In this document: in pieces, positions 1 to 48,308 of the stretch
How the letters are laid out: the number at the start of each line of letters is the position of its first letter
Position numbering within the stretch: position 1 is the first letter of the stretch
IMG/VR virus record: IMGVR_UViG_3300048855_000042
Coordinates: 1-48,308 of that record
Strand: one strand, 5' to 3'
From: a virus
Length of the DNA: 48,308 nt
Made by a program: the position numbers and the translations under genes
The notes under the pieces: model-generated
Databases searched by the model: none
What the model was told of the DNA's origin: nothing
Seen by the model: only the letters and a program-made list of their open reading frames with translations

Positions 1-127
1 TCCCTGACACGGCGATGCGCTGCGAGTTGGCGAGCACGATACCGTCGAAATTGTTAGGCTGGCTCTTGCTCGACCCGGAGACGATATTCCCGGCTATGGT
101 GCAATCCGCGCTTCCCTCTTGGAGAAC
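1..127. repeat. Terminal overlap, copy 1: bases 1-127 are identical to 48182-48308 (unique genome length 48181 bp; circular or terminally redundant)
   Basis: Read directly: the first 127 nt equal the last 127 nt. The overlap lies inside one continuous minus-strand ORF, so it is not an att site. Confidence 0.95.
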
Positions 128-1759
128 AACGCCGTGGGTGTGGGTGTTCTCTATGAAGTTCCCAGTAATCGTTGCGCGCTCAGCGGACTGAAGATTTATA
201 GCGACGAGGCACTCGTCGAACTGATTGCAGACAATCATGTTCTCCGTGTTGTTATACATGTATACGCCAGCACCGGCGCCGCCTGACCCTCCATCGCGGA
301 TGGCGTTGTTCGAGATCATGCCCCCGTACACTTCTTGACCGAAGTACACGCAATCTCCGTCTATCCCGCTGATGTAGTTGTCGGTGATCCACGGAAACGC
401 GGTGATCCGGTCGGGCCACACGCCGTCCGCGCTCAACCCCCGCTCGGAGATCTCCTGGACAACGCACTCTGCCAGCCTGAAATGTGCTGTCCCTTTAAGG
501 ACGATGCCGTTGCCCTGCGTGTTGTTCGTCCGGTTGCCGTCGAACGATATGCCCCGCACGGTGATGTGCTCGAGGTACGTCGAGTTGTCGCCGACGTCCA
601 GCATGTCGCAGTTCGCGCCGTCGGCGAGCCAGAGATACGTGCCACTGCCCTCGCCGGTGATCGTCAGACGGTTCTTCAGCACAGACACTGTGCTCGCCGG
701 GCGGTAGACACCGCTGGGGAGGTGAACGCTGCCGTGGTCCGGAGCCAGGTTGACCGCCGCCTGGAACGCTGGGGCACAGTCACCGCCAGAAACTGCGCCC
801 CACCAGGCGATATTGTACGCGCCTTCGACGATGCGCACCCACGCGCCGGACGCGCCGGTTGGATCCGACGCAGGAGCGACGTAGAGACCCTGCAGCGTGT
901 CAATCGCGACCATGCCCGAGAGATCGCTCGCCACCCACTCGAACGTGCCGGCGCGGAGGCTCTCACCGAGGTACGCGAGCGACCATCCGGCGGGCAGCTG
1001 TGCCAGCTCGACACGGGTGGCCACGGGGACAACGATCGTCTTTTTCTTGATCTGTGGGAGACCAACGGCGCCGTCCGGGAGAACTGCCCCCTCCGCCACC
1101 TGCGCCCATTGCTCCGCCTGCACGGCTGCGTCCTGCGCCTGGACGGCGCTGGTACCCGCCACGCCGGCGTCTGTGCTGGCGCTTGCCGCAGCAGCTACTG
1201 AGGTGGCGGCTGCGTTCTGGGCGCTCGTGGCTGAATTCTGAGAATTCGTCGCCGCTGACTGCGCAGCGCTCGCGCTGTTGGCGCTGGCCGATGCGCTCCC
1301 CGCTGCTGCGCCGGCAGAACTCGCGGCCGCACTCGCGCTGCCGGCCGCCGCAGTCGCGGCTGCCTCCGCATCGGCTGCGATACCCGAGAAATTCGCCAAG
1401 AGCGCCCATTTCGTCGGATCGAAAGTGGCCCCCGACGTATGCGCCGTCGTGCAGATATAGAAATCGTTGTTGTAGAAGACCGTCGAGGTCGTGTTGTATT
1501 GCGTCAGCGGCGCCCACGGCGCAGGGGGCTCGAAGCTCAGCCGGACGGAAGCCCCCAACTGGTCGATACCGACGACACCGGTCGCGAGACCGCCTGCCGG
1601 CGTCGTGAATTTCTTCAGGAAATCCACAATCTCCTGGGTCGACGTCGCCACGTCCTCGAATTGCGCGTCGACGTCGTTGCCCGGCAGTGGTTTGTTGGGA
1701 TTGGCGTTCTGAAACCCGAGGAAATCGAACGTCAACTCATACGGATCCGGGTACGGCAT
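1..1759 (-). CDS. Tailspike / tail fibre 2, 5' part of a 777-codon ORF that wraps the junction (1759->1, then 48181->47607)
   Basis: Absent from the ORF track because it runs off the window edge. Hand translation from ATG 1759 (2 nt after the stop of 1762-3483) stays open to base 1 and is in frame with 48308->47607. The N-terminal ~120 aa are paralogous to fibre 1 (DAQF, PWAP, TVFY, HTSGxTFD). An Ala/Ser heptad linker follows (ASAAASSAGAAAGSASASANSAS...), then beta-helix-type repeats (YNIAWWGAVSGGDCAPAFQAAV, RLTITGEGSGT, ISNNAIRDG, ITGNFIEN, IAGNIVSG). Confidence 0.85.
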   Translation of the reverse strand, partial: MPYPDPYELTFDFLGFQNANPNKPLPGNDVDAQFEDVATSTQEIVDFLKKFTTPAGGLATGVVGIDQLGASVRLSFEPPAPWAPLTQYNTTSTVFYNNDFYICTTAHTSGATFDPTKWALLANFSGIAADAEAAATAAAGSASAAASSAGAAAGSASASANSASAAQSAATNSQNSATSAQNAAATSVAAAASASTDAGVAGTSAVQAQDAAVQAEQWAQVAEGAVLPDGAVGLPQIKKKTIVVPVATRVELAQLPAGWSLAYLGESLRAGTFEWVASDLSGMVAIDTLQGLYVAPASDPTGASGAWVRIVEGAYNIAWWGAVSGGDCAPAFQAAVNLAPDHGSVHLPSGVYRPASTVSVLKNRLTITGEGSGTYLWLADGANCDMLDVGDNSTYLEHITVRGISFDGNRTNNTQGNGIVLKGTAHFRLAECVVQEISERGLSADGVWPDRITAFPWITDNYISGIDGDCVYFGQEVYGGMISNNAIRDGGSGGAGAGVYMYNNTENMIVCNQFDECLVAINLQSAERATITGNFIENTHTHGVVLQEGSADCTIAGNIVSGSSKSQPNNFDGIVLANSQRIAVSG

Positions 1760-1761
1760 CG

Positions 1762-3483
1762 TCAGTGCGCCTTCATGATCTTGTTGACGACGAGCGTCGG
1801 CTGCACGTTCGGGTGCGCCTCGTCGCCGCCCTGAAAGTCCGTGGTGATCCCGTGCTGGTGATCGCCTGCAAGTTCTGTCTGAAACGTCTCGTTGCCTGTC
1901 GTGACATAGGTGAAGGGGAGCCCCCCGCCTGTCGCAGTCGTGTTGGTAGAATTCGTCTTATGCTGGTAGTTGTGCTGATGGTTGCCAGCGACATTCGTCG
2001 TGCCGCCATGTTGATGGCGCGGGCCCTGACCCTGCGTGAGTTGGTGCCGATCGGCGCCGCCAGCGGCGCCCAGAACAACGCCATTGATGCCAGACGTACC
2101 GAGGCCGGAATTCGTCAGACGGTTCGCGGCGACACCGCCCATGTTGTCTTTGCCGGCGCCCAAGCGCCCGCGATAGTCCGGCGCGAGCGGATGGCCTCCG
2201 ACGCTGCCGTACGGGCTGCCCGCGTCGATCAGCGCTTGCCGGAGGACCGGGTACGTTGTCGTGATCTGCTGCCCTGCCGCGGCTACCCATCCGGCCGGAA
2301 TGGCGCTCTCGGGGAGCCCGAAGTCCCAGACGATACCAACCGGTATCAGGAGATCCCTGAGCGCCTTCAAGGCCGTCTGGTCGATCTTGGTAGCGTCGAC
2401 AGACGACGCGGCGAGCTCCGTCTTCGTGACCGCGCCGGCGACGATCGCCCGCGTCGCCACGCTGTCGTCGGCGAGCTTCGGCTCCGTGACGACGCCATCC
2501 GCCAACTTCGCGGGCGTCGAGACGCCGCCATCGGACACGGCGCGGAACTCGGCCGAGCCGAAAATCACCCAGAAATAGGCCGTGCCGTTCGGCGGGGTGG
2601 TCGTGCGGTGCAGGGTCGTCCCGGCGATCGTGTAGTCGACGCCCGGGCGCTTCGGCGCGCCAGCCTCGACAAACAGGACGCGCTCGGCGACGACCGGGTC
2701 TTCCGGGAGCGTCACATCCGTCGAGACGCCGTCCCACGTGCCACCACCGGTCGACCAATTGTTCGTCTGAAACGCCGTGTGAGCCTGATCGGCCCAATAT
2801 TTCGCCGAATACTGATCCGGACCCGTCTCGACCGGGCCATCCATCTTCTCGGCCCATTCCTCGGCCAGATCGGCATACATTTTCGCGTCGGAGACGTTGC
2901 CCGGCGCGTCGATGATCGCCTGGATATTCGTCGCAACCGTCTCGATCGCCACGATGTTGGTGGCGATCGTCTGCACGTTCGGCGACGTCGCCCACCATTT
3001 CGCCGAATACTGATCCGGGCCCGTCTCAACCGGGCCATCCGTCTTCTCGGCCCATTCCTGCGCCAGGGCGGCCGCGGCTTGCGCCTCGGTCGTCGCCGCG
3101 GTGAAATCGGCGATCACTTCCCAGAGCGTCTCGTCGAAGGTGTCGCCGGAGGTGTGCTGGGTTAGAGCGCGCCAGAAGATGTCGTCGTAGAAAACGGTGT
3201 CGAGCGCCGTGTAGACGGTGTTCGGCGCCCATGGCGTCGGCGCGTTGAAGCCGAGCGTGATATCCGACTTGAGCTGCTCGCGGCCGACCGTGTTGTTGGC
3301 GAGGTTGCCGTCGTCGCGCTGGATCTTGCCCAGATTGGCGATGAGCTCGTCGGTCGTGACCTGGATCGCCGAGAACTGCGCGTCCAAGCTGACGCCCGGC
3401 TGAGGCTTCAGCGGGTATTGCGCCGACCAATTGGTGAAGGCGAAGCTTGGCAGATATCGTTCCGGCTGGGGCATCGTCGCCAT
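1762..3483 (-). CDS. Tail fibre 1 with fibre repeats and C-terminal collar-type domain
   Basis: 573-aa ORF. Two copies of EWAEK(T/M)DGPVETGPDQYSAK(W/Y)WA. Collar-like segment IPAGWVAAAGQQI...PDYRGRLGAGKDN. HxH-rich tip (NHQHNYQH, DHQHG). Confidence 0.9.
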   Translation of the reverse strand: MATMPQPERYLPSFAFTNWSAQYPLKPQPGVSLDAQFSAIQVTTDELIANLGKIQRDDGNLANNTVGREQLKSDITLGFNAPTPWAPNTVYTALDTVFYDDIFWRALTQHTSGDTFDETLWEVIADFTAATTEAQAAAALAQEWAEKTDGPVETGPDQYSAKWWATSPNVQTIATNIVAIETVATNIQAIIDAPGNVSDAKMYADLAEEWAEKMDGPVETGPDQYSAKYWADQAHTAFQTNNWSTGGGTWDGVSTDVTLPEDPVVAERVLFVEAGAPKRPGVDYTIAGTTLHRTTTPPNGTAYFWVIFGSAEFRAVSDGGVSTPAKLADGVVTEPKLADDSVATRAIVAGAVTKTELAASSVDATKIDQTALKALRDLLIPVGIVWDFGLPESAIPAGWVAAAGQQITTTYPVLRQALIDAGSPYGSVGGHPLAPDYRGRLGAGKDNMGGVAANRLTNSGLGTSGINGVVLGAAGGADRHQLTQGQGPRHQHGGTTNVAGNHQHNYQHKTNSTNTTATGGGLPFTYVTTGNETFQTELAGDHQHGITTDFQGGDEAHPNVQPTLVVNKIMKAH

Positions 3484-3541
3484 TGCGCTCGAGGCCGGTG
3501 GCGAGCCGAAAATCTGCCGAAAGTCGTTAAAGACTACAACG
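3457..3541. repeat. 85-bp direct repeat, copy A (partner 46603-46687); on the minus strand it supplies the leader plus the first 9 codons (MATMPQPER) of fibre 1
   Basis: 70-nt perfect core (3457-3526 = 46603-46672), then 11 of 15 further matches. Confidence 0.95.
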
Positions 3542-3705
3542 TCCGTCCGAGAAACTCAATAGGCGACGCGGCCCAGGGGTAGCTTGCGAAACGTGAAGCC
3601 GAGTTAGGTGGCGCTAGCCCCAAGCGCCGCCTCACGTCTACCGCGTCAATGACCCTCGATGTCGGCGAGGGTCAATCCGTCCCGCCGGCCGCTCCCTCTT
3701 CGGTA

Positions 3706-3760
3706 AGCCCGGCTCAGCCCGGCTCAGCCCGGCTCAGCCCGGCTCAGCCCGGCTCAGCCC
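3706..3760. repeat. Tandem 10-bp repeat (GGCTCAGCCC / AGCCCGGCTC), 5.5 units
   Basis: Read directly. Non-coding, 27 nt downstream (minus sense) of the stop at 3788 and about 220 nt upstream of the fibre 1 start. Confidence 0.95.
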
Positions 3761-3787
3761 AGCTTCGGGGCGGCCGGCGGTGCGCCT

Positions 3788-4015
3788 TCAGCTTGCGACG
3801 CAGCCCTCGATAGCCTTGCGCAGCGCGTTGGAGCGATCCTGGCGCACGTTTTCGTCCCCGTTCTCATGGATTGCGTGCGCCAGGGCGGATACCCGCTCCC
3901 AATGTGCCAGCAGGAAGAGACGGAGGTTCGCCTCTGGGATGTCCACGCCAAGATCGCGGCGCATCAACTCGGACAAATGCTTTTCGGGATCCCGGTCTCT
4001 ACTGGCGACACCCAT
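3788..4015 (-). CDS. Hypothetical 75-aa protein
   Basis: ORF-track 3788..4129 trimmed to ATG 4015, which has GGGAGAG 7 nt upstream. MGVASRDRDPEKHLSELMRRDLG... No recognisable domain. Confidence 0.5.
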   Translation of the reverse strand: MGVASRDRDPEKHLSELMRRDLGVDIPEANLRLFLLAHWERVSALAHAIHENGDENVRQDRSNALRKAIEGCVAS

Positions 4016-4111
4016 ATCGAAGCTCTCCCTTGTGGCTCTGCGTCGAGACTGCAGACGAAACATACAGCGATCAAACGCTACAGCAGATGCCGACCGTCTG
4101 CAAGCGCTTCT

Positions 4112-4132
4112 GGCGTTAAAACAGATCACCGG
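4112..4132 (-). promoter_or_regulatory. Copy of the 22-bp intergenic motif (CCGGTGATCTGTTTTAACGCC)
   Basis: Shares an exact 19-mer, ATCTGTTTTAACGCCAGAA (4108-4126 minus), with 17414-17432 plus. Intergenic, oriented with local transcription. Confidence 0.6.
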
Positions 4133-4393
4133 GTCGGCATGGCGGCGATCAGGCGCCTAGAAGATCGGCCCTGGCGCCTTACCGGCTCGCCGGTTGCGGC
4201 CGGTGATCGAGCAAATGCGGATCGGCTGTGAGCGACTAGCCGGGCTCAGAACGCTATAGCCAAAGATCGCAAAAATGCGAAATTTAGTGTTGGCGGGCGG
4301 CGGCGGTCTTCACTCCACCTCCAGCCTACCCCAGGGGGGCGACCCGGCCCTCCGATGGTCGTCGTCGCCTCGTCTAGGCGAAAACACCCAAGG

Positions 4394-4933
4394 CTAGCTC
4401 AGCATTTCACTGGCGTCTGGCTCGCTAACTGGCTCACCATCGATCACGTCAACAGGCTTTGCCCTCGCGGATAGGTCACGCTCAAGACGCTGCACCGCGT
4501 CGCGTAGCTCGCCTAGGCTCATCTCGCTTAGAGGCTTCTCGCCGTCCGGTTCCTTCGGCTGTGCATAGGTGCTCGGGCCGAAGCCAGCGCGGTCTAGGAG
4601 CGTCTTTGCAGCCTCTAGACGCGTCTTGTCCGTGGCGCCTGGCTTGTCGACGAGATCGATCAGCGTCTTTACCGCCTTTGCAACGCCCGTCGTGCGCAAA
4701 TCGGCGCCAGCCTCGCCCATCATCCGCACCTGAACCTGCGGCGAACGGATGAGGGAACGCGCGGTCTTGAAGGCCTCTATACCCTCGTAACCCATTGCCT
4801 CTGCTGCTCTAAGCGGCTCATATCCTTTTAGTAATAGATCTATAAACGACTGCTGCAGCGGCGTTAATTCCGCCACACGCGTGAACGTGTCCATCCGCTT
4901 ATCAAAACCGCTCATCTGTCCATCCGTCTGCAT
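4394..4933 (-). CDS. terS: Terminase small subunit-like protein
   Basis: ORF-track 4394..4975 (TTG) trimmed to ATG 4933 (alternative ATG 4915). LTPLQQSFIDLLLKGYEPLRAAEAMGY...TRLEAAKTLLDRAGFG resembles the HTH plus core of Terminase_2-type small subunits. Confidence 0.6.
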   Translation of the reverse strand: MQTDGQMSGFDKRMDTFTRVAELTPLQQSFIDLLLKGYEPLRAAEAMGYEGIEAFKTARSLIRSPQVQVRMMGEAGADLRTTGVAKAVKTLIDLVDKPGATDKTRLEAAKTLLDRAGFGPSTYAQPKEPDGEKPLSEMSLGELRDAVQRLERDLSARAKPVDVIDGEPVSEPDASEMLS

Positions 4934-5035
4934 TTCCGCCCGACGAGAAATATAGCGAAACGCTTGCCTCGCCAAGGGTTCGCCGCGTCAAAGGCGTCGG
5001 CGCTGAAAATTATGTCGCCTTTGTCGTCTTTTCCG

Positions 5036-5064
5036 CTTGCAGATATAGACGACAAAGGCTATAG
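5036..5064 (+). promoter_or_regulatory. Sigma70-type promoter for the 5098 early operon
   Basis: CTTGCA (5036-5041), 17 nt, CTATAG (5059-5064). It lies 34 nt before ATG 5098 (SD ACGGAGAG). Close to the rhizobial consensus CTTGAC-N17-CTATAT. Confidence 0.55.
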
Positions 5065-5097
5065 CTATTCCATCAAGAGCGGGACACGGAGAGCGTC

Positions 5098-5325
5098 ATG
5101 CGCAGCACCGTCATCCACCAGCGTAATGGCTGGGCCCTCACCAGCTACGGCAACGGTTGGGCTTACAGCTTGGCGCTCACCGAAAACGAAAAGACCAAAT
5201 CAGTGTGGTTCCAGGACGACGACGCAAACGAGTTCCGAGCTCGCGTCATGGACGATGAAGGCTGGCTGCTCGACGACGCCGAGGAGCGTTTCGCAGACTA
5301 TTCTGAGGTGATGCGTGAAGATTAA
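5098..5325 (+). CDS. Hypothetical acidic 75-aa protein
   Basis: ORF with SD and promoter upstream. MRSTVIHQRNGWALTSYGNGWAYSL... Confidence 0.65.
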   Translation: MRSTVIHQRNGWALTSYGNGWAYSLALTENEKTKSVWFQDDDANEFRARVMDDEGWLLDDAEERFADYSEVMRED

Positions 5326-5585
5326 ACAACCTTCCAGCGCATGCACTGTGTAATCGCAGTGCATGAGCGGGCAGGCGAACCGCAAGACCAATAAGAACAC
5401 GGCCCATAATAAGAACAACCGCGCCCAACGATAACAGCCGCAAAGGATACAACTTATGCTGTATTATCTTTTATTATAGCGCGATCGGGGTGCGCATAGC
5501 GCAGCGCCTTGAGGCCATTTGGGGTGCAAGTGGCCTCACACGGTGTGCTTTCAGCGACTTTTTCGCTACAGACCCGGAGCCAAAA

Positions 5586-6059
5586 ATGACCATCACCGTT
5601 GAACAGCTTGTGAGCCGTGAAGTCGGCCATTGCGTTTCGTCGCTCGTCTCCACGCTGGCGGGCTCCGACTACCCGCACGGCGCCGACGATCTCGGCTCCC
5701 TGATGGATCAAGCCCAAGAACTCGCCGCGCCCGTCCCTGACTATGAGAGCGCCGCCGTGGAGGACGGTTGGAGCCGCGACCCGCACACCGGCGACTTTCA
5801 CCACAAGGAACACGGTCACGTCATCGAAACGGCCGGTTGGCAAGGTATCTGTGAAGGCTGGGACATCGAGCCCTACGACCGCGAAGTGTTCGAGCATTGG
5901 ATCGTGTCCGACTGGCTCGCTGATGAGCTGATCAAGCACGGCGAGAAGGTCGATAAGGACTTCGCAGGCTTGTGCGTCTGGGCCCGCACTACTTCCGGCC
6001 AAGCGATCTATGCGGATAGTGTGATCGAGGACATCCACGCCGAGCTGACCGCGCCTTAA
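5586..6059 (+). CDS. Hypothetical acidic 157-aa protein
   Basis: ORF-track 5490..6059 trimmed to ATG 5586, with GGAG upstream. ...EVFEHWIVSDWLADELIKHGEKV... No domain I can name. Confidence 0.7.
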   Translation: MTITVEQLVSREVGHCVSSLVSTLAGSDYPHGADDLGSLMDQAQELAAPVPDYESAAVEDGWSRDPHTGDFHHKEHGHVIETAGWQGICEGWDIEPYDREVFEHWIVSDWLADELIKHGEKVDKDFAGLCVWARTTSGQAIYADSVIEDIHAELTAP

Positions 6060-6064
6060 CACGC

Positions 6065-6086
6065 CCTGAAAATCAGCTTTAACGCC
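6065..6086 (+). promoter_or_regulatory. 22-bp intergenic motif copy (CCTGAAAATCAGCTTTAACGCC)
   Basis: Starts 5 nt after stop 6057-6059. 14 nt, including GGAG, separate it from ATG 6101. Confidence 0.6.
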
Positions 6087-6100
6087 TTTGGAGACCAAAG

Positions 6101-6256
6101 ATGCATACGCCTGGCCCCAAGCCCCGCCGGCTCCGCGCGCTCTACTGGGCCCTGATCGTGCTCTACCTGGCATGGAGCGGCCTCGCGATCGCCTCGTTCT
6201 TCGGCTTCTCACTCGTCGCCGATGACGCGACCACCTCGGAGGGGCTCCAGCAATGA
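6101..6256 (+). CDS. Small membrane protein, 51 aa
   Basis: Below the track size cut-off. ATG 6101 with GGAG upstream. MHTPGPKPRRLRALYWALIVLYLAWSGLAIASFFGFSLVADD... has one TM helix. Its stop overlaps the next start (ATGA 6253-6256). Confidence 0.55.
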   Translation: MHTPGPKPRRLRALYWALIVLYLAWSGLAIASFFGFSLVADDATTSEGLQQ

Positions 6257-6498
6257 CCCTCCTCGCCTTTCCAGGCCACAAATGGCACCGCTGCGAGAAG
6301 CCTGGGTGCCTCTTATGCGAGCACAAGCTGGCGCTGTGTGTCCGCTGCGGCGGGGCGGAAATCTCGCTGCCGACCGACTGCCCCGGCGAGCTCATGACCG
6401 ACGAGCAGGAAGCCTCGGTCGAGTTCGGCAAACTCAACTTTCGCTTCGGCCGCGGATGGGTCTGCGAGCCAGCGCATAAACGGAGATTTGGGCCATGA
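6253..6498 (+). CDS. Cys-rich (zinc-ribbon-like) 81-aa protein
   Basis: HRCEKPGCLLCEH...CVRCGG...DCPG. Confidence 0.65.
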   Translation: MTLLAFPGHKWHRCEKPGCLLCEHKLALCVRCGGAEISLPTDCPGELMTDEQEASVEFGKLNFRFGRGWVCEPAHKRRFGP

Positions 6499-6602
6499 TC
6501 CGCACCGCCTTATCCCTCGCCGCCGACTTCGTCGCCTTTATCGTCTACATCGCCGGCGTCTGCGGCCTCGTCATCGGCTTTTCCGCTCTCCTCGGCGCCT
6601 AG
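6495..6602 (+). CDS. Possible 35-aa single-TM peptide
   Basis: ATGA overlap with the upstream stop. MIRTALSLAADFVAFIVYIAGVCGLVIGFSALLGA. Too short to be certain. Confidence 0.4.
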   Translation: MIRTALSLAADFVAFIVYIAGVCGLVIGFSALLGA

Positions 6603-6675
6603 GCAGCCGGCGCACCCCGCCTCGGCCGTTCTAGGCCCCTTTCTGGCCATTCTCGCCCCATCAGGACCGTCGACA

Positions 6676-6855
6676 ATGCCGAACGCCACCTTCACCGCCT
6701 TCTGCAACCGCCTCGCGGCGCTCTACGCTGCGCAAAACGCCCTGCGGCTTGCATACCCATTCTACGTCGCGATCCACACCCGGTGCACCTTTGACAGCCT
6801 GGAGAGCGACACCCGCGAAAAATGGCGCGCCATAGATGCCATCGTTTGGTGCTGA
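6676..6855 (+). CDS. Hypothetical 59-aa protein
   Basis: Just under the track cut-off. Third codon positions are almost all G/C. MPNATFTAFCNRLAALYAAQNALRLAYPFYVAIH... Confidence 0.5.
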   Translation: MPNATFTAFCNRLAALYAAQNALRLAYPFYVAIHTRCTFDSLESDTREKWRAIDAIVWC

Positions 6856-6981
6856 ACCGAAAAGGACCACCGCCATGATCTTCATTTTCTTACGCCTCGG
6901 CTGCGCAATTGCGCTCCTCGCCCTCATCGCCTCCGGCCACGGGTAGCTCGACACCTCCAACCCGTCTAGATTTGCTCCCCG

Positions 6982-7419
6982 TTGGCGCCCACCGCTTCAC
7001 GGGGATTTTCTTTGTCCAGATCACTCGCCCTCACCACCCTCGCCGCTGCGCTCGCGCTCTCCGCCTGCGTCAGCACCGCTCAGGAACAACCCCGCACGGT
7101 TCGCCCTGGCAAGCTCGCCTACCAAGTCACCTCGAAGCCACAAGGCCCGTACACGGTCGCCCTCTGGTTCGACACGACCGGCCGGCGCCGCAATGACGCC
7201 GCCAAGGAGCAAGACCTCGCGGCCTGCCGCTTCGCGATCCAATCCATCGCGGCCTCTCGCCCGCCTGGTGTCTTCTTCCCGGGCTCGGGCGCAAACACCG
7301 CTGCCGCCAACATCATCAATGCCGACGAGCCCGACTTGCCGAGCTTCGACGATTGCATGTTGGCGCGGGGTTGGCGCTTCGTCGGATATGCCCGTCCCGA
7401 CGACACCGGCACTCCCTGA
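6982..7419 (+). CDS. Lipoprotein, 145 aa
   Basis: Signal peptide RGFSLSRSLALTTLAAALALSAC with lipobox LSAC. The start is TTG in the track and is uncertain. Confidence 0.7.
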   Translation: MAPTASRGFSLSRSLALTTLAAALALSACVSTAQEQPRTVRPGKLAYQVTSKPQGPYTVALWFDTTGRRRNDAAKEQDLAACRFAIQSIAASRPPGVFFPGSGANTAAANIINADEPDLPSFDDCMLARGWRFVGYARPDDTGTP

Positions 7420-7429
7420 CGGACCCCAA

Positions 7430-7674
7430 GTGTAACCCCAAAAAATTCGGCCGTGTAACGGTGGGCGGGGTATACTACGTATACACCCCTGCCACCGTTA
7501 CACATACGGCGAGCCATCGTTTCGCTCATATTACGTATCGTTACAAGCGTTACGCTCTACAATAAACCACTGATTATGTTCACCTTTTCGTGCAACGTTC
7601 TTTTCGGCGAGATCGTTACGGATCTTGACGAGACGAGGCCTGCTTATCTCACGCGTAACATTGCGATCGTTACG
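7430..7674. repeat. Cluster of CGTTAC-type iterons at and beyond the 3' end of the primase-helicase gene (candidate origin)
   Basis: Exact CGTTAC at 7496, 7539, 7548, 7614 and 7668 (+) and at 7455-7460 (-). Variants at 7432 and 7655. The 10-mer GATCGTTACG occurs twice (7611-7620, 7665-7674). Confidence 0.6.
7440..7503 (-). terminator. 51-bp imperfect palindrome followed (minus sense) by a T6 run, between convergent genes
   Basis: 7453-7503: GTGTAACGGTGG pairs with CCACCGTTACAC (12 bp), and GGGGT pairs with ACCCC. A6 at 7440-7445 gives U6 on the minus transcript, 7 nt after the stem. Confidence 0.5.
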
Positions 7675-9618
7675 CCGCACGCCGCCCCCTTTCTGGTGTC
7701 CTCTAGCCCTTGAAACCCAACCACTTTGGGCATGCGTCCACCACGTTTCCCAGTCGATGCCTATAGCGTATTTGTCGGCTTCCCGCTCCTCCGCCTCGGC
7801 CTCCACGAGGTCTTCCAAGGCGTCGAAAAGCTGCTGCTCGGCAGGCGTCAGCGACACCTCGAATTCCGCCGACGCGTCGACATGGCTACCAGCCGAACCG
7901 CGCTCCAGGCCCCCCACAACCAACGAGCTCACCGGCTCCCCGCGCGTGTTGGCCCATTCGAGCCGCTCGAACGTCAGCCGCCGACGCCAACCGTCCTCGG
8001 CGCCCTTCATCTTCAAGCACAGCCATTCGCCCGGCAGCGGCGGCCCGCCCTCCTCGGTCTCGCCCTCATCCTTCGACACGATGTGAACGAAATCGGCGTT
8101 GTTCAGGAAGTACACGGACCCGAGCACGTCGCCCGCCTTGTTCTCATGGTGCACGCCGATCACCGCGCCGCCGGTCGCGTTGCCGAGGGCGCCACACCGG
8201 TCCATGAGCTTCGTGACGACGTCGCTGTCGTTCAGCACCGCGCCGGAGGCGGCACGGCCCATCGTATCGACGGCTGAAAGGGTGAAACGTTTGCCGGTCG
8301 CGCGGATCTCGGCGAGGAGCTCCTTGAGGGCCTTGTCGTCCATGAAGGTCATCGCCTCATCCATGATGACGAGGCGGGACGGGTTTTCGGATAGACCGTG
8401 CTTGATCTTGAAGGCGTCCACGCAATAGCGGAACAGGCTCATGCCTTCGCCGCCTGGCGCGACGAGCAGCACGTCGTGCGGGCCTCGGGGGAGCGGCTCG
8501 CCGTGCCAAGATGGGAAACCGTAGGCGAGATGGAGCAGGAGATCGTAGACAAGGAAGGATTTGCGGGCGCCCCACTTGCCGGCGATGAGGCCGACGCCGT
8601 TGTCCTGGATGAAGCCCTTGACCAGCCAAGTCGGCTCCGGACGGGTGATGAACTCGTCGTAGGCGGTGAGATATTTCCGCTTTGGTTTCGGTTTGGCGGT
8701 GGGGTCGGCCTCGAATTCGTCATCCGGGGTGGCTGATAAGGCGCGATCACGTTCGGCCTGGCGCGCGGCGACGATATCCGGATGCGCGTCGCCGAAGCGG
8801 CCCTTGGCGTAACGATAGGCTGAGCGGGTTTCCTTGTCGGTCTCCTCGGCCGTCGCCGGCGGGACGCATTTGGGTGCCCAGAGCTCGCACATCAGGCGAA
8901 CGGCGGCGTCCTCGGAGATGCCGAACGATCGCAGCATGCAGGCACGGACATAAGCGTCATGATGGCGCGCGCCGTGCAGGATGGAAGCTGGCGGGATGGC
9001 GGCCAGGTACCAAGTGGCTTCCTCTTCGGCCTCGATCGTGTCCGGCTCGACGAGGGGCGCCTCGCCCGACCGCTCCCGCGGGATGGCCTCGCCTGCGAGG
9101 TCGATGAGCCATTGCGGCGCGGGCGCGAGCTCTGTGTCGTCTGGCCCGAGGTTTGGCGCCCATGAATAGGGTTTGCCGTCGATGGCCGATGGCGGCGCCA
9201 CGACATAGCCGTGATGGCCGCGCACGTCGACGCAGCGCGCGAGTTTGCCTTGGCTGTTGGGGACGGGTGGGCAGTCCTCAGGCAGACGGAAATAGAGGTG
9301 CCGGCCGCCCGAGGTCGTGCGCGCCGTGATGGTCGGCGGAAGCGGGCTGTGCGCGGCGATCAGCGCGAGGAGGTTTTCCTCGCCGATCGCGCCTTCCTTG
9401 TGGTCGATGTCGACGACGAGCAGCCGGTCCGTGCTGATCGCGAGGTTTTTTCCGTCCTCGAGCCATGACCGGATTTTCGTGGCGTCGGTAGTGGCGACGT
9501 CATAAAAGGCGTCAACGGCGGGCGTCTTGGAATTGCGCTTGAGGGGAAAGATCCGCATTCCGCGTCGAGCGGCCTGAAGCACAACATCTAGGTTGATTAA
9601 GCCGCTCTCTTGTGGCAT
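7531..9618 (-). CDS. Bifunctional prim-pol primase / RecA-type (AAA_25-like) helicase
   Basis: 695 aa. N-terminal prim-pol motifs (LLVVDIDHKEG, SGGRHLYF, DVRGHHGYVVAPPS). Central P-loop GLIAGKWGARKS. Confidence 0.9.
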   Translation of the reverse strand: MPQESGLINLDVVLQAARRGMRIFPLKRNSKTPAVDAFYDVATTDATKIRSWLEDGKNLAISTDRLLVVDIDHKEGAIGEENLLALIAAHSPLPPTITARTTSGGRHLYFRLPEDCPPVPNSQGKLARCVDVRGHHGYVVAPPSAIDGKPYSWAPNLGPDDTELAPAPQWLIDLAGEAIPRERSGEAPLVEPDTIEAEEEATWYLAAIPPASILHGARHHDAYVRACMLRSFGISEDAAVRLMCELWAPKCVPPATAEETDKETRSAYRYAKGRFGDAHPDIVAARQAERDRALSATPDDEFEADPTAKPKPKRKYLTAYDEFITRPEPTWLVKGFIQDNGVGLIAGKWGARKSFLVYDLLLHLAYGFPSWHGEPLPRGPHDVLLVAPGGEGMSLFRYCVDAFKIKHGLSENPSRLVIMDEAMTFMDDKALKELLAEIRATGKRFTLSAVDTMGRAASGAVLNDSDVVTKLMDRCGALGNATGGAVIGVHHENKAGDVLGSVYFLNNADFVHIVSKDEGETEEGGPPLPGEWLCLKMKGAEDGWRRRLTFERLEWANTRGEPVSSLVVGGLERGSAGSHVDASAEFEVSLTPAEQQLFDALEDLVEAEAEEREADKYAIGIDWETWWTHAQSGWVSRARGHQKGGGVRRNDRNVTREISRPRLVKIRNDLAEKNVARKGEHNQWFIVERNACNDT

Positions 9619-9650
9619 ATGACACTAGTCCTTGTGTTGCATCGTTGAGC

Positions 9651-9688
9651 GTAAAAATGGCTCGTCGGGGTGTCCGTCCCGGCGAGCC
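9651..9688 (-). terminator. Intrinsic terminator-like hairpin plus U-run, 33 nt upstream of the primase start codon
   Basis: 9659-9688 GGCTCGTCGGGG/CCCGGCGAGCC forms a 12-bp stem (2 G-U). The minus-sense RNA continues AUUUUUAC (9658-9651). Confidence 0.55.
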
Positions 9689-9730
9689 TTCTGTTTTCCG
9701 CCTGTCGTCGGCGCTTCGCAAGACGAAAAT

Positions 9731-9752
9731 GGCGATAAAGCAGATTTTCAGG
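9731..9752 (-). promoter_or_regulatory. 22-bp intergenic motif copy (CCTGAAAATCTGCTTTATCGCC)
   Basis: Begins 14 nt after stop 9767-9769, oriented with transcription. Confidence 0.6.
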
Positions 9753-9766
9753 GCGAACGGGGGCCG

Positions 9767-10003
9767 CTATGCGCCACCGGGTTTCACCTTACCGAGGAGC
9801 TCCGGCAGCTTGCGGATATTGGAAGCGACGCGGCGGGCCTCGTCTTTCGTGAGCTGCTTTTGCAGATCGCGCCGGATCGGATTGTCGTCGTAATAGATGT
9901 AGGCTATCCCGTGGCCGTTGGCACTCTGGACCTTGTAGCAGGCATCGAGCTCGACGAGTTCCCACGGCGTCTCCAGCCGGTATTTGCTGCCGCTGTCGGT
10001 CAC
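9767..10003 (-). CDS. Conserved alphaproteobacterial-type hypothetical protein, 78 aa
   Basis: ORF-track 9767..10099 trimmed to GTG 10003 (GTGA overlap with the upstream stop). ...GHGIAYIYYDDNPIRRDLQKQLTKDEARRVASNIRKLPELLGK. Confidence 0.65.
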   Translation of the reverse strand: MTDSGSKYRLETPWELVELDACYKVQSANGHGIAYIYYDDNPIRRDLQKQLTKDEARRVASNIRKLPELLGKVKPGGA

Positions 10004-10194
10004 GCGTCGCTTTCCTTCTGGATGGCAGTCGTGTTCAGGAAATCCAGGACGTGATCGCGCAAATCGGGATCGCCATAGACGACGATCTTTCTCGCCCAAT
10101 TGGGGAGGCTGATGCCGTAGCCGACGTAGTCGGCGCCCTCGTCGAGCTCGTCAGGGCCTGAGATGAACGGGCCTGATTTCGTGCTATCCTTCAT
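10000..10194 (-). CDS. Hypothetical acidic 64-aa protein
   Basis: ORF coupled to the next gene by a GTGA overlap. Confidence 0.55.
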   Translation of the reverse strand: MKDSTKSGPFISGPDELDEGADYVGYGISLPNWARKIVVYGDPDLRDHVLDFLNTTAIQKESDA

Positions 10195-10211
10195 GGCTAT
10201 GCCTCGCCTTC

Positions 10212-10607
10212 TCAGCTAATCGTGTCCGGGCCGAACCAACTGCTCGCAAGGGTTCCCATCGCGCCGTGGTCGATGTTGATCATGTAATCACCGTCAAAAT
10301 CCGGTGACCTGTAGAAGCGACTGTCCATGATGAACCAGTCTGACCGCTTGATACGCAGGGTCCTGGAAAGCAGGAACCAGCCGCCATTGATGCTAATGTC
10401 GCCGCCGGAGAATACCCGCGTGGCGTCTCCAACGATGTCGACCGATTTCCGATCGAAAAGGGCTTGCAACCCCTCCCAGTCGTCGTGGACCCCATCCGAC
10501 CAGATCGTCGGCCGCCGCAGGAAGTCGCTGGGTTTTACGAGAATGGCGGCCGATGTGACACTGAGCGTTCCGCGCAGGAACGAGCGCCTCGACAGTTGCT
10601 CAAGCAT
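10212..10607 (-). CDS. Tat-exported 131-aa protein
   Basis: Twin-arginine signal MLEQLSRRSFLRGTLSVTSAAILV. The mature part begins SDGVHDDWEGLQALFD, like the first turn of beta-helix glycanases. Confidence 0.7.
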   Translation of the reverse strand: MLEQLSRRSFLRGTLSVTSAAILVKPSDFLRRPTIWSDGVHDDWEGLQALFDRKSVDIVGDATRVFSGGDISINGGWFLLSRTLRIKRSDWFIMDSRFYRSPDFDGDYMINIDHGAMGTLASSWFGPDTIS

Positions 10608-10851
10608 GCCTCGCCTCTGGTTTGATGACGTTCGGATATGGATCGGCGGCTCTACGGAGCTGACGGTGAATTCCGTGCAGCAAGCCGCAAGGGTGCTTTA
10701 CGAGGAATGGCCGGAGGAGTTCGTCGGATCCGCGCTTTACCGCAATGCGGCGTTGGCCTGTATCGCTGCGGTCGATGGGCACGGGACCGCTGATGAAGCC
10801 CGTGAGGCTTTCGCCGCTGCCGCCCGTGAGGCGGGGATGCTGGAGGAGTGA
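10606..10851 (+). CDS. DUF982-like 81-aa protein, antisense to the surrounding operon
   Basis: C-terminal part of ORF-track 10327..10851, from ATG 10606. WFDDVRIWIGGSTELTVNSVQQAARVLYEEWPEE...EAREAFAAAAREAGML fits the DUF982 pattern as I remember it. Confidence 0.6.
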   Translation: MPRLWFDDVRIWIGGSTELTVNSVQQAARVLYEEWPEEFVGSALYRNAALACIAAVDGHGTADEAREAFAAAAREAGMLEE

Positions 10852-10898
10852 GGTCATGGAGCCCGCCCCGTCAGTCTGACGAGCAACTCGCCGGCTTC

Positions 10899-11078
10899 CT
10901 ACTCAATGATGCCGCGCGCCGCGTGGTGGATCTTTGTATAATCCGGGAAGCCAAGATTGCGAGCGAGGAACAAGCCCCAATCAATCGCGCTGATCTGCTT
11001 TCGCCAGGCCTCACAAGCAGCATCCCACTCGGGTGTGCCATGGTAGAGCTTAACGGGAGGCGTCTTGCTATTCGGCAT
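10899..11078 (-). CDS. Hypothetical 59-aa protein
   Basis: ORF-track 10899..11264 trimmed to ATG 11078, preceded by GGAGGCCAAC. Confidence 0.5.
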   Translation of the reverse strand: MPNSKTPPVKLYHGTPEWDAACEAWRKQISAIDWGLFLARNLGFPDYTKIHHAARGIIE

Positions 11079-11313
11079 GTTGGCCTCCGGAGCCATAGAG
11101 CTTGACCACGACGCGCTGCACCCGCCAGCCATGTCGGCGTGCCCGACGCCAGCATTGGGTTTCGGTCTCATCTTCCCGACGCCAAGCGTTGATGATGTAC
11201 TGCATGGCCTGCCGCCGCGTGCCACCTGCGGAATTGATGTGGATGAAGGGGCGCGGTGAGCCATCTAGGCAGATGGCCGCCCAGCCGTATTCGGGCTTAA
11301 TCCGGTCAGCCAT
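11068..11313 (-). CDS. Hypothetical 81-aa protein
   Basis: ORF-track 11068..11439 trimmed to ATG 11313, preceded by the same GGAGGCCAAC. Confidence 0.55.
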   Translation of the reverse strand: MADRIKPEYGWAAICLDGSPRPFIHINSAGGTRRQAMQYIINAWRREDETETQCWRRARRHGWRVQRVVVKLYGSGGQHAE

Positions 11314-12757
11314 GTTGGCCTCCGCGGGCGCGGATGGCGGCTTCCAAGACCTCGCCGACGCTCTGGCGCGGGACGGTAGGATTGGCACAGAGTGTGTGGG
11401 CCATATCGAGCGCCTTCTCAGCAGCTTCGGCGCGGGCAATAGCGGCAGTCGCGCGATCTTCGTTCTTGGCCGCCAGATCCTTCCATTCCTTGGCCGAGGT
11501 CTTCCAACTATCGCGGTCTTCCGCTACTGCCGCGCGTTCTTGCTCAGCGAAGGCGGAGATGGCGTTTGCAAGTGCGGTTGGATGCCAGCCGCCGCCGTCA
11601 TCAACGCTTTCGATGACCTTGCGCGCCCGCTCGACGAGATCGGCCGCCGGCTCGGGCTTGATCGTGGTCCGGTTCGATACCGTCACAGGCGTGTAGGGGG
11701 CGTGGCCGGATAGCGTCTGCATTGCCATTGCCCGGTTCTCATCGATGTCGCGCAACTGCGCCTTCGTCTCTTCGGACAGTTCCCATTTGGGGTCCGGCTC
11801 GGACTGCGGGGCGACGGGCGGGAGCAGATAGAGCCCCCGCTCTTCATGTTCCCACTGTGGCGAACTCCAGTTCTTCGGGATCCTGCCGTCGCGCCAGCTA
11901 CTCCAAAGTACGCCTTTACCCTTGAGCCGGCTGCGATGCTGCCAAATATCGGGCTCGGGCTGCGGGGCGGGAGGGGTGGCGCGCACCAGCCCGGTGACCA
12001 TATTATCGATTTGGCTGATGACGCCGCTCAAGTCTCCAAGCGCCCGCCATTGCGGGTTCTCCGGGTAAAACTTGGCGGCCATGTGCTCTGCAAGCCGTTG
12101 TGCTTCCTTCAGAGCAGCGGCCACCCCCTCCGGCGCGTGGCCGGGCTGCGGGGCGGGAGGGGCGGCGTAGAGCTTCGTTCCGTCTGGGATGCCGCTTCGC
12201 AGTCCGGCCTCTGTCCAACGCAAGCGGGTTCCGTTTTCCTGGACTTCGGCCACCGGCTCCACCTCCGGCGCGTGGGCGGCGGCGAGCATGGCCTCCCACG
12301 CTCCGATTGCCGTGGCTTCGCTATCTTCGCCGGAACCGCTCGCTCCGGCTTCGATCATCGCTTCGGTCGGCTCAACCGGCACGAGCTTCCATCCCGCTGG
12401 CACCGCGACCGCATCCGTCTTATCGGCTGGCAGGGCGGCGCCGAGGGCCTGCGCTACAGCTGAGGCGACTTTCCTGCAGATCCGATCAGCCGAAGCAGAC
12501 TGCGGGAAGATCAAAGCTTCCACGTTCAGCACGTCCTTGACGGCGGCAGTTGCTGCAGCAAACGCCCGCTCATCGAGCGCCGGATGTCCATCGGGTATGT
12601 GCGTCACGGACACGGACGGGATCGCCGTGCAGTGGGTGCCGAGGCCCGTGGTGATCGTCTTGCCGCAAGCTGTGCAGCCGCTTCGCCCATACGGCTTGCC
12701 TTCGTCCCGCAGGCGGAAGCGACACCGTGCCGGCCGTGGATCAATCGTTGTTCCCAT
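11306..12757 (-). CDS. Hypothetical 483-aa multidomain protein with PPAPQP repeats
   Basis: Long ORF. N-terminal Cys cluster (CRFRL...CTACGKT...HC). Repeated PPAPQP(G/E) encoded by about 20-bp DNA repeats near 11947 and 12143. Confidence 0.75.
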   Translation of the reverse strand: MGTTIDPRPARCRFRLRDEGKPYGRSGCTACGKTITTGLGTHCTAIPSVSVTHIPDGHPALDERAFAAATAAVKDVLNVEALIFPQSASADRICRKVASAVAQALGAALPADKTDAVAVPAGWKLVPVEPTEAMIEAGASGSGEDSEATAIGAWEAMLAAAHAPEVEPVAEVQENGTRLRWTEAGLRSGIPDGTKLYAAPPAPQPGHAPEGVAAALKEAQRLAEHMAAKFYPENPQWRALGDLSGVISQIDNMVTGLVRATPPAPQPEPDIWQHRSRLKGKGVLWSSWRDGRIPKNWSSPQWEHEERGLYLLPPVAPQSEPDPKWELSEETKAQLRDIDENRAMAMQTLSGHAPYTPVTVSNRTTIKPEPAADLVERARKVIESVDDGGGWHPTALANAISAFAEQERAAVAEDRDSWKTSAKEWKDLAAKNEDRATAAIARAEAAEKALDMAHTLCANPTVPRQSVGEVLEAAIRARGGQHG

Positions 12758-12760
12758 CCC

Positions 12761-13279
12761 CTAGCCCTCCGGTTGCGTGTTGCGGATGGCGGCGCGATCG
12801 AGACGCTCAATCTCAGCGACGATCAGGGCGGCGGCCTTGATGAGGTCGCGGCGGCGGGTCGTGGGCTTCCACCACTCTCGCCCCCAAGGCCACAGCTTGA
12901 GAGATGTGACGCGGAGCCAATCGGCGACACCGGCCGATGAAAGGGCATAGCAAGCCGCCGCTATGGCCATCTGGCCGCCGCTATGAACATTGTCATGCTC
13001 CGGCGTCCAGCATTCCTTCTCGATCTGCCGAAGGCGTTCGGCCGCGATCTCGCCGATGGCTGTCCGGCTTTCCCCCGCCCCAGCGGCAAGCCCGCGCTCG
13101 GCGAGGGTGAGCACCAACTCGACTTTGCCGTCCGAGCGCGTTCGCCAACTCCCGGCATTGACACTTCCGCCTTTCTCGTTCTCCACCTCCAGAAAAACAC
13201 ACTCATCCGACGGCCCCGGAAAATCGGTAAAAACGAAACGGAGCTCCGCCCCTATGGGCGCATGGGGTTCATTCTGCAT
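12761..13279 (-). CDS. Hypothetical 172-aa protein
   Basis: ECWTPEHDNVHSGGQMAIAAACYA...LWPWGREWWKP...LIKAAALIVAEIERLDR, a pattern common in phage proteins of unknown function. Confidence 0.75.
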   Translation of the reverse strand: MQNEPHAPIGAELRFVFTDFPGPSDECVFLEVENEKGGSVNAGSWRTRSDGKVELVLTLAERGLAAGAGESRTAIGEIAAERLRQIEKECWTPEHDNVHSGGQMAIAAACYALSSAGVADWLRVTSLKLWPWGREWWKPTTRRRDLIKAAALIVAEIERLDRAAIRNTQPEG

Positions 13280-13460
13280 TGGAATTGTCCTTGTTGCTGG
13301 CCGCCGCGCGCACGGCGCGAGCCACGTCGATCCAGATCAGTTTTGTGCCGTCGGGCAGGCTTTCCCACTCGTCGGCGAGGCGCCGGCGCTCCGGGTAGCG
13401 CGCCTCATAGGCGACGCGGCCGAGCGCCAGGTCGGTGGGCGACGGGTCAGCGACCTCCAT
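13269..13460 (-). CDS. Hypothetical 63-aa protein
   Basis: ORF overlapping the next gene by 11 nt. Confidence 0.5.
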   Translation of the reverse strand: MEVADPSPTDLALGRVAYEARYPERRRLADEWESLPDGTKLIWIDVARAVRAAASNKDNSNAE

Positions 13461-13508
13461 CGTCTGGGCCCTTATCGCGCTCTGCGAGCATGGCGTCGGC
13501 CGCGTCGC

Positions 13509-13712
13509 CTATGAGGCGGCAGCAACGTGCTGCCAGCTCGTCAATTGCACGCTGTCGCCGCTGATCAGACGCGCGAGCGCCTGCCCTGCAAACCAATCGC
13601 GGAGCGAAACACCAGGATAGGTGACCTCGACGTGCGCCTTATTGCCGTCCGAGTGGGTGACTTCTTCATATCGGCTGCTCGGGAAGAATAGCCCACCGTC
13701 ATTGCGTCTCAT
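13509..13712 (-). CDS. Hypothetical 67-aa protein, first gene of the minus-strand accessory operon
   Basis: ORF. SLRDWFAGQALARL motif. Confidence 0.55.
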   Translation of the reverse strand: MRRNDGGLFFPSSRYEEVTHSDGNKAHVEVTYPGVSLRDWFAGQALARLISGDSVQLTSWQHVAAAS

Positions 13713-13824
13713 CGGATTTGTCCTCGTTGTCGTCTGCCAAATCGACTATAGCGTTTTTTCGCTTGACTGCAATAGTCGTTAAAGCATATGGTCACGGCTA
13801 TAGCAGACATGAGGCTTGTTGCCG
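13713..13824. promoter_or_regulatory. Divergent early control region
   Basis: CTTGAC at 13762-13767. Two palindromic CTATAG hexamers (13746-13751, 13798-13803). Inverted CGACTAT (13743-13749) / ATAGTCG (13772-13778). The 12-mer ATAGTCGTTAAA at 13772-13783 is shared with 27214-27225. Confidence 0.6.
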
Positions 13825-14031
13825 ATGACCGACACCCCCGATCAGCCAATCCGTGACGCCATCGAGGCTTTTCGCGAGCGCCACGGCTTGGGGCGGGGCC
13901 GCGCCGGCATGTATCTGGCGAACGACCCTTCTCTGCTTAATCGCCTGGAAAAAGGCCGCGTGATCCGCCCGGATACGGAACGGAAGCTCCGCGAGCAGAT
14001 CAAATTCATGGACAGCTTTCTCCTGAAGTGA
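13825..14031 (+). CDS. Small HTH-like regulator (Cro/Ner-like position), 68 aa
   Basis: ORF-track 13816..14031 (TTG) trimmed to ATG 13825. First gene of the plus-strand early operon. Confidence 0.6.
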   Translation: MTDTPDQPIRDAIEAFRERHGLGRGRAGMYLANDPSLLNRLEKGRVIRPDTERKLREQIKFMDSFLLK

Positions 14032-14852
14032 GGCCCGACATGGGTAAGCGATTAGGGTTGGAGATCCTCGATGAGGCATCTCGCGCCATTGGCGACCGCG
14101 GCCTGAACTACGGCAAGCCGGAAGACAACTTCGCGCGGATCGCGCGGCGTTGGCGCGTGCATTTCAAGAACCGCTACGATCTCGACGTGCCCTGCGACGC
14201 CACGGACGTCGCCATCATGGAGATCGACCTCAAGGTGGCGCGTCTGGAGAACCAGCCGACGCACAGGGACAGCTGGGTCGATATCGCGGGCTACGCCGGA
14301 TGCGGCGCCGAGACGACGATCAAGCCAGCCGAGCAGCCGATCGACCGGGAGCCGATCGACCGGGAGCCGTCGCAGTATTGGCACAATCGTCAGGAAATAA
14401 CAGAAGAGACTATCTCCGCTATCTTTAGCCCGTCTCCGCTAAAATCGGGCGCGCCGCTGCCGGTTCCTCTGAAGATCGGAGATAGCGTTTGCGTGACGAC
14501 CTCAAGGCGCCCAGACCACGTCGGTCGTATCGGTAAGATTGTTGCCTTCAGGGCACCAACAAACCGCCCGTTCAAAGTCGAATTCGATGGGTCGTTCGGG
14601 GCGTTCGGGGCGTTCGGGGCGTTCGGGGCCGCGATGTTCAGCGCTGGCGAGCTCCAGCGGGTCGATGGCGGCGAGACCAATGCAACCCACAGCCTTAAGT
14701 GCGGCGATCGGGTGCGAGTTATAGGCGGCTTGGTGAGCGCCGAATTCACGATCTACAAGATCGACGACAAAGGTCATTTCTACCTGAAGTCGCCGAGCGG
14801 ATATTTGTCGGTGACGCCGTTCCACGCCAACGAGCTGGAGCGCCTCCCGTGA
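14028..14852 (+). CDS. Hypothetical 274-aa protein (DUF6378-like N-terminus) with in-frame tandem repeats
   Basis: GTGA overlap at 14028 (alternative ATG 14040). GDRGLNYGKPEDNFARIARRW...DVAIMEIDLKVARL. Repeats at 14336-14365 and 14593-14628. Confidence 0.75.
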   Translation: MRPDMGKRLGLEILDEASRAIGDRGLNYGKPEDNFARIARRWRVHFKNRYDLDVPCDATDVAIMEIDLKVARLENQPTHRDSWVDIAGYAGCGAETTIKPAEQPIDREPIDREPSQYWHNRQEITEETISAIFSPSPLKSGAPLPVPLKIGDSVCVTTSRRPDHVGRIGKIVAFRAPTNRPFKVEFDGSFGAFGAFGAFGAAMFSAGELQRVDGGETNATHSLKCGDRVRVIGGLVSAEFTIYKIDDKGHFYLKSPSGYLSVTPFHANELERLP

Positions 14853-15337
14853 CGGTGCTCGGCCTTGATCTCGGCACCAAGTGCGGCTGGGCGGTCGGCG
14901 ATCGCCACGAGAAGATCGTCTACGGCACGTGGCCCCTGGCGCAGCGCGGAGACGCCGGCGGTATAAGGCTGGTTCGCTTCATCCGGCATGTCGAAGAGAT
15001 CACTCTCGGGGCCGACGTGAAGCAGATCGTCTATGAGCGAGTGGACGGCCATAAAGGCGTCTATGCCGCGCAGATTTACGGCGGCTTCAAAGACAATCTG
15101 CTGCGCTGGTGCGAAGACAACGGGATGCCCTGCGAAGGAATTCCGGTCGGCACCATCAAGAAATACTGGACGGGTCGCGGGAACGCCGACAAGGAGGCCA
15201 TGAAGGCCGAGGCGCTCCGGCGCGGCTACATAATCGACAAGATGGACGACAACGCAATCGACGCGCTCGCCATCGCCCATTGGTCCATCACGCAATATCG
15301 CTCGTCGGCGCCGAGTGCCGACGAGATGCTGAGCTAG
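14849..15337 (+). CDS. RuvC-like Holliday junction resolvase
   Basis: GTG 14849 (GTGA overlap). VLGLDLGTKCGWAV...IVYERV...DDNAIDALAIAHW. Confidence 0.8.
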   Translation: MTVLGLDLGTKCGWAVGDRHEKIVYGTWPLAQRGDAGGIRLVRFIRHVEEITLGADVKQIVYERVDGHKGVYAAQIYGGFKDNLLRWCEDNGMPCEGIPVGTIKKYWTGRGNADKEAMKAEALRRGYIIDKMDDNAIDALAIAHWSITQYRSSAPSADEMLS

Positions 15338-15509
15338 GCCGCCGCACGTACCAGCGGGCGCCCGCGGCCCGTCCGGGCATACCAAGTTCTGATCGTAGGG
15401 GGCGGCGACCTAGTCACTACTCACCCCGTGAAATCAGAGCAAGGCCGCGACTTATTCTTCTTTCGACTGCCGGGCAGCACGGATTTGCTGCACCAAGGGA
15501 GACTACATC

Positions 15510-15956
15510 ATGTTCGGAGCACTTAAGAAGGCATTCAAGGCTGGCGCGAAAGAGGTCGCCGCCGATTATTCGCAGAACAAGGACTATCTCGAGGCCGTCT
15601 GCGCCGCTGCCGCGCTCGTCGCCAATGCAGACGGCGAGATCGAAGACGCCGAGAAGGCCAAGGTGGCCAAGGTCATCGGCAATCACCCCGTCCTGTCGAA
15701 GTTCTACAAGCAGAACGACATCGAGCAGGTCTCCGAGCAGATGTTCAAGCGCGCCAAGGACGCCTCCGGCCGCCAGCAGCTCGCCCGCGAGCTCGACGAC
15801 ATCAAGTGGCGCGACAGCGGCCAGATGGCCGAGGACGTCTACCTCGTGGCGCTCGACGTCGCCAATGCCGACGGCGAGCTGGAGCCCGAGGAAGAGGTCG
15901 TCCTGAAGAAGATCGCCGGCCGGCTCGGCGTGGACGCCTCCAAGTTCGACTTCTGA
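15510..15956 (+). CDS. TerB-domain protein, 148 aa
   Basis: Two ADGE motifs (LVANADGEIEDAEKAKV and VANADGELEPEEEVVLKKIAGRLGV), typical of TerB/DjlA-N domains. Confidence 0.8.
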   Translation: MFGALKKAFKAGAKEVAADYSQNKDYLEAVCAAAALVANADGEIEDAEKAKVAKVIGNHPVLSKFYKQNDIEQVSEQMFKRAKDASGRQQLARELDDIKWRDSGQMAEDVYLVALDVANADGELEPEEEVVLKKIAGRLGVDASKFDF

Positions 15957-16008
15957 AGCGAGCCCTACGGGCGGCGGGCTCCGGCCCGCCAGCTCACAGG
16001 AGGAAGCC

Positions 16009-16131
16009 ATGATCTTAATGTTCGGGGTTCTCGATCGTGCGCTCGACCTGGTCGGCCTGATCACCCTCGTCTACTGGGCCGTCAAGGTCGGCTCCTGGTA
16101 CGCGCGGAAGCGCGCCGGCGCGAAGGGCTGA
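16009..16131 (+). CDS. Possible 40-aa single-TM peptide
   Basis: AGGAGG 6 nt upstream. MILMFGVLDRALDLVGLITLVYWAVKVGSWYARKRAGAKG. Confidence 0.45.
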   Translation: MILMFGVLDRALDLVGLITLVYWAVKVGSWYARKRAGAKG

Positions 16132-16134
16132 GCC

Positions 16135-17406
16135 GTGACCGACCTCTTTCCCTACCAGGAGACGGGCGCGGCGTGGCTGGCCAAGGTCGGCCGCGGGCTT
16201 CTCGCCGACGAGATGGGCTTAGGCAAATCGGCCCAGGCGATCGTCGCCGCCCAGCGGCTCAATCCCGCACCAACCGTAGCCGTGGTTTGCCCAGCTTCGC
16301 TGCGCGAGAATTGGTATCGCGAGTTCGAGCGTTTCTGGGACGGCCTTCCTTCCTACGATCTCCACGTCGAGAGTTACGACAAGGTCGCCCGGGGCGAGCT
16401 CGGCGACCGCGAATACGACGTCCTGATCCTCGACGAGGCGCATTATCTCAAGAACCACAAGGCGAAGCGCACGCAGGCGATCCTCGGGCGCAAATGCGAC
16501 GGCAAAGGTGGCCTCGTTGCCCGTGCCAAGCACGTCTTCGCCCTGACGGGCACGCCGACGCCGAACAATCCGTCCGAGCTCTGGCCGCTGGCGCGCGCCC
16601 TCTTCCCAGAGGCGATCTGGAACCTGAAGACCGAGCGGCCGATGGCCTATTGGACGTTCACTGAGCGCTATTGCGTCGTGCGCGACACCGGCTTCGGGCT
16701 GAAGATCATCAAGGGCCGGAATGTCGCCGAGCTCCGCGAGCGCCTTGGGCCGCATGTCCTGCGCCGGCGGAAGGAGGAAGTCCTTCAGGATCTCCCGCCG
16801 ATCCGCTTCGAGATGTTGCCGGTCGAAGGGAAGCTGACGCTCCCGCCTGATGGCAAAGTTGATGCGGCACTCGTCGCGGATATCCTCGAGGCGAAGGGTG
16901 TCGATGGCCTGGCCGAGATCGCGCCGCATGTCGCCTCCCTCCGCCGGCTGACTGGGCTCGCCAAGGTTGGCCCCGTCATCGAATGGGTCAAGGAATGGCT
17001 CGAAGGCGGCGGCCAGAAGCTCGTGCTCTTCGCTCACCACCGCGACGTCATCCTAGCGCTCGAAGAAGGGCTGGGCGCCGGCGTTGCCTCCGTCACCGGC
17101 GCGACAACGCCCCTGCTGCGCCAGGAGGCCATCGACGATTTCCAAAACGACCCCGGCTGCCGCGTCTTCATCGGCCAGCTCCAGGCGGCCGGGACAGGCC
17201 TGACGCTCACCGCCGCCAGCGATCTCCTCTTCGTCGAGACGTCGTGGGTGCCGGCCGAGAACCAGCAGGCCGCCATGCGTATCCACCGTATCGGGCAGCG
17301 GAACGCATGCCTGGTGCGCGTCGCCTCCCTCGCCGGCTCGATCGACGAGGACATCCAGGAAGCCCTCAAACGGAAGCTGACGGACATCCGCAAGCTTTTC
17401 GATTGA
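16135..17406 (+). CDS. SNF2-family helicase
   Basis: ADEMGLGKSAQAI (motif I), LILDEAHYLKN (DEAH), and C-terminal helicase motifs (LTLTAASDLLFVE, RIHRIGQ). Confidence 0.9.
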   Translation: MTDLFPYQETGAAWLAKVGRGLLADEMGLGKSAQAIVAAQRLNPAPTVAVVCPASLRENWYREFERFWDGLPSYDLHVESYDKVARGELGDREYDVLILDEAHYLKNHKAKRTQAILGRKCDGKGGLVARAKHVFALTGTPTPNNPSELWPLARALFPEAIWNLKTERPMAYWTFTERYCVVRDTGFGLKIIKGRNVAELRERLGPHVLRRRKEEVLQDLPPIRFEMLPVEGKLTLPPDGKVDAALVADILEAKGVDGLAEIAPHVASLRRLTGLAKVGPVIEWVKEWLEGGGQKLVLFAHHRDVILALEEGLGAGVASVTGATTPLLRQEAIDDFQNDPGCRVFIGQLQAAGTGLTLTAASDLLFVETSWVPAENQQAAMRIHRIGQRNACLVRVASLAGSIDEDIQEALKRKLTDIRKLFD

Positions 17407-17428
17407 CCTGAAAATCTGTTTTAACGCC
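17407..17428 (+). promoter_or_regulatory. 22-bp intergenic motif copy (CCTGAAAATCTGTTTTAACGCC)
   Basis: Starts immediately after stop 17404-17406. 13 nt, including AAGGA, lie before ATG 17442. Confidence 0.6.
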
Positions 17429-17441
17429 AGAAAGGACCGCT

Positions 17442-18038
17442 ATGTCTATCGAACTGCATATCTCCGCCGACGGCCCCAAGGAATTCGCGAACCAGCTTCT
17501 CGGCGTCTTAGGCGCGCTCGCCTTCGCCGGCGGCAAGACCTTCGTGTCGGGTGCTCCGGAGACCTTCGCCCCCGCTGCGCAATCAGAGCAGCCCGCGCAG
17601 GAAGATCTTTCCGACGAAGTCGCGTCAAAGCTCGGATCCGCACCTGCGCCGGCCGAGCAGCCGAAGCGCACCAGGCGCACGAAGGCCGAAATGGAAGCCG
17701 CCGCACGCGCCGAGCAGCCGGCCGAGCAGTCCGCTCCGACGGAAGCGGTCGAGGCGACCCCGGCGGAAGCCGTCGCTGAGCCCGTTCCCGAAGGCGAAGA
17801 GATGCCGGAGCCGATCTCGATCGAGACGCTCTGGAACAAGCTCGACCGGGTCATCAAGGAGGTCAACACGCCGACCGCCGCGAAGATCCTGGCGAAGTTC
17901 GGCGTGCGGAAGGTGCGCGACCTGACCGACGAGCAGAAGCCGAAGTTCCTGGCGGATGTCGACAAGGCGGGTGCCATCATCGACAGCGTCCCCGGCGAGC
18001 AGCGCGCTTCCGACATCGCCAAGGCGCTCGGCCTCTAA
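17442..18038 (+). CDS. Hypothetical acidic 198-aa protein
   Basis: ORF with a low-complexity Ala/Glu/Pro centre. Confidence 0.7.
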   Translation: MSIELHISADGPKEFANQLLGVLGALAFAGGKTFVSGAPETFAPAAQSEQPAQEDLSDEVASKLGSAPAPAEQPKRTRRTKAEMEAAARAEQPAEQSAPTEAVEATPAEAVAEPVPEGEEMPEPISIETLWNKLDRVIKEVNTPTAAKILAKFGVRKVRDLTDEQKPKFLADVDKAGAIIDSVPGEQRASDIAKALGL

Positions 18039-18130
18039 GGCCGGCGCTGGCGCACGGCTTAGCTTCTGGTTGACAGAGCATCTGACTATATTCCTATTTG
18101 TCTCGAATGTTCACGCTATAGGCAGGGACC

Positions 18131-18358
18131 ATGAAAATCGCAGCGAGCGAAATGCTTGTCGTCGAGGATACCTCCATGGGCACCATTCTGGTGACGATCA
18201 GCGATGGGTATCTGGTCCTAGCCCAAGGCCAGATGGCAGTTTCGGTTGACGAGGTCGAGGCGATCAAATTCGCGAACGCGCTCCTCGGCTACGCCAACCG
18301 GAACGCCGTCAACCAGGACGAGCCACGTGTCGACATCGTTGAGGGGACGGAACAATGA
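18131..18358 (+). CDS. Hypothetical 75-aa protein
   Basis: ORF. ATGA overlap with the next gene. Confidence 0.6.
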   Translation: MKIAASEMLVVEDTSMGTILVTISDGYLVLAQGQMAVSVDEVEAIKFANALLGYANRNAVNQDEPRVDIVEGTEQ

Positions 18359-19578
18359 CCGCAACGAGCACGGATGCTCATTCAAAGCGGGCGCACGCCC
18401 GCCTCGCACCGAGCGCGGCCTCGCGCTGGTGGAATTGCCCGGGGTCCGTCAAGGCGACGGAGGGCATCGAGACGAAGTCGTCCTTCTTCGCCGACGAGGG
18501 CACCGCCGCCCATACGCTGGCGGACTTATGCCTGCGGACGGGCCATGACGCCGATCGGTTCCTCGGCGGCTGCGTCGATATCACGACCGGCGAGGTGTTC
18601 GACGTCTGCTCGGACGCGATGAAGGAGAAGGACGGCGTCTTCGAGATCGACGAGGAGATGGCAGGTGCCGTCCAGGAATACCTTGATGAGGTCCGCTCGA
18701 TCGTCGACACCGGCGCCGACGAATTCGAGATCGAGCAGCGGCTTGATATGACGGCCATCCACCCGGACCTGTCCGGGACGGGCGACCTGGTCTGTTATAA
18801 GCCGGAGACGTGCAAGCTCGTCGTTTGCGACTTCAAATACGGCAAGGGCGTGCTCGTCTCGCCGGTCGAGAACAAGCAACTCCTCACCTATGCCGTCGGT
18901 GCCGTCCGGCGCTTCCGCAATTGCGGTCTCGACGCGATCGAGCTCGTGGTCGTTCAGCCGCGGGCGCAGGGCCAGACTATCAAGCGCTGGACGATCGGCG
19001 GCCTCGATCTCCTCGAATGGGAAGCCGACCTCGAGGACGCCGCGAAGCGAACGGATGCGCCAGACGCGCCGTTCAAGGCCGGCGAGTGGTGCCGGTTCTG
19101 CCCGATCGCCGCGACCTGCAAGACGAACCGCGAGGCGGCCGCCGAGGCCGCGCAGGCGGAGTTCTCGGGGGAAGGCACCGTCGTCGTGCGGAAGCCCGAC
19201 GAGATGACGTCCGGCGAGCTCGCAGCCGTCCTGCGCAACGCCACCGTGCTCAAGAACTGGTTCCGGGCGGTCGAGGCGCACGCCCATGCGGAGGCGCTCG
19301 CCGGCCGCACTCCGGACGGCTTCAAGCTCGTGCCGAAACGCCCCACCCGCAAGTGGAAAGACGAGGCCGAGGCCGAGCTGACGCTGACGGTATTGGGTGC
19401 CGACCCGTTCGAGAAGAAACTGCTCTCTCCCGCCAAGGCCGAGAAAGCCCTCGGGAAGGCCAACAAGGCAGAGCTCGCCGACCTGATCATACCGGTGTCG
19501 AGCGGCACGAACCTTGTGCCTGTGGAGGACGAACGCCCGTCGGCCGTGCAGTCGGCTGATCAAGAGTTTGGGGGTTGA
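18355..19578 (+). CDS. PD-(D/E)XK / Cas4-like nuclease (DUF2800-type)
   Basis: HARLAPSAASRWWNCPGS at the N-terminus. DLVCYK...VCDFKYGKG core. C-terminal Cys cluster WCRFCPIAATC. Confidence 0.85.
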   Translation: MTATSTDAHSKRAHARLAPSAASRWWNCPGSVKATEGIETKSSFFADEGTAAHTLADLCLRTGHDADRFLGGCVDITTGEVFDVCSDAMKEKDGVFEIDEEMAGAVQEYLDEVRSIVDTGADEFEIEQRLDMTAIHPDLSGTGDLVCYKPETCKLVVCDFKYGKGVLVSPVENKQLLTYAVGAVRRFRNCGLDAIELVVVQPRAQGQTIKRWTIGGLDLLEWEADLEDAAKRTDAPDAPFKAGEWCRFCPIAATCKTNREAAAEAAQAEFSGEGTVVVRKPDEMTSGELAAVLRNATVLKNWFRAVEAHAHAEALAGRTPDGFKLVPKRPTRKWKDEAEAELTLTVLGADPFEKKLLSPAKAEKALGKANKAELADLIIPVSSGTNLVPVEDERPSAVQSADQEFGG

Positions 19579-19580
19579 GC

Positions 19581-19832
19581 ATGAACTGCGAGGAAAGCGC
19601 CATTGGGCGCGCCGTTCAGGCGCGCGCGATACACCACGGCCTCATTGTCGAGGACGTCGTTGTCCAGCCGAGCGATCACTGTCTCCTGGTCCGCATCATC
19701 GCGGCTTACCTGCCGAAGATCATTCTGGTGCTGGACGAGCGGGTCGACCAGGAGGAGGCCGAAGGCGCTTTCGACGAGATCGTGGAACGGTTCATGGACG
19801 ACGGGATCATCCTGCGGCCGCTCCTCCACTGA
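19581..19832 (+). CDS. Hypothetical 83-aa protein
   Basis: ORF-track 19575 (TTG) trimmed to ATG 19581. Confidence 0.55.
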   Translation: MNCEESAIGRAVQARAIHHGLIVEDVVVQPSDHCLLVRIIAAYLPKIILVLDERVDQEEAEGAFDEIVERFMDDGIILRPLLH

Positions 19833-19894
19833 ATTGGCAACATCGCCGCCAGGGCGTGCCCGAAGTGCGAACAGAGAGACTAGAGGATTTAGAG

Positions 19895-20500
19895 ATGTCA
19901 AATATCTGCTTACTTCTCAAAACGGGCAACATCCGGTCGCCTCGTTGCCGCCTCGTTTGGCCCCACGTCTTCAAGCCGAAAAAGGACGATGACGGGAAGG
20001 AAAAATATCAGATTTCGCTGATCATCCCCAAGGGGTCCGACCTCGACCTTTTGAAGAAGGACGCAAGCGAAAAATTCGCGGCTATGTTCGGGAAAGACGC
20101 GAAGCCCGCGGCGTCACCGTTCAAGAATACGGCGGATAAGGAGCGCTTGGTCGACTACGCGGATGACTTCCCGATATTCATCGACGCCAGCCGCAACCTC
20201 GGCAACGGTCCCCCCGAGGTCACGACAACTCGCAAGGACCCCAATACCGGCAAGCTCGAGAAGATCGGGTCGGATCGTCAATCCGAGGTGTATGGCGGCC
20301 GCTGGGTCTACGTCTCTCTGAACGCATACGCGTGGAGCTTCAAGAGCCGGAAGGGCGTGTCGATCGGGCTCAACAACATCCAGCTCCTTGAAGACGACGA
20401 TCCGATTGGCGGCGGCCGCGTCGCGGCCTCCTCGGAATTCGAGGCGGTCGAAGAGCTGGAGGGCGGCGAAGGCGCCCGAGACGCTTCTTCGATGTTCTGA
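19895..20500 (+). CDS. DUF2815-type ssDNA-binding-like protein
   Basis: ORF-track 19514..20500 trimmed to ATG 19895. [33 protein letters not shown]. Acidic C-terminal tail. Confidence 0.8.
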
Positions 20501-20517
20501 AAATCGGCTTTACCGCC
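20496..20517 (+). promoter_or_regulatory. 22-bp intergenic motif copy (TCTGAAAATCGGCTTTACCGCC)
   Basis: The stop codon TGA at 20498-20500 is part of the motif. Confidence 0.55.
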
Positions 20518-20543
20518 TTTTTCGTCCACTCCAGGAGGATCGC

Positions 20544-20828
20544 ATGACGGACCCGGGCATCGGGCATAACCAAGGGCCGGAGGTCGCAGAAAGCGGCGTC
20601 GCGGCGGACGAGCTCAAGGCGTTCATCGAACGCATCGAGCGGCTCGAAGAGGAGAAGTCAGCCATCGCCGGCGACATCAAGGAGGTCTACGGCGAGCTGA
20701 AAGGCCGTGGGTTCGACGCTCCAACCGTCCGCAAAATCGTGCAGATGCGAAAGGTCGCTGCCGACGAGCGCGCGGAGCGGGAAGCGATCCTCGAGCTCTA
20801 CATGCAAGCGCTCGGGATGGGCGCGTAA
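20544..20828 (+). CDS. GapR-like nucleoid-associated protein (DUF2312/UPF0335)
   Basis: ATG 20544 with AGGAGGA upstream. [50 protein letters not shown]...[10 protein letters not shown]. Confidence 0.85.
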
Positions 20829-20832
20829 CCGA

Positions 20833-20880
20833 CCGGGCGGGGCCCGTCCGAGGGCTCCGCCTGCCCGGATTATCTGTTTT
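20833..20880 (+). terminator. GC-rich hairpin plus U-rich tail after the GapR-like gene
   Basis: CCGGGCGGG (20833-20841) pairs with CCGCCTGCCCGG (to 20868), with an inner GCCC/GGGC stem. It is followed by ATTATCTGTTTTG. Confidence 0.45.
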
Positions 20881-20908
20881 GCCGACTTTTCCGACCGAGG
20901 ACACTCCA

Positions 20909-21169
20909 ATGAAAAAGATTATGGGCAAGATCGTAATGCTGCGGCCGTCCATGGCCGGGGTGCGCAAGGCGTTTCTGGATTTTGTGGCACCCGAGCACGA
21001 CCCGCGTCTGGAGCCGCTCCCGGTCGTCGGCTACGTGACCCACACGCGGCGCACCAAGAAGGGGATCAAGACCTGGCGCACGCCGCTGAAGCGGCTGCAC
21101 TTCGTAGACCGCTCCCGCTACACCCCCGAGCGCCTGCGCGAGATCCGGACCGACGGAAAGCATCGGTGA
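20909..21169 (+). CDS. Hypothetical basic 86-aa protein
   Basis: ORF-track 20879 (TTG) trimmed to ATG 20909, with GAGGA upstream. Confidence 0.55.
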   Translation: MKKIMGKIVMLRPSMAGVRKAFLDFVAPEHDPRLEPLPVVGYVTHTRRTKKGIKTWRTPLKRLHFVDRSRYTPERLREIRTDGKHR

Positions 21170-21173
21170 CGCC

Positions 21174-21485
21174 ATGGAACAGGAACCCGCATGGGTCCCC
21201 AAGGCCCGCACGCTGCGCGCGGAGGGGCTCTCCTACGACAAGATCGCTGCGCGCGTAAAGCACGACAAAGCGACCGTCTACTACTGGATCGGCCTATCTC
21301 CGGAGGGCCGCCAGGACCGCAGGGACAAGGCCGCCGACCGCGCGCGGCGCCTGAAGGATTCGCCGGAAGGGCGAGCGCGGCTCGACGAGTATAACCGCCG
21401 ACATAGCATCCGCTTGCAAGCCCGAGCCGAGGCCAACGAGACCGGCGAGGACTACCACGCAATCTGCCGCAGATGGGGGCTTTGA
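21174..21485 (+). CDS. HTH-containing 103-aa protein
   Basis: LRAEGLSYDKIAARVKHDKATVYYWI is helix-turn-helix-like. Confidence 0.6.
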   Translation: MEQEPAWVPKARTLRAEGLSYDKIAARVKHDKATVYYWIGLSPEGRQDRRDKAADRARRLKDSPEGRARLDEYNRRHSIRLQARAEANETGEDYHAICRRWGL

Positions 21486-21721
21486 TGGAGCTCTTCCACG
21501 TCATCGACGACGGGGTCGTCATCCTGCGCCACAAAGGCGGCCGGTACCGGCAGACGAAGTTATACCGGCGCGGCAACGACCTCTACGCCGGGCTCGGGTC
21601 CGAATTCGTCCGTCTCCTGACGGGCGGCGGCAGGACCGATCCGAACGTCTCCTGGCAGGGCTATCCCCATCCCGGAACGGCGCGCGATCCGGCGTCGCCG
21701 TACATGCCGAAATGGGGATGA
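21473..21721 (+). CDS. Hypothetical 82-aa protein (alternative start 21485, TGATG overlap)
   Basis: ORF. No domain recognised. Confidence 0.55.
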   Translation: MGALMELFHVIDDGVVILRHKGGRYRQTKLYRRGNDLYAGLGSEFVRLLTGGGRTDPNVSWQGYPHPGTARDPASPYMPKWG

Positions 21722-22737
21722 CGGCCTATTACAACGAGGTCGAACCCTATGCCGCCCAATGGCTGCGCAATCTCATCGCCGCCGGACATATCGCTCCCGG
21801 CGACGTGGACGAGCGAGACATTCGCGACGTTCGGCCTTCAGATCTGGCAGGCTACACGCAATGCCACTTCTTCGCCGGCATCGGCGTCTGGAGCTATGCC
21901 CTCCGGCTCGCCGGCTGGCCGGACGACCGGCCCGTCTGGACCGGCTCCTGCCCGTGCCAACCTTTCTCCTCGGCAGGCCGAGGCGGCGGGTTTGCTGACG
22001 AGCGGCACCTCTGGCCGCATTGGCACCATCTCATCCGCGAGTGCCGACCTGACGTCGTCTTTGGCGAGCAGGTTGCGAGCAAAGACGGCCTCGGCTGGCT
22101 CGACCTTGTTCAAGCTGACATGGAAGGCGACCGTTACGCCCTCGGGGCGGTCCCTTTCCCTGCTGCGAGCGTCGGCGCCCCACAAGGCCGGCACCGAATT
22201 TACTTCGTGGCCGACGCCGACAGTAGGCAACTCGACAGGATCACAGTCGTTCGAGGGTCTTTCAGCGACCGGGCTCACGCCGGACGGGCGGAAAGTAGCG
22301 GTGAGCTTGGGCCACGTCGCGCGCCTTGCGAGCTGGCCGGCTCCGGCGGCGCTCGACCACTACACCCGGACGGGCTTGCGTCCGTCCCGGATCGAGAGCG
22401 GCCGGCAGACGGGCTATCTGAGCGAGATGGTGCTCCTGGCGAGCTGGGCGACGCCGGCCGCGCGAGACTATCGACACGCCAACGCCAAGCCGTTCTCGGA
22501 GCGGGGCGGCGGGAAGAAGGGCGAGCAGCTCAACAATCAGGTCGTTCATTCTGGGCCACCGCCGACTGGATCTGGTGCCGAGACGGCAAGTACCGGCCAG
22601 TTGAACCCGGCTCATTCCCGCTGGCTCATGGGGCTCCCGCCCGCGTGGGACGTCTGCGCGCCTACGGCAACGCGATCGTCGCGCCGGCCGCGCAAGCCTT
22701 CATCGAAAGCTACCTAGAGAGCGAGATGCTGTCGTGA
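21712..22737 (+). CDS. DNA (cytosine-5) methyltransferase; catalytic motifs in this frame, central region looks out of frame (see findings)
   Basis: FFAGIGV (motif I, 21868), PCQPFS (21952-21969), FGEQV (22060), [10 protein letters not shown] (22183-22212), [12 protein letters not shown] (22651-22686). Alternative start 21718 (ATGA overlap). A second ORF, 21749-22717 in the +1 frame, carries the TRD-like motifs. Confidence 0.75.
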
Positions 22738-24800
22738 GCGCACCCACCCTACACCTCGATTTCGAAAGCCGCAGCGCGATCGACCTGCGGAAAACGGGCG
22801 CCCACGCCTACGCCGAAGATCCGACGACGGGCGTCTGGTGCTGCGCCTACGCGGTCGACGACGAGCCGGTCGACATCTGGACGCCCGGCGAGCCCCCGCC
22901 GCTGGAGGTCCTCCAGTCGGTCGAGGAAGGCTGGCCGATATACGCTCATAACGCCTCCTTCGAGCGGCTGATATGGCGCCACGTCATGCCTCTCTATGAC
23001 TGGCCGGTGCCGCGCGACGAGCAGTATCGCTGCACGATGGTCATGTGCCACGCCATGGCGCTCCCCGGCGCCCTGGAGAACGCCGCGCCGGCGCTCGGGC
23101 TCGACGTTCGGAAGGACGCCAAGGGCCGCGCGCTCATGCTCCAGATGGCGAAGCCACGGACGGAAAGCCCGCTGACCTGGTGGGACGACGAGGAGAAAAA
23201 GCAGCGCCTCTATGCCTATTGCAAGCAGGACGTCGAGGTCGAGCGCGAGCTGCACAAGCGCCTCGTGCCGCTGAAGCCGTCCGAGCTCGACCTCTGGCAC
23301 CTCGACCTGAAGATTAATGACCGCGGCATCTATATCGACGAGACGCTCTGCCACCAGGCGCTCAAGGTCATCGCCGCGGCGACCGAGCGGCTGAACGCCG
23401 AGATCGCCCACGTCACGGATTATGCCGTCTCGGCCGTCACCAACGTTCAGTCACTGCTCACGTGGGTGAAGGGGCACGGGATCGACGTTTCCGAGCTCAA
23501 CAAGGAGAGCCTGACGGAGCTCCTCGTGCGGGACGACCTGCCGGATGACGTCCGGCGCGCGCTCGAGATCCGTCAGGAAGGCGGAAAAGCGTCCGTCGCC
23601 AAGGTGAAGGCGCTCCTGGCTTGCAAGAGCCGGGACGGCACCGCAAAGGGGCTCCTGCAGTTCCACGGGGCCAATACTGGCCGCTACGCCGCCCGCCGGT
23701 TCCAGCCGCAGAACCTGATGCGGCCAGATGACGACTACGACGCCGACCTCGCCATCGACGCCATCATGGGCGGCGACGCCGAGCGGATAGAGCTCCTCTA
23801 CGGGCCGCCGCTGTCGACCGTCGGGCAGTCGATCCGGGGGATGGTCGTCGCCAAGAAGGGCAACCGGCTGCTCGCCTCGGACTTCTCCAACATCGAGGGC
23901 CGCGGCATCGCATGGCTCGCCGGCGAGGAATGGAAGCTCGACGCGTTTCGCGCCTACGACACAGGGACGGGCCCAGACCTCTACAAGGTGTCCGCGGCCG
24001 GCATCTTCGGCGTTCCGGTCGAGACGATCGGCAAAGACAGCAAGCGCCAGATCGGCAAGGTCGCCGAGCTCGCCCTCGGCTACCAGGGCGGCCCCCGTGC
24101 TTTCAAAACGATGGCGAAGGGCTACGGGATGCGCATCGAGGAGCACTATGACGTCATCATGGACAACGCCGACCCGGCGCTGATCGATGAGGCTTTCGAC
24201 GCGTGGGAGACCTATGGGCGCAAGCAGGGGCTGTCCGCTCGGACGTGGCTCCCCGGCGAAGTCGTCAAGCGCGCGTGGCGACGGAAGCACCCGGCGATCG
24301 AGACGTTCTGGAACGACATGGAGGCCGCGGCGATCGAAGCCGTCGAGCGGCCCGGCAGGGTCTGTATCGTCGGCCACCTCAAGTTCCGCAAGGCCGGGTC
24401 GTTCTTGTGGATGCAGCTGCCGAGCGGCCGGTGCCTCTGCTACCCCTACCCCGTCATCAAGGAAAAACGCACACCCTGGGGCACGAAAAAGCCGACGCTC
24501 CATTTCATGGGCGTCAACTCCCTGACCAAAAAATGGGAGCAGCTGTCGACCTACGGCGGCAAGCTCGCCGAGAACGCCACGCAGGCCATCGCCCGCGACG
24601 TGTTGACGGACGCGATGGTCCGTCTCGAGGCGGCCGGCTATCCGATCATCCTGACGGTGCACGACGAGGCGGTCGCCGAGCTGCCGGTCGGCCAGGGCTC
24701 GCTTGAGGAATTCGAGGCGATCATGCGGGAGCAGCCGAGCTGGTGCCCGGGCTTCCCGATCGCCGCGGAGGGCTGGGAAGGAGAGAGGTATCGGAAATGA
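22734..24800 (+). CDS. Family A DNA polymerase with 3'-5' exonuclease domain
   Basis: GTG 22734 (GTGA overlap). HLDFESRS (Exo I), YAHNASFE (Exo II), YCKQDVEVE (Exo III), RQIGKVAELALGYQGG, TVHDEAV. Confidence 0.92.
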   Translation: MSAPTLHLDFESRSAIDLRKTGAHAYAEDPTTGVWCCAYAVDDEPVDIWTPGEPPPLEVLQSVEEGWPIYAHNASFERLIWRHVMPLYDWPVPRDEQYRCTMVMCHAMALPGALENAAPALGLDVRKDAKGRALMLQMAKPRTESPLTWWDDEEKKQRLYAYCKQDVEVERELHKRLVPLKPSELDLWHLDLKINDRGIYIDETLCHQALKVIAAATERLNAEIAHVTDYAVSAVTNVQSLLTWVKGHGIDVSELNKESLTELLVRDDLPDDVRRALEIRQEGGKASVAKVKALLACKSRDGTAKGLLQFHGANTGRYAARRFQPQNLMRPDDDYDADLAIDAIMGGDAERIELLYGPPLSTVGQSIRGMVVAKKGNRLLASDFSNIEGRGIAWLAGEEWKLDAFRAYDTGTGPDLYKVSAAGIFGVPVETIGKDSKRQIGKVAELALGYQGGPRAFKTMAKGYGMRIEEHYDVIMDNADPALIDEAFDAWETYGRKQGLSARTWLPGEVVKRAWRRKHPAIETFWNDMEAAAIEAVERPGRVCIVGHLKFRKAGSFLWMQLPSGRCLCYPYPVIKEKRTPWGTKKPTLHFMGVNSLTKKWEQLSTYGGKLAENATQAIARDVLTDAMVRLEAAGYPIILTVHDEAVAELPVGQGSLEEFEAIMREQPSWCPGFPIAAEGWEGERYRK

Positions 24801-25051
24801 CGGTCTATGTTGCGGCTGGAAAAGACACGTGGATCGAGCAGCGAAAGGTATCCTTTACACGAGACGAGTGGCTGGATGCAGCGAATACGGTAAGCGCCTT
24901 CAGCCTCGATCGAGGCCGCTCGTTCCGCGACGGTGTGGAAGACGCAGCGGCGGACGCGGCTTACACCGCGCAAAAGGAGACCGACGGAAACTTCGATGCT
25001 GTCGTCACAGCGATGGAGGCGGTTTTCCTCGCCTATGAAATCGAGGATTGA
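24797..25051 (+). CDS. Hypothetical 84-aa protein
   Basis: ATGA overlap with the polymerase stop. MTVYVAAGKDTWIEQRK... Confidence 0.6.
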   Translation: MTVYVAAGKDTWIEQRKVSFTRDEWLDAANTVSAFSLDRGRSFRDGVEDAAADAAYTAQKETDGNFDAVVTAMEAVFLAYEIED

Positions 25052-25052
25052 G

Positions 25053-25127
25053 TGGCGCGCCCACGGGGAATCGAACCCCGGTCTCCACCGTGAGAGGGTG
25101 GCGTCCTGACCGCTAGACGATGGGCGC
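25053..25127 (-). tRNA. tRNA-Glu (anticodon CUC), complete with encoded CCA
   Basis: Folded by hand. Acceptor GCGCCCA/TGGGCGC; D arm GTCT-AGCGGTCA-GGAC; anticodon arm CCACC-CTCTCAC-GGTGG; T arm CGGGG-TTCGATT-CCCCG; discriminator G plus CCA. 75 nt. Confidence 0.9.
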
Positions 25128-25157
25128 TAACAGCGACAAACGCGACATACACGATCG

Positions 25158-25387
25158 CTAATTTGGCCGCTACCGATAAATTTAGCTAGCCAGTTTAACT
25201 AGCCAGCCACTGCTAACTTCCTGATCCAGAGCAGCTATCGCAGCCGTGAGAGGACTACGATAGCACTTAAAACAGATAAGACGTTAGATATTTCAACTAC
25301 TTACGGTCTGCAAAAGGCGACAAAGACGATAACTTTGGCTAAAAACGAGCCTTAATTGGCCGGTCGCGAGCCAGTAATTGGCCAGTC
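25158..25387. other. Candidate attP arm region between tRNA-Glu and int
   Basis: Visibly A+T-richer spacer. Tandem 13-mers TTTAGCTAGCCAG / TTTAACTAGCCAG (25181-25206). AATT(T)GGCC three times (25160-25168, 25354-25361, 25376-25383). Confidence 0.5.
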
Positions 25388-26581
25388 TCATTCGCCCTTC
25401 CCGGCCCGGTCGAGCGCCTCGGCGAGGTACTCCGCCGAGTGGTGCCCGTAGACCCTATCCGTCGTCGCCACGGTGTCTCCGATGAGCCTTGCGACGTCAT
25501 AGATCGACACCCTGTCCTGGAGCAGATGCGTCACTCGGCTGTGCCGCAGGATATGCGGACTACCGTCAACGCCGATCGACCTGCAGAGCTGCGCGAAGGG
25601 CCGGTAGAGGTCGTTCGGCGAGCCGAGCACCCATTCGTTTTCCCGCTCGGCGTGCAGCCGCTCCATCAGCGGCCGGAGCTCCTTGTCGATCGGCACGACG
25701 GGCCGGCGCTTCTTCGTCCTCTGCTCGCCGGGCTTGGCGAGATGGATGCGGTTGTCGGCGAACTTGACCTGCCGCCACTCGAGCGTCTCGATCGCGTTGC
25801 GACGGGAGCCCGTGTAGTAGGCGATGTCGATGAAATCGCGGAGCCGGCGCGCCACCTCGTGACGGATGCGGAGACGGGCCTGGTCGTCTTTCGTCGTTGC
25901 CGCTAGCGCCGCCTGGGCGAGATCCGCGACGTTCTTGGCGGCCGCAGCCCGGAGTGCGGCGAATTGCGTCTTGGTGAGCCACGGAGCCTCACCCGTCTCC
26001 TCGGCGTCGCGCCGGTCGCGCGGGTACTCGAACTGCGGCATCTCATGAGACTTGAGGTCCGTCAGCCGCCGCATGCGAATGGCGTGGCCGACGGCGGCGC
26101 GCAGCGTCACAAGTTCCCTACGGATGGTCGCGTCGACGCCCGCCAGGCTCTTCCGGCCGCGGTTGTCGCGCTGGGTCGCCACGTCGCCGCGGCGGCGGGC
26201 GCCGGCGTAGGCCCGGCATTTTGGGATGTCGATGCTCTTGACGGGGTCGTCTTTAAAGAACGCCTTGAGGTGCCGGATGGCGTTCTCCTGACGGACCTTG
26301 TCCTTGACCTTCTCCTGAACGTGCTCCTGGAAATAGTCGTCCAGGATGCGCGCGACCGTCAGCTCAGCATCTCCTCCGCTGTTGGCATAGATGGATCGAC
26401 CCTCGACGAGGAACGTGCCGAAGCGAACTTCCGCTTCAGCGCGGTCTCGCGAACGAAGGCTGAAGCGCTTTGTCTCTGAAATGGACTTTCCGCGGGGGTC
26501 GACCCGGCTGACGGTCCAGAAGGCATAATAGATGCCGTTCCGTTGGTCGAGCCAAGGCGTTGTTTGCCTCGGGCGTGCCAT
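25388..26581 (-). CDS. int: Tyrosine integrase
   Basis: ORF-track 25388..26716 trimmed to ATG 26581 (MARPRQTTPWLDQRNGIYYAFW, arm-binding-type N-terminus). C-terminal catalytic residues in ...YYTGSRRNAIETLEW...GSPHILRHSRVTHLLQ...GHHSAEY. Confidence 0.9.
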   Translation of the reverse strand: MARPRQTTPWLDQRNGIYYAFWTVSRVDPRGKSISETKRFSLRSRDRAEAEVRFGTFLVEGRSIYANSGGDAELTVARILDDYFQEHVQEKVKDKVRQENAIRHLKAFFKDDPVKSIDIPKCRAYAGARRRGDVATQRDNRGRKSLAGVDATIRRELVTLRAAVGHAIRMRRLTDLKSHEMPQFEYPRDRRDAEETGEAPWLTKTQFAALRAAAAKNVADLAQAALAATTKDDQARLRIRHEVARRLRDFIDIAYYTGSRRNAIETLEWRQVKFADNRIHLAKPGEQRTKKRRPVVPIDKELRPLMERLHAERENEWVLGSPNDLYRPFAQLCRSIGVDGSPHILRHSRVTHLLQDRVSIYDVARLIGDTVATTDRVYGHHSAEYLAEALDRAGKGE

Positions 26582-26745
26582 CGAAGCCTCTCTACTGTTT
26601 CGGGGCTGAACAGGGCCTGCCCCCTCAGCGTGAAGCCATCGGGGGCTATCAACCCGTCTCGGATGTATCTTTGGACTGTGCGGGTCGTCGTGCATAACGC
26701 ATCGGCGACCGCGCACGTCCGGAGCATGCGCTCACTGTCCATCAC
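26359..26745 (-). CDS. Xis/AlpA-like HTH protein whose 3' two-thirds overlap int in another frame
   Basis: N-terminal 55 aa, LRTCAVADALCTTTRTVQRYIRDGLIAPDG, is MerR/excisionase-type HTH. The remaining 73 aa are S/A/R/P-rich and overprint int codons 1-74. Confidence 0.45.
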   Translation of the reverse strand: MMDSERMLRTCAVADALCTTTRTVQRYIRDGLIAPDGFTLRGQALFSPETVERLRWHARGKQRLGSTNGTASIMPSGPSAGSTPAESPFQRQSASAFVRETALKRKFASARSSSRVDPSMPTAEEMLS

Positions 26746-27199
26746 GTTCCTTTTCGATCAGGTTCATGATGTCGAGGGCCGTTTTGAGCGACAATTCGCG
26801 CTCCAGATAGAGCGCGACCTTGCCGTTCCCGACCTCGACCATCGATACTCTCGAGCGCTCCTCGTGCGGGTAAGGCCGCGATCCGGAGCCTCTGTGCGGG
26901 GGCGGGCGCCTTGTGTGAAGCTGGTCTTCCTCGAGGAGGCTTTCCGGGCTCACGCCGAGCGCTTTCGCGAGGGCGTGGAGCCGTTCCGGCCGAGGCAGCT
27001 TCAGGCCACGGATGTAAGACGAAATGCTGTCAGGCGTAATCTTCTTTCCTGGCGGCATATGGGCCTGCGCTCGGGCAGTGAGTTCGGCCTGGGTGAAGCC
27101 TTTATCACGCATCGCTGCTTCGAGGCGCCGCCTGAATTCTTTAACGGCAGATCTTGTGGCCTCATCGCCCGACGGGTGCTGCGTACTGGGTGGGGTCAT
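26732..27199 (-). CDS. XRE-family repressor-like protein (no S24 peptidase domain)
   Basis: FRRRLEAAMRDKGFTQAELTARA...SISSYIRGLKLPRPERLHALAKALGVSPESLL. Confidence 0.8.
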   Translation of the reverse strand: MTPPSTQHPSGDEATRSAVKEFRRRLEAAMRDKGFTQAELTARAQAHMPPGKKITPDSISSYIRGLKLPRPERLHALAKALGVSPESLLEEDQLHTRRPPPHRGSGSRPYPHEERSRVSMVEVGNGKVALYLERELSLKTALDIMNLIEKERDGQ

Positions 27200-27221
27200 G
27201 TGTGCTGCTCTTTTTTAACGA

Positions 27222-27250
27222 CTATCGCGACAATTACGACAGCCGTCAAG
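27222..27250 (-). promoter_or_regulatory. Sigma70-type promoter of the repressor gene
   Basis: Minus strand: CTTGAC (27250-27245), 17 nt, CGATAG (27227-22). The 12-mer ATAGTCGTTAAA follows, covering the expected start site. No obvious SD before ATG 27199. Confidence 0.5.
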
Positions 27251-27270
27251 ACCTATAGCACACTTGGACG

Positions 27271-28143
27271 TTAGACGAAAGGAGGGCTCGACCTCTGAGA
27301 CAGCGCCTGATCAGTGGGAACTTGCGCACGCGGGCGTGGCGCCCGCTTCAAAAAGTCGCTAATCACCTGCGCGCCGAGGGTAGCCGCTTGGCTCTGCGGC
27401 GCAAAGGCAAGCTGGTCAACAGGTAGCGGTTGTAGCGCAGCCGCCGGAGCGGCCGGTTGCGAAGGCGCTATTTGAGCCGTTTCCTGCGGCTCAGAAGACT
27501 GCCGCGCCCCCTGGCGGATGCCTCGCGCCAGCGACGCCCATATAGATCCGTTGTCGTCGCTATCGACAGACAAAGGCGACGCGCTCTGCTGTTCTCCAGC
27601 AGACAAAGACGGGTTCGCAGCCGCGACTGCCGGCGCCAACTGGCCAGCGAATGAAGCGCCCATCGCAGCAGGCCCAACGGGCGCGTCCCCCAAGGCGTGC
27701 ATGACCTTGGCGCCGAACATGTCGGCGAACGCCCCGGCCGTTTTGCCGGAGCCGGCGTTGAGCCGGGCCGCGTCATCGCCGACAAGTGACGCGAGCGGCG
27801 CTTCTGGGTTCGCTAAGATCTTAGCCGCCCCGGCCGGCCCCTGTTGGTGGGCGAGGTAGAGCGACGTGGGCGTGACCGGAAGCCCTCGCGACCGCAGGAA
27901 TGCTGTGTTGTCAGCCATCAGCCGCGCGCCAGCGTCAGCCGCTGCAGCGGCGTCGAACTTGTTCCGGAGGCCATACTGCTGCGCTGTGCTGTCGATGAAC
28001 TGAAAGAGGCCGCCAGCGCTCGAGTTTGGGTTGCGAGCGTTCGGGTTCAGCCCGCTCTCGATCTTGGCCGTTGCCAAGAGCGCCGCTGGATCGACACCGT
28101 AGCGTCGAGCGGCTTGCGCGATGAGTTCAGCGATACCGGGCAC
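27271..28143 (-). CDS. Lytic transglycosylase (SLT domain) virion protein
   Basis: AKIESGLNPNARNPNSSAGGLFQFIDSTAQQYG, with the catalytic Glu in ES. Confidence 0.85.
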   Translation of the reverse strand: MPGIAELIAQAARRYGVDPAALLATAKIESGLNPNARNPNSSAGGLFQFIDSTAQQYGLRNKFDAAAAADAGARLMADNTAFLRSRGLPVTPTSLYLAHQQGPAGAAKILANPEAPLASLVGDDAARLNAGSGKTAGAFADMFGAKVMHALGDAPVGPAAMGASFAGQLAPAVAAANPSLSAGEQQSASPLSVDSDDNGSIWASLARGIRQGARQSSEPQETAQIAPSQPAAPAAALQPLPVDQLAFAPQSQAATLGAQVISDFLKRAPRPRAQVPTDQALSQRSSPPFV

Positions 28144-28156
28144 AGCCTTCTGTCCT

Positions 28157-29392
28157 TCAGCTCAGCACAAAGCCCGTGATGACGCCGCTGGCGTCCACCT
28201 GAGGCGTGATTTTGGTGGCGTATGTGCCCGTGACCGGCACCGTCAGAGCGACGCCGTTCTGCACGAGGCTGACGTTGGCGGGCAGCTTCGTCTGGTCAAG
28301 AGCGCCTTGCGCGGTGAGCAGGATAGTCCCGTCGACCGATGTGCCGCCGCCTTGCGTCTTGACGGGCGTGCTCGTGACATTGCCGAACAAGGCATTGGGG
28401 GCAAGATTGAGCGATTGAAGCGCCCCGCCGGAGACGACAGCCGTCGCACCTGAGTTATAGACGAGAGACGTCAGCCCGATCGTCGCGCCGTTTTGCAGGA
28501 TGGTTTTGGTCGGCACGAGCGAAACGCCGACGTTTGTGATGGCGCTCGACGCCACATTGACGGTCGCGTAGTCGTCCCCGGAATTGCTGACGCTGACGGC
28601 GCCGAGGTCGACCGAGAAGCCGTTCGAGACGATCGTGTCGGTCGCGAGCTTTAGATCGACGGACGTGAGGAAACCGCCCGTGACGGCGAAAACGCCGTCA
28701 ACGGGGCCCGCCCCTGTCGAATTGGCGATCTTCGTGGCGCCGCCGTTCGCGCAGATCGCTGCGGTGCCCGGCATCCCCACATAGGACAGCTGGCCATTCG
28801 CGGCGATCGTCGCGCTGCCGTTGACCTTGGTGCCGCCAGCGTCCTGGACGACCACCCCGCCGGCCTGGTTGGTGATGACCGTGCTGCCGGCCGGCATGGT
28901 CGCATAGTCGAGAATGCCGTCCGTGACATGTGCCGCGCCGGTGGCCATCGTGAAAGAGCCGTCGGGCCCTTTGACCGGAACCAAGTCGGCGCTCTTCACC
29001 ATGGCGACGTCGGCCGGCAGTGTGACGAAGATGTCGTCGCCTTCGAGCGTGGCCGGCCCGTCATAACTCGCGCCGCTCCCATTATGCGGTTTCACGGTGA
29101 TGTTGGCGTCAGGGTCGACCAGGACGGGGTGAACGACCGGGAGCTCGAGACGCACGGTCGCGCCCGCGGCGATCGGAGCACCGGTGGTATAGGTGAAGGT
29201 CACATGGTCGGTGCCATAGACCAAGGTGAAACCGGCGTCCTGCGCGAGCAGGCTCTGGTTCACGAAGGCCGCCGCGCCCGTCGGCTCGTAGTTGTCGGCC
29301 GTCTTGCCGTCCGGATAGGGGAAGTCGAGCGTGCCGCCCGCCGAGAGCGCGGCCGGCGGATAGGCGGTGAGGATATCGGTCGTCGTGGCCAT
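28157..29392 (-). CDS. Fibre-like / structural 411-aa protein
   Basis: Gly/Thr/Val-rich beta-type sequence. The N-terminal ~85 aa are paralogous to the 132-aa protein at 39852-40250. Confidence 0.75.
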   Translation of the reverse strand: MATTTDILTAYPPAALSAGGTLDFPYPDGKTADNYEPTGAAAFVNQSLLAQDAGFTLVYGTDHVTFTYTTGAPIAAGATVRLELPVVHPVLVDPDANITVKPHNGSGASYDGPATLEGDDIFVTLPADVAMVKSADLVPVKGPDGSFTMATGAAHVTDGILDYATMPAGSTVITNQAGGVVVQDAGGTKVNGSATIAANGQLSYVGMPGTAAICANGGATKIANSTGAGPVDGVFAVTGGFLTSVDLKLATDTIVSNGFSVDLGAVSVSNSGDDYATVNVASSAITNVGVSLVPTKTILQNGATIGLTSLVYNSGATAVVSGGALQSLNLAPNALFGNVTSTPVKTQGGGTSVDGTILLTAQGALDQTKLPANVSLVQNGVALTVPVTGTYATKITPQVDASGVITGFVLS

Positions 29393-29393
29393 G

Positions 29394-29615
29394 TCACTTA
29401 CACCTGTCGATCTTCTGGTAATGGCGATCGAGGTCGATCACCCACGCGGCCGTGCTCGGGTCCGTCCGGCCGGCGCCGGCGAGCGCGTCGATAGCGGCCT
29501 TGGGCGGCGGCGAGAGGCCAGGGCACTCAACCGTTGCGCTTACGCAGCCGCTCAATAGAAGCGTCGAAATCGACAGCGCCGCGATCGATCTCATCCCAAC
29601 CAGCACGGACTTCAT
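29394..29615 (-). CDS. o-spanin lipoprotein
   Basis: Lipobox LLSGC. Pro-rich mature part with 2 further Cys. The start lies inside the preceding gene in another frame (overlapped spanin architecture). Confidence 0.7.
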   Translation of the reverse strand: MKSVLVGMRSIAALSISTLLLSGCVSATVECPGLSPPPKAAIDALAGAGRTDPSTAAWVIDLDRHYQKIDRCK

Positions 29616-29763
29616 CCGTCTTCTCCTTCTGCTCCGCCTGGACGTGGTCGATGCCAGCCTGACGGGCTCTGGCGAGCGCGTAGAGCAGCGCCGCGATCGC
29701 CGCGCCGACCGCCAGGATGTAACCCCAAGCCTTGCTCCAGAGGCCGGACAGCAACGTGATCAT
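29527..29763 (-). CDS. i-spanin-like (or holin-like) 78-aa protein
   Basis: N-terminal TM (WGYILAVGAAIAALLYAL) followed by a charged helical tail. ATGA overlap with the endolysin stop. Confidence 0.6.
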   Translation of the reverse strand: MITLLSGLWSKAWGYILAVGAAIAALLYALARARQAGIDHVQAEQKEKTDEVRAGWDEIDRGAVDFDASIERLRKRNG

Positions 29764-30416
29764 GAAGGCGCCAGCCTATTCTTGAGGAAGAGCACCGCGC
29801 CGATCGCGAAGGCGACGACGATCACCCCACCAAGCGCCCACTGAACGGGCCCCGCGCCAGAGAGCAAAGACGTGAGGCTCGCCAGGATACCCGCGCCCCA
29901 AGAGATGTTTTCCTTGGTGAGCGTGGGCGCAGGAGCGGGTTTCGCCTCGACGGTGTTCGAGCTGACGAACGAGCCTTTCGCCCACAAGCCAGCTTCTGCC
30001 GCCCGCCGGTTCACGAGCCCGTCGATCTTCTTGCCGTTGTCGTGCACCCACCGGGCCAGCTCGGCGGGTACGGCGCCATAGTCGCCAGCGTTCAGCTTCT
30101 TGAGCAGCGTCGAGGTGGAGAATTGCGGCTCGCCAAGGTTGAAGACAAAGCTCACGAGAGTGGCGAACTGATTGTCGTTCAGCGGCACTTTCACGAGCCG
30201 CTCGACGGTCTCCTCAGCCTCGGAGAGGTCGTACCGAAGCATCTCTTCGGCCTTCGCCTCCGTGACGACCATGCCGAGCTTGACCGGGTAAGTGGCGTCG
30301 GACGTGTGGCCATAGCCGATCGTCAGCACGCCGCCGGTGTCTCTGTAGGCCGTCGTGCGGAGGCCTTCCCACTGCTTGATGAGCTTCAGTCCGTCGTCGT
30401 TGATTTTGCGGGTCAT
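29760..30416 (-). CDS. GH24 (T4/lambda-R type) endolysin with C-terminal hydrophobic anchor
   Basis: QWEGLRTTAYRDTGGVLTIGYGHT (E-D-T triad). The C-terminal 60 aa contain ISWGAGILASLTSLLSGAG and VQWALGGVIVVAFAIGAVLFL. Confidence 0.9.
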   Translation of the reverse strand: MTRKINDDGLKLIKQWEGLRTTAYRDTGGVLTIGYGHTSDATYPVKLGMVVTEAKAEEMLRYDLSEAEETVERLVKVPLNDNQFATLVSFVFNLGEPQFSTSTLLKKLNAGDYGAVPAELARWVHDNGKKIDGLVNRRAAEAGLWAKGSFVSSNTVEAKPAPAPTLTKENISWGAGILASLTSLLSGAGPVQWALGGVIVVAFAIGAVLFLKNRLAPS

Positions 30417-33283
30417 GGGCCGACTTTCCTCGGAGGAACGGAGATCGTGATCGGGCCGTCCGGCTCGTTGTTCTCGCGGGCGACGTCCGTGCCCATGACG
30501 AGTTTCTGCAGACGGGAATTGGCGGCCGGGACGTCGAAATCCCGCGTCTTCCGGCCGAGCAGATACATCGCGACGTCGGGGTCCGTCGAAGCGAGCTCCA
30601 TGAGCCGCTGCACAGAGGCCTGGTTGTTCGGCAAGTTCGACGTCAGGAGACGGATCTTACGCATGACGCTGCCGCCTTCGAGGGCGCCGTAGTGCAGCCG
30701 GACGGCCATCTCCACCTTGCCCATGAAGCCCTGACCGAGACGCTCTGCCGTCTGCGATCCAGGGAGCGCCGCCTTGCCCATGTTCGTGAAGGACTTGAGC
30801 AGCTTGTGCGCCTGGCGCAGCGAGTTCATCTCCTCCGGGCTGAACACCTGCGAGAGCGCCTTCTCGTTGCGCTTCATCTCGTTGGTGAGCTTCGCGTAGG
30901 TCGTGGCGAAGGTGCTCGGGTCGCCACTGTCGGGCATCGTCGACGTGACGCGGTCATGAAGCGCGTCGGCCATGGCCGCTTTCCAGCCGGCGGCCGCCTT
31001 CGGGTTGGCCTTCACGAGCTCCGATATCTCGCGGATGGTGCCCTCCGGGTCGTCCGAGCTGAGCGCTCGCCGCGCGGCAATCTTCGGGTCGCGGCCGATC
31101 AGGAACCCCGTCGCGCTTTGGTCGATCTCGCGCTGCGTCTCGCCGATGGCGCGCTCGGCGTCGCGGAGGCGCGTCTTCGCTTTGGTCGAGAGCGTCTCGC
31201 CGCTGCGCGCGCTGGCGATGAGGTCGTTGACCTCTTTGCTCGCCTCCGGGAAGGCCGAGAGCGTCTCGGAATTCTTCCGTGCCCACGTCGACACGGCGCG
31301 CCAGTTCAACGTGCCGTTGCTGTTCAGGCCGACGGACGCGACCTCGCCGAGCAGCCGGTCGCGAACGGCCTGGTTGCCGGCTTGCGGGTTCGCCGACGCG
31401 CCGATCATCCGCCGGAGCGATGCGACCTTCTCCGGGCCCGCCAGGAAACGGTCGGCCGTCTCGCTCGGGGGCGGGTTGGCTCCGCGGTCGATCTCACGAG
31501 TGAAATTCGCCGCTTCGTCCGTCCGGCTCGGCCGATAGGTCTCGGCGAACTTGCGATAATTGGTGTTGGCCTCGGCATAGCCGGGCGCGCCCTCGATCGT
31601 CCGGTTGATCGCCTGCCGGAGGGTGCCGATGTTGTCGGCGAGGTCGAAGTTACCAGACCTCTGCGCCTGCTCGTAGGCCGTCGAGAGGTACTTGCGCACG
31701 TCGGCGACTTCGCCGCCCGTCACCGGACGGACGTTTCCGTCATCACCGACGAGGCCTTCGATCCTCTGAACGAACTCGGCCGGCAGCTGCTGAGCTTGCG
31801 GCCCGAGCGCATTGATATTCTCGCGGACGCGCTGCGCCGCTGCGCGCACGTCATCCGTCGGGACTTCCTCGACCCGGCCGGGCGCCTCGTCGAATTGGCG
31901 GTTCTTCTCCGTCCGGGCCGGGAGATAGCCCTCATCCACGATATTGGTGTGCAGCCGCCGGCTCGCATCGTTCTTGGCTGTCTGGCCCGCGAGCGGCGCG
32001 ACGGTAGCGGCTTGCTGCTGCCGGACCGCCTCGGCGTCGAGCGCCGCCTGTGCCGCATCATCCGCCTGCTGGCGAACGCCGGTCATGCGCTGGTTTGCCT
32101 GCTGCTCCGCGAGCTGTCGCGCCGCCATCGGGTCAGCGTCTTCGGGGCGGAGCGAACGGACCTTCTCGCCGGCGGCCGCTTTCACGGCCTCGTCGCGCGC
32201 GATGAACGGGGCGCGGTTGCCGGCGCGCTGACGCGCCTCGAGCCCGGCGAGGCCGATGTTGTCGGATGTCAGGCCCGTGGTCGGAACCGGCAGGTTCTCG
32301 GCGCGCAGCTCGTTCACGCGTTCCTGGATGTTCTGGCGGGCGGCCTCGGGGAGGGCCTCGGCTTCCGCCTTGGTCGTGGCTTGCGCGGCGGCCGCGCTCT
32401 GATATTGGCGCGCCGCCTGCTCCGTCTCGGCCTTCGAGAAGGTGTTCCCCGTCAGCGGGTCGAAGCCGACATTCGGATCGGTCACGCGCCGCTTGACGGC
32501 GTCAGCGACCATGCGCGGGATACCCTGCCCGATCTCGGAGAGCGTCACGCCGCCGACGCCACCTGCGAGCGGCGCCAAGATCGTGGCTGCCGTCTTCATC
32601 GGCCCGTCGGGGATGTCGTTGGCCGCTTCGGTCGCGACCTGCGCGCCCGCGCCGCCGGCGACGTCACCGATGACGGGGCGGACGGACCCGCTGGTGTAAG
32701 GCTTCACCAGCGCGTCGAGGACATTCGGATTTGCGCGGGCGCCGAGTGCTTCCTTGGCGACAAGGGCCGGAGCGCGCGCGGCGAGCGCGGCCGAGCCAAC
32801 GCCAGCCGCCGTCCCGCCTCGCTCTATATCGTACAAGACATTCTGCGCGGCCGGCATCTCGTTGCGATCGACCAAGGGCACGCCAGCCGCCTCGGCGGCG
32901 CTGCTCGCGGCCGATTTGATCGCGTTGCTGCCGACGGGGCTCTCGCCGAAGCGGAAGTCGATCTTCGGGCCGCCCACGACGCCGCTGGCGCCGCTCGCTA
33001 TGGACAGGAGCGCATTAGCGGCAAAATTGGCGAGATCACCGGGCGCGCCGGCCACGTCAGCGAGGCCGCGACCAACGGCCTGCGTCCCGTACGCAAGCGA
33101 CTTGCCGGGATGGTTGAAGAAGCCCGGCTCCTCCGGCGGCTGCACGGGGGCCTCGGCCGGAGGCGCAGCTGGCGCAGCGGACGCAGCCCCGGCGAACGGG
33201 TCGTGATCGACCGGCACGAACGCGCCGGCCGGCGCCGGGGGCGCAGCCGCGAAGGGATCGTTGTCAACGGGTACTAGCGGCAT
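30413..33283 (-). CDS. Large internal virion / ejection protein (gp16-position), 956 aa
   Basis: ORF-track 30413..33565 trimmed to ATG 33283 (MPLVPVDNDPF), because the upstream 94 codons are R/S/T-rich and overlap the preceding gene. Confidence 0.8.
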   Translation of the reverse strand: MPLVPVDNDPFAAAPPAPAGAFVPVDHDPFAGAASAAPAAPPAEAPVQPPEEPGFFNHPGKSLAYGTQAVGRGLADVAGAPGDLANFAANALLSIASGASGVVGGPKIDFRFGESPVGSNAIKSAASSAAEAAGVPLVDRNEMPAAQNVLYDIERGGTAAGVGSAALAARAPALVAKEALGARANPNVLDALVKPYTSGSVRPVIGDVAGGAGAQVATEAANDIPDGPMKTAATILAPLAGGVGGVTLSEIGQGIPRMVADAVKRRVTDPNVGFDPLTGNTFSKAETEQAARQYQSAAAAQATTKAEAEALPEAARQNIQERVNELRAENLPVPTTGLTSDNIGLAGLEARQRAGNRAPFIARDEAVKAAAGEKVRSLRPEDADPMAARQLAEQQANQRMTGVRQQADDAAQAALDAEAVRQQQAATVAPLAGQTAKNDASRRLHTNIVDEGYLPARTEKNRQFDEAPGRVEEVPTDDVRAAAQRVRENINALGPQAQQLPAEFVQRIEGLVGDDGNVRPVTGGEVADVRKYLSTAYEQAQRSGNFDLADNIGTLRQAINRTIEGAPGYAEANTNYRKFAETYRPSRTDEAANFTREIDRGANPPPSETADRFLAGPEKVASLRRMIGASANPQAGNQAVRDRLLGEVASVGLNSNGTLNWRAVSTWARKNSETLSAFPEASKEVNDLIASARSGETLSTKAKTRLRDAERAIGETQREIDQSATGFLIGRDPKIAARRALSSDDPEGTIREISELVKANPKAAAGWKAAMADALHDRVTSTMPDSGDPSTFATTYAKLTNEMKRNEKALSQVFSPEEMNSLRQAHKLLKSFTNMGKAALPGSQTAERLGQGFMGKVEMAVRLHYGALEGGSVMRKIRLLTSNLPNNQASVQRLMELASTDPDVAMYLLGRKTRDFDVPAANSRLQKLVMGTDVARENNEPDGPITISVPPRKVGP

Positions 33284-34742
33284 CGGGCACCCACTGCATG
33301 TACTTGCCCGGCCTGTTCGGGTCCGCGACGTAGTAGTTGCCGTCCGGCGCCTGCCGCGCCTCGGGAGGAGGCTGAGACGCGGCAGGCGGTCCCGCCGGAG
33401 AGGGAGGGGCTCCCGCGGGAAGGGTTTGCGCGGGCGCCGGAGCCGCGAGCGGCTGACCCTGCGCTTGCGCGTTGACCTGTTGGTTGAGGCCGAGAAGCTC
33501 CTCGGCGGCGTCGAGCTTCGCGTTGAGCTGGTCCGGGTTGGCGAAGAAGCTGCGCGGATCGCCAAGCAAGCTCTTGAAACGGATGATGTCGCGATCCGTC
33601 ACACTGCGACCGGACTGGTTCGCGAGCGCCTCCGCGCCCGAATAGACCATCATGTCGTAAGCGGTTTCGAGCTTGGGCAACCGCGGGTCGAAGTTGAAGA
33701 GACCGCTGACCGTACTTGGATCGACGCCATTCGCCGTCGCCTTCCGCTGCATGTCAGAGATGGCTTCATTGAGGCCGCTGTAATTGAGCCCTTGAGCAAG
33801 CCCTGTCGCGAGCTGCGACGCGTCTTGCGCGAAACCCTTCACGATGCCGGGCGCGCCGACATTGCTCGGAGTGATGAGCTTCCTTGCGTAGCCGATGACA
33901 TTGCGGAACTTCTGGGCCGCGATGTCCTGGTCGACGAGCTTGCTCCGCACAGTCGACGGGAGGCCGACATCCTGGGCCGTCCCTTGCGCGTTCGCGATGA
34001 AGCCGCCGCCCGGCAACGGCTGCTGAGTGCGCGCGTCCGTGACGCCGTCATAGGTGATGTGGACGGACCCATCCGGCGCCCGGTAGTTCTTCGGCGCCTG
34101 GCCCGTCCCGCCGTCCGCGCCGAGATAACGCTGCTCCGGCGCCGGCAGAGCCCCGAAGTTGCCGAAATTCGCGCCGGCGTAGCCGCCCTTGACCTTGTTG
34201 TCCTCGACGAGCGGGACTTGGCCGGCATACTGGCCCTGCGGCACGAGCGCCGGCCTGCCACCGTCGCCGATGACAGGAATGAGCTTCGAGCCCGTCTCGT
34301 AGCGGAGCCGATCCATCGCGCCGGCGTTAGCCGTCGCGCTCGCTTCACGCGCCCGCAAGATCGTGTTCTGTTGATCGGTCTGGAATGCCGGAGCCGTCGA
34401 GCTGTACGAGCCGCCAGCACCGACGACCGCGTTCGTCGTGCGCGGGTCCGTCGCGCCATAGCGATTTGCGGAAAAGGTCCGCACGAGGTCGCCGATCTGC
34501 GACACGGGTGTGCCGGCGTCGACCGCCGATCCGACGATCGCGCCCAACGCCGGATGATCCGAATTCAGGCCATAATTCGTCGCGAGGTTTTGGCTGAGCT
34601 CGTCTCGGCCTCGCACCTGTTCAGCAAGAAGCTGCTCTTTCTGGCGCTGCACGTCCGACTTATCGGCGGACATGAGCGTCTGAACCAGTCCGTAGGCGGC
34701 CTGACCGATCGGCGATCGAGCTGGGTAGCGGGTGGTGGGCAT
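33264..34742 (-). CDS. Internal virion protein (gp15-position), 492 aa
   Basis: ORF in a conserved podovirus position. No enzymatic motif seen. Confidence 0.75.
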   Translation of the reverse strand: MPTTRYPARSPIGQAAYGLVQTLMSADKSDVQRQKEQLLAEQVRGRDELSQNLATNYGLNSDHPALGAIVGSAVDAGTPVSQIGDLVRTFSANRYGATDPRTTNAVVGAGGSYSSTAPAFQTDQQNTILRAREASATANAGAMDRLRYETGSKLIPVIGDGGRPALVPQGQYAGQVPLVEDNKVKGGYAGANFGNFGALPAPEQRYLGADGGTGQAPKNYRAPDGSVHITYDGVTDARTQQPLPGGGFIANAQGTAQDVGLPSTVRSKLVDQDIAAQKFRNVIGYARKLITPSNVGAPGIVKGFAQDASQLATGLAQGLNYSGLNEAISDMQRKATANGVDPSTVSGLFNFDPRLPKLETAYDMMVYSGAEALANQSGRSVTDRDIIRFKSLLGDPRSFFANPDQLNAKLDAAEELLGLNQQVNAQAQGQPLAAPAPAQTLPAGAPPSPAGPPAASQPPPEARQAPDGNYYVADPNRPGKYMQWVPDAASTR

Positions 34743-35374
34743 CAGAAGAGCTTCCCTCGACCTGCGCCGTACGCCGCCAACATGCCGGCCGCGCCCAGAA
34801 GGTCGCCGAGACCGGTCGACGGCTTTTTCGCCCCGTTCACCGCCGACTGCAGGCGGCCGGGGTAGAGGGACCCCGTCAGCTGCGAATTCCCGAGGATCGG
34901 CGACAGCTCACGCTGCCCGGCCGCGAGCGCCAGATTGTCGTTCACGCCCATGCCGGAATACCCGGACAACGCCCCGAGGTTCGACGCGAACTGCTTTCCC
35001 TTCGCGGCGGCGTTCGACATGCTCCGCGCGATGTCGGAGCCGATCACGCTGTTCTGTGCGCCCGTCAACGGTGTCCCGGTGGCGATCGCTGGCGAGCTGT
35101 CGATCGCTTGCTCCGCCGCTTGGGTGCGCTGGCCCGTCTCCTGAGCTTGCTTCTGGGCCTGCTGCTCCGGGGCGAAGTTGCCGACCGTCTGTTTAAGCGC
35201 GGCCTGCGCTTGGTCCTGGTACTGCTTCTGCCGGTCCATCTCCTGCTGCATGGCGTAGCTGGTCGCGCGAGCCTGCGCGGCCTGTGAGCGGCCCTGCTCC
35301 TTCGAGTTTACGACCGCGCCGCCGGCAGCGAGGACGCCCGACGCGAGAAGGGGGAGTGCGACTTCGAGGCCCAT
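34742..35374 (-). CDS. Internal virion protein with N- and C-terminal hydrophobic segments, 210 aa
   Basis: MGLEVALPLLASGVLAAGGAVV...LLGAAGMLAAYGAG. Gln-rich centre. Confidence 0.7.
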   Translation of the reverse strand: MGLEVALPLLASGVLAAGGAVVNSKEQGRSQAAQARATSYAMQQEMDRQKQYQDQAQAALKQTVGNFAPEQQAQKQAQETGQRTQAAEQAIDSSPAIATGTPLTGAQNSVIGSDIARSMSNAAAKGKQFASNLGALSGYSGMGVNDNLALAAGQRELSPILGNSQLTGSLYPGRLQSAVNGAKKPSTGLGDLLGAAGMLAAYGAGRGKLF

Positions 35375-35375
35375 A

Positions 35376-36014
35376 TCAGTTCACCACTCGCGAAGGGCCG
35401 CCGATGCTCGCCGTCGCGCCCGGGCCGCCGCTTCCACCGGTGAGCGACGGTGCCGTCTTGCTCTTACCGGCTGTGAAGGCGCCGTAGTTCGACAGGAAGG
35501 ACGCGAAGATGTCGCCGAGCGGCGACGTGTTGAGCGGCGTATTGAGAGAGCCCGCGGCTGAGCCGGCCTGCGCCGCCGCACTCGACGGATCGGCGGCCGC
35601 CGAGTTCTGGCTGTAGAGCCCCGACATCGTGTTGGAGACTTGCTGCTTCCGCTGGTCGACAGAGTTCTGCGCTTCGTTCGCGATGCCCGTCCGCGCGCGG
35701 TTGAGCTCCTCGGTCAGCTTTCCGAGCGTGTCGCCATACGACGTGCTGTCGAGGTTCCCGCTATCGGCGAACTGGTAGGTCAGCTTCTTCCGAGCGTCTT
35801 GGTATTGGGTGTCGACCTGCGGCGTATAATAGTTCATGTAAGCATCGTAGAGACCGCTGTAGTAGGGGTCGTCGTACTGCTTGAACGCGCCGTCGATAGA
35901 TTGCTTGCCGGCTTCGATCGCGGCCTTGTGCTCGGCCTCTTTCTGGTCGGTCAACTGTTGCTGGTAAAGCGTCTGCTGAACAGCTGTCTTGTTGGAGGAC
36001 TTTCCAAAGCCCAT
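35376..36014 (-). CDS. Internal virion protein, 212 aa
   Basis: ORF-track start GTG 36026 trimmed to ATG 36014, with GGAG 6 nt upstream. Confidence 0.7.
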   Translation of the reverse strand: MGFGKSSNKTAVQQTLYQQQLTDQKEAEHKAAIEAGKQSIDGAFKQYDDPYYSGLYDAYMNYYTPQVDTQYQDARKKLTYQFADSGNLDSTSYGDTLGKLTEELNRARTGIANEAQNSVDQRKQQVSNTMSGLYSQNSAAADPSSAAAQAGSAAGSLNTPLNTSPLGDIFASFLSNYGAFTAGKSKTAPSLTGGSGGPGATASIGGPSRVVN

Positions 36015-36081
36015 CGCGCGCTCCACGTTTCATGGATGCCGGCGCGACGAATTCCGACCAGTACCGTCGTCTTTGCAGACT

Positions 36082-36546
36082 TTAACGCCTTTTGATCCAG
36101 CGGTAAACTAGAAAGTCTTCGCCGTTGATGCCGTAGGCGGCGCGGACGCTCTCGCGCTCGGCGCCAAGGAATTCCAACCACCGATGCGCGTCGTGGCGGT
36201 CGGCCAGGACTGTCGTCTCCAGCCGGTGGAGATTCATATTCTCCATGATTGCCGGCCACAGTCGCCGCTGCGTCCGGGCGAAAGACGTGGTGATCTCAGG
36301 GAGCTTCGACGTCGACAACAAAAAGGCGTGCCCGACGCCCGGATGGATCACGTAGCCGCCGACGACGGCCACCGGCTCGCCCGTGTCCAGATAGAAGCAC
36401 CAGCCGACCCGATTGAGCAGTTTCAGGAAGGATATGACCTGCTCGGCGTCGAACGGGTGAAGTGCCTCGATGTCGCGGACATCGTCGGGCTTGAGATGGT
36501 CGAGCACGTAGCGGAAGGGTTCGTCGTGCAGATCCCCGATCTTCAT
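36082..36546 (-). CDS. GNAT-fold-like / gp13-position virion protein, 154 aa
   Basis: ...HRLETTVLADRHDAHRWLEFLGAERES... resembles the C-terminal half of acetyltransferase folds. The assignment is weak. Confidence 0.6.
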   Translation of the reverse strand: MKIGDLHDEPFRYVLDHLKPDDVRDIEALHPFDAEQVISFLKLLNRVGWCFYLDTGEPVAVVGGYVIHPGVGHAFLLSTSKLPEITTSFARTQRRLWPAIMENMNLHRLETTVLADRHDAHRWLEFLGAERESVRAAYGINGEDFLVYRWIKRR

Positions 36547-38612
36547 TGCGGCGGCTCTGTTGACTTGTAGTGGAGCGCGAGCGACGAAATGCTCGCCTTG
36601 CCGCCGCGCGTGCAGCGCATCTCGAAGGCGAAAAGCGCCGTCATGCCGGGCGTCGTATTCGCCGGGAGATTATACGTCGTCCCGACGACCTTCCCGCCCT
36701 TGACGCGTTTCTGCTCATTGTTCGGGTCGACCAATATGTCGACGGCCCATTCGTTCTCGCAGGCCATGTCCAGGCCGTACAAGCGCTTGATGTCGGCCGG
36801 CCGCTGAGCCGACGCGAAGGGCAGACCGACCGTGATGGGCAGCTCGTCGTCCTCCGGGTATATGTCGCCCGTGCGGCCGCCATAGAGATAGATCTTCTCG
36901 TCGTCGCCGCGGGCGTAGACGTAGTTCTCGACCCGAACGAGGTCCTCGACCTCGAAGGGGAGCTCATAGGTGCTCCAGGCGCTGATACCGGGCGTCGGGA
37001 AATAGGAGAGCACGAATATCGTGTTGCTGATCCCGAGCCAGAACCGGCCCTCCTTCGGCTCGATCACGGACACGGCGCGCTGGGCGGCCGACCCGGGGAG
37101 GGTCTTGAGGAAATCGCTGATATAGGTGTCGATTGCGGTCCCGACGTCTGACACGGCGGCCGTATCCGTCGCCATGCGGGCGCGGATCGAGCGCACGCCC
37201 GTCTCCGACAGGTAAAAGACGTCGGTGTTGCCGTAGGAGATCGCCGAGCGCGGCGCGATCGTGCCTGAATTCTCGATCGTCTGCACGAAGGCGTTGTTCG
37301 TGGGGTCCGTCGCCAGATCCCAGACGCGCCCGTAGTTGCGGCTGAAGATGACGGAGCGACCGTTATATTCGACCGCTGTCGTCAGGTCCTCCTGGCCGCC
37401 GTTCTGCGCTGACGTGTCGACCGCGCCGGCGTCATTGTCCTGGATCGTGTTTGCGGGGTTCCAGACACTCGGGTTGTTCAGCATGCAATAGCGGAGGAGC
37501 GTCCGCGATGTGCTCCAAACACGGGTTTTGAAGGTCCAACATGTCAGCCCCGTTCCGGCGGCCCGGCCCGTCGCCGGGAAGGCCGCGCCGTTCAGCGTCA
37601 CCGTGTAGGCGTCCGTCGCGGTGAACGTCCCTCCGAAGTCGACGCGAACGATCTGCTCCTGAGGCGCCACATACGAGACGCCGCCGGTGAACGTGGCCGA
37701 ATGCGTCGTCTGGATCTCGGTGCCGGCGACAACCGTCAAAGCGGTTCCGTTGGCGGTCGCGCCGATGCCGGGGGCCGGCCGGATCGTGACGATGGCGCCG
37801 GCGACGGTGGCGTCGTAGCCCGTCGTGGAAGCGCGCGCCGTTATCGCGGCTTGCAGCCGCGCAGCCGTCGCCTCGTTGGTCGAGCGCCACGGGAGCGGGG
37901 CGGCGATCAATTCGGTCGCGCCGGCTTTGACGGACGAGATCGAATTGTCCGTGCCATCGATCCCGCCCGCGATGGTGATTGTCGCCGTCGCACGGGCCTC
38001 CTGCACTTCGCTGATGTTCGGTTGGACGACAGTCGCGGTGATCGTCCCGGAGCCCGAGCCGGCCACGGTGAGCGTGAACGGGACGCCAGGCTCTTTCGCC
38101 GTCACATAGAAGGTCTGGCCGGCCGCATTCGTGAGGACGGTCTGGTCGGCGTCGACGAGCGACGCCATGAACGCCGCCAGCGCGGAGAAGCTCGTGTTCG
38201 CATCCGCGACCGCGTCCCAGTCCGTCACGCGGGCGCCGTCATAATAGTGGCTGATGTCGCCATTCGTGAATTGCGCGACGACATAGAGCTTGCTGCGAAA
38301 CACCGTGTAGTCGAGCACCTGAGCGAGCGTCCCCGCGCCCGGCGGGGCCAGCTGCTGGTAATTGATCAACCCGCTCAGACCGGCCGGGCGCGCGCCGGCG
38401 CCAAAAACGTAGAGCTGCGAGCCAACAGCCGCGAGGCCCTTTGTCCCGGTCGGGAGGGTGAAGGTCGGCACGAACTTCAGACAGCGCTCGATATCGCCGC
38501 CGCGGCTGATGTGGGCGTTGGTCAGCGTCCAGCATGTGCCGGACGGGCCGGCCACACGCGGCCGCCGGCGATCGAGACCATTCTTGAAATTCTCGATCTG
38601 CAGATACGACAT
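36543..38612 (-). CDS. Tail tubular B / nozzle-like protein, 689 aa
   Basis: Size and position after the adaptor-like gene. MSYLQIENFKNGLDRRR... N-terminus is typical of podovirus nozzle proteins. Confidence 0.75.
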   Translation of the reverse strand: MSYLQIENFKNGLDRRRPRVAGPSGTCWTLTNAHISRGGDIERCLKFVPTFTLPTGTKGLAAVGSQLYVFGAGARPAGLSGLINYQQLAPPGAGTLAQVLDYTVFRSKLYVVAQFTNGDISHYYDGARVTDWDAVADANTSFSALAAFMASLVDADQTVLTNAAGQTFYVTAKEPGVPFTLTVAGSGSGTITATVVQPNISEVQEARATATITIAGGIDGTDNSISSVKAGATELIAAPLPWRSTNEATAARLQAAITARASTTGYDATVAGAIVTIRPAPGIGATANGTALTVVAGTEIQTTHSATFTGGVSYVAPQEQIVRVDFGGTFTATDAYTVTLNGAAFPATGRAAGTGLTCWTFKTRVWSTSRTLLRYCMLNNPSVWNPANTIQDNDAGAVDTSAQNGGQEDLTTAVEYNGRSVIFSRNYGRVWDLATDPTNNAFVQTIENSGTIAPRSAISYGNTDVFYLSETGVRSIRARMATDTAAVSDVGTAIDTYISDFLKTLPGSAAQRAVSVIEPKEGRFWLGISNTIFVLSYFPTPGISAWSTYELPFEVEDLVRVENYVYARGDDEKIYLYGGRTGDIYPEDDELPITVGLPFASAQRPADIKRLYGLDMACENEWAVDILVDPNNEQKRVKGGKVVGTTYNLPANTTPGMTALFAFEMRCTRGGKASISSLALHYKSTEPPQ

Positions 38613-39397
38613 CAGCCGCCGTTCCCGTTCCCCGACGGCTGCCCACCGGCGCCGCTCACGAAGACGATGGCGCGGTCGATGATGTCGCTGCGTCCGCCGC
38701 TGGCGCCGTATTGGCCGCGGCCCATCGTGTAAGTGACCTGATCTGACTTGGAGTTCGCCTTGAGGTCGTCGAAATACGACTGCGCCGCGGCCTGGACGTT
38801 CGGTGCGTCCTTGTCGTCTTGGCGCGCGAGGATCTCGGCGGCCGCGTACAGAACGATCAAATCGGCGTCGAGGAGCGCCCGGTCGTCGTCACTGATGAGC
38901 GGCGGCAACTTCCTGATCCCACGGAACTGGATCCGTTGCTCACTGGACGCTGGGATCGGCCAGACCTCCATCATCTCGCGTTGCGAGAGCGTGTGGCCCG
39001 TGGCCTGGTCGAAGCCGAGATCGGGGACCTTGATATCCCACTTCCGGACGGGGTCTACCCGGACATCCCGCTCCGAATTGAACACCGTGTATTCGCGGAA
39101 ACTGATGCCGCGGGTGAGCGGCATGGGGATGTTGTTCCACCAGACCACGACCTGCTCGATGCGGTCGTAGTCTAGCTCATCGGGGAAATCGTACCATTGC
39201 TCCCCCTTGCTGAGCTGGATGTAGGGCTGAACCGTCCGAAACGGCCAGTCCCATGCGTTGTAGAGCGATTTCTGCCAGCGACGGAGCTTGCGCTTGAGCG
39301 CGGGGACGTCATCGTTGCCGACCGAGACATCCGGCGACCGCCCCACTTCTTCGCGGAGCATCTCGACGAGTTCGCGCAACTGCGTCCCGCGTGACAT
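38612..39397 (-). CDS. Adaptor / tail tubular A-like protein, 261 aa
   Basis: Assigned by position. Gly-rich C-terminus. Confidence 0.7.
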   Translation of the reverse strand: MSRGTQLRELVEMLREEVGRSPDVSVGNDDVPALKRKLRRWQKSLYNAWDWPFRTVQPYIQLSKGEQWYDFPDELDYDRIEQVVVWWNNIPMPLTRGISFREYTVFNSERDVRVDPVRKWDIKVPDLGFDQATGHTLSQREMMEVWPIPASSEQRIQFRGIRKLPPLISDDDRALLDADLIVLYAAAEILARQDDKDAPNVQAAAQSYFDDLKANSKSDQVTYTMGRGQYGASGGRSDIIDRAIVFVSGAGGQPSGNGNGG

Positions 39398-39801
39398 CAG
39401 CGCATGTCCTCAGCTTCGATCTCTTCGGGCACTTCCGTCTCCGGCAAGCCGGCGGCCTCGGCGCGCTTCTTCCGTTCGGCCTTCTTGGCTTTGAACTTGC
39501 CCTCGAAGCCGGGGACAGCCTTCGGCAGGGCGTGAAAGCTGGCGCCGAACACGGTCTTGATCGCGTCGACGGCGCGGCCGCCCTGACGGGCACGGGCGTA
39601 GCGATCGCGGATCTTCTGCCGGATCTCGGCCTCGTTGACGTCGTCCTTCTCGTCGACGACCTCCTCGACGACCACGTTCCGGTCGCCATGGAGCTCCTTC
39701 AACACCAGCACTTCCGGAGCGGAAAGGTTGGTTTTGAGGACTTCCGTGAAGACCTGGCCGTCGTTCTGGGTGAAGCGGAGCTTGACGTTGTAGAACTGCA
39801 T
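39397..39801 (-). CDS. Hypothetical structural-module protein, 134 aa
   Basis: ORF. Lys/Glu-rich C-terminus. Confidence 0.7.
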   Translation of the reverse strand: MQFYNVKLRFTQNDGQVFTEVLKTNLSAPEVLVLKELHGDRNVVVEEVVDEKDDVNEAEIRQKIRDRYARARQGGRAVDAIKTVFGASFHALPKAVPGFEGKFKAKKAERKKRAEAAGLPETEVPEEIEAEDMR

Positions 39802-39851
39802 GAGCTGCTTTCAGCGGGTTGCCCCTCCCCGCACCCGGGGAGGGGTGGGGG

Positions 39852-40250
39852 TCAGACCAGCGGCGGCGCGTTCTTCTGGAGCGCGGCCACGACCTGGTTG
39901 AGCAGCGTCGCCACCTGCGGCAGCGTTGCCGTGGCCGGGTCAGCCAAAGGCACGAGCTGCTGCACGCCGCCGGCCGCGAGCTGGACCTCGAGGTCGATCT
40001 GGCTGCCGGCCGGGATCGACGTCTCGCCCTTGTAGGTGACGACGACGCTCGACGCGCCGAACACCGCGGAGATCCCGCCGCTGGTGATGTCGAAATAGGC
40101 CATGAGCCCACGAGCGAACATCGTGGCGGAGGTCGTCAGATAGTCCGCCAGCGCGAAGCCGGCGGGGTAGTTGAAGGTGATCGTTCCATTCTTGGCGACT
40201 GCAGCCGAAGAGACGGTGCGAAGGACTTGCTTGAACTGTCCGCTATCCAT
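39852..40250 (-). CDS. Possible capsid decoration / minor structural protein, 132 aa
   Basis: ORF-track 39852..40784 trimmed to ATG 40250, with GGAGG 8 nt upstream. Domain shared with the N-terminus of 28157-29392. Confidence 0.7.
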   Translation of the reverse strand: MDSGQFKQVLRTVSSAAVAKNGTITFNYPAGFALADYLTTSATMFARGLMAYFDITSGGISAVFGASSVVVTYKGETSIPAGSQIDLEVQLAAGGVQQLVPLADPATATLPQVATLLNQVVAALQKNAPPLV

Positions 40251-40284
40251 GGTTAGGGCCTCCTGCCCCTGAGAATGAGGAAGA

Positions 40285-40302
40285 GGCGCCCCGGAGGGCG
40301 CC
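40285..40302 (-). terminator. Post-capsid stem-loop (attenuator-like)
   Basis: GGCGCCC-CGGA-GGGCGCC, followed on the minus strand by UCUUCCUCAUUCUC. Confidence 0.4.
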
Positions 40303-40312
40303 CCCGAGGCCG

Positions 40313-41362
40313 TCAGGCGAAGGCGTAGACGCCGGAGCTGTTGCGCTGGTCGCAGACGAGGCCGCCGACGTAGGTGATCGCCCGGTAGTAGACGTATTTC
40401 TCGGGCGGCCGGGCCGGGTGATGGCGCTTCATCTTCTCGCCCTGCACGAACAGCGGCCGGATATGCTTGCTGTCGAGCAGATAGCAGCGCTTGGGCATGC
40501 CCAAACGATCGAGCGTCGGGTCGTAGGTGAAGACGATGCCGTTGTAGTCGAGATCGCCGATCGACACGTCCCCGCCACGGGCGAAGCCCGTCTGCGAGTA
40601 GTAACCATTGGCGCGGAACTCTTTGCGGAGCTCCCCGAGGAAGTCGGAACCGCAGAAAGCCGTGTCCGGCCGGGCCTGATACTTCGAGAGCTGGAGCACT
40701 TCGGCATCCAGGAAGTTGATCAGGTTCTGCTGCTTCGGATCCGTGCCGATCGTGATGTTCAGATTGGCACGGTTCTTCCACCACCAGTTGTCCGGCGCGG
40801 ACTGGTCGATGCCCCCGACGATGATGGCGGCGTTCGGATCGTCAACGATGAACGACTGGATGCCCGGGATGATCATCGGGTCGGTCGACCCGTCGTCCCA
40901 GTACATGTCGTTGAAGTTGATATCCATGCCCTCCGTCATCGACATGACCTTGTTCTCCAGCAGATTGGTCAGCTGGAGCATCTCGGCCTTGGAGTGGACG
41001 GTGTCGCCCTGGCCGGTGGTCGTGTCGAGGATCGAGATACCGTTGCGGATCAGCTCGTCAGCCGTGAAGCTGATGCCGCCATGGAGACGCTTGTACGGAT
41101 AGACGGCCGTCTTCACGTAGGCCGGGTTCTCGTAGGTGACGGTGCTGTCGCCAGCCCAGCCTTCGAGATAGTTGCCGAACTCGCCCTGGACGCGAACGGA
41201 GAGGAACTCCTTACCGCCCGGGAACGCCTTCTCCTTGCCGCGCAGCCAGTCAAGAAGAGGCTTCTTCATGACGGACTGTTTGTGGACTTCAGGCTTGTCG
41301 AGGTAGAAATCGAGAGTGGTGTTGACGAGGTTTTCCCAAACCTGCAGCGGGAAATCAGCCAT
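40313..41362 (-). CDS. Major capsid protein
   Basis: 349 aa, directly after the scaffold gene. Its composition and length are typical of podovirus HK97-fold capsid proteins. Confidence 0.85.
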   Translation of the reverse strand: MADFPLQVWENLVNTTLDFYLDKPEVHKQSVMKKPLLDWLRGKEKAFPGGKEFLSVRVQGEFGNYLEGWAGDSTVTYENPAYVKTAVYPYKRLHGGISFTADELIRNGISILDTTTGQGDTVHSKAEMLQLTNLLENKVMSMTEGMDINFNDMYWDDGSTDPMIIPGIQSFIVDDPNAAIIVGGIDQSAPDNWWWKNRANLNITIGTDPKQQNLINFLDAEVLQLSKYQARPDTAFCGSDFLGELRKEFRANGYYSQTGFARGGDVSIGDLDYNGIVFTYDPTLDRLGMPKRCYLLDSKHIRPLFVQGEKMKRHHPARPPEKYVYYRAITYVGGLVCDQRNSSGVYAFA

Positions 41363-41365
41363 TTG

Positions 41366-41386
41366 ACTTAGTCCGATCGACTAAGT
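41366..41386 (-). other. 8-bp stem-loop filling the scaffold-capsid intergenic spacer
   Basis: ACTTAGTC (41366-41373) / GACTAAGT (41379-41386). On the mRNA it ends 3 nt before the capsid AUG. No SD is visible. Confidence 0.6.
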
Positions 41387-41387
41387 G

Positions 41388-42410
41388 CTACCCGGCCGAG
41401 AGAACTCGGCTCAGAGCCTCTTCAAGCGTCTTCGGCTTGGGGGCAGCACTCGACGAAGCAGCTCCGGACTGAGGCGCCACAGCTCGAGGTGCAGGAACGA
41501 ATGCCTTCATCTCCTTATCGACGAAATCGCGAATGGCTTGCGCCCGCTTCACGGCTTCGTCGGGGGATGTAGGCGCCCCGTTCTTGTACAAATCGAGCTC
41601 GACGAGCTCTTGAACCCGTTTCTGCTTCAAACCGTAGTCGGGGTCGGACGCCTTCCACTGCCGGTCCCAAGCCGATACCGCATCGCCCACGGAGGCTGCC
41701 AAGGTTTGGACCGTCGTCCTTTCGACCAGCTGCCGGCTCTGCTGCTCTTGCAGCTGGGCCTTCTGCTCGACGTGCTGGCTACGGGCCCGTGTCTGGGCGA
41801 GTTCCAGCGCCGCGTCTTCGGTCAATTGGCCGAGGCGAACCCGTTCCTGGAGATCCTGTGGGACGACCATGCCGGTCATCCGCTGGAGCTCCTGAACGAT
41901 CGGCACGAGCGCCTCGACTGCCTTGAACGGATCATTGCGGACGAGCGCCGTGATCGTCATGGCAGCGTTGACGTCTTCCGCCGTCAGCGAATGCTGGTCG
42001 GCGAATGCCTTTATGTTCCGCCCGATCTCCGCGTCTGGTTTCAGCTCGTCGACTTCCCGACGTGCCGTCTCGACGTTTTCGATCAGACCCTTGATGCGCT
42101 TCCGTGTGCGCGAATGGTATTTGCTGAGCTCGTCATCGGTGACAGGCCCTAACGGTTCGTCGCCCTCTCCGTCTGCTTTCTCGCCTTTCGGCGAGCCTTC
42201 AGCTTCGGGGGCTTTGCCGTCGGGTTCCGTGCCCTGACCGCTCTCCGGGGTGGCCGACTTCCCGGTGTTGAGCACGCCCTCGACACGGTCGAGAAGCGTC
42301 TCTTGCGAGCCTTTTGGGGCGGCATCCCCTTGAGGAGCGCCGCTTTCCGGAATTTCTGTCGCCGGCGACGAGCCCGGCTGTGCGTCATCTTGCGGCGATG
42401 AGCCCGCCAT
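41388..42410 (-). CDS. Scaffolding protein
   Basis: 340 aa, acidic, helical, between portal and capsid. Confidence 0.75.
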   Translation of the reverse strand: MAGSSPQDDAQPGSSPATEIPESGAPQGDAAPKGSQETLLDRVEGVLNTGKSATPESGQGTEPDGKAPEAEGSPKGEKADGEGDEPLGPVTDDELSKYHSRTRKRIKGLIENVETARREVDELKPDAEIGRNIKAFADQHSLTAEDVNAAMTITALVRNDPFKAVEALVPIVQELQRMTGMVVPQDLQERVRLGQLTEDAALELAQTRARSQHVEQKAQLQEQQSRQLVERTTVQTLAASVGDAVSAWDRQWKASDPDYGLKQKRVQELVELDLYKNGAPTSPDEAVKRAQAIRDFVDKEMKAFVPAPRAVAPQSGAASSSAAPKPKTLEEALSRVLSAG

Positions 42411-42457
42411 ACATCCTCCTGCGCCTGCGGCGCGGCGAAACAGATGTTCCGGGCGTT

Positions 42458-42487
42458 ATAGTCGCAAAAGACGACAAAGACGTCAAG
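42458..42487 (-). promoter_or_regulatory. Internal sigma70-type promoter ahead of scaffold/capsid
   Basis: Minus strand: CTTGAC (42487-42482, overlapping the portal stop), 18 nt, GACTAT (42463-42458). It contains ATAGTCGCAAAAG, a variant of the shared operator-like motif. Confidence 0.45.
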
Positions 42488-44672
42488 CCTGAACGAGCGG
42501 TTGGCCGCCTATAGGTGCCTGAGCGGCCGGAAATGCCGGAACGCCGGGCCCGTTTTGCACGTCCGGGCCGGTCGGCGCGTTCTGGCCGCCCTGGCCACCC
42601 TGCATGTTCGGGTCCGTCGCCGGGTCGCCCGTCGGCAGCGCCGGCGGCTTCGAGGCTGCCGCGTTCATCGCCGAGATCGAGGGCAGCCCCTCGACATAGA
42701 AGTCGTCGAAGTCCTCGCCGAGGATATCGGCCGCCTTCCGGGCGATATTGGCCGGTTTGACCCCGGGAACTTGGATGATGAGCGGCGTCAGCTGCTGCAG
42801 AACCGCCATCTCCTGTGCCTGGTTCGGCCGCCCGGTCGAGCCGGCACGGATGTCGAGATAGAGCGACTTGACCACCTGCTCGCGCGTCGGCGGCAATTCC
42901 GGCCAGACCGCGCCGGGCCCGACGATCTCGATCACCTGCTCCTTGTGCATCTCCATCAAAAAGAGCTCGCCGAGCGCGCGGGCGAGCTGCGTCAGCGCGT
43001 CGTCCAGGTCATCGACGTTGTCGGCGATCGTCGAGCCGCGCGACTGTTCACCGATGGCGGCCTCGGTCGCCGTCCCCTTGCTGGTGCCGCCGAGGTTCGC
43101 CTCCTGCGAGCCGACCGTGCGCATGATGTCGCTGAGCGCGTCCTCGACCATGTACTGGTTCGGGTCGATGCCCACCATGGGCATGCGCTGAATGAGCTTC
43201 CCGACATCGTCACCAGGCGCGAGCCCCTTCAGCGCCAGGATCGCGCTGGACGGATGGCTCGACAGCTTCTGGAGGTCCGTGTCCTCCAGGCGACCTTTGG
43301 GGGTGACGTATTTCGGCCGGTTGGCCTGGCGGTGCTCACGCAGCCCTTGGCGCGACCGGTTATAGTCCTGCTGTGGATGGCGGATCAGCCAGACGTCGGA
43401 CGGCGGATAGAGCTGCTTGTCGTTCTCCACCTCGTTGAAGACGACGCAGAACAGGTCGTAGAAGCGCTTCAGCTTCACGTCGGGCGCGGCCGGCGGCTTC
43501 AGATAGTTCGGGTAGCCGTCGCAGATAGTGAAGACCTGCTGCGTGCGCTTATCCCAAACTTCCCAGAGCTTGGCGCAACCCTGCGTGTCGGGCGTGGCCT
43601 CTTTCCCGGGGGCGGCCGTCACCGCGCCAGCGCCGTCCGGCTGGTATGTCGTGAAAGCCGTGCCGACGTCGACCTGATAGTCCTCGTAGATCTCCTTCGG
43701 CGTCTTGTCGTACTCGTAGGCCACGAAATTGGCACCGCGCAGCGTCTTCAGATGCTTGCAGTTGCGATCGATGATGACCTGTTTCGGCCCGGGGAACGCC
43801 AGAACCGCCCCCTCGGAGACAATGACGTCCTTCGGCTCCTGGAGCTCCGACTGCATGTTCTGCAGCTCGGCGGCGGTCGCACTGTCAGGCGACGCGTCAC
43901 CGTCGGCGACCTCCTTCGCGTCGGCCTGCATTGCGGCGGTGCGCGTCGTCAAATCCGGCGCCATCTCGTCGCTCATCGGCGACGGCTGCATGACGCGCTG
44001 GAACTGCAGACGGATATAACCGACGCCGACGGTCTTCGTGCGGCGCACAACGGCCTTGAGCTCTTCCTTGTAGCAGGCCGCCTCGTCGTGGAGCGTCTCG
44101 TCGACCAGGATCTCGAGCGTTTTGCCCATCCGGTCGATCATGCGCATGTATTCCTGCGCCGCTGCCACCTCCTCGAGGAGCGCAATCGCCTGTGGATCGC
44201 CCTGCGCCGGCATGCCCGTCATGGGGTCGATCATCGGCGCGCCGGTCATCGGGTCGACTGGCGGTTGCGCGGCGTGCAGCGCCTGCTCCAGCGACGTTGG
44301 ATCGCCGTCCCAGATCTGGTAGAGCAGCTTCTTCTTGCGCTTCGCCACGACCGTCGGGTTCTTGGCGTAGAGCGCCGAGACGACGGTGTTGATGTGCCGG
44401 TTGGCGACCGGGACGGTGTATAGGTTTTCCTCGACCCATGCCTTGTCGGCGCCTTCGGCGGCGATCTGCATGCAGTAATCCATGCGCTTGAAGGCAGGCT
44501 CATGAAAGGCCTTCTCCTTCCGGAGGCGCTCGCTCCAACGCCGGATGAGCGCCTGCTGCGCCGGGTCAGCCTCCTGACCGTCGGATGGCGCGCCACCGGT
44601 GGGCAGCGAACCGTATTCGTTGCCACCCTCGACCTTGTCGAGCCCGACCTCCCATTCGACGTTTCCGGGCAT
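42483..44672 (-). CDS. Portal protein
   Basis: ORF-track 42483..44741 trimmed to ATG 44672 (TGATG overlap with the terL stop). 729 aa, in the standard position. Confidence 0.85.
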   Translation of the reverse strand: MPGNVEWEVGLDKVEGGNEYGSLPTGGAPSDGQEADPAQQALIRRWSERLRKEKAFHEPAFKRMDYCMQIAAEGADKAWVEENLYTVPVANRHINTVVSALYAKNPTVVAKRKKKLLYQIWDGDPTSLEQALHAAQPPVDPMTGAPMIDPMTGMPAQGDPQAIALLEEVAAAQEYMRMIDRMGKTLEILVDETLHDEAACYKEELKAVVRRTKTVGVGYIRLQFQRVMQPSPMSDEMAPDLTTRTAAMQADAKEVADGDASPDSATAAELQNMQSELQEPKDVIVSEGAVLAFPGPKQVIIDRNCKHLKTLRGANFVAYEYDKTPKEIYEDYQVDVGTAFTTYQPDGAGAVTAAPGKEATPDTQGCAKLWEVWDKRTQQVFTICDGYPNYLKPPAAPDVKLKRFYDLFCVVFNEVENDKQLYPPSDVWLIRHPQQDYNRSRQGLREHRQANRPKYVTPKGRLEDTDLQKLSSHPSSAILALKGLAPGDDVGKLIQRMPMVGIDPNQYMVEDALSDIMRTVGSQEANLGGTSKGTATEAAIGEQSRGSTIADNVDDLDDALTQLARALGELFLMEMHKEQVIEIVGPGAVWPELPPTREQVVKSLYLDIRAGSTGRPNQAQEMAVLQQLTPLIIQVPGVKPANIARKAADILGEDFDDFYVEGLPSISAMNAAASKPPALPTGDPATDPNMQGGQGGQNAPTGPDVQNGPGVPAFPAAQAPIGGQPLVQA

Positions 44673-46312
44673 CACCAACCTCTGCTTCCCTGGCGCGCCT
44701 TCTCGGCCGCCTCTTGCGCCTGCACAGTGCGAAACAGCCATCCAACCGTTCCGACAGCCGGCCCGTCATCGTTTGCGGCCGTGATCGTGCCTTCACTCGG
44801 CCCGGTCTGCTTGAAGAGCCCGAGGCCGATGTAGGCGAGCCAATCGACGAAGTCGTCGTGCGTCCCGGCGTCGAACTTGAGGAGTTGGTCCTTGGCATCG
44901 CGCCACCACGGCGCGAAGGCCGGGAAATGCACCTTCCGCATCCGCATGCGACCCTGGATGGCCCGGGCGCGCTTGCGCTTGTCCGACGACGGCGTCACGG
45001 GGTCGATGACGGTATAGATATTCTCTTTCTGCATCCGGACGCGCAGGAACGGGCCGAAGGACTTCGAGATGTTCTCGCTCTCCATCCACCAGAGCAGCGG
45101 CTGATGGCGCTTGATCTGGTTCAGGATCTCCTCGACCTGATCATCCGTCTCCAGGCGGTCCATGCAGACGTCGGGCATCACCCAAATGTCGTCGTTGCTG
45201 TCGACCCCGACGCAGCCGATGACGGAGAAGTCGTTGCGCTGCTTCGTGCCGACGGCGTGGTCGGACGCGCCGTACTTCTCGAGCCGCTCCGGGAGCTCCG
45301 ACATCTCATGATATTCGACGATGCTCGCGGCCTTGAAATAGTCGCCGTCCTCGGGCGTCGGCTTGCCCATGTAAAGGGCGCCGAAGACCCGCTCGTCGTT
45401 CATCTTGGCCTCGGCGAGCAGCCGGAGGTCCTTCATGGTCGGCGAGAGCGCGGCGATCGGCTTCGAGCCGAACATCGACACGACGAGCTTGTCCGTCTGC
45501 GGCTCGAGCGTCAGGCCAAGCGCCTGCGCGAGGCTCGGGTCGTCGACGACGGCCGGCAGATTGTAATAGTCCCAGAGGTCGGAGATACCCTTGTATCGGC
45601 GGTTGCGCTCCGGGTGATCGGGGTCGCATAGGCGGCCAATCAAATCGTCCTGGTGCCAACGGGTGTGCACGACGATCATCCGGAAGCCCGTCCTGGCGCG
45701 CGAAAAGGCGACGCCGGTGAACCATTTCCAGATCTTCTCGCGATAGCTCTCCGACCGGGCGTCCTCGTCGTTCCGCATCGGGTCGTCGATGATGAAAATG
45801 TCCGCCGGCTTACCCGTGCCGGAGCCGCCGACGCCGACGAAGGAGAGCTTGCCGCCCCTCGTCGTGATGAGCTGATCGGCCGCCGCCTTGCGCAGCTCGT
45901 GCTCGGGGAACACCTGGTGGTGCACGGGGCTCTCGGCGATGTTCTTGACGTCGTCGCCGAAGTCGTTGGCGAAGTCCTGGTTGTAGGCGCCGACCATGAC
46001 GTTCAGGCGCGGGTCGTTGCCGGACATCCAGGACGGCCCGGCGCGTGTCAGGATCTGGCTCTTGCCGTGCTGAGGCCCGATCGAGACCGCCACGCGATCC
46101 TTTTCGCCGCGGTAGACCTTCTGCACGATCTGGCAGAGCATGCGCGCCTGCGGCGTGATCTCGTAGAGCGACTTCGTCACGTCGTCCGGATCTTCCGGGT
46201 GCGGCATCGTCAGCCGCATGTAGGTCAGGAGGTCCTCGCGCGCCTCGGCGAGCGCCAGCTGGCGCCGCGTCGCCTTGAGGAGTTCCTCTTTGATGCGGAT
46301 TTCGTCGCTCAT
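44672..46312 (-). CDS. terL: Terminase large subunit
   Basis: ORF-track 44672..46705 trimmed to ATG 46312 (ATGA overlap with the upstream stop). Walker A VSIGPQHGKSQ. IFIIDDP, VHTRWHQDD, and a nuclease half with DHAVG... Confidence 0.92.
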   Translation of the reverse strand: MSDEIRIKEELLKATRRQLALAEAREDLLTYMRLTMPHPEDPDDVTKSLYEITPQARMLCQIVQKVYRGEKDRVAVSIGPQHGKSQILTRAGPSWMSGNDPRLNVMVGAYNQDFANDFGDDVKNIAESPVHHQVFPEHELRKAAADQLITTRGGKLSFVGVGGSGTGKPADIFIIDDPMRNDEDARSESYREKIWKWFTGVAFSRARTGFRMIVVHTRWHQDDLIGRLCDPDHPERNRRYKGISDLWDYYNLPAVVDDPSLAQALGLTLEPQTDKLVVSMFGSKPIAALSPTMKDLRLLAEAKMNDERVFGALYMGKPTPEDGDYFKAASIVEYHEMSELPERLEKYGASDHAVGTKQRNDFSVIGCVGVDSNDDIWVMPDVCMDRLETDDQVEEILNQIKRHQPLLWWMESENISKSFGPFLRVRMQKENIYTVIDPVTPSSDKRKRARAIQGRMRMRKVHFPAFAPWWRDAKDQLLKFDAGTHDDFVDWLAYIGLGLFKQTGPSEGTITAANDDGPAVGTVGWLFRTVQAQEAAEKARQGSRGW

Positions 46313-46629
46313 ATGCCGAACCACTCGCGCATCTTCGACCACGCCATGGCGCCAATGCCGCCGGCGGCGAGCGTGACGAGCAGCGCTCCACCGACGGCGC
46401 GCTGCTCGTATTTCTCGACCCGCTCGTTGACCTCCTCGCCTGCCTGGATGCGCTTCTCGTGATCGGCCGAGCGCTCCTCGACCTTGACCATCCGTTCGGC
46501 CATGGTGTCGAGCTTGTCGTCGATGCGCGCGACGGTTCTCTTGACACCGCTCATGTCCGCCGTGAGCGCGCCGAGCTTCGTGAGGATTTCGTCGAGTTGG
46601 GTTCGTTCCGGCTGGGGCATCGTCGCCAT
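46309..46629 (-). CDS. Coiled-coil protein with C-terminal TM anchor, 106 aa, translationally coupled to terL
   Basis: MATMPQPERTQLDEIL...GGALLVTLAAGGIGAMAWSKM. The first 9 codons lie in the 85-bp repeat. Confidence 0.65.
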   Translation of the reverse strand: MATMPQPERTQLDEILTKLGALTADMSGVKRTVARIDDKLDTMAERMVKVEERSADHEKRIQAGEEVNERVEKYEQRAVGGALLVTLAAGGIGAMAWSKMREWFGI

Positions 46630-46687
46630 TGCGCTCGAGGCCGGTGGCGAGCCGAAAATCTGCCGAAAGTCGGTAAAGCATATAACG
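46603..46687. repeat. 85-bp direct repeat, copy B (partner 3457-3541)
   Basis: See copy A. Confidence 0.95.
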
Positions 46688-46820
46688 CGCGGCTGGGTAA
46701 TTCAATAGCCGAAGCCGAGCAAAGGGCGACCTGGACGGTTCGTCGAGAAGGGCGGCTTATTGACAGGGCGTGCTTATTGGGCGATGCCCCAGAGACCGCC
46801 TGTCACTGGGGAGTGAGACA

Positions 46821-47597
46821 GTGGGATTCATCTCGAAGATTGCCAGTTTGCTTTCAGACCGCTCGCGGACCCCTAGGACCGCGCCAATCGATAAAAACCT
46901 GATTTTCGATATCGGCCTCAACACGGGACAAGACGCCGAGTTCTATCTGAAGAAGGGCTTTCGGGTTGTTGCTGTGGAAGCAAACCCAGCCATTGCTGAA
47001 AAAGCTCAGGAACGGCTCGCGCACTTTGGACCACAGCTCAGGATCGTGAAACGCGGCATCGGGCCGAATGACGGAGTTCTTCCGTTTTACGTGAGCCGCC
47101 GACACCACGAGCAGAGCACCTTCCTCAAAGAATACACTGAGGGGTGGGATCTTGGTTATGACGAGATCCAGGTACCTGTTGGGAGCGTCATCCCCATTAT
47201 CGCTGAATTCGGCACGCCCTATTATATGAAGATCGACATCGAGGCGTGGGACATGGTCGTCCTGAGCCAGCTGAAGGAAACCGATTACCGGCCCACCTTC
47301 ATCTCTGTTGAGACAGGGCCAACAACTGATTGGGTCGACGCCCTGGAAGGCCTTGGATACACGGGGTTCAAATTAGTGAACCAATCGAAAAACCCTGAGA
47401 TGACGCCGCCCAAGCCCGCGAAGGAGGGCCAATACACCCAGCACGTTTTTGAGTGGGGGACGAGCGGCCTATTCGGGGACGAGATCCCCGGCGAGTGGCG
47501 GACTTCCGACGTGGTGCGCCGGCAATGGCGGGCCCACATCGACGCCGGTTTCCCGGAGGGGCTATGGTTCGATATTCACGCTCGCTGGCCAAAATAA
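46821..47597 (+). CDS. FkbM-family methyltransferase (moron, opposite strand)
   Basis: ORF-track 46770 trimmed to GTG 46821, with GGAG upstream. IFDIGLNTGQDAEFYLKKGFRVVAVEANP...YYMKIDIEAWDMVVL. Many A/T-ending codons, unlike the neighbouring genes. Confidence 0.8.
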   Translation: MGFISKIASLLSDRSRTPRTAPIDKNLIFDIGLNTGQDAEFYLKKGFRVVAVEANPAIAEKAQERLAHFGPQLRIVKRGIGPNDGVLPFYVSRRHHEQSTFLKEYTEGWDLGYDEIQVPVGSVIPIIAEFGTPYYMKIDIEAWDMVVLSQLKETDYRPTFISVETGPTTDWVDALEGLGYTGFKLVNQSKNPEMTPPKPAKEGQYTQHVFEWGTSGLFGDEIPGEWRTSDVVRRQWRAHIDAGFPEGLWFDIHARWPK

Positions 47598-47606
47598 CAG
47601 ACGCCG

Positions 47607-48308
47607 CTACCCCACAAGGCGGCCTGTGAATCTGGATACGGGCGACAAGCTGATCGTCTTGGCGCCCCCGTAAACGGCGAGGTCGATCTCAATGAAATCG
47701 TCGGCGGCCAGGTAGACGTTGAGACTTCCTTGGACGACCGTCTGTGAAGCGTTATCCTGGCTATCCCACACGTTGCCAGACCACGCGTTATAGAAGACGG
47801 GGGCGGCTGGGTTTCGCCTGAAGAACGCGAGCGCCTTCGTGTGCCCAGCGGCCATACCGGTCAGGATCAAGCTGAAATCGAACTGATAGGTCCCGGCGAT
47901 CGGCGCCGTGAACGTGCCGTTGGACTGGGTGAAAGCGTTCGCTGTGTCCCGAACGACGGTCCACCCCGGGTTTATACGGTAGACCGTACCGTCGCCCGTG
48001 ACGTTCGTGCCCGTCACAGTCGCCTCGAACACAACTCCCTCGGCCTGCACCGTCGTGTGCGCGCCCACGCGGCCGATGCGGCGGGTTGCCCCCGAGACCA
48101 CGTTCCCACTGATGCTGTTGAAATCCGACGTGCCCGTTTCCGAGATACCAGTCCCCATGCCCCATTCAGACAGAACCCTGTTCCCTGACACGGCGATGCG
48201 CTGCGAGTTGGCGAGCACGATACCGTCGAAATTGTTAGGCTGGCTCTTGCTCGACCCGGAGACGATATTCCCGGCTATGGTGCAATCCGCGCTTCCCTCT
48301 TGGAGAAC
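47607..48308 (-). CDS. Tailspike / tail fibre 2, 3' part (C1q/TNF-like C-terminal domain); 48182-48308 duplicates 1-127
   Basis: In frame with 1..1759. C-terminus GTFTAPIAGTYQFDFSLILTG...LAADDFIEIDL...SRFTGRLVG follows the C1q-domain pattern. Confidence 0.85.
   Translation of the reverse strand, partial: VLQEGSADCTIAGNIVSGSSKSQPNNFDGIVLANSQRIAVSGNRVLSEWGMGTGISETGTSDFNSISGNVVSGATRRIGRVGAHTTVQAEGVVFEATVTGTNVTGDGTVYRINPGWTVVRDTANAFTQSNGTFTAPIAGTYQFDFSLILTGMAAGHTKALAFFRRNPAAPVFYNAWSGNVWDSQDNASQTVVQGSLNVYLAADDFIEIDLAVYGGAKTISLSPVSRFTGRLVG
48182..48308. repeat. Terminal overlap, copy 2
   Basis: Identical to 1-127. Confidence 0.95.

What the first reader, a model, noticed from the sequence alone, without database searches (positions are those of the whole stretch)
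3457..3541. 85-bp direct repeats carrying leader plus first nine codons bracket a ~5-kb host-range cassette that splits terS from terL
Seen: 3457-3541 matches 46603-46687, with a 70-nt perfect core. On the coding (minus) strand, each copy provides about 50 nt of leader plus ATG GCG ACG ATG CCC CAG CCG GAA CGA (MATMPQPER). The two genes it heads are otherwise unrelated: the collar-domain tail fibre, and the 106-aa membrane protein coupled to terL.
The leader has a GCUCG-N10-CGAGC hairpin ending 3 nt before the AUG, and no obvious SD.
The 4,950 bp between the copies (46688-48181 plus 1-3456) contain exactly fibre 1, the tailspike and the opposite-strand FkbM gene.
Inference: the cassette was inserted or duplicated using this 5' region. 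Repeat-by-repeat recombination would excise about 5.0 kb and restore a conventional terS / small gene / terL arrangement. Alternatively, the repeat is retained because it gives both late units the same control region.
Basis: partly seen in the sequence, partly recalled or inferred. Interest (0 to 1): 0.62.

Follow-up and report, generated by a model that had tools for sequence, protein, structure and literature searches.

The report
Duplicated tail-fibre promoter-leader heading the terminase operon
A temperate phage carries a second copy of its tail-fibre gene's control region and first nine codons in front of its DNA-packaging genes, most likely to restart their expression after a foreign gene was inserted upstream; this is ordinary genome patching, not a mobile host-range cassette.

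Summary
The repeat is real. 3457-3526 equals 46603-46672 (70/70), and weaker homology runs on to about 3569-3583 (30/43, 36/57).

The order terS, fibre, spike, small protein, terL is ancestral: 22 of 24 related loci carry a fibre-anchor gene upstream of terL, and none has a bracketing repeat or FkbM.

Copy A, at the fibre gene, is the original:
- Its first codons (MPQPER...) match fibre homologues.
- Its promoter-like hexamers align with the fibre-unit upstream regions of the two closest phages.
- It carries a leader hairpin with an invariant CUCGCCA loop that those phages also have.

Copy B is the derivative. It is joined exactly to codon 2 of the 106-aa protein and supplies that protein's only usable start codon. 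terL overlaps this protein's stop (ATGA). In relatives the protein is coupled to the gene upstream; here a low-GC, opposite-strand FkbM gene sits there instead.

Best reading: the fibre promoter, leader and start region were duplicated, restoring expression of the packaging operon.

Recombination between the copies would delete both receptor-binding genes. Interest is low to moderate.

The parts
3457..3569 (-). Repeat copy A (original): fibre-unit promoter-like region, leader and first 9 codons. The exact core is 3457-3526; weaker homology runs to about 3583.
   Evidence: The coding part is homologous to the N-termini of fibre homologues. The upstream part aligns with the fibre-unit upstream regions of L003 and L067.
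46603..46715 (-). Repeat copy B (derived): the same promoter-like region, leader and 9 codons, joined in frame to codon 2 of the 106-aa protein. The exact core is 46603-46672.
   Evidence: DNA homology to L003 and L067 resumes at 46600, directly after the repeat.
3531..3559 (-). Promoter-like hexamers of copy A: TTGAGT (3559-3554), 17-nt spacer, TAGTCT (3536-3531).
   Evidence: Sequence. Both blocks are conserved between the copies while the spacer diverged. The geometry matches L003 and L067. The consensus scan did not call it.
46677..46705 (-). Promoter-like hexamers of copy B: TTGAAT (46705-46700), 17-nt spacer, TATGCT (46682-46677).
   Evidence: The consensus scan did not call it (8 of 12 matches by my count).
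3494..3510 (-). Leader hairpin, copy A: stem (U)UCGG/CCGG(C), loop CUCGCCA.
   Evidence: The block CTCGCCAsCGrCmTC occurs only in fibre-unit leaders. The stem keeps pairing through compensatory changes in L003 and L067. Only the leader occurrences of CTCGCCA have flanking stems of 4 bp or more.
46640..46656 (-). Leader hairpin, copy B (identical to copy A).
3520..3531 (+). Operator-like 12-mer AAAGTCGTTAAA, one mismatch from ATAGTCGTTAAA. It overlaps the -10-like hexamer/leader junction of copy A. Copy B has AAAGTCGGTAAA at 46666-46677.
   Evidence: The exact 12-mer lies in the early control region (13772) and at the repressor promoter (27214).
1762..3483 (-). Tail fibre gene (573 aa): N-terminal anchor domain, C-terminal collar-like domain.
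1..1759 (-). Tailspike gene, 5' part. The 777-aa gene wraps around the contig end and continues at 48181->47607. It has an anchor domain, a beta-helix and a C1q-like end.
47607..48181 (-). Tailspike gene, 3' part (end of the beta-helix plus the C1q-like domain).
46821..47597 (+). FkbM-family methyltransferase gene. It is on the opposite strand, has low GC (0.564) and is absent from all relatives (moron).
46309..46629 (-). 106-aa coiled-coil protein with a C-terminal membrane anchor. It resembles XhlA (below threshold); NCBI names a homologue DUF1515. Its first 9 codons come from the fibre gene.
   Evidence: Homologues begin MNQLDEI (L003) and MSHLDEI (L067).
44672..46312 (-). Terminase large subunit gene. 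Its start overlaps the stop of the 106-aa gene (ATGA).
4394..4975 (-). Probable terminase small subunit gene.
   Evidence: Weak PHROG terS hits. It is 35-38% identical to the L003 and L067 proteins that match Pfam Terminase_2.

Best explanation
Copy B is a lineage-specific duplicate of the fibre gene's own 5' region. That region comprises a weak sigma-70-like promoter, an operator-like site, a roughly 45-nt leader with a conserved hairpin, the translation start and nine codons.

In this phage clade the stretch between the spike's N-terminal ~250 residues and the start codon of the 106-aa protein is the variable host-range region. In relatives the 106-aa protein, and through it terL, is translationally coupled to whichever gene lies upstream, and is presumably co-transcribed from the fibre-unit promoter.

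In this phage that stretch was replaced by a different spike body plus a foreign, opposite-strand FkbM gene. This removed the old start region of the 106-aa protein and put a convergent transcription unit in the way. The duplicated fibre 5' region, joined in frame exactly at codon 2, gives the 106-aa/terL/portal unit a start codon and ribosome entry site. Probably it also gives that unit its own promoter, with the same regulatory sites as the fibre unit.

Shown: the duplication, its direction, the exact joint, and the dependence of the conserved N-terminus on the repeat's ATG. Inferred: promoter activity, the function of the hairpin, and the causal link to the FkbM insertion.
For: The gene order is ancestral:
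- A fibre-anchor gene lies upstream of terL on the same strand in 22 of 24 related loci. None has FkbM.
- No bracketing repeat is found in 8 relatives.

Copy A is the original:
- The window's fibre homology to L003 begins 2 nt after the ATG (3481).
- Fibre homologues start MPQPQKYFPSF and MAQPTPYRRSF.
- The -35-like/-10-like geometry TTGAnT-N17-TA.. is shared by copies A and B and by the L003 and L067 fibre units.
- The block CTCGCCAsCGrCmTC occurs once per relative, only in the fibre-unit leader.

Copy B is derived:
- Homology to both relatives resumes at 46600, right after the repeat.
- Homologues are 98 aa, start at M(N/S)(Q/H)LDEI, and sit 5 nt after, or overlap, the upstream gene.
- After the repeat the next in-frame start is codon 26, inside conserved sequence.

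The insertion:
- FkbM has GC 0.564 against about 0.65 for its neighbours.
- The terL start overlaps the stop of the 106-aa gene.

Signs of constraint:
- Identity is 70/70 in the stretch I predict to be transcribed, against 30/43 in the promoter part. Mismatches there concentrate in the spacer.
- The hairpin has an invariant loop and compensatory stem changes.
Against: - The promoter-like hexamers are weak by my count (7 and 8 of 12 matches) and were not called by the consensus scan.
- No strong terminator separates the spike from copy B, so read-through from the fibre promoter could also reach terL.
- The hairpin evidence rests on only three independent sequences. The shuffle control is not significant (127 of 500).
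- Predicted folds of the two mRNAs differ once the flanks are included. Copy B lacks the outer stem GGCAGAU/AUCUGCC of the native context.
- No second genome carries the duplication, so its age and any selection on it cannot be measured.
Confidence: 0.7

Rival explanations
1. First reader's main model. The repeats are the scars or substrates of insertion of a mobile ~5-kb host-range cassette between terS and terL. Recombination between them excises the cassette and restores the conventional order.
For: Direct repeats with a 70-nt identical core flank exactly the fibre, spike and FkbM genes. 70 nt of identity is enough for homologous recombination (general knowledge).
Against: The fibre genes lie between terS and terL in 22 of 24 related loci, and none of the 8 relatives scanned has a repeat. 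The fibre's 5' region is orthologous to that of relatives, so it was not brought in with a cassette. The deletion product would lack both receptor-binding proteins. No recombinase gene lies next to the region.
Confidence: 0.04
2. Relic of a lost third fibre gene. Copy B was the 5' region of a paralogous anchor-domain gene lying between FkbM and the 106-aa gene. An in-frame deletion removed its body and fused codon 9 to the 106-aa gene.
For: The clade carries variable numbers of anchor-domain genes in this region: 2 in the window and in L003, and a collar protein plus 2 in L067. The diverged promoter part (70% identity) could reflect an older paralogy.
Against: The two anchor domains within this genome are only about 40% identical in protein. 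A paralogue with a 70-nt identical 5' end would therefore need a recent conversion in any case. The joint falls exactly at the start-codon boundary where L003 and L067 also change, as expected for a module boundary rather than a random deletion.
Confidence: 0.15
3. Neutral recombination scar. Only the start codon and ribosome entry site matter. Transcription of terL comes by read-through from the fibre promoter, and the promoter-like part and the hairpin of copy B have no role.
For: The hexamers are weak. No terminator lies between the spike and copy B. Folds of the two contexts differ. Terminator-like sites in the late region are not enriched (15 found against 14.2 expected).
Against: The -35-like and -10-like blocks are kept while the spacer diverged, and the stretch I predict to be transcribed is 70/70 identical. 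The leader hairpin is conserved in relatives. Convergent FkbM transcription would oppose read-through (inference).
Confidence: 0.15
4. Assembly artefact: a chimeric join through a short repeat.
For: The record is a metagenome-type viral contig with a 127-nt end overlap.
Against: The identical core (70 nt) is shorter than the 127-nt overlap, so it is unlikely to have confused an assembly if that overlap reflects the assembler's word size (my inference). Both junctions give intact, sensible genes. Copy B provides the only start codon for a conserved protein. The promoter parts of the two copies differ.
Confidence: 0.02

Closest known systems
Morons in phage late operons, for example the 'ant moron' next to the P22-like tailspike gene (PMC2629481)
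   Same: A gene that is absent at the same site in relatives, differs in composition and is presumably expressed on its own sits inside the virion operon beside the tailspike gene. In P22 the moron is thought to affect how much late transcription reaches the downstream gene (PMC2629481, section 15).
   Different: Here the inserted gene faces the other way. The downstream operon has also acquired a copy of an upstream promoter, leader and start region. I know of no description of that for the P22 case.
Repeated leader or control elements serving several transcription units of one phage: lambda nutL/nutR, HK022 putL/putR, and the P2 and Mu late promoters (own knowledge)
   Same: Two units of one phage carry near-identical cis elements just downstream of, or at, their promoters. 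Here the element includes a small hairpin with a conserved loop and a covarying stem, placed 20-22 nt after the -10-like hexamer.
   Different: No boxA-like element, cognate antiterminator or activator was identified. Terminator-like sites are not enriched in the late operon. The copy here includes coding sequence and is a recent duplicate, not an anciently shared signal.
Stoperators and start-associated sequences of mycobacteriophages (Clusters A and K; own knowledge, and the earlier scan note e1-3486470)
   Same: Short phage-specific motifs recur at gene boundaries and promoters. The leaders here carry a variant of the 12-mer ATAGTCGTTAAA, which is also found at the early switch and the repressor promoter.
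   Different: Those are 13-24-bp sites present in many copies. This is a single duplication of about 113 nt that creates a chimeric N-terminus.
Modular tail-fibre and tailspike exchange with a conserved N-terminal anchor (T7-like, P22-like and Klebsiella phages; own knowledge)
   Same: The fibre and the spike share a ~125-aa anchor domain. The spike is conserved with relatives only over its first ~240-270 residues, and the distal part is swapped.
   Different: The repeat in question is not the exchange boundary of the fibre modules. It marks the right-hand edge of the variable region, at the start of the packaging genes.

Membership tests
Dispersed duplication of a gene's 5' regulatory region (promoter, leader and start) | Two copies in one genome, far more alike than chance allows | tested here: met
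   70/70 identical, then 30/43 and 36/57, against a background of 15.4 +/- 3.6 per 57 nt.
Dispersed duplication of a gene's 5' regulatory region (promoter, leader and start) | One copy is orthologous to the single copy in relatives; the other is lineage-specific | tested here: met
   Copy A's coding part, hexamer geometry and leader block match the fibre units of L003 and L067. Relatives have nothing like it before the 106-aa gene.
Dispersed duplication of a gene's 5' regulatory region (promoter, leader and start) | The copy actually drives transcription and translation of the new gene | not testable with these tools
   Only indirect evidence: it supplies the sole in-frame start before conserved residues.
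Moron (the FkbM gene) | Present at a site where related phages have no gene | tested here: met
   No FkbM in the 63 related loci screened, nor in 5 complete related records. In L003 the spike stop and the start of the 106-aa gene are 5-6 nt apart.
Moron (the FkbM gene) | Base composition differs from its surroundings | tested here: met
   GC 0.564 against about 0.65.
Moron (the FkbM gene) | Own promoter and terminator | tested here: inconclusive
   The opposite strand implies its own promoter. There is a TTGACA at 46761-46766, but no consensus promoter or terminator was called.
Site-specific host-range switch (Mu Gin or P1 Cin type invertible segment) | Inverted repeats flanking alternative fibre 3' segments, with an adjacent invertase gene | tested here: not met
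   The repeats are direct and lie at gene 5' ends. The flanking genes I annotated are terS, fibre, spike, FkbM, the 106-aa gene and terL. The only recombinase seen is the integrase at 25388-26716.
Diversity-generating retroelement (TR/VR pair) | Repeat pair over a variable C-terminal coding region, with adenine-specific mismatches | tested here: not met
   The repeat covers non-coding leader plus the first 9 codons. The coding part is identical, and the mismatches lie in non-coding sequence.
Diversity-generating retroelement (TR/VR pair) | Reverse transcriptase gene nearby | not tested
   I made no dedicated search. None of the annotated neighbours is a reverse transcriptase.
nut/put-like antitermination leader RNA | Hairpin with a conserved loop and covarying stem shortly downstream of a promoter | tested here: inconclusive
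   The hairpin is present at a conserved distance from the -10-like hexamer in 3 phages, and 2 of 5 pairs change on both sides. With n = 3 the shuffle control is not significant.
nut/put-like antitermination leader RNA | Terminators downstream that must be read through | tested here: not met
   15 terminator-like sites in 27000-46700 against 14.2 +/- 4.0 expected; none is strong.
nut/put-like antitermination leader RNA | Cognate antiterminator protein, or factor-independent modification of RNA polymerase | not testable with these tools
   No candidate was identified.

The most novel reading that the evidence does not exclude
The invariant 70-nt unit may be a self-contained, portable late-expression signal. 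Its hairpin, with the invariant CUCGCCA loop, would be recognised in the nascent RNA by a phage or host factor, in the manner of nut or put sites or of a translational operator. On this reading the phage keeps two identical copies so that receptor-binding proteins and the packaging/head operon are switched on and dosed together. That would explain why the transcribed part stays 100% identical while the promoter part drifted.
Probability: 0.12. Interest if true: 0.55.

Novelty: new member of a known kind. Interest (0 to 1): 0.3.

Why it matters
This is a clean, datable example of how a phage repairs an operon after a mosaic exchange or a moron insertion. It re-uses its own promoter, leader and start region, and leaves a chimeric N-terminus on an unrelated protein.

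For annotators it explains an otherwise odd shared N-terminal peptide. It also warns against reading direct repeats around host-range genes as a mobile cassette.

The side result is a leader hairpin with an invariant loop, conserved in the three closest phages and present twice here. It is a small, testable candidate for a late-gene cis signal in phages of Hyphomicrobiales, about which little is known.

Tried and rejected
- Exact searches for the leader (24-44 nt) found nothing in viral, genome or metagenome contigs. Sensitive blastn of both leaders against all fetched loci found nothing either. The duplication is so far unique to this genome.
- Searches for closer relatives by terL, the 106-aa protein and the fibre gave at best 72%, 63% and 64% identity. 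The age of the duplication could not be estimated.
I could not check reads for deletion junctions or transcript ends.
- Rfam found no family on either leader; the only hits were chance-level snoRNA matches.
The folds of the two mRNAs differ in longer context. I rejected a shared large RNA structure spanning the start codon.
- The consensus promoter scan called neither copy.
- A third partial copy at 2554-2579 shares only 13 nt and is at chance level (E = 1.4).
- The CUCGCCA hairpin was not found upstream of fibre genes in more distant relatives.
- I considered and rejected an invertible-segment model, a DGR model and an assembly artefact (see the membership tests and rival explanations).
Full report
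**The record.** The window is one complete viral contig. Bases 1-127 repeat at 48182-48308, so the circular unit is 48,181 bp. GC content is 64%. The phage is temperate: it has an integrase at 25388-26716, plus a family-A DNA polymerase, a primase-helicase, a major head protein and a portal. Its nearest relatives are prophages of Chelatococcus (Hyphomicrobiales), with terL 72% identical (L003, L004 = L030), and a 48,295-bp NCBI metagenome contig (L067; fibre 64%, terL 66%).

**The observation.**
- 3457-3526 is identical to 46603-46672 (70/70). Upstream on the coding (minus) strand the match continues at 30/43 (3527-3569) and 36/57 (3527-3583). Random 57-mers of this genome match at 15.4 +/- 3.6 positions.
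- Each copy reads, on the minus strand: CTATTGA(G/A)TT ... CGTT.TA..CTTTA, then 43 nt of identical leader, then ATG GCG ACG ATG CCC CAG CCG GAA CGA.
- Copy A heads the 573-aa fibre gene (3483->1762).
- Copy B heads a 106-aa coiled-coil protein with a C-terminal membrane anchor (46629->46309). Its stop overlaps the terL start (ATGA at 46312).
- Between the copies lie the fibre, the 777-aa spike (1759->1, then 48181->47607) and the plus-strand FkbM gene (46821-47597).
Two need qualification. The GCUCG-N10-CGAGC hairpin is not energetically unusual. A weak or absent SD is common among this phage's genes.

**Is the fibre block an insertion between terS and terL? No.**
- I fetched 63 related loci through terL. 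Of the 24 with at least 3.5 kb upstream, 22 have a gene with the fibre anchor domain upstream of terL on the same strand, 1.3-5 kb away. Where terS is detectable it lies further upstream. None has FkbM. The 24 include duplicates of the same phage from different collections; by my count about 14 distinct phages are represented.
- FkbM is also absent from five complete related records.
- Repeat searches over this region in eight relatives found no bracketing repeat.
- The terS assignment is indirect but sound. The window protein (4975->4394) gives weak PHROG terS hits. It is 35-38% identical to the L003 and L067 proteins that match Pfam Terminase_2.
- So the order terS, fibre(s), small protein, terL is ancestral.

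**Which copy is the original? Copy A.**
- The nine codons belong to the fibre. Nucleotide homology between the window and L003 fibre genes begins at 3481, 2 nt into the ORF. Homologous fibres begin ...MPQPQKYFPSF (L003) and MAQPTPYRRSF (L067), against MATMPQPERYLPSF here.
- Anchored on TTGA, the fibre-unit upstream regions of the window (A and B), L003 and L067 share one geometry: TTGA(G/A/T)T, 17 nt, then TAGTCT / TATGCT / ATAGTT / GTAACG.
- 20-22 nt further downstream, all carry the block CTCGCCA(C/G)CG(G/A)C(C/A)TC. That pattern occurs once in each of L003, L004/L030 and L067, always in the fibre-unit leader. It occurs nowhere else in the fetched loci, and twice in the window, once in each copy.

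**Copy B is a derivative fused to the 106-aa gene.**
- In L003 the homologue starts MNQLDEI..., 5 nt after the spike stop, with a GAGG inside the end of the spike gene.
- In L067 it starts MSHLDEI..., and its ATG overlaps the stop of a small upstream gene.
- Both homologues are 98 aa.
- In the window the protein reads MATMPQPER-TQLDEI.... Nucleotide homology to both relatives resumes at 46600, directly after the repeat ends at 46603.
- After the repeat, the next in-frame ATG, GTG or TTG is codon 26, which lies inside conserved sequence. The repeat's ATG is therefore needed to make the conserved N-terminus. Because of the ATGA overlap, it probably also sets terL translation.

**What changed in this lineage.**
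- The window's spike matches those of L003 and L067 only over its first ~240-270 residues (55%). Its beta-helix and C1q-like end are different.
- From there to the start codon of the 106-aa gene, the three phages have unrelated content. L003 has the rest of a 488-aa spike and 5-6 nt. L067 has the rest of a 588-aa spike and three small genes. The window has about 500 further spike residues, then FkbM on the opposite strand (GC 0.564 against about 0.65), then copy B.
- In all three, the right edge of this variable region is the first codon of the 106-aa gene.
- The simplest account is this. A module exchange or moron insertion removed the old start region of the 106-aa gene, which lay in or against the previous upstream gene. 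It also placed a convergent transcription unit upstream. An in-frame ectopic copy of the fibre 5' region then restored expression.
- I cannot tell whether this was one event or two. Nor can I exclude that copy B once headed a third fibre gene that was later deleted.

**Signs that the copied unit is functional.**
- Identity drops sharply from 70/70 to 30/43 at 3526/3527, next to the -10-like hexamer. A uniform 30% divergence would leave 70 nt untouched with probability about 1e-10 (my arithmetic).
- Within the diverged part, CTATTGA.TT and CGTT.TA..CTTTA are kept while the spacer varies. This is the pattern expected of a promoter.
- The junction carries AAAGTCGTTAAA (copy A) and AAAGTCGGTAAA (copy B). 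These are variants of ATAGTCGTTAAA, which occurs exactly at the early control region (13772) and at the repressor promoter (27214). Copy B shares about 16 nt with the 13774-13789 site. An earlier unverified note pointed me to this motif.
- The conserved leader block folds as a 4-5-bp stem with the invariant 7-nt loop CUCGCCA. RNAalifold predicts this hairpin on its own. 93% of cells pair, against 20-53% when partners are slid by 1-3 columns. Two of five pairs change on both sides.
- Of 31 occurrences of CTCGCCA in the window, L003 and L067, only the four leader occurrences have flanking stems of 4 bp or more.

**Caveats.**
- Only three independent sequences support the hairpin, and the shuffle control is not significant (127 of 500).
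- The hexamers match the consensus at only 7 and 8 of 12 positions by my count, and the scan did not call them.
- Whole-leader folds differ between the two mRNAs. Copy B lacks the outer stem GGCAGAU/AUCUGCC of the native fibre mRNA.
- No Rfam family matches.
- Terminator-like sites are not enriched in the late operon, so there is no positive case for antitermination.
- No strong terminator lies between the spike and copy B, so read-through may also feed terL.

**Recombination between the copies.** A 70-nt identical direct repeat can recombine (general knowledge). The product would be a 43,146-bp genome lacking the fibre, spike and FkbM genes but keeping an intact leader, 106-aa gene and terL. 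Such a genome could be packaged, but it could not make infectious particles unaided (inference).

**Comparison with known systems.**
[quoted passage not shown] That paper also describes the P22 'ant moron' beside the tailspike gene, which influences late transcription into the downstream gene.
- Repeated control elements serving several units of one phage are well known (lambda nutL/nutR, HK022 putL/putR, P2 and Mu late promoters, mycobacteriophage stoperators and start-associated sequences; own knowledge).
- What is particular here is that the element is a recent duplicate that carries nine codons and creates a chimeric N-terminus.
- I file it as a new member of a known kind. It is interesting mainly as a worked example, and for the small conserved leader hairpin.

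**Verdict.** The cassette-insertion and excision reading is rejected. The shared-control-region reading is supported by inference. Confidence in the duplication-to-restore-expression account is 0.7, and interest is 0.3.

Noticed in passing
window 44672-46705 (- strand): The terL reading frame stays open for 131 codons upstream of its ATG, across the whole 106-aa gene in another frame, up to a TTG inside copy B. The extension is Arg-rich and is absent in L003, so it is probably a chance open frame in GC-rich DNA.
   Followed up: partly
window 2792-2891 and 2990-3089; L003 7170-7237 and 7362-7429: The fibre gene contains an internal direct repeat of about 100 nt (83% identical; 99% in L003), spaced 198/192 nt apart. 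This looks like a duplicated domain within the fibre shaft, shared with the closest relative.
   Followed up: no
window 41363-41387; L013/L036/L005 upstream of the capsid gene: The capsid gene has an 8-bp hairpin ending 3 nt before its AUG and no SD. In the L013/L036 clade a different hairpin (GACAACC-UAUA-GGGGUUGC against GACAGCC-UCUA-AGGGUUGC) also ends about 3 nt before the capsid AUG. This may be a recurrent start-site architecture for highly expressed late genes.
   Followed up: partly
window 13766-13789, 27214-27225, 36081-36092, 42458-42469: The 12-mer ATAGTCGTTAAA and its close variants are enriched (27 sites with up to 3 mismatches against 8.7 expected). Of the 8 sites with up to 2 mismatches, at least four lie in intergenic control regions by my reading, and the two in the leaders make six. 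The 42458 site sits in a CTTGAC-N17 promoter-like context between the portal and scaffold genes.
   Followed up: partly
L003 5697-5725, 6375-6400, 6650-6680: In the Chelatococcus prophage, three successive promoter-like sites share TTGA...GCAACT(C/T)(G/C)C(A/T)AC. They precede two small genes and the fibre unit, which suggests a repeated promoter/operator family in the relative as well.
   Followed up: no
L027 2199-2233 and 3086-3120: A 35-nt element (71% identical between copies) lies upstream of both the terS-like gene and the fibre gene in a distant relative. This is another case of similar upstream elements before two late units.
   Followed up: no
window 3696-3764: Five tandem copies of a 10-nt unit (AGCCCGGCTC on the + strand) lie between the terS side and copy A. 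The stop of the 113-aa minus-strand ORF (3788-4129) abuts or falls within the array.
   Followed up: no
window 46309-46629: The 106-aa protein resembles XhlA and holin-type PHROG families below threshold, and a homologue is named DUF1515 by NCBI. This conserved membrane protein, coupled to terL, might be the missing lysis partner.
   Followed up: no
L067 3159-3728: The relative L067 has a separate 189-aa collar-domain gene directly before its fibre gene. That gene is 39% identical to the C-terminal 195 residues of the window's fibre, so the collar domain is either fused or free-standing in this clade.
   Followed up: no

Follow-up and report, generated by a model that had tools for sequence, protein, structure and literature searches.

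The phage genome and the copies of a 22-bp motif

The window, the whole stretch of 48,308 nucleotides that was analyzed, carries the 48,181-bp circular genome of a temperate phage whose host is an alphaproteobacterium. Its temperate gene set includes an integrase, an adjoining tRNA, and XRE- and Cro-like HTH genes, and the phage encodes recombination functions of its own (exonuclease, annealing protein, and RuvC). The XRE repressor (26732-27199) has no close homologue that we could find. The preliminary description had argued from the lack of a phage RNA polymerase gene that a T7-style promoter was unlikely, and indeed no RNA polymerase or sigma factor was matched in any ORF of at least 600 aa.

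The early/replication region of this genome contains copies of a motif, CCTGAAAATCNGCTTTAACGCC, composed of an A half, CCTGAAAATC, and a near-palindromic B half, GCTTTAACGC. The centres of the two halves are about 10.5 bp apart, which would place them on the same helix face. The motif is AU-rich and unstructured within a GC-rich transcript, and it stands upstream of the Shine-Dalgarno, containing none of its own. Its copies are as follows:

6065 to 6086 (+): full motif (A+B), between gene 5490-6059 and the gene for a 51-aa membrane protein (6101-6256)
17407 to 17428 (+): full motif, immediately 3' of the TGA of the SNF2 helicase gene
20496 to 20526 (+): full motif that overlaps the stop codon of SSB and is joined to the repeat CGCCTTTTTCGTC
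9722 to 9752 (-): full motif (motif proper 9731-9752) fused to CGCCATTTTCGTC
4112 to 4132 (-): partial copy with B half intact and A half degenerate, 8 nt upstream of a -35-like CTTGCAGA
20865 to 20895 (+): degenerate copy, ATCTGTTTT GCCGACTTT TCCGAC, behind the GapR-like gene

A whole-genome pattern search allowing up to 3 mismatches returned exactly four sites (0 mismatches at 6065(+), 1 each at 9731(-) and 17407(+), and 2 at 20496(+)), none of them wholly intragenic, against 0 expected from 100 shuffles. A PWM built from these four copies scored them at 34.5-37.6 bits and the 4112 site at 19.5 bits, while the best scores in 20 shuffles were 8-18.5 bits. The five near-identical copies reported previously are thus four solid copies and one partial copy, although the 19-mer said to be common to the 4112 copy and positions 17414-17432 is present.

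The copies are in general intergenic, as claimed, with two qualifications: the first 5 nt of the 20496 copy are coding (SSB end), and the 4112 copy is intergenic only if the downstream ORF (4015-3788, 96 nt away) begins at ATG 4015, which has the ribosome-binding site AAGGGAGAG. A start 0-14 nt past the upstream stop codon holds for 17407, 6065 (5 nt past the TAA of 5490-6059), and 9731 (14 nt past the stop of 9767-10099), but the 20496 copy contains the stop codon. The reported spacing of 13-14 nt to the next ATG is correct for 17407 (13 nt, ATG 17442) and 6065 (14 nt, ATG 6101); the 20496 motif ends 26 nt before the GapR-like ATG 20544, and for the 9731 copy the distance to the PrimPol ATG 9618 is 112 nt. 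Directly 3' of the latter copy we found a -35-like TTGCGA, an inverted GACGACAGG, and then, 43 nt downstream and before PrimPol, a 13-bp hairpin with a T run (9688-9659); the 4112 copy is followed by a hairpin that is weaker and has a T-rich tail.

The motif itself is not a hairpin (fold z-scores of the five contexts, -0.6 to +1.7), as had been noted, and has no match in Rfam. All five copies are oriented along local transcription, a bias that by itself gives p of about 0.06. Beyond this phage, searches of viral and metagenome collections returned only single chance matches in unrelated contigs, which bears out the proposal of a phage-specific cis element. Taken together, these data show that the motif sites are real, non-random, noncoding, and phage-specific, and that they have sequence in common with promoter regions.

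Half-sites and tandem 9-bp repeats at predicted promoters

In the form YTTTAMCGMC, the B half has 10 occurrences where 0.25 would be expected, 9 of them noncoding. It is one unit of a wider tandem 9-bp repeat family, TTWNNCGNC (0.66 matches expected and 16 present, of which 12 are noncoding), many units of which abut -35-like hexamers; this family marks regulatory DNA. The 6065 copy and its 3' flank likewise form two such units, TTTAACGCC-TTTGGAGAC. B-only sites lie over the -10/+1 of host-type promoters (two duplicated late promoters and the divergent early region), all of which are predictions made by eye or consensus scan, and also upstream of the XRE repressor gene. Besides the full copies, only the 5002 region and, in inverted form, the late promoters carry the A half; the early and repressor promoters have no equivalent of it. 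The sites outside the motif copies are:

3506 to 3532 (-): late-promoter copy, B half CTTTAACGAC then inverted A half CAGATTTTCGG, upstream of a tail-protein gene
5002 to 5056 (+): A half GCTGAAAAT and three 9-bp units TATGTCGCC TTTGTCGTC TTTTCCGCT, in the regulatory region of the 5098 operon
13772 to 13784 (unstranded): B half within the regulatory DNA of the divergent early region
25316 to 25333 (-): two 9-bp units GTTATCGTC TTTGTCGCC, then TTTGCAGA, in the integrase/tRNA-Glu spacer
27213 to 27231 (+): B half and two 9-bp units (TTTAACGAC TATCGCGAC AATTACGAC), upstream of the XRE-family repressor gene 26732-27199(-)
36072 to 36089 (+): B half, TTTGCAGAC-TTTAACGCC, in an intergenic gap, antisense to the flanking late genes
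42452 to 42487 (-): four tandem 9-bp units CTTGACGTC TTTGTCGTC TTTTGCGAC TATAACGCC, between the portal gene and the next gene
46652 to 46678 (-): duplicate late-promoter arrangement, CTTTACCGAC and inverted A half, upstream of a 106-aa gene

The 5002-5019 element exists, but it is not the simple shortened copy previously described, as its A half is fused to another repeat, CGCCTTTGTCGTC. The three 9-bp units of this region abut CTTGCA-N17-CTATAG, and an inverted unit, GACGACAAAGGC, lies inside the promoter spacer (5045-5056). In the divergent early region, the B half at 13772 falls in the spacer of a tool-predicted rightward promoter, TTGACT-18-TATGGT, and just past a TATGCT of the opposite strand. 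This region has a 12-mer, ATAGTCGTTAAA, in common with positions 27214-27225 (3 matches at up to 1 mismatch against 0.01 expected), and the 27213 site overlaps a predicted minus-strand promoter, CTTGAC-N17-CGATAG.

Both halves recur in two direct repeats, as reported, although these repeats (3457-3569 and 46603-46715) are 113 nt long with 88% identity rather than 85 bp. They keep CTATTGA and CGTTrTAkkC, the 14 nt in between not being conserved, and in both the A half is inverted relative to transcription. The B half at 3506 lies at about -8 to +2 of TTGAGT-N17-TAGTCT, and the 106-aa gene downstream of 46652 heads the TerL/portal/capsid operon. The partial copy ACTTTAACGCC noted at 36079-36089 is present and antisense to local genes; this B-only site (36080) and the one at 27213 break the orientation rule. 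The array at 42452 includes a -35-like CTTGAC within its first unit. The spacer between the integrase and tRNA-Glu genes is repeat-rich.

Repeats at homologous junctions of related phages

We compared the genome with the Chelatococcus prophages L003 and L004 and with L005. Repeats are present at homologous gene boundaries of these relatives, but their sequences differ from the 22-bp motif. Downstream of the SNF2 helicase, L003, L004, and L005 each have their own repeat, and in three phages the junction between the helicase and the next gene holds a copy or half-site of sequence from that phage's own early regulatory region. The L003/L004 repeat, TGTTGCGAGTTGCGAAAA, has 9 matches against 0.01 expected, and TTGCGCGAGTTGCAAAAA with the palindrome GCGCAAATTGCGC adjoins the early -35. 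In L005, the helicase junction carries CTGTCTGGTTT (7 matches against 0.16 expected), and a palindromic operator, AGAACCAGACA..TGTCTGGTTCT, lies upstream of the Cro-like gene. The 20496 copy is homologous to an L003 copy behind the SSB gene, and the degenerate copy at 20865 is the positional counterpart of the L003 copy behind the GapR gene. Several L003 copies abut a start codon (0-1 nt); in L003/L004 such copies stand in place of an obvious Shine-Dalgarno, and one is found in the structural module, after the capsid gene. The surroundings are mosaic: the helicase is 69% identical to that of L003 and the adjacent gene just 32-38%, an indel follows SSB, and the genes upstream of PrimPol are non-homologous.

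Candidate functions of the motif

Three types of function had been proposed for the motif. Protein binding is favored, because half-sites lie in either orientation over predicted core promoters beside HTH genes and because three related phages follow the same logic; a self-contained promoter is disfavored, since there is no -35 and the -10-like hexamer is without the key A, as is a structured RNA signal, given no Rfam match and no fold signal. We tentatively suggest that the copies may be dispersed operator-like DNA sites for a phage-specific regulator, with stoperator-like action.

An unlikely alternative is an RNA-level start-associated element (SAS/ESAS- or T4 RegA-type): just ahead of the ribosome-binding site, the motif in the mRNA would bind a factor from phage or host that tunes downstream translation or coupling. 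SAS/ESAS elements of Cluster K mycobacteriophages are repeated, non-palindromic, of one orientation, associated with non-structural genes, placed in stop-to-start gaps with the upstream stop codon sometimes within the motif, and absent from other genomes (PMC3203893). Our motif is similarly repeated, occurs in one orientation and only at non-structural genes, and has a stop codon inside one copy; all full copies are sense and lie in the gap separating a stop codon from the next ribosome-binding site, three of them 13, 14, and 26 nt before ATG, and their AU-rich, unstructured sequence resembles a ribosome standby or S1 site. However, SAS/ESAS contain the Shine-Dalgarno and stand 3-7 nt from ATG (PMC3203893), whereas our motif lies upstream of it, 13-112 nt from ATG; the L003/L004 repeat, 0-1 nt from ATG, fits this picture better. 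In addition, the start codon is 96-112 nt away from 9731, 4112, and the 5002 variant, which stand upstream of -35-like hexamers and thus possibly outside that gene's mRNA; half-sites are seen antisense as well as on core promoters, in either orientation; in L003, the PrimPol operon has one copy (5539) in antisense; and Rfam holds no match.

Somewhat more doubtful are phage-specific internal (middle) promoters, at which an activator or sigma-appropriating factor would redirect host RNA polymerase to start just downstream of the motif, boosting replication-gene transcription anew. The copies are intergenic, co-oriented, and phage-specific, with other sequences at the same junctions in relatives; TCTGCTTTAACGCC is close to the -10/discriminator/start region TATGCTTTAACGAC common to three predicted promoters; and leaders of 14-26 nt with a Shine-Dalgarno would result. 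As a contiguous conserved stretch of about 20 bp that diverges among relatives, the motif also recalls T7/T3/SP6-type promoters, but this phage is temperate with host-type promoters and no phage RNA polymerase gene was found. Against this explanation, there is no conserved -35 16-18 nt from either possible -10, both -10-like hexamers (TCNGCT and TTTAAC) are without the essential A at position 2, and Pfam and PHROGs searches found no sigma factor, RNA polymerase, or MotA/AsiA-like protein among early genes or large ORFs. The ATG-abutting L003 repeat has no -10-like element, and 9731, 4112, and 5002 lie upstream of separate -35-like hexamers rather than substituting for them.

It is quite improbable that the copies have no regulatory role, being linker repeats that recombination has scattered over module boundaries, or else remnants of duplication: they do occur at mosaic junctions (helicase/next gene, after SSB, upstream of PrimPol) in a phage encoding exonuclease, annealing protein, and RuvC, and identity reaches into the flanks of some pairs (the 19-mer), but direct repeats 3 kb apart would be deleterious in a recombination-proficient phage unless selected, relatives retain a repeat of different sequence at the same junctions, and half-sites coincide with promoters. 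Least probable is a processive antitermination signal in the RNA (boxA/nut-like), or a processing site in AU-rich single-stranded RNA, for which count the sense orientation, the hairpins downstream of 9731 and 4112, and the presumed similarity of GCUUUAAC to the rrn/lambda boxA core GCUCUUUAAC, but which requires a 2-nt deletion in that match, has no boxB-like hairpin, N- or Q-like gene, terminator downstream of three copies, or Rfam match, and leaves antisense half-sites on promoters unexplained.

Only the operator reading fits all the settings in which copies occur, be it 13-26 nt or about 100 nt ahead of a start codon or on promoters, and the highly non-random restriction of the motif to noncoding early-region DNA counts for it. 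The half-sites in both orientations and the unit inverted in a promoter spacer suggest recognition of duplex DNA rather than RNA. As with lambdoid CI/Cro operators at PR/PL/PRM, the predicted divergent early promoters have the near-palindromic B half over their -10/spacer, and it recurs at the repressor gene's promoter region, in a phage with HTH regulators. Lambdoid operators are clustered at promoters, without orientation bias, and are not scattered at gene boundaries within operons, whereas our motif is scattered and oriented. The A half is missing from the early and repressor promoters, so a single-protein model is incomplete; also counting against operators are the ATG-abutting L003 repeat, which looks more like a translation-start element, and the statistically weak orientation bias. 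The GapR-like protein, earlier listed as a possible specific binder, found no support, and covariation linked no binder, as the repressor is without a close homologue and only three or four relatives are available.

The closest parallel is offered by the stoperators of Cluster A mycobacteriophages (L5, Bxb1, TipsytheTRex), asymmetric, phage-specific 13-bp sites of temperate phages, about 30 per genome, which occupy short intergenic gaps, mostly in one orientation relative to transcription, with the same or related sequence at the early lytic and repressor promoters, and which differ among related phages (PMC9283540, PMC6550527). The motif described here is likewise asymmetric, phage-specific, different among relatives, and mainly of one orientation in short intergenic gaps, with related sequence at predicted early and repressor promoters of a phage without its own RNA polymerase; that this phage is temperate, the setting of known stoperators, favors the comparison. 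Counting against it, the site is bipartite and 22 bp long rather than a 13-bp unit, and has 4-5 full copies (about 11 including half-sites). It also differs in being confined to the early region and in the alphaproteobacterial host of its phage; the candidate repressor, of the ordinary XRE HTH type, has a short C-terminal domain and gives no evidence of a second DNA-binding domain. Binding and roadblock at the present motif are putative; protein binding, the identity of the binder, and a transcription stop are what we infer. The 22-bp motif would be a double-stranded-DNA binding site for a phage-encoded regulator, which most likely belongs to the lysogeny/early switch, be it the XRE repressor (26732-27199) or another small early-operon protein. 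Binding to lone B-type sites over the -10/+1 or spacer of host-type promoters would repress initiation, while at the full A+B sites, co-oriented at gene boundaries within long early operons, the bound regulator would act as a roadblock that stops or attenuates polymerase already past the promoter, or these sites may serve as auxiliary sites for cooperative binding or looping.

Genome of the phage and its closest relatives

Nucleotides 1-127 of the window are identical to nucleotides 48182-48308 (a 127-nt assembly overlap of a circular contig), and the genome is therefore a circle of 48,181 bp, with a G+C content of 64%. It is the genome of a temperate tailed phage, with the following features:

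25388-26716, minus strand: integrase, a lysogeny gene that adjoins tRNA-Glu
25053-25127: tRNA-Glu, the sole Rfam 15 match in the window
26732-27199, minus strand: XRE-family HTH repressor, a lysogeny gene
from ~13825, plus strand: rightward early/replication operon, encoding first a Cro-like HTH protein, a DUF6378 protein, a RuvC-like resolvase, a TerB-domain protein and an SNF2 helicase, and then a PD-(D/E)XK exonuclease, a gp2.5/Enc34-type SSB, a GapR-like protein, an HTH_23 protein, a methyltransferase and a DNA polymerase
7531-9618: PrimPol-helicase, the last gene of the leftward early operon
minus strand: virion and lysis genes

Four of the ORFs of at least 600 aa are those of PrimPol, DNA polymerase, the portal and a large ORF containing the 546-aa terminase; ORFs of 1050 and 689 aa, both among the virion genes, gave no domain match. 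The GapR-like protein points to an alphaproteobacterial host, and the closest relatives are two Chelatococcus prophages, L003 and L004 (the latter also L083, C. caeni DSM 103737), whose helicase and capsid proteins share 68-69% identity with those of the window. GenBank phages held no near-identical DNA, the genome collection yielded one close relative only (a Chelatococcus caeni prophage, the same as L004), and a portal-based search returned only phages with unrelated early regions. The sole contig encoding a neighboring 198-aa protein, a 7.6-kb Logan contig, is 100% identical to the window, so this look-up gave no variation to exploit.

A plus-strand methyltransferase-like gene (46770-47597, PHROG 8156), of lower G+C and inserted between minus-strand late genes, looks like a moron. 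The tail-protein gene carries an internal 100-nt direct duplication (2792-2891 and 2990-3089, 83% identity), and the 10-mer AGCCCGGCTC occurs about six times in tandem (3696-3764) in the weakly coding gap 3484-4393, between the tail-protein and small terminase genes.

The 22-bp motif at early gene boundaries

A search with the 22-bp consensus, allowing up to three mismatches, recovered exactly four sites, against 0 expected in shuffles. Position weight matrix scores were 34.5-37.6 bits for these full copies, 19.5 bits for a partial copy and at most 18.5 bits in shuffled genomes. The five copies all lie within 4112-20517, and the count rises to about 11 when half-sites are included:

4112-4132, minus strand: partial copy, 96 nt from the next start
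6065-6086, plus strand: full copy, 14 nt from the next start
9731-9752, minus strand: full copy, 112 nt from the next start
17407-17428, plus strand: full copy, 13 nt from the next start
20496-20517, plus strand: full copy including the SSB stop codon, 26 nt from the next start

The preliminary description had placed the copies between a stop codon and the next start; this stood as described, with the qualification that the copies at 9731 and 4112 are as far as 112 and 96 nt from that start. The Shine-Dalgarno lies downstream of the motif and outside it. The proposed locking of orientation to transcription was borne out in 5/5 copies, full and partial, which at p ~0.06 is suggestive but weak on its own. 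Outside the phage, exact-pattern scans found single matches only, 2 in viral contigs and 55 in metagenome contigs, and we regard these as chance because they are single, occur at the expected number and lie in contigs otherwise dissimilar to the window. In existence, statistics, placement and phage-specificity, the motif is the real, non-random cis element that had been proposed.

The motif is asymmetric and bipartite, comprising an A half (CCTGAAAATC) and a B half (GCTTTAACGC), the latter palindromic at 8 of its 10 positions. As previously stated, it is not a hairpin: it folds with 0 to -3.2 kcal/mol, and z-scores in context (-0.6 to +1.7) are no better than those of shuffled sequence. An intrinsic terminator was rejected, as the four full copies have no GC-rich hairpin with a U tract (the terminator scan found a weak 5-pair stem abutting the partial 4112 copy only), and no Rfam 15 covariance model matched at the motif at E<=1. 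Compared by eye or by script, no sigma-70, sigma-54, ECF, sigma-32, CtrA, IHF, MotA-box or LexA-type consensus fits all copies; the first half-site of the CtrA box (TTAA-N7-TTAAC) is missing throughout because the motif reads GAAA-N7-TTAAC. Pairing of late-gene 5' leaders with the early motif, through 10-13 bp of complementarity to the inverted A half, was dropped because its duplex energies (-15 to -22 kcal/mol) do not improve on the background, whose genome-wide mean is -22 kcal/mol.

Half-sites, 9-bp units and the repeats of related phages

The wider repeat context of the motif had previously been no more than glimpsed. Written as YTTTAMCGMC, the B half occurs 10 times (0.25 expected), nine of them noncoding, and is found outside the full copies in five places. 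It is present in both copies of a 113-nt duplication (3457-3569 and 46603-46715; 88% identity, 89 nt identical), which comprises the first 9 codons, the leader and the predicted promoter of two late operons and heads the tail-protein gene and a 106-aa holin-like gene that starts the terminase (TerL)/portal/capsid operon. Only a 14-nt block has diverged between the two copies, flanked by conserved CTATTGA and CGTTrTAkkC, the pattern of a putative -35, spacer and -10. At these predicted late promoters the B half spans positions from about -8 to +2, with an inverted A half after it. A further B half, in the divergent early region, lies within the spacer of a tool-predicted promoter (TTGACT-18-TATGGT) and, on the other strand, adjoins TATGCT. 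B-only sites upstream of the XRE repressor gene (27213) and in the intergenic gap at 36080, where the site is antisense to the genes, are not co-oriented with transcription. The early region (13772) and the repressor upstream region (27214) share the exact 12-mer ATAGTCGTTAAA, which together with a one-mismatch copy at a late promoter amounts to 3 matches against 0.01 expected.

The B half is itself one unit of a tandem 9-bp family, TTWNNCGNC-WTTNNCGNC, with 16 matches against 0.66 expected (12/16 noncoding). A tighter form, CGYCWTTKTCGYC, has 5 copies where 0 are expected, all co-oriented with transcription: two are fused to the motif copies at 9731 and 20496, one joins an A half at 5002-5028 directly upstream of a predicted promoter (CTTGCA-N17-CTATAG) whose spacer holds an inverted 9-bp unit, and others of this type, at 42452-42487 and 25316-25333, abut -35-like hexamers. 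The motif is thus the best-preserved member of a wider set of short repeats that mark the regulatory DNA of this phage.

Repeats of other kinds were also observed. The spacer between tRNA-Glu and the integrase gene (25128-25387) is packed with them, including three copies of GGCCAATTA, TTTGTCGC-type units and ATCTGTTTTAAG, which probably serve as attP arm-type sites, excisionase sites or promoter sites. The gap that separates two small leftward early genes is bordered by a perfect 23-bp inverted repeat, CGCCTCATAGGCGACGCGGCCGA (13401-13423 and 13496-13518); a 15-mer related to it, GGCCGCGTCGCCTAT, is found a short way upstream of a predicted late promoter (3560-3575).

Related phages carry repeats of different sequence. 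In L003 and L004 the repeat is TGTTGCGAGTTGCGAAAA, made of two 7-bp direct units, with 9 matches in the 21 kb of L003 (0.01 expected), all on the replication-operon strand; a further copy in an L003-type phage lies on the other strand, after the capsid gene, and is again co-oriented. These copies end 0-1 nt or ~14 nt before an ATG. The junction of the helicase with the next gene and the junction after SSB hold a copy in both the window phage and L003, and the copy that follows the GapR gene in L003 has a degenerate counterpart in the window (20865-20895), likewise after GapR. In the early region of L003, a variant (TTGCGCGAGTTGCAAAAA) overlaps the palindrome GCGCAAATTGCGC immediately upstream of the early rightward -35. 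In L005, a third related phage, the repeat is TTGTCTGGTTT (7 matches, 0.16 expected), which supplies the arms of a 22-bp palindrome immediately before the Cro-like gene and recurs as a single co-oriented copy at the helicase junction. The three related phages thus differ in sequence but follow one rule, in which a piece of the phage's own early operator region recurs at gene boundaries of its early operon. Rhizobium phage RHph_N65 resembles the window phage in gene order, but at its helicase junction the genes overlap and no repeat is present. The motifs of the relatives differ from that of the window, whose repressor has no close homologue; as its best other match is 34% identical and on a 1-kb contig, linking motif and repressor through homologues failed.

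The capsid gene, 68% identical between the window and L228, is followed in the window by a GC-rich hairpin and a Shine-Dalgarno (40251-40312) and in L228 (2240-2264) by an L003-type boundary repeat directly abutting the ATG. L003 also carries a cluster of tRNA-like direct repeats (20641-21030) after its last boundary-motif copy; the window has one tRNA only.

Proposed dispersed operator-like sites and alternative readings

We tentatively favor the reading of these repeats as dispersed operator-like sites. Half-sites in both orientations sit on predicted core promoters and adjoin the two HTH regulator genes. From the shared rule, together with half-sites that face both ways and a unit inverted inside a promoter spacer, we infer that a phage-specific regulator would recognize the motif and its half-sites as duplex DNA. 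The copies inside operons, oriented with transcription in the manner of stoperators, could then act as roadblocks or as auxiliary operators.

The stoperators of Cluster A mycobacteriophages are asymmetric repressor sites that occupy intergenic gaps, mostly in one orientation, and recur at the early lytic promoter and at that of the repressor; they change with the repressor and halt elongation (PMC9283540, PMC6550527). The motif shares their asymmetry and predominant orientation (5/5 copies, p ~0.06). At the predicted early and repressor promoters the window has the B half only (within ATAGTCGTTAAA, 13772 and 27214). However, the motif is a bipartite sequence of 22 bp rather than a short site of 13 bp, and it has four copies and one partial copy within 4112-20517 rather than tens genome-wide. 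By its length, bipartite make-up, small copy number and confinement to the early region it falls outside the stoperator family as defined.

It is unlikely, in our view, that the motif acts in RNA as a start-associated element with a role like that of the SAS/ESAS of Cluster K phages (PMC3203893). The sense orientation of the copies, the order of stop, motif, ribosome-binding site and start in three of them and, above all, the position of the L003 repeat right against the ATG would agree with such a role, and like the Cluster K sequences the motif has one orientation, accompanies non-structural genes only and is absent elsewhere. However, the Cluster K sequences lie ~3-7 bp from the start and contain the Shine-Dalgarno core, whereas the motif lies 13-112 nt away with the Shine-Dalgarno downstream; the two copies ~100 nt from any start, upstream of -35-like hexamers, and the antisense half-sites also argue against it. 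The motif thus appears most like stoperators in logic and start-associated sequences in placement, in neither family as defined. Literature searches returned no equivalent from Rhizobiales or alphaproteobacterial phages, and no description of stoperators or start-associated sequences in this host group.

An activator-dependent internal promoter seems quite unlikely. TCTGCTTTAACGCC does resemble the -10/start region TATGCTTTAACGAC of three predicted promoters, but a -35 is missing and the -10-like hexamer has no key A. With -35 and -10 elements spaced 16-18 nt, no sigma-70-type promoter was matched at any copy; neither candidate -10 (TCNGCT or TTTAAC) has a conserved -35 or the A at position 2 that our test called for together with a T at position 6. 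We found no gene for a sigma factor, an RNA polymerase or an appropriator, and the early genes and all ORFs of at least 600 aa are free of RNA polymerase and sigma domains, which upholds the earlier judgment that a T7-style promoter is unlikely.

Recombination linkers or duplication relics would fit mosaic junctions, but they are an improbable explanation, leaving unexplained both the different repeats kept at the same junctions in relatives and the half-sites on promoters. A boxA/nut-like or processing signal is highly improbable: a resemblance of GCTTTAAC to the boxA core and the strong hairpin and T run between the 9731 copy and PrimPol would suit it, but the boxA match needs a 2-nt gap, no hairpin is adjacent to the motif, and no N- or Q-like family was matched. 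The hairpin before PrimPol (9659-9688), of 13 bp and with T runs on either strand, lies 35 nt ahead of the PrimPol start and is a bidirectional terminator-like element; an analogous one precedes PrimPol in L003 (~5494-5520).

Under the operator-like reading, a family of alphaproteobacterial (Hyphomicrobiales) temperate phages might keep copies of each phage's own early-operator sequence at the same junctions, as phage-specific 'gene-boundary codes' at which the immunity or early regulator would block elongation. This extension is doubtful, but if true it would represent an independent, bipartite version of the stoperator strategy, which to our knowledge is so far known from actinobacteriophages only. 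If the switch protein binds these sites, genome-wide roadblock silencing would extend from mycobacteriophages to proteobacterial phages, and the operator half-site at the helicase and SSB junctions would be a signature predicting prophage immunity groups. As a compact, orientation-dependent part of 22 bp, the motif would also be of use in testing how bacterial RNA polymerase is arrested by a bound protein. An action on translation would instead make the element a second case, unrelated to the first, of start-associated sequences. Under both readings it is a landmark in the regulatory architecture of an uncharacterized phage group, with its promoters, its operators and two duplicated late promoters.

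Follow-up and report, generated by a model that had tools for sequence, protein, structure and literature searches.

Evidence for a conserved gene nested in the +1 frame of a phage C5 methyltransferase gene, and for a putative two-chain enzyme

A C5 DNA methyltransferase gene in viral DNA (IMG/VR record IMGVR_UViG_3300048855_000042; the window, 48,308 nucleotides, is the whole stretch that was analyzed) is very probably half of a conserved, dual-coding gene pair, in which a second reading frame, B, overlaps the methyltransferase frame, A, on the same strand. Purifying selection acts on both frames, each of which is open and conserved. The best explanation of the whole, and one we consider likely, is that these are two nested genes whose products A and B would form a heterodimer of the M.EcoHK31I type. 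With ~970 nt used in two frames, the locus is to our knowledge among the longest same-strand dual-coding segments in bacterial viruses, and conserved enzyme motifs here sit atop a second conserved protein. An earlier note on this DNA had observed that the motifs are divided between two frames, which is borne out by our analysis: motifs I-VIII and X lie in A, and the WPTP elements and a motif-IX-like LNP..WLMG.P..W in B.

Layout of the locus and its two reading frames

ORF A is open over 21712-22737 (341 codons) and ORF B, in the +1 frame relative to A, over 21749-22717 (322 codons), exactly where the earlier note had placed them, and its motif coordinates in both frames are likewise correct. 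The start of A is most likely ATG 21718, correcting 21712, because homologues open with MTAYYNE and this ATG overlaps the stop of the upstream ORF as ATGA. Read from ATG 21718, A (21718-22737) has 339 codons and wholly encloses B, which with its 322 codons is nearly as long. The stop of A overlaps the GTG start, at 22734, of the downstream DNA polymerase gene (phrog_17, 5e-116), and the basic tail of B ends at TAG 22715-22717. The features, with the evidence for each, are as follows.

21718-22737, + strand: gene A, C5 DNA methyltransferase large (catalytic) chain, alpha-like (PF00145, phrog_363, homologues)
21749-22717, + strand: gene B, embedded +1-frame ORF, putative beta-like chain (phrog_1008, database matches, 160/160 loci)
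21736-21751, + strand: candidate ribosome-binding site and start for B, GAGG 21736-21739, 9-nt spacer, ATG 21749-21751 (sequence)
21718-21960, + strand: A-only constrained segment with N-terminal extension, motif I and start of motif IV; B leader unconstrained (wobble entropy)
21961-22212, + strand: dual-coding zone 1, A motifs IV-VIII over the B N-domain (ANLS.RQA ... LRAS ... first WPTP) (wobble entropy)
22213-22540, + strand: center, with WPTP-type modules in B and a hypervariable R/G/A/E-rich linker in A (B-frame selection, stop counts)
22541-22660, + strand: dual-coding zone 2, A pre-motif-X segment over a B C-terminal segment resembling motif IX (wobble entropy)
22661-22737, + strand: A-only constrained segment with the motif X helix, where the basic tail of B ends (wobble entropy, sequence context)

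The motifs of frame A are FFAGIGV (21868-21888), PCQPFS (21952-21969), FGEQV (22060-22074), a motif VIII region (22183-22212) and a motif X region (22651-22686). More than 8000 homologues of 55-61% identity begin MTAYYNE, and FFAGIG (I), PCQPFS (IV), GEQV (VI), QGRHR (VIII) and YGNAIV (X), all in frame A, are invariant or nearly so among homologues. A matches phrog_363 (1.4e-82) and Pfam PF00145 (46.1 bits, cut-off 22), the latter covering only aa 76-174; the score against TIGR00675 (36 bits) falls under the cut-off of 100.65. Alignment of homologues revealed neither a conserved variable region nor a motif IX in frame A between VIII and X, and residues 168-277 are unalignable and of variable length. 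The center of A is not a domain, being hypervariable and held only to remaining open. The zone 2 segment before motif X reads FW..ADW..CRDGK.RPVEPG.FPLAHG.P.RVGRL. Structural information was obtained through P0253, a natural fusion with an A-homologous N-terminal part that is not the window protein itself. Its AlphaFold model has pLDDT >90 over the catalytic part, and Foldseek ranks M.HaeIII (1dct) and M.HhaI as its closest matches; by way of this A-homologous part, A is predicted to adopt a Rossmann-type large-domain fold. We also considered the N-terminal extension of A as a duplicated motif X and rejected this, the hhalign match being weak (P = 0.003 over 22 columns).

Frame B carries three WPTP-type modules, TSWPTPT (22202-22222), ASWPAPAA (22328-22351) and a third at 22439-22474, followed by the C-terminal motif-IX-like element (22601-22651). 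The number of W/L-PTP units varies across relatives from 1 to 5. B matches phrog_1008 (8.5e-30 over aa 35-311), as do its counterparts K1ind1 ORF28 (2.6e-54) and Shelly gp56 (8e-74); the database matches of B number 4330, and ~27,700 representative protein clusters (50% identity) match it at E<=1e-3. Pfam and NCBIfam scans of B, including B proteins from four phyla, found no domain, searches of PDB sequences with B returned nothing, and a profile of B picked up no methyltransferase in the PDB at cut-offs as loose as E<=10. B holds no catalytic motifs. Its C-terminal element LNP..WLMG.P..W fits the pattern L.P......L.G.P..[FW] (for example MM1 LTPRECWRLQGFPDWAF), a likeness seen by eye on which profile methods are silent. 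AlphaFold of B alone gave a mean pLDDT of 64.9, with confidence only for one helix and one hairpin, and the B part of the P0253 fusion scores 40-67, so that the packing of B is not readable.

Third-position G+C (GC3) follows the same division. Over 22215-22540 it is 0.83 in B and 0.58 in A; over 22601-22660 it is 18/20 in B and 12/19 in A, and over 22661-22717 15/18 in A and 12/19 in B. These computed values reproduce the hand counts of the earlier note.

Conservation and selection in both frames

We followed the arrangement across 160 loci, 80 ascertained through A and 80 through B. Throughout the set (160/160), the N- and C-terminal matches to A fall in one open ORF, and the +1 frame is open across nearly the whole gene and matches the window's B. 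Which frame homologues use over the center, a check that the earlier note had proposed, is answered by tblastn with B, which gives a match in every locus, central region included. B was always found inside this methylase type among the examined loci and never seen alone. The same architecture is present in distant phages, namely K1ind1 and Bas80 of E. coli, Shelly of Paenibacillus, R9.1 of Lacticaseibacillus and BS-TP4 of Bacteroides, with gene GC of 0.47-0.55, and in cultured phages with finished genomes. Hosts of phages with B relatives include Proteobacteria, Firmicutes, Bacteroides, cyanobacteria and actinobacteria, and the B-frame motifs are kept across phyla though the nucleotide sequences differ. 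Read from one sequence, the simplest view would be a canonical single-frame gene with two compensating indels, introduced by assembly error or by recent decay, and private frame changes are present in some public contigs. This option of the earlier note is nonetheless refuted by the identical layout in all 160 independent loci and in the finished genomes of cultured phages, and by selection on both frames; we give it practically no credence.

Database annotation reflects the overlap unevenly. Both ORFs are annotated in some GenBank records (K1ind1 ORF28/29; Shelly gp55/56, 'g55 internal gene'; PhiXhv-5), the plasmid records examined annotate frame A alone under the match, and some phage records, such as that of Cr-LKS3, annotate frame B alone, losing the enzyme. 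A literature search that included overlapping-gene surveys found no analysis of the family of B. One candidate member, the methylase of pneumococcal phage SpSL1, was rejected as a canonical enzyme; its specificity is given as RCRGC in the GenBank record and printed as RCGRC/RCRGC in PMC6755750.

The frame-specific conservation that the earlier note had suggested computing was quantified as wobble entropy, taken over the third positions of A codons that are conserved and 4- or 6-fold degenerate. Mean values for A codons 5-81, 84-167, 279-316 and 319-335 were 1.71, 0.81, 0.45 and 1.42 bits, respectively; synonymous variation thus drops at codons 84-167 and 279-316, with sharp edges of suppression at codons 84 and 316 (Mann-Whitney p = 6e-7 for the drop in zone 1). 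A second set of 52 further genes gave the same pattern (1.61 bits over 21718-21960, 0.77 in zone 1 and 0.45 in zone 2). Individual A wobbles are invariant in zone 1 (P113 T 80/80, L132 T 73/73, A152 G 76/76) and equally so in zone 2 (V297 T 79/79, P299 C 74/74, L304 G 80/80, V312 G 79/79), where all three codon positions are constrained. Under motifs IV-VIII of A, frame B is open and conserved, and its wobble positions are frozen in zone 1. They are free only in the center (1.3-1.85 bits), where the third position of B is the freest and the amino acids of B, not those of A, are conserved, indicating that constraint in the central region acts on B only and that A is merely kept stop-free. Over 21718-21960, in the leader, the second positions of B vary freely.

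Stop codon counts lead to the same picture. Across relatives, the +1 frame contains 4 stops against 235 expected, and none in 77/80 loci; frame A has 0 stops in the center against 170 expected from shuffles of the synonymous codons of B. The third frame matches expectation in both tests. Taken by itself, the window gives only a suggestive case for the long +1 ORF: the ORF length has P = 0.002 against synonymous shuffles of A, and P = 0.10 under a null with the codon usage of the neighboring polymerase gene, which itself carries a 448-codon antisense open frame. The case beyond chance therefore rests on comparative data. The latter two figures are also what would favor an untranslated B, that is, an ORF arising from high GC and the codon usage of A, with the frozen synonymous sites being RNA- or DNA-level elements. 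Against it, the +1 ORF persists at gene GC 0.47-0.55 and is longer than in 2000 synonymous shuffles in K1ind1, Shelly, R9.1 and BS-TP4 (P<=0.001), the B wobble is freest in the center while it is the B amino acids that are conserved, the B-frame motifs are shared across phyla on different nucleotide sequences, and enrichment of rare codons builds a Shine-Dalgarno (SD) sequence and ATG. We regard an untranslated B as highly improbable.

Those start signals are written into the codons of A. In 57/80 relatives, B starts at an ATG formed from A codons D39-V40, 8 nt after AGGAG. D39 is GAT in 68/78 genes, compared with 37% GAT at other Asp columns, and R35 is AGG in 27/80 versus 6/340 elsewhere; GAT at D39 and AGG at R35 together give rise to AGGAG, 8 nt, ATG. 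K1ind1 has GGAG, 6 nt, ATG. On sequence grounds, B is equipped with start signals of its own, an SD and ATG built from unusual A codons in many relatives. The window reads GAC GTT at the D39-V40 position, so the common start is absent, and its B must begin at the candidate ATG 21749 behind a weaker GAGG.

The earlier note had also raised recoding, with a +1 shift near 22205 and a -1 shift near 22655 (or the first only) producing a colinear A-B-A or A-B enzyme and leaving the long ORFs as by-products. Such a chimera would place I-VIII, the variable region, IX and X in canonical order, and public data contain ~49 single-frame A-to-B fusion proteins as well as one colinear A-B-A protein, P0259; both kinds were recovered when a chimera was used as query for canonical single-frame relatives. 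Recoding, however, needs neither A open through the center nor B open and conserved under IV-VIII, and both are strongly maintained; B moreover has its own SD and ATG. The note's failure to see a slippery site at the second junction holds across relatives, with X_XXY_YYZ near the B-to-A junction in only 3/78 loci, each elsewhere and at no conserved position, and the A-to-B junction lacks a conserved shift-prone codon context. The fusions change frame at scattered points, as indels would give, and the 1.6-kb contig that carries P0259 contains several further frameshifts. We consider recoding very unlikely. P0259 was also rejected as evidence of a canonical ancestor, its contig being error-ridden or decayed. 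The note's remaining pair of options fared differently: dual coding is strongly supported, and a new central domain arising from a compensated frameshift may fit a distant origin but not the present state, in which the center of A is hypervariable and only open.

A putative two-chain methyltransferase

Neither frame alone is canonically complete in its set of motifs. We think it probable that A and B constitute an alpha/beta C5 methyltransferase with B as the beta subunit, responsible for target recognition and motif IX. Frame A encodes the catalytic chain, with motifs I, IV, VI and VIII, an unconstrained linker and motif X, and would supply AdoMet binding and catalysis. Frame B would encode a second protein, with a translation start of its own and composed, in order, of a dispensable leader, a conserved N-domain (helix and beta-hairpin), variable W/L-PTP modules and the LNP..W.MG.P..W element. 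Docking on A through its N-domain, B would supply the small domain, with motif IX and, here, probably target recognition. We infer that translation of B takes place in this phage, that B binds A and that methylation requires it. Absent from the earlier note were B as a separate polypeptide from near the 5' end of the gene, and the M.EcoHK31I precedent.

Several observations count against the heterodimer. The motif IX likeness of B was judged by eye, with Pfam, NCBIfam and PDB all silent, and AlphaFold confidence is low over most of B, both alone and fused. Some natural fusions of an N-terminal A part to B are without motif X, which runs against a strict alpha/beta model. The dependence of the window's B on ATG 21749 and its weaker GAGG, in place of the common start, also counts here.

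B could instead be real and selected but act outside the methyltransferase, as an overprinted anti-defense factor, regulator or DNA-binding factor, with A an enzyme sufficient in itself that has a floppy linker and hardly any target-recognition domain, or none. This would accord with the lack of detectable homology of B to any methyltransferase model or structure, with a mostly low-confidence prediction that could reflect disorder punctuated by short W/L-PTP motifs, and with streptococcal phages, which embed a different +1 ORF (phrog_16143) in fully canonical methylases needing no extra motif IX. It is harder to reconcile with a hypervariable A between VIII and X, which leaves no conserved small domain in A, with the presence of every examined B inside this methylase type, and with a C-terminal element that fits the motif IX pattern exactly at the place of motif IX. 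Such a layout can, in addition, be that of an obligate heterodimer, as in M.EcoHK31I (PMC2836561). We therefore judge a role outside the methyltransferase unlikely, though less so than recoding or an untranslated B.

Within the heterodimer, B may even be the whole specificity subunit, carrying its 1 to 5 W/L-PTP units and motif IX in the +1 frame of the linker of A; we rate this as possible, at somewhat less than an even chance. If true, recognition modules could be freely added, deleted and swapped, as the A linker is unconstrained, and the family would represent a widespread, cross-phylum, frame-split design for quick retargeting of orphan methyltransferases.

The overlap has practical consequences. 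The nested layout is not peculiar to one restriction-modification enzyme, given the ~27,700 clusters from many phyla, and standard resources miss B, for which there is no Pfam or NCBIfam model and which NCBI standard annotation omits. An annotated methylase cloned or expressed alone may prove inactive or unspecific, and indels in the central region lead to misleading fusion proteins in databases. The partner protein would be lost on synonymous recoding, as in phage engineering or codon optimization. The family further provides a large natural data set on two proteins sharing one sequence.

Comparison with known systems

The closest precedent, by layout and published description, appears to be M.EcoHK31I, reportedly described as a heterodimeric C5 methyltransferase by Lee, Kam & Shaw in 1995 and said to have a beta chain of 176 aa; B here, by contrast, is about as long as A and has repeated W-PTP modules. 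In that system, the alpha gene, with motifs I-VIII and X, contains the coding sequence of the beta chain, with motif IX, in another frame, and methylation takes both chains; silent removal of the beta start codons abolishes methylation, beta in trans restores it, and deletion of the beta N-terminus weakens association (PMC2836561; PMC3404938). The two loci share a second chain nested wholly in the large-chain gene, in a different frame and with its own start codons. We also count as a likeness to B that the small chain associates through its N-terminal part, some of which is dispensable. M.EcoHK31I is, however, part of a type II restriction-modification system, whereas the gene described here stands as an orphan within the replication module of a phage. 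The alpha chain of M.EcoHK31I is, moreover, described as having a target-recognition domain, unlike A, whose variable region is an unconstrained linker, and this difference counts against the proposal.

That the C5 methyltransferase fold tolerates a two-piece make-up is also illustrated by M.AquI, an alpha/beta enzyme of two polypeptides split in the variable region (Karreman & de Waard 1990; PMC3404938). Its subunits are, however, consecutive, I-VIII and then IX-X, rather than nested, and motif X goes with IX. Embedded +1 ORFs in C5 methylases have been noted in S. pneumoniae MM1 (ORF13/ORF14), the S. thermophilus 5093-group and Tn5252, as 'total overlap in different reading frames' (PMC5601072). 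As in the window, a same-strand +1 ORF begins in the N-terminal third of a phage C5 methylase gene; these streptococcal methylases nevertheless retain the variable region and motifs IX and X in frame, and the embedded ORF has only ~140-165 codons, spans motifs I-VIII only and belongs to phrog_16143 (5e-4 match to phrog_1008).

The C5 methyltransferases of Bacillus phages SPR, phi3T and rho11s are multispecific, with tandem target-recognition domains in variable number between VIII and IX. The 1 to 5 W/L-PTP modules of B look analogous to these, a likeness with no sequence similarity behind it, and in the Bacillus enzymes the modules share polypeptide and frame with the catalytic motifs. Among nested phage genes as a general class, Rz/Rz1 (PMC11445585) likewise pairs a gene with a same-strand partner that lies wholly within it in the +1 frame, and the two products cooperate. 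Rz1 spans ~60 codons, whereas the overlap described here extends over ~320 codons and lies across conserved enzyme motifs.

Two overlapping frames in the methyltransferase gene

The methyltransferase gene is part of a phage replication module with the order exonuclease, single-strand annealing protein, DNA-binding protein, A/B gene, DNA polymerase. Both overlapping ORFs claimed in the earlier note are present, each motif it listed was found at its position, and its third-position G+C pattern was reproduced on recount (22215-22540, 0.83 in B vs 0.58 in A; 22601-22660, 18/20 in B vs 12/19 in A; past 22660, 15/18 in A vs 12/19 in B).

21712-22737, +: ORF A, C5 DNA methyltransferase, 341 codons
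21749-22717, +: ORF B, +1 frame, 322 codons

Frame A matches phrog_363 over its full length and Pfam PF00145 within aa 76-174, and frame B falls in a separate phage family, phrog_1008 (8.5e-30). ATG 21718, the probable start of A, shares bases with the TGA that ends ORF 21473-21721 (ATGA; 21712-21721), and A's own TGA stop overlaps the GTG start of the polymerase gene (GTGA; 22734-22737); these junctions read as signs of translational coupling.

The long +1 ORF had P = 0.002 against synonymous shuffles of A and P = 0.10 under the codon usage of the adjoining polymerase gene. Within the polymerase gene (22734-24800) the antisense strand is open for 448 codons, which is typical of a high-GC window and warns that ORF length by itself is no evidence here.

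23451-24662, minus: antisense ORF in the polymerase gene, 403 aa from first start

Judged from this window by itself, the second ORF is thus only suggestive, and the question had to be decided by comparing relatives.

Conservation and selection in related loci

Database searches with frame A found more than 8000 relatives (identity 55-61%, coverage about 98%), among which aa 1-167 and 278-335 are very well conserved; the region between aa 167 and 278 is unalignable, variable in length and R/G/A/E-rich in every homologue, lower-GC hosts included. Searched separately, the frame-B translation of the centre gave 4330 matches, proteins of 150-306 aa without a Pfam domain, whose N-termini resemble the +1 translation of methylase motifs (e.g. 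NATSSPxSASG). A B profile matched 27,700 of 1.84 billion cluster representatives at E<=1e-3, of which 8,895 reached E<=1e-30.

We assembled two sets of viral loci, one ascertained by frame-A peptides (n=80) and one by the frame-B peptide LNPA[HF]SRW (n=80). In 160/160 loci the N- and C-terminal matches to A lie in one frame and one open ORF, and the match to the centre of B lies in the +1 frame. An open frame B runs from 50-115 nt past the A start to a few codons before the A stop, again in 160/160 loci, and the third frame is normally broken (longest open run 36-125 codons), at gene GC of 0.50 to 0.67. We counted 4 stops in the +1 frame of 80 genes against 235 expected from synonymous shuffling of A, and 0 frame-A stops in the centre against 170 expected from shuffling synonymous codons of B; the third frame agreed with expectation under both tests. 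Both frames are thus kept open over their full length, ruling out the indels from assembly error or recent decay that had been proposed.

Constraint was mapped from wobble positions at 4- or 6-fold degenerate codons where A conserves the amino acid, with 52 new genes as a second set.

Mean third-position entropy in A (second set in brackets)
Codons 5-81: 1.71 bits, free (1.61)
Codons 84-167: 0.81 bits, Mann-Whitney p = 6e-7 (0.77)
Codons 279-316: 0.45 bits, p = 3e-9 (0.45)
Codons 319 onward: 1.42 bits, free (1.40)

Many third positions in the constrained stretches, which are second positions of B, are invariant (e.g. P113 T 80/80, V297 T 79/79, L304 G 80/80). Reciprocally, third positions of B are frozen over the conserved parts of A and free (1.3-1.85 bits) in the centre only.

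Constraint by region
21718-21960, +: A only
21961-22212, +: both frames
22213-22540, +: B only, A just held open
22541-22660, +: both frames
22661-22737, +: A only

This is the pattern expected from two translated, selected proteins, and it shows dual coding, one of the options raised in the earlier note. Ribosome hopping from A to B and back would not yield such a map, as it needs neither B conserved beneath motifs IV-VIII nor frame A open in the centre. Recoding had also been offered, together with the remark that the second junction has no slippery site; no slippery heptamer is conserved near the B-to-A junction (3/78 loci have one, at positions all different), and both frames are maintained over the whole length, which speaks against recoding.

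Start of B, fusion proteins and spread

Codon choice in A indicates that B has a start of its own. A codons D39-V40 form a frame-B ATG in 57/80 relatives; D39 is GAT in 68/78 genes, vs 37% GAT at other Asp columns, and at R35 the rare codon AGG is used in 27/80, vs 6/340 at other Arg columns. R35 AGG, S36 AGC/AGT and D39 GAT together give AGGAG, 8 nt, ATG, and E. coli phage K1ind1 has GGAG, 6 nt, ATG immediately after a stop codon in frame B. The window lacks the common ATG (GAC GTT at D39-V40); frame B is open there from 21722, with another candidate start, and B residues 1 to 40-70 are unconstrained.

21736-21739, +: GAGG, followed after 9 nt by ATG 21749, candidate B start

A chimera query retrieved about 49 proteins in which the N-terminal half of A continues into B in one frame, with many different switch points. 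Two were inspected as DNA, P0253 (P. aeruginosa; 4 contigs) and P0275 (5 contigs), and each has one frame change, at the first of the WPTP modules repeated in central B. At the P0253 locus the A C-terminus and motif X region are decayed and the B C-terminus is intact. Just one protein, P0259, is colinear A-B-A, and its short contig has several further frame breaks.

L085 1501-2505 and L086 1501-2493 (the latter P0253): fusion loci (proteins P0241-P0336)

In this gene any change of frame leads into another long ORF, and the fusions look like products of indels there; they were rejected as support for recoding, and may be indel noise or else variants that are functional or phase-variable.

The N-terminal extension of A (21721-21777) resembles A's own motif X region (22657-22713; hhalign P = 0.003) and may have arisen from motif X by duplication or permutation. 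The P0253 model shows its equivalent, with confidence, as a strand and a helix; Firmicutes and Bacteroides relatives lack the extension.

B matched 208 GenBank phage records by tblastn, a number close to that of records with a full-length A (186); some annotate both ORFs, others A or B alone. K1ind1 lists ORF29 'C-specific methylase' and ORF28 'Mte8-like protein', Xanthomonas phage PhiXhv-5 lists both ORFs, and Paenibacillus phage Shelly has gp55 and gp56, the latter noted 'g55 internal gene'. GU196279 (ORF28; L084 1405-2097) and further Kagunavirus records name the embedded ORF 'putative Mte8-like protein', a term left unexplained in the one relevant paper using it. Cylindrospermopsis phage Cr-LKS3 has the frame-B ORF alone annotated, as a 245-aa 'methyltransferase' (L083 1243-1980), over a complete, unannotated frame-A methylase. 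Shelly gp56 (8e-74) and K1ind1 ORF28 (2.6e-54) share phrog_1008 with the window's B.

Phages of Paenibacillus, Lacticaseibacillus and Bacteroides, and E. coli phage Bas80, have the full architecture as well, in genes with a GC of 0.47-0.50. B of the first two reads ...LANLS.(M/L)PG(S/T)E.ARKMT.TSG... and later ...W.TP(T/S)A.D (1 to 5 copies)...LNP.WVE.LMG(F/Y)PIGWT; the Bacteroides and Bas80 versions are divergent, with LLPTP modules, LNPLFVAEMMGFPPDWT; ...FARQLMGYPQEWDD. The +1 ORFs of Shelly, R9.1 and BS-TP4, all three tested, exceed 2000 synonymous shuffles (P<=0.001).

Nature of B and known two-frame methyltransferases

Pfam and NCBIfam scans of B and a PDB search, profile included, returned no match, and AlphaFold confidence was low apart from an N-terminal helix and hairpin. 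Motifs I-VIII and X are in A, which lacks a conserved variable region and motif IX. By eye, the C-terminal element of B has motif IX spacing as in canonical enzymes (e.g. MM1 LTPRECWRLQGFPDWAF) and sits just ahead of A's motif X, where motif IX is expected; the variable region and motif IX thus appear to reside in B, with nothing catalytic there.

The same two-frame layout is found in an enzyme studied by experiment, M.EcoHK31I, whose beta chain (motif IX) is nested in a different frame within the alpha gene (motifs I-VIII and X). There, silent removal of the beta start codons abolishes methylation, beta in trans restores it, and trimming the beta N-terminus weakens association (PMC2836561; PMC3404938). 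From this precedent and the split of motifs between A and B, we infer an alpha/beta methyltransferase of the M.EcoHK31I type. Catalysis would fall to A, whose linker is free, and B would dock via its conserved N-domain and contribute motif IX; B probably supplies target recognition as well, given the conserved modules in B and the unconstrained centre of A. Assembly of A with B, the requirement for both and their specificity are likewise inferred. M.AquI and split M.SssI illustrate that C5 methylases tolerate a two-chain make-up (PMC3404938).

Attention has been drawn in print to a +1 ORF nested inside otherwise canonical methylase genes of streptococcal phages and shorter than B (PMC5601072); we confirmed it in three phages.

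MM1, L172 7480-8637: C5 methylase gene
5093, L173 6067-7026: C5 methylase gene
SpSL1, L169 528-1610: C5 methylase gene

These enzymes, from genes with a GC of about 0.41, are fully canonical, with in-frame variable region and motifs IX and X. Their +1 ORF, the 'overlap' of PMC5601072, has 140-165 codons overlying motifs I-VIII (SpSL1, P<0.0005 vs synonymous shuffles) and a product ending ...WNGKCLTA.I.E..K..NVCSL.DILEE.V.E.(F/Y)FLS; it belongs to phrog_16143, a different family from the window's B.

The A/B overlap is a real and striking feature rather than an artefact, and its mechanism has a known precedent. What appears to be new is the evidence that selection on both frames maintains the layout, that it is spread very widely among phages of several phyla, that curated resources fail to recognise it, and that the embedded chain of this family is almost as long as the enzyme and bears modular repeats.
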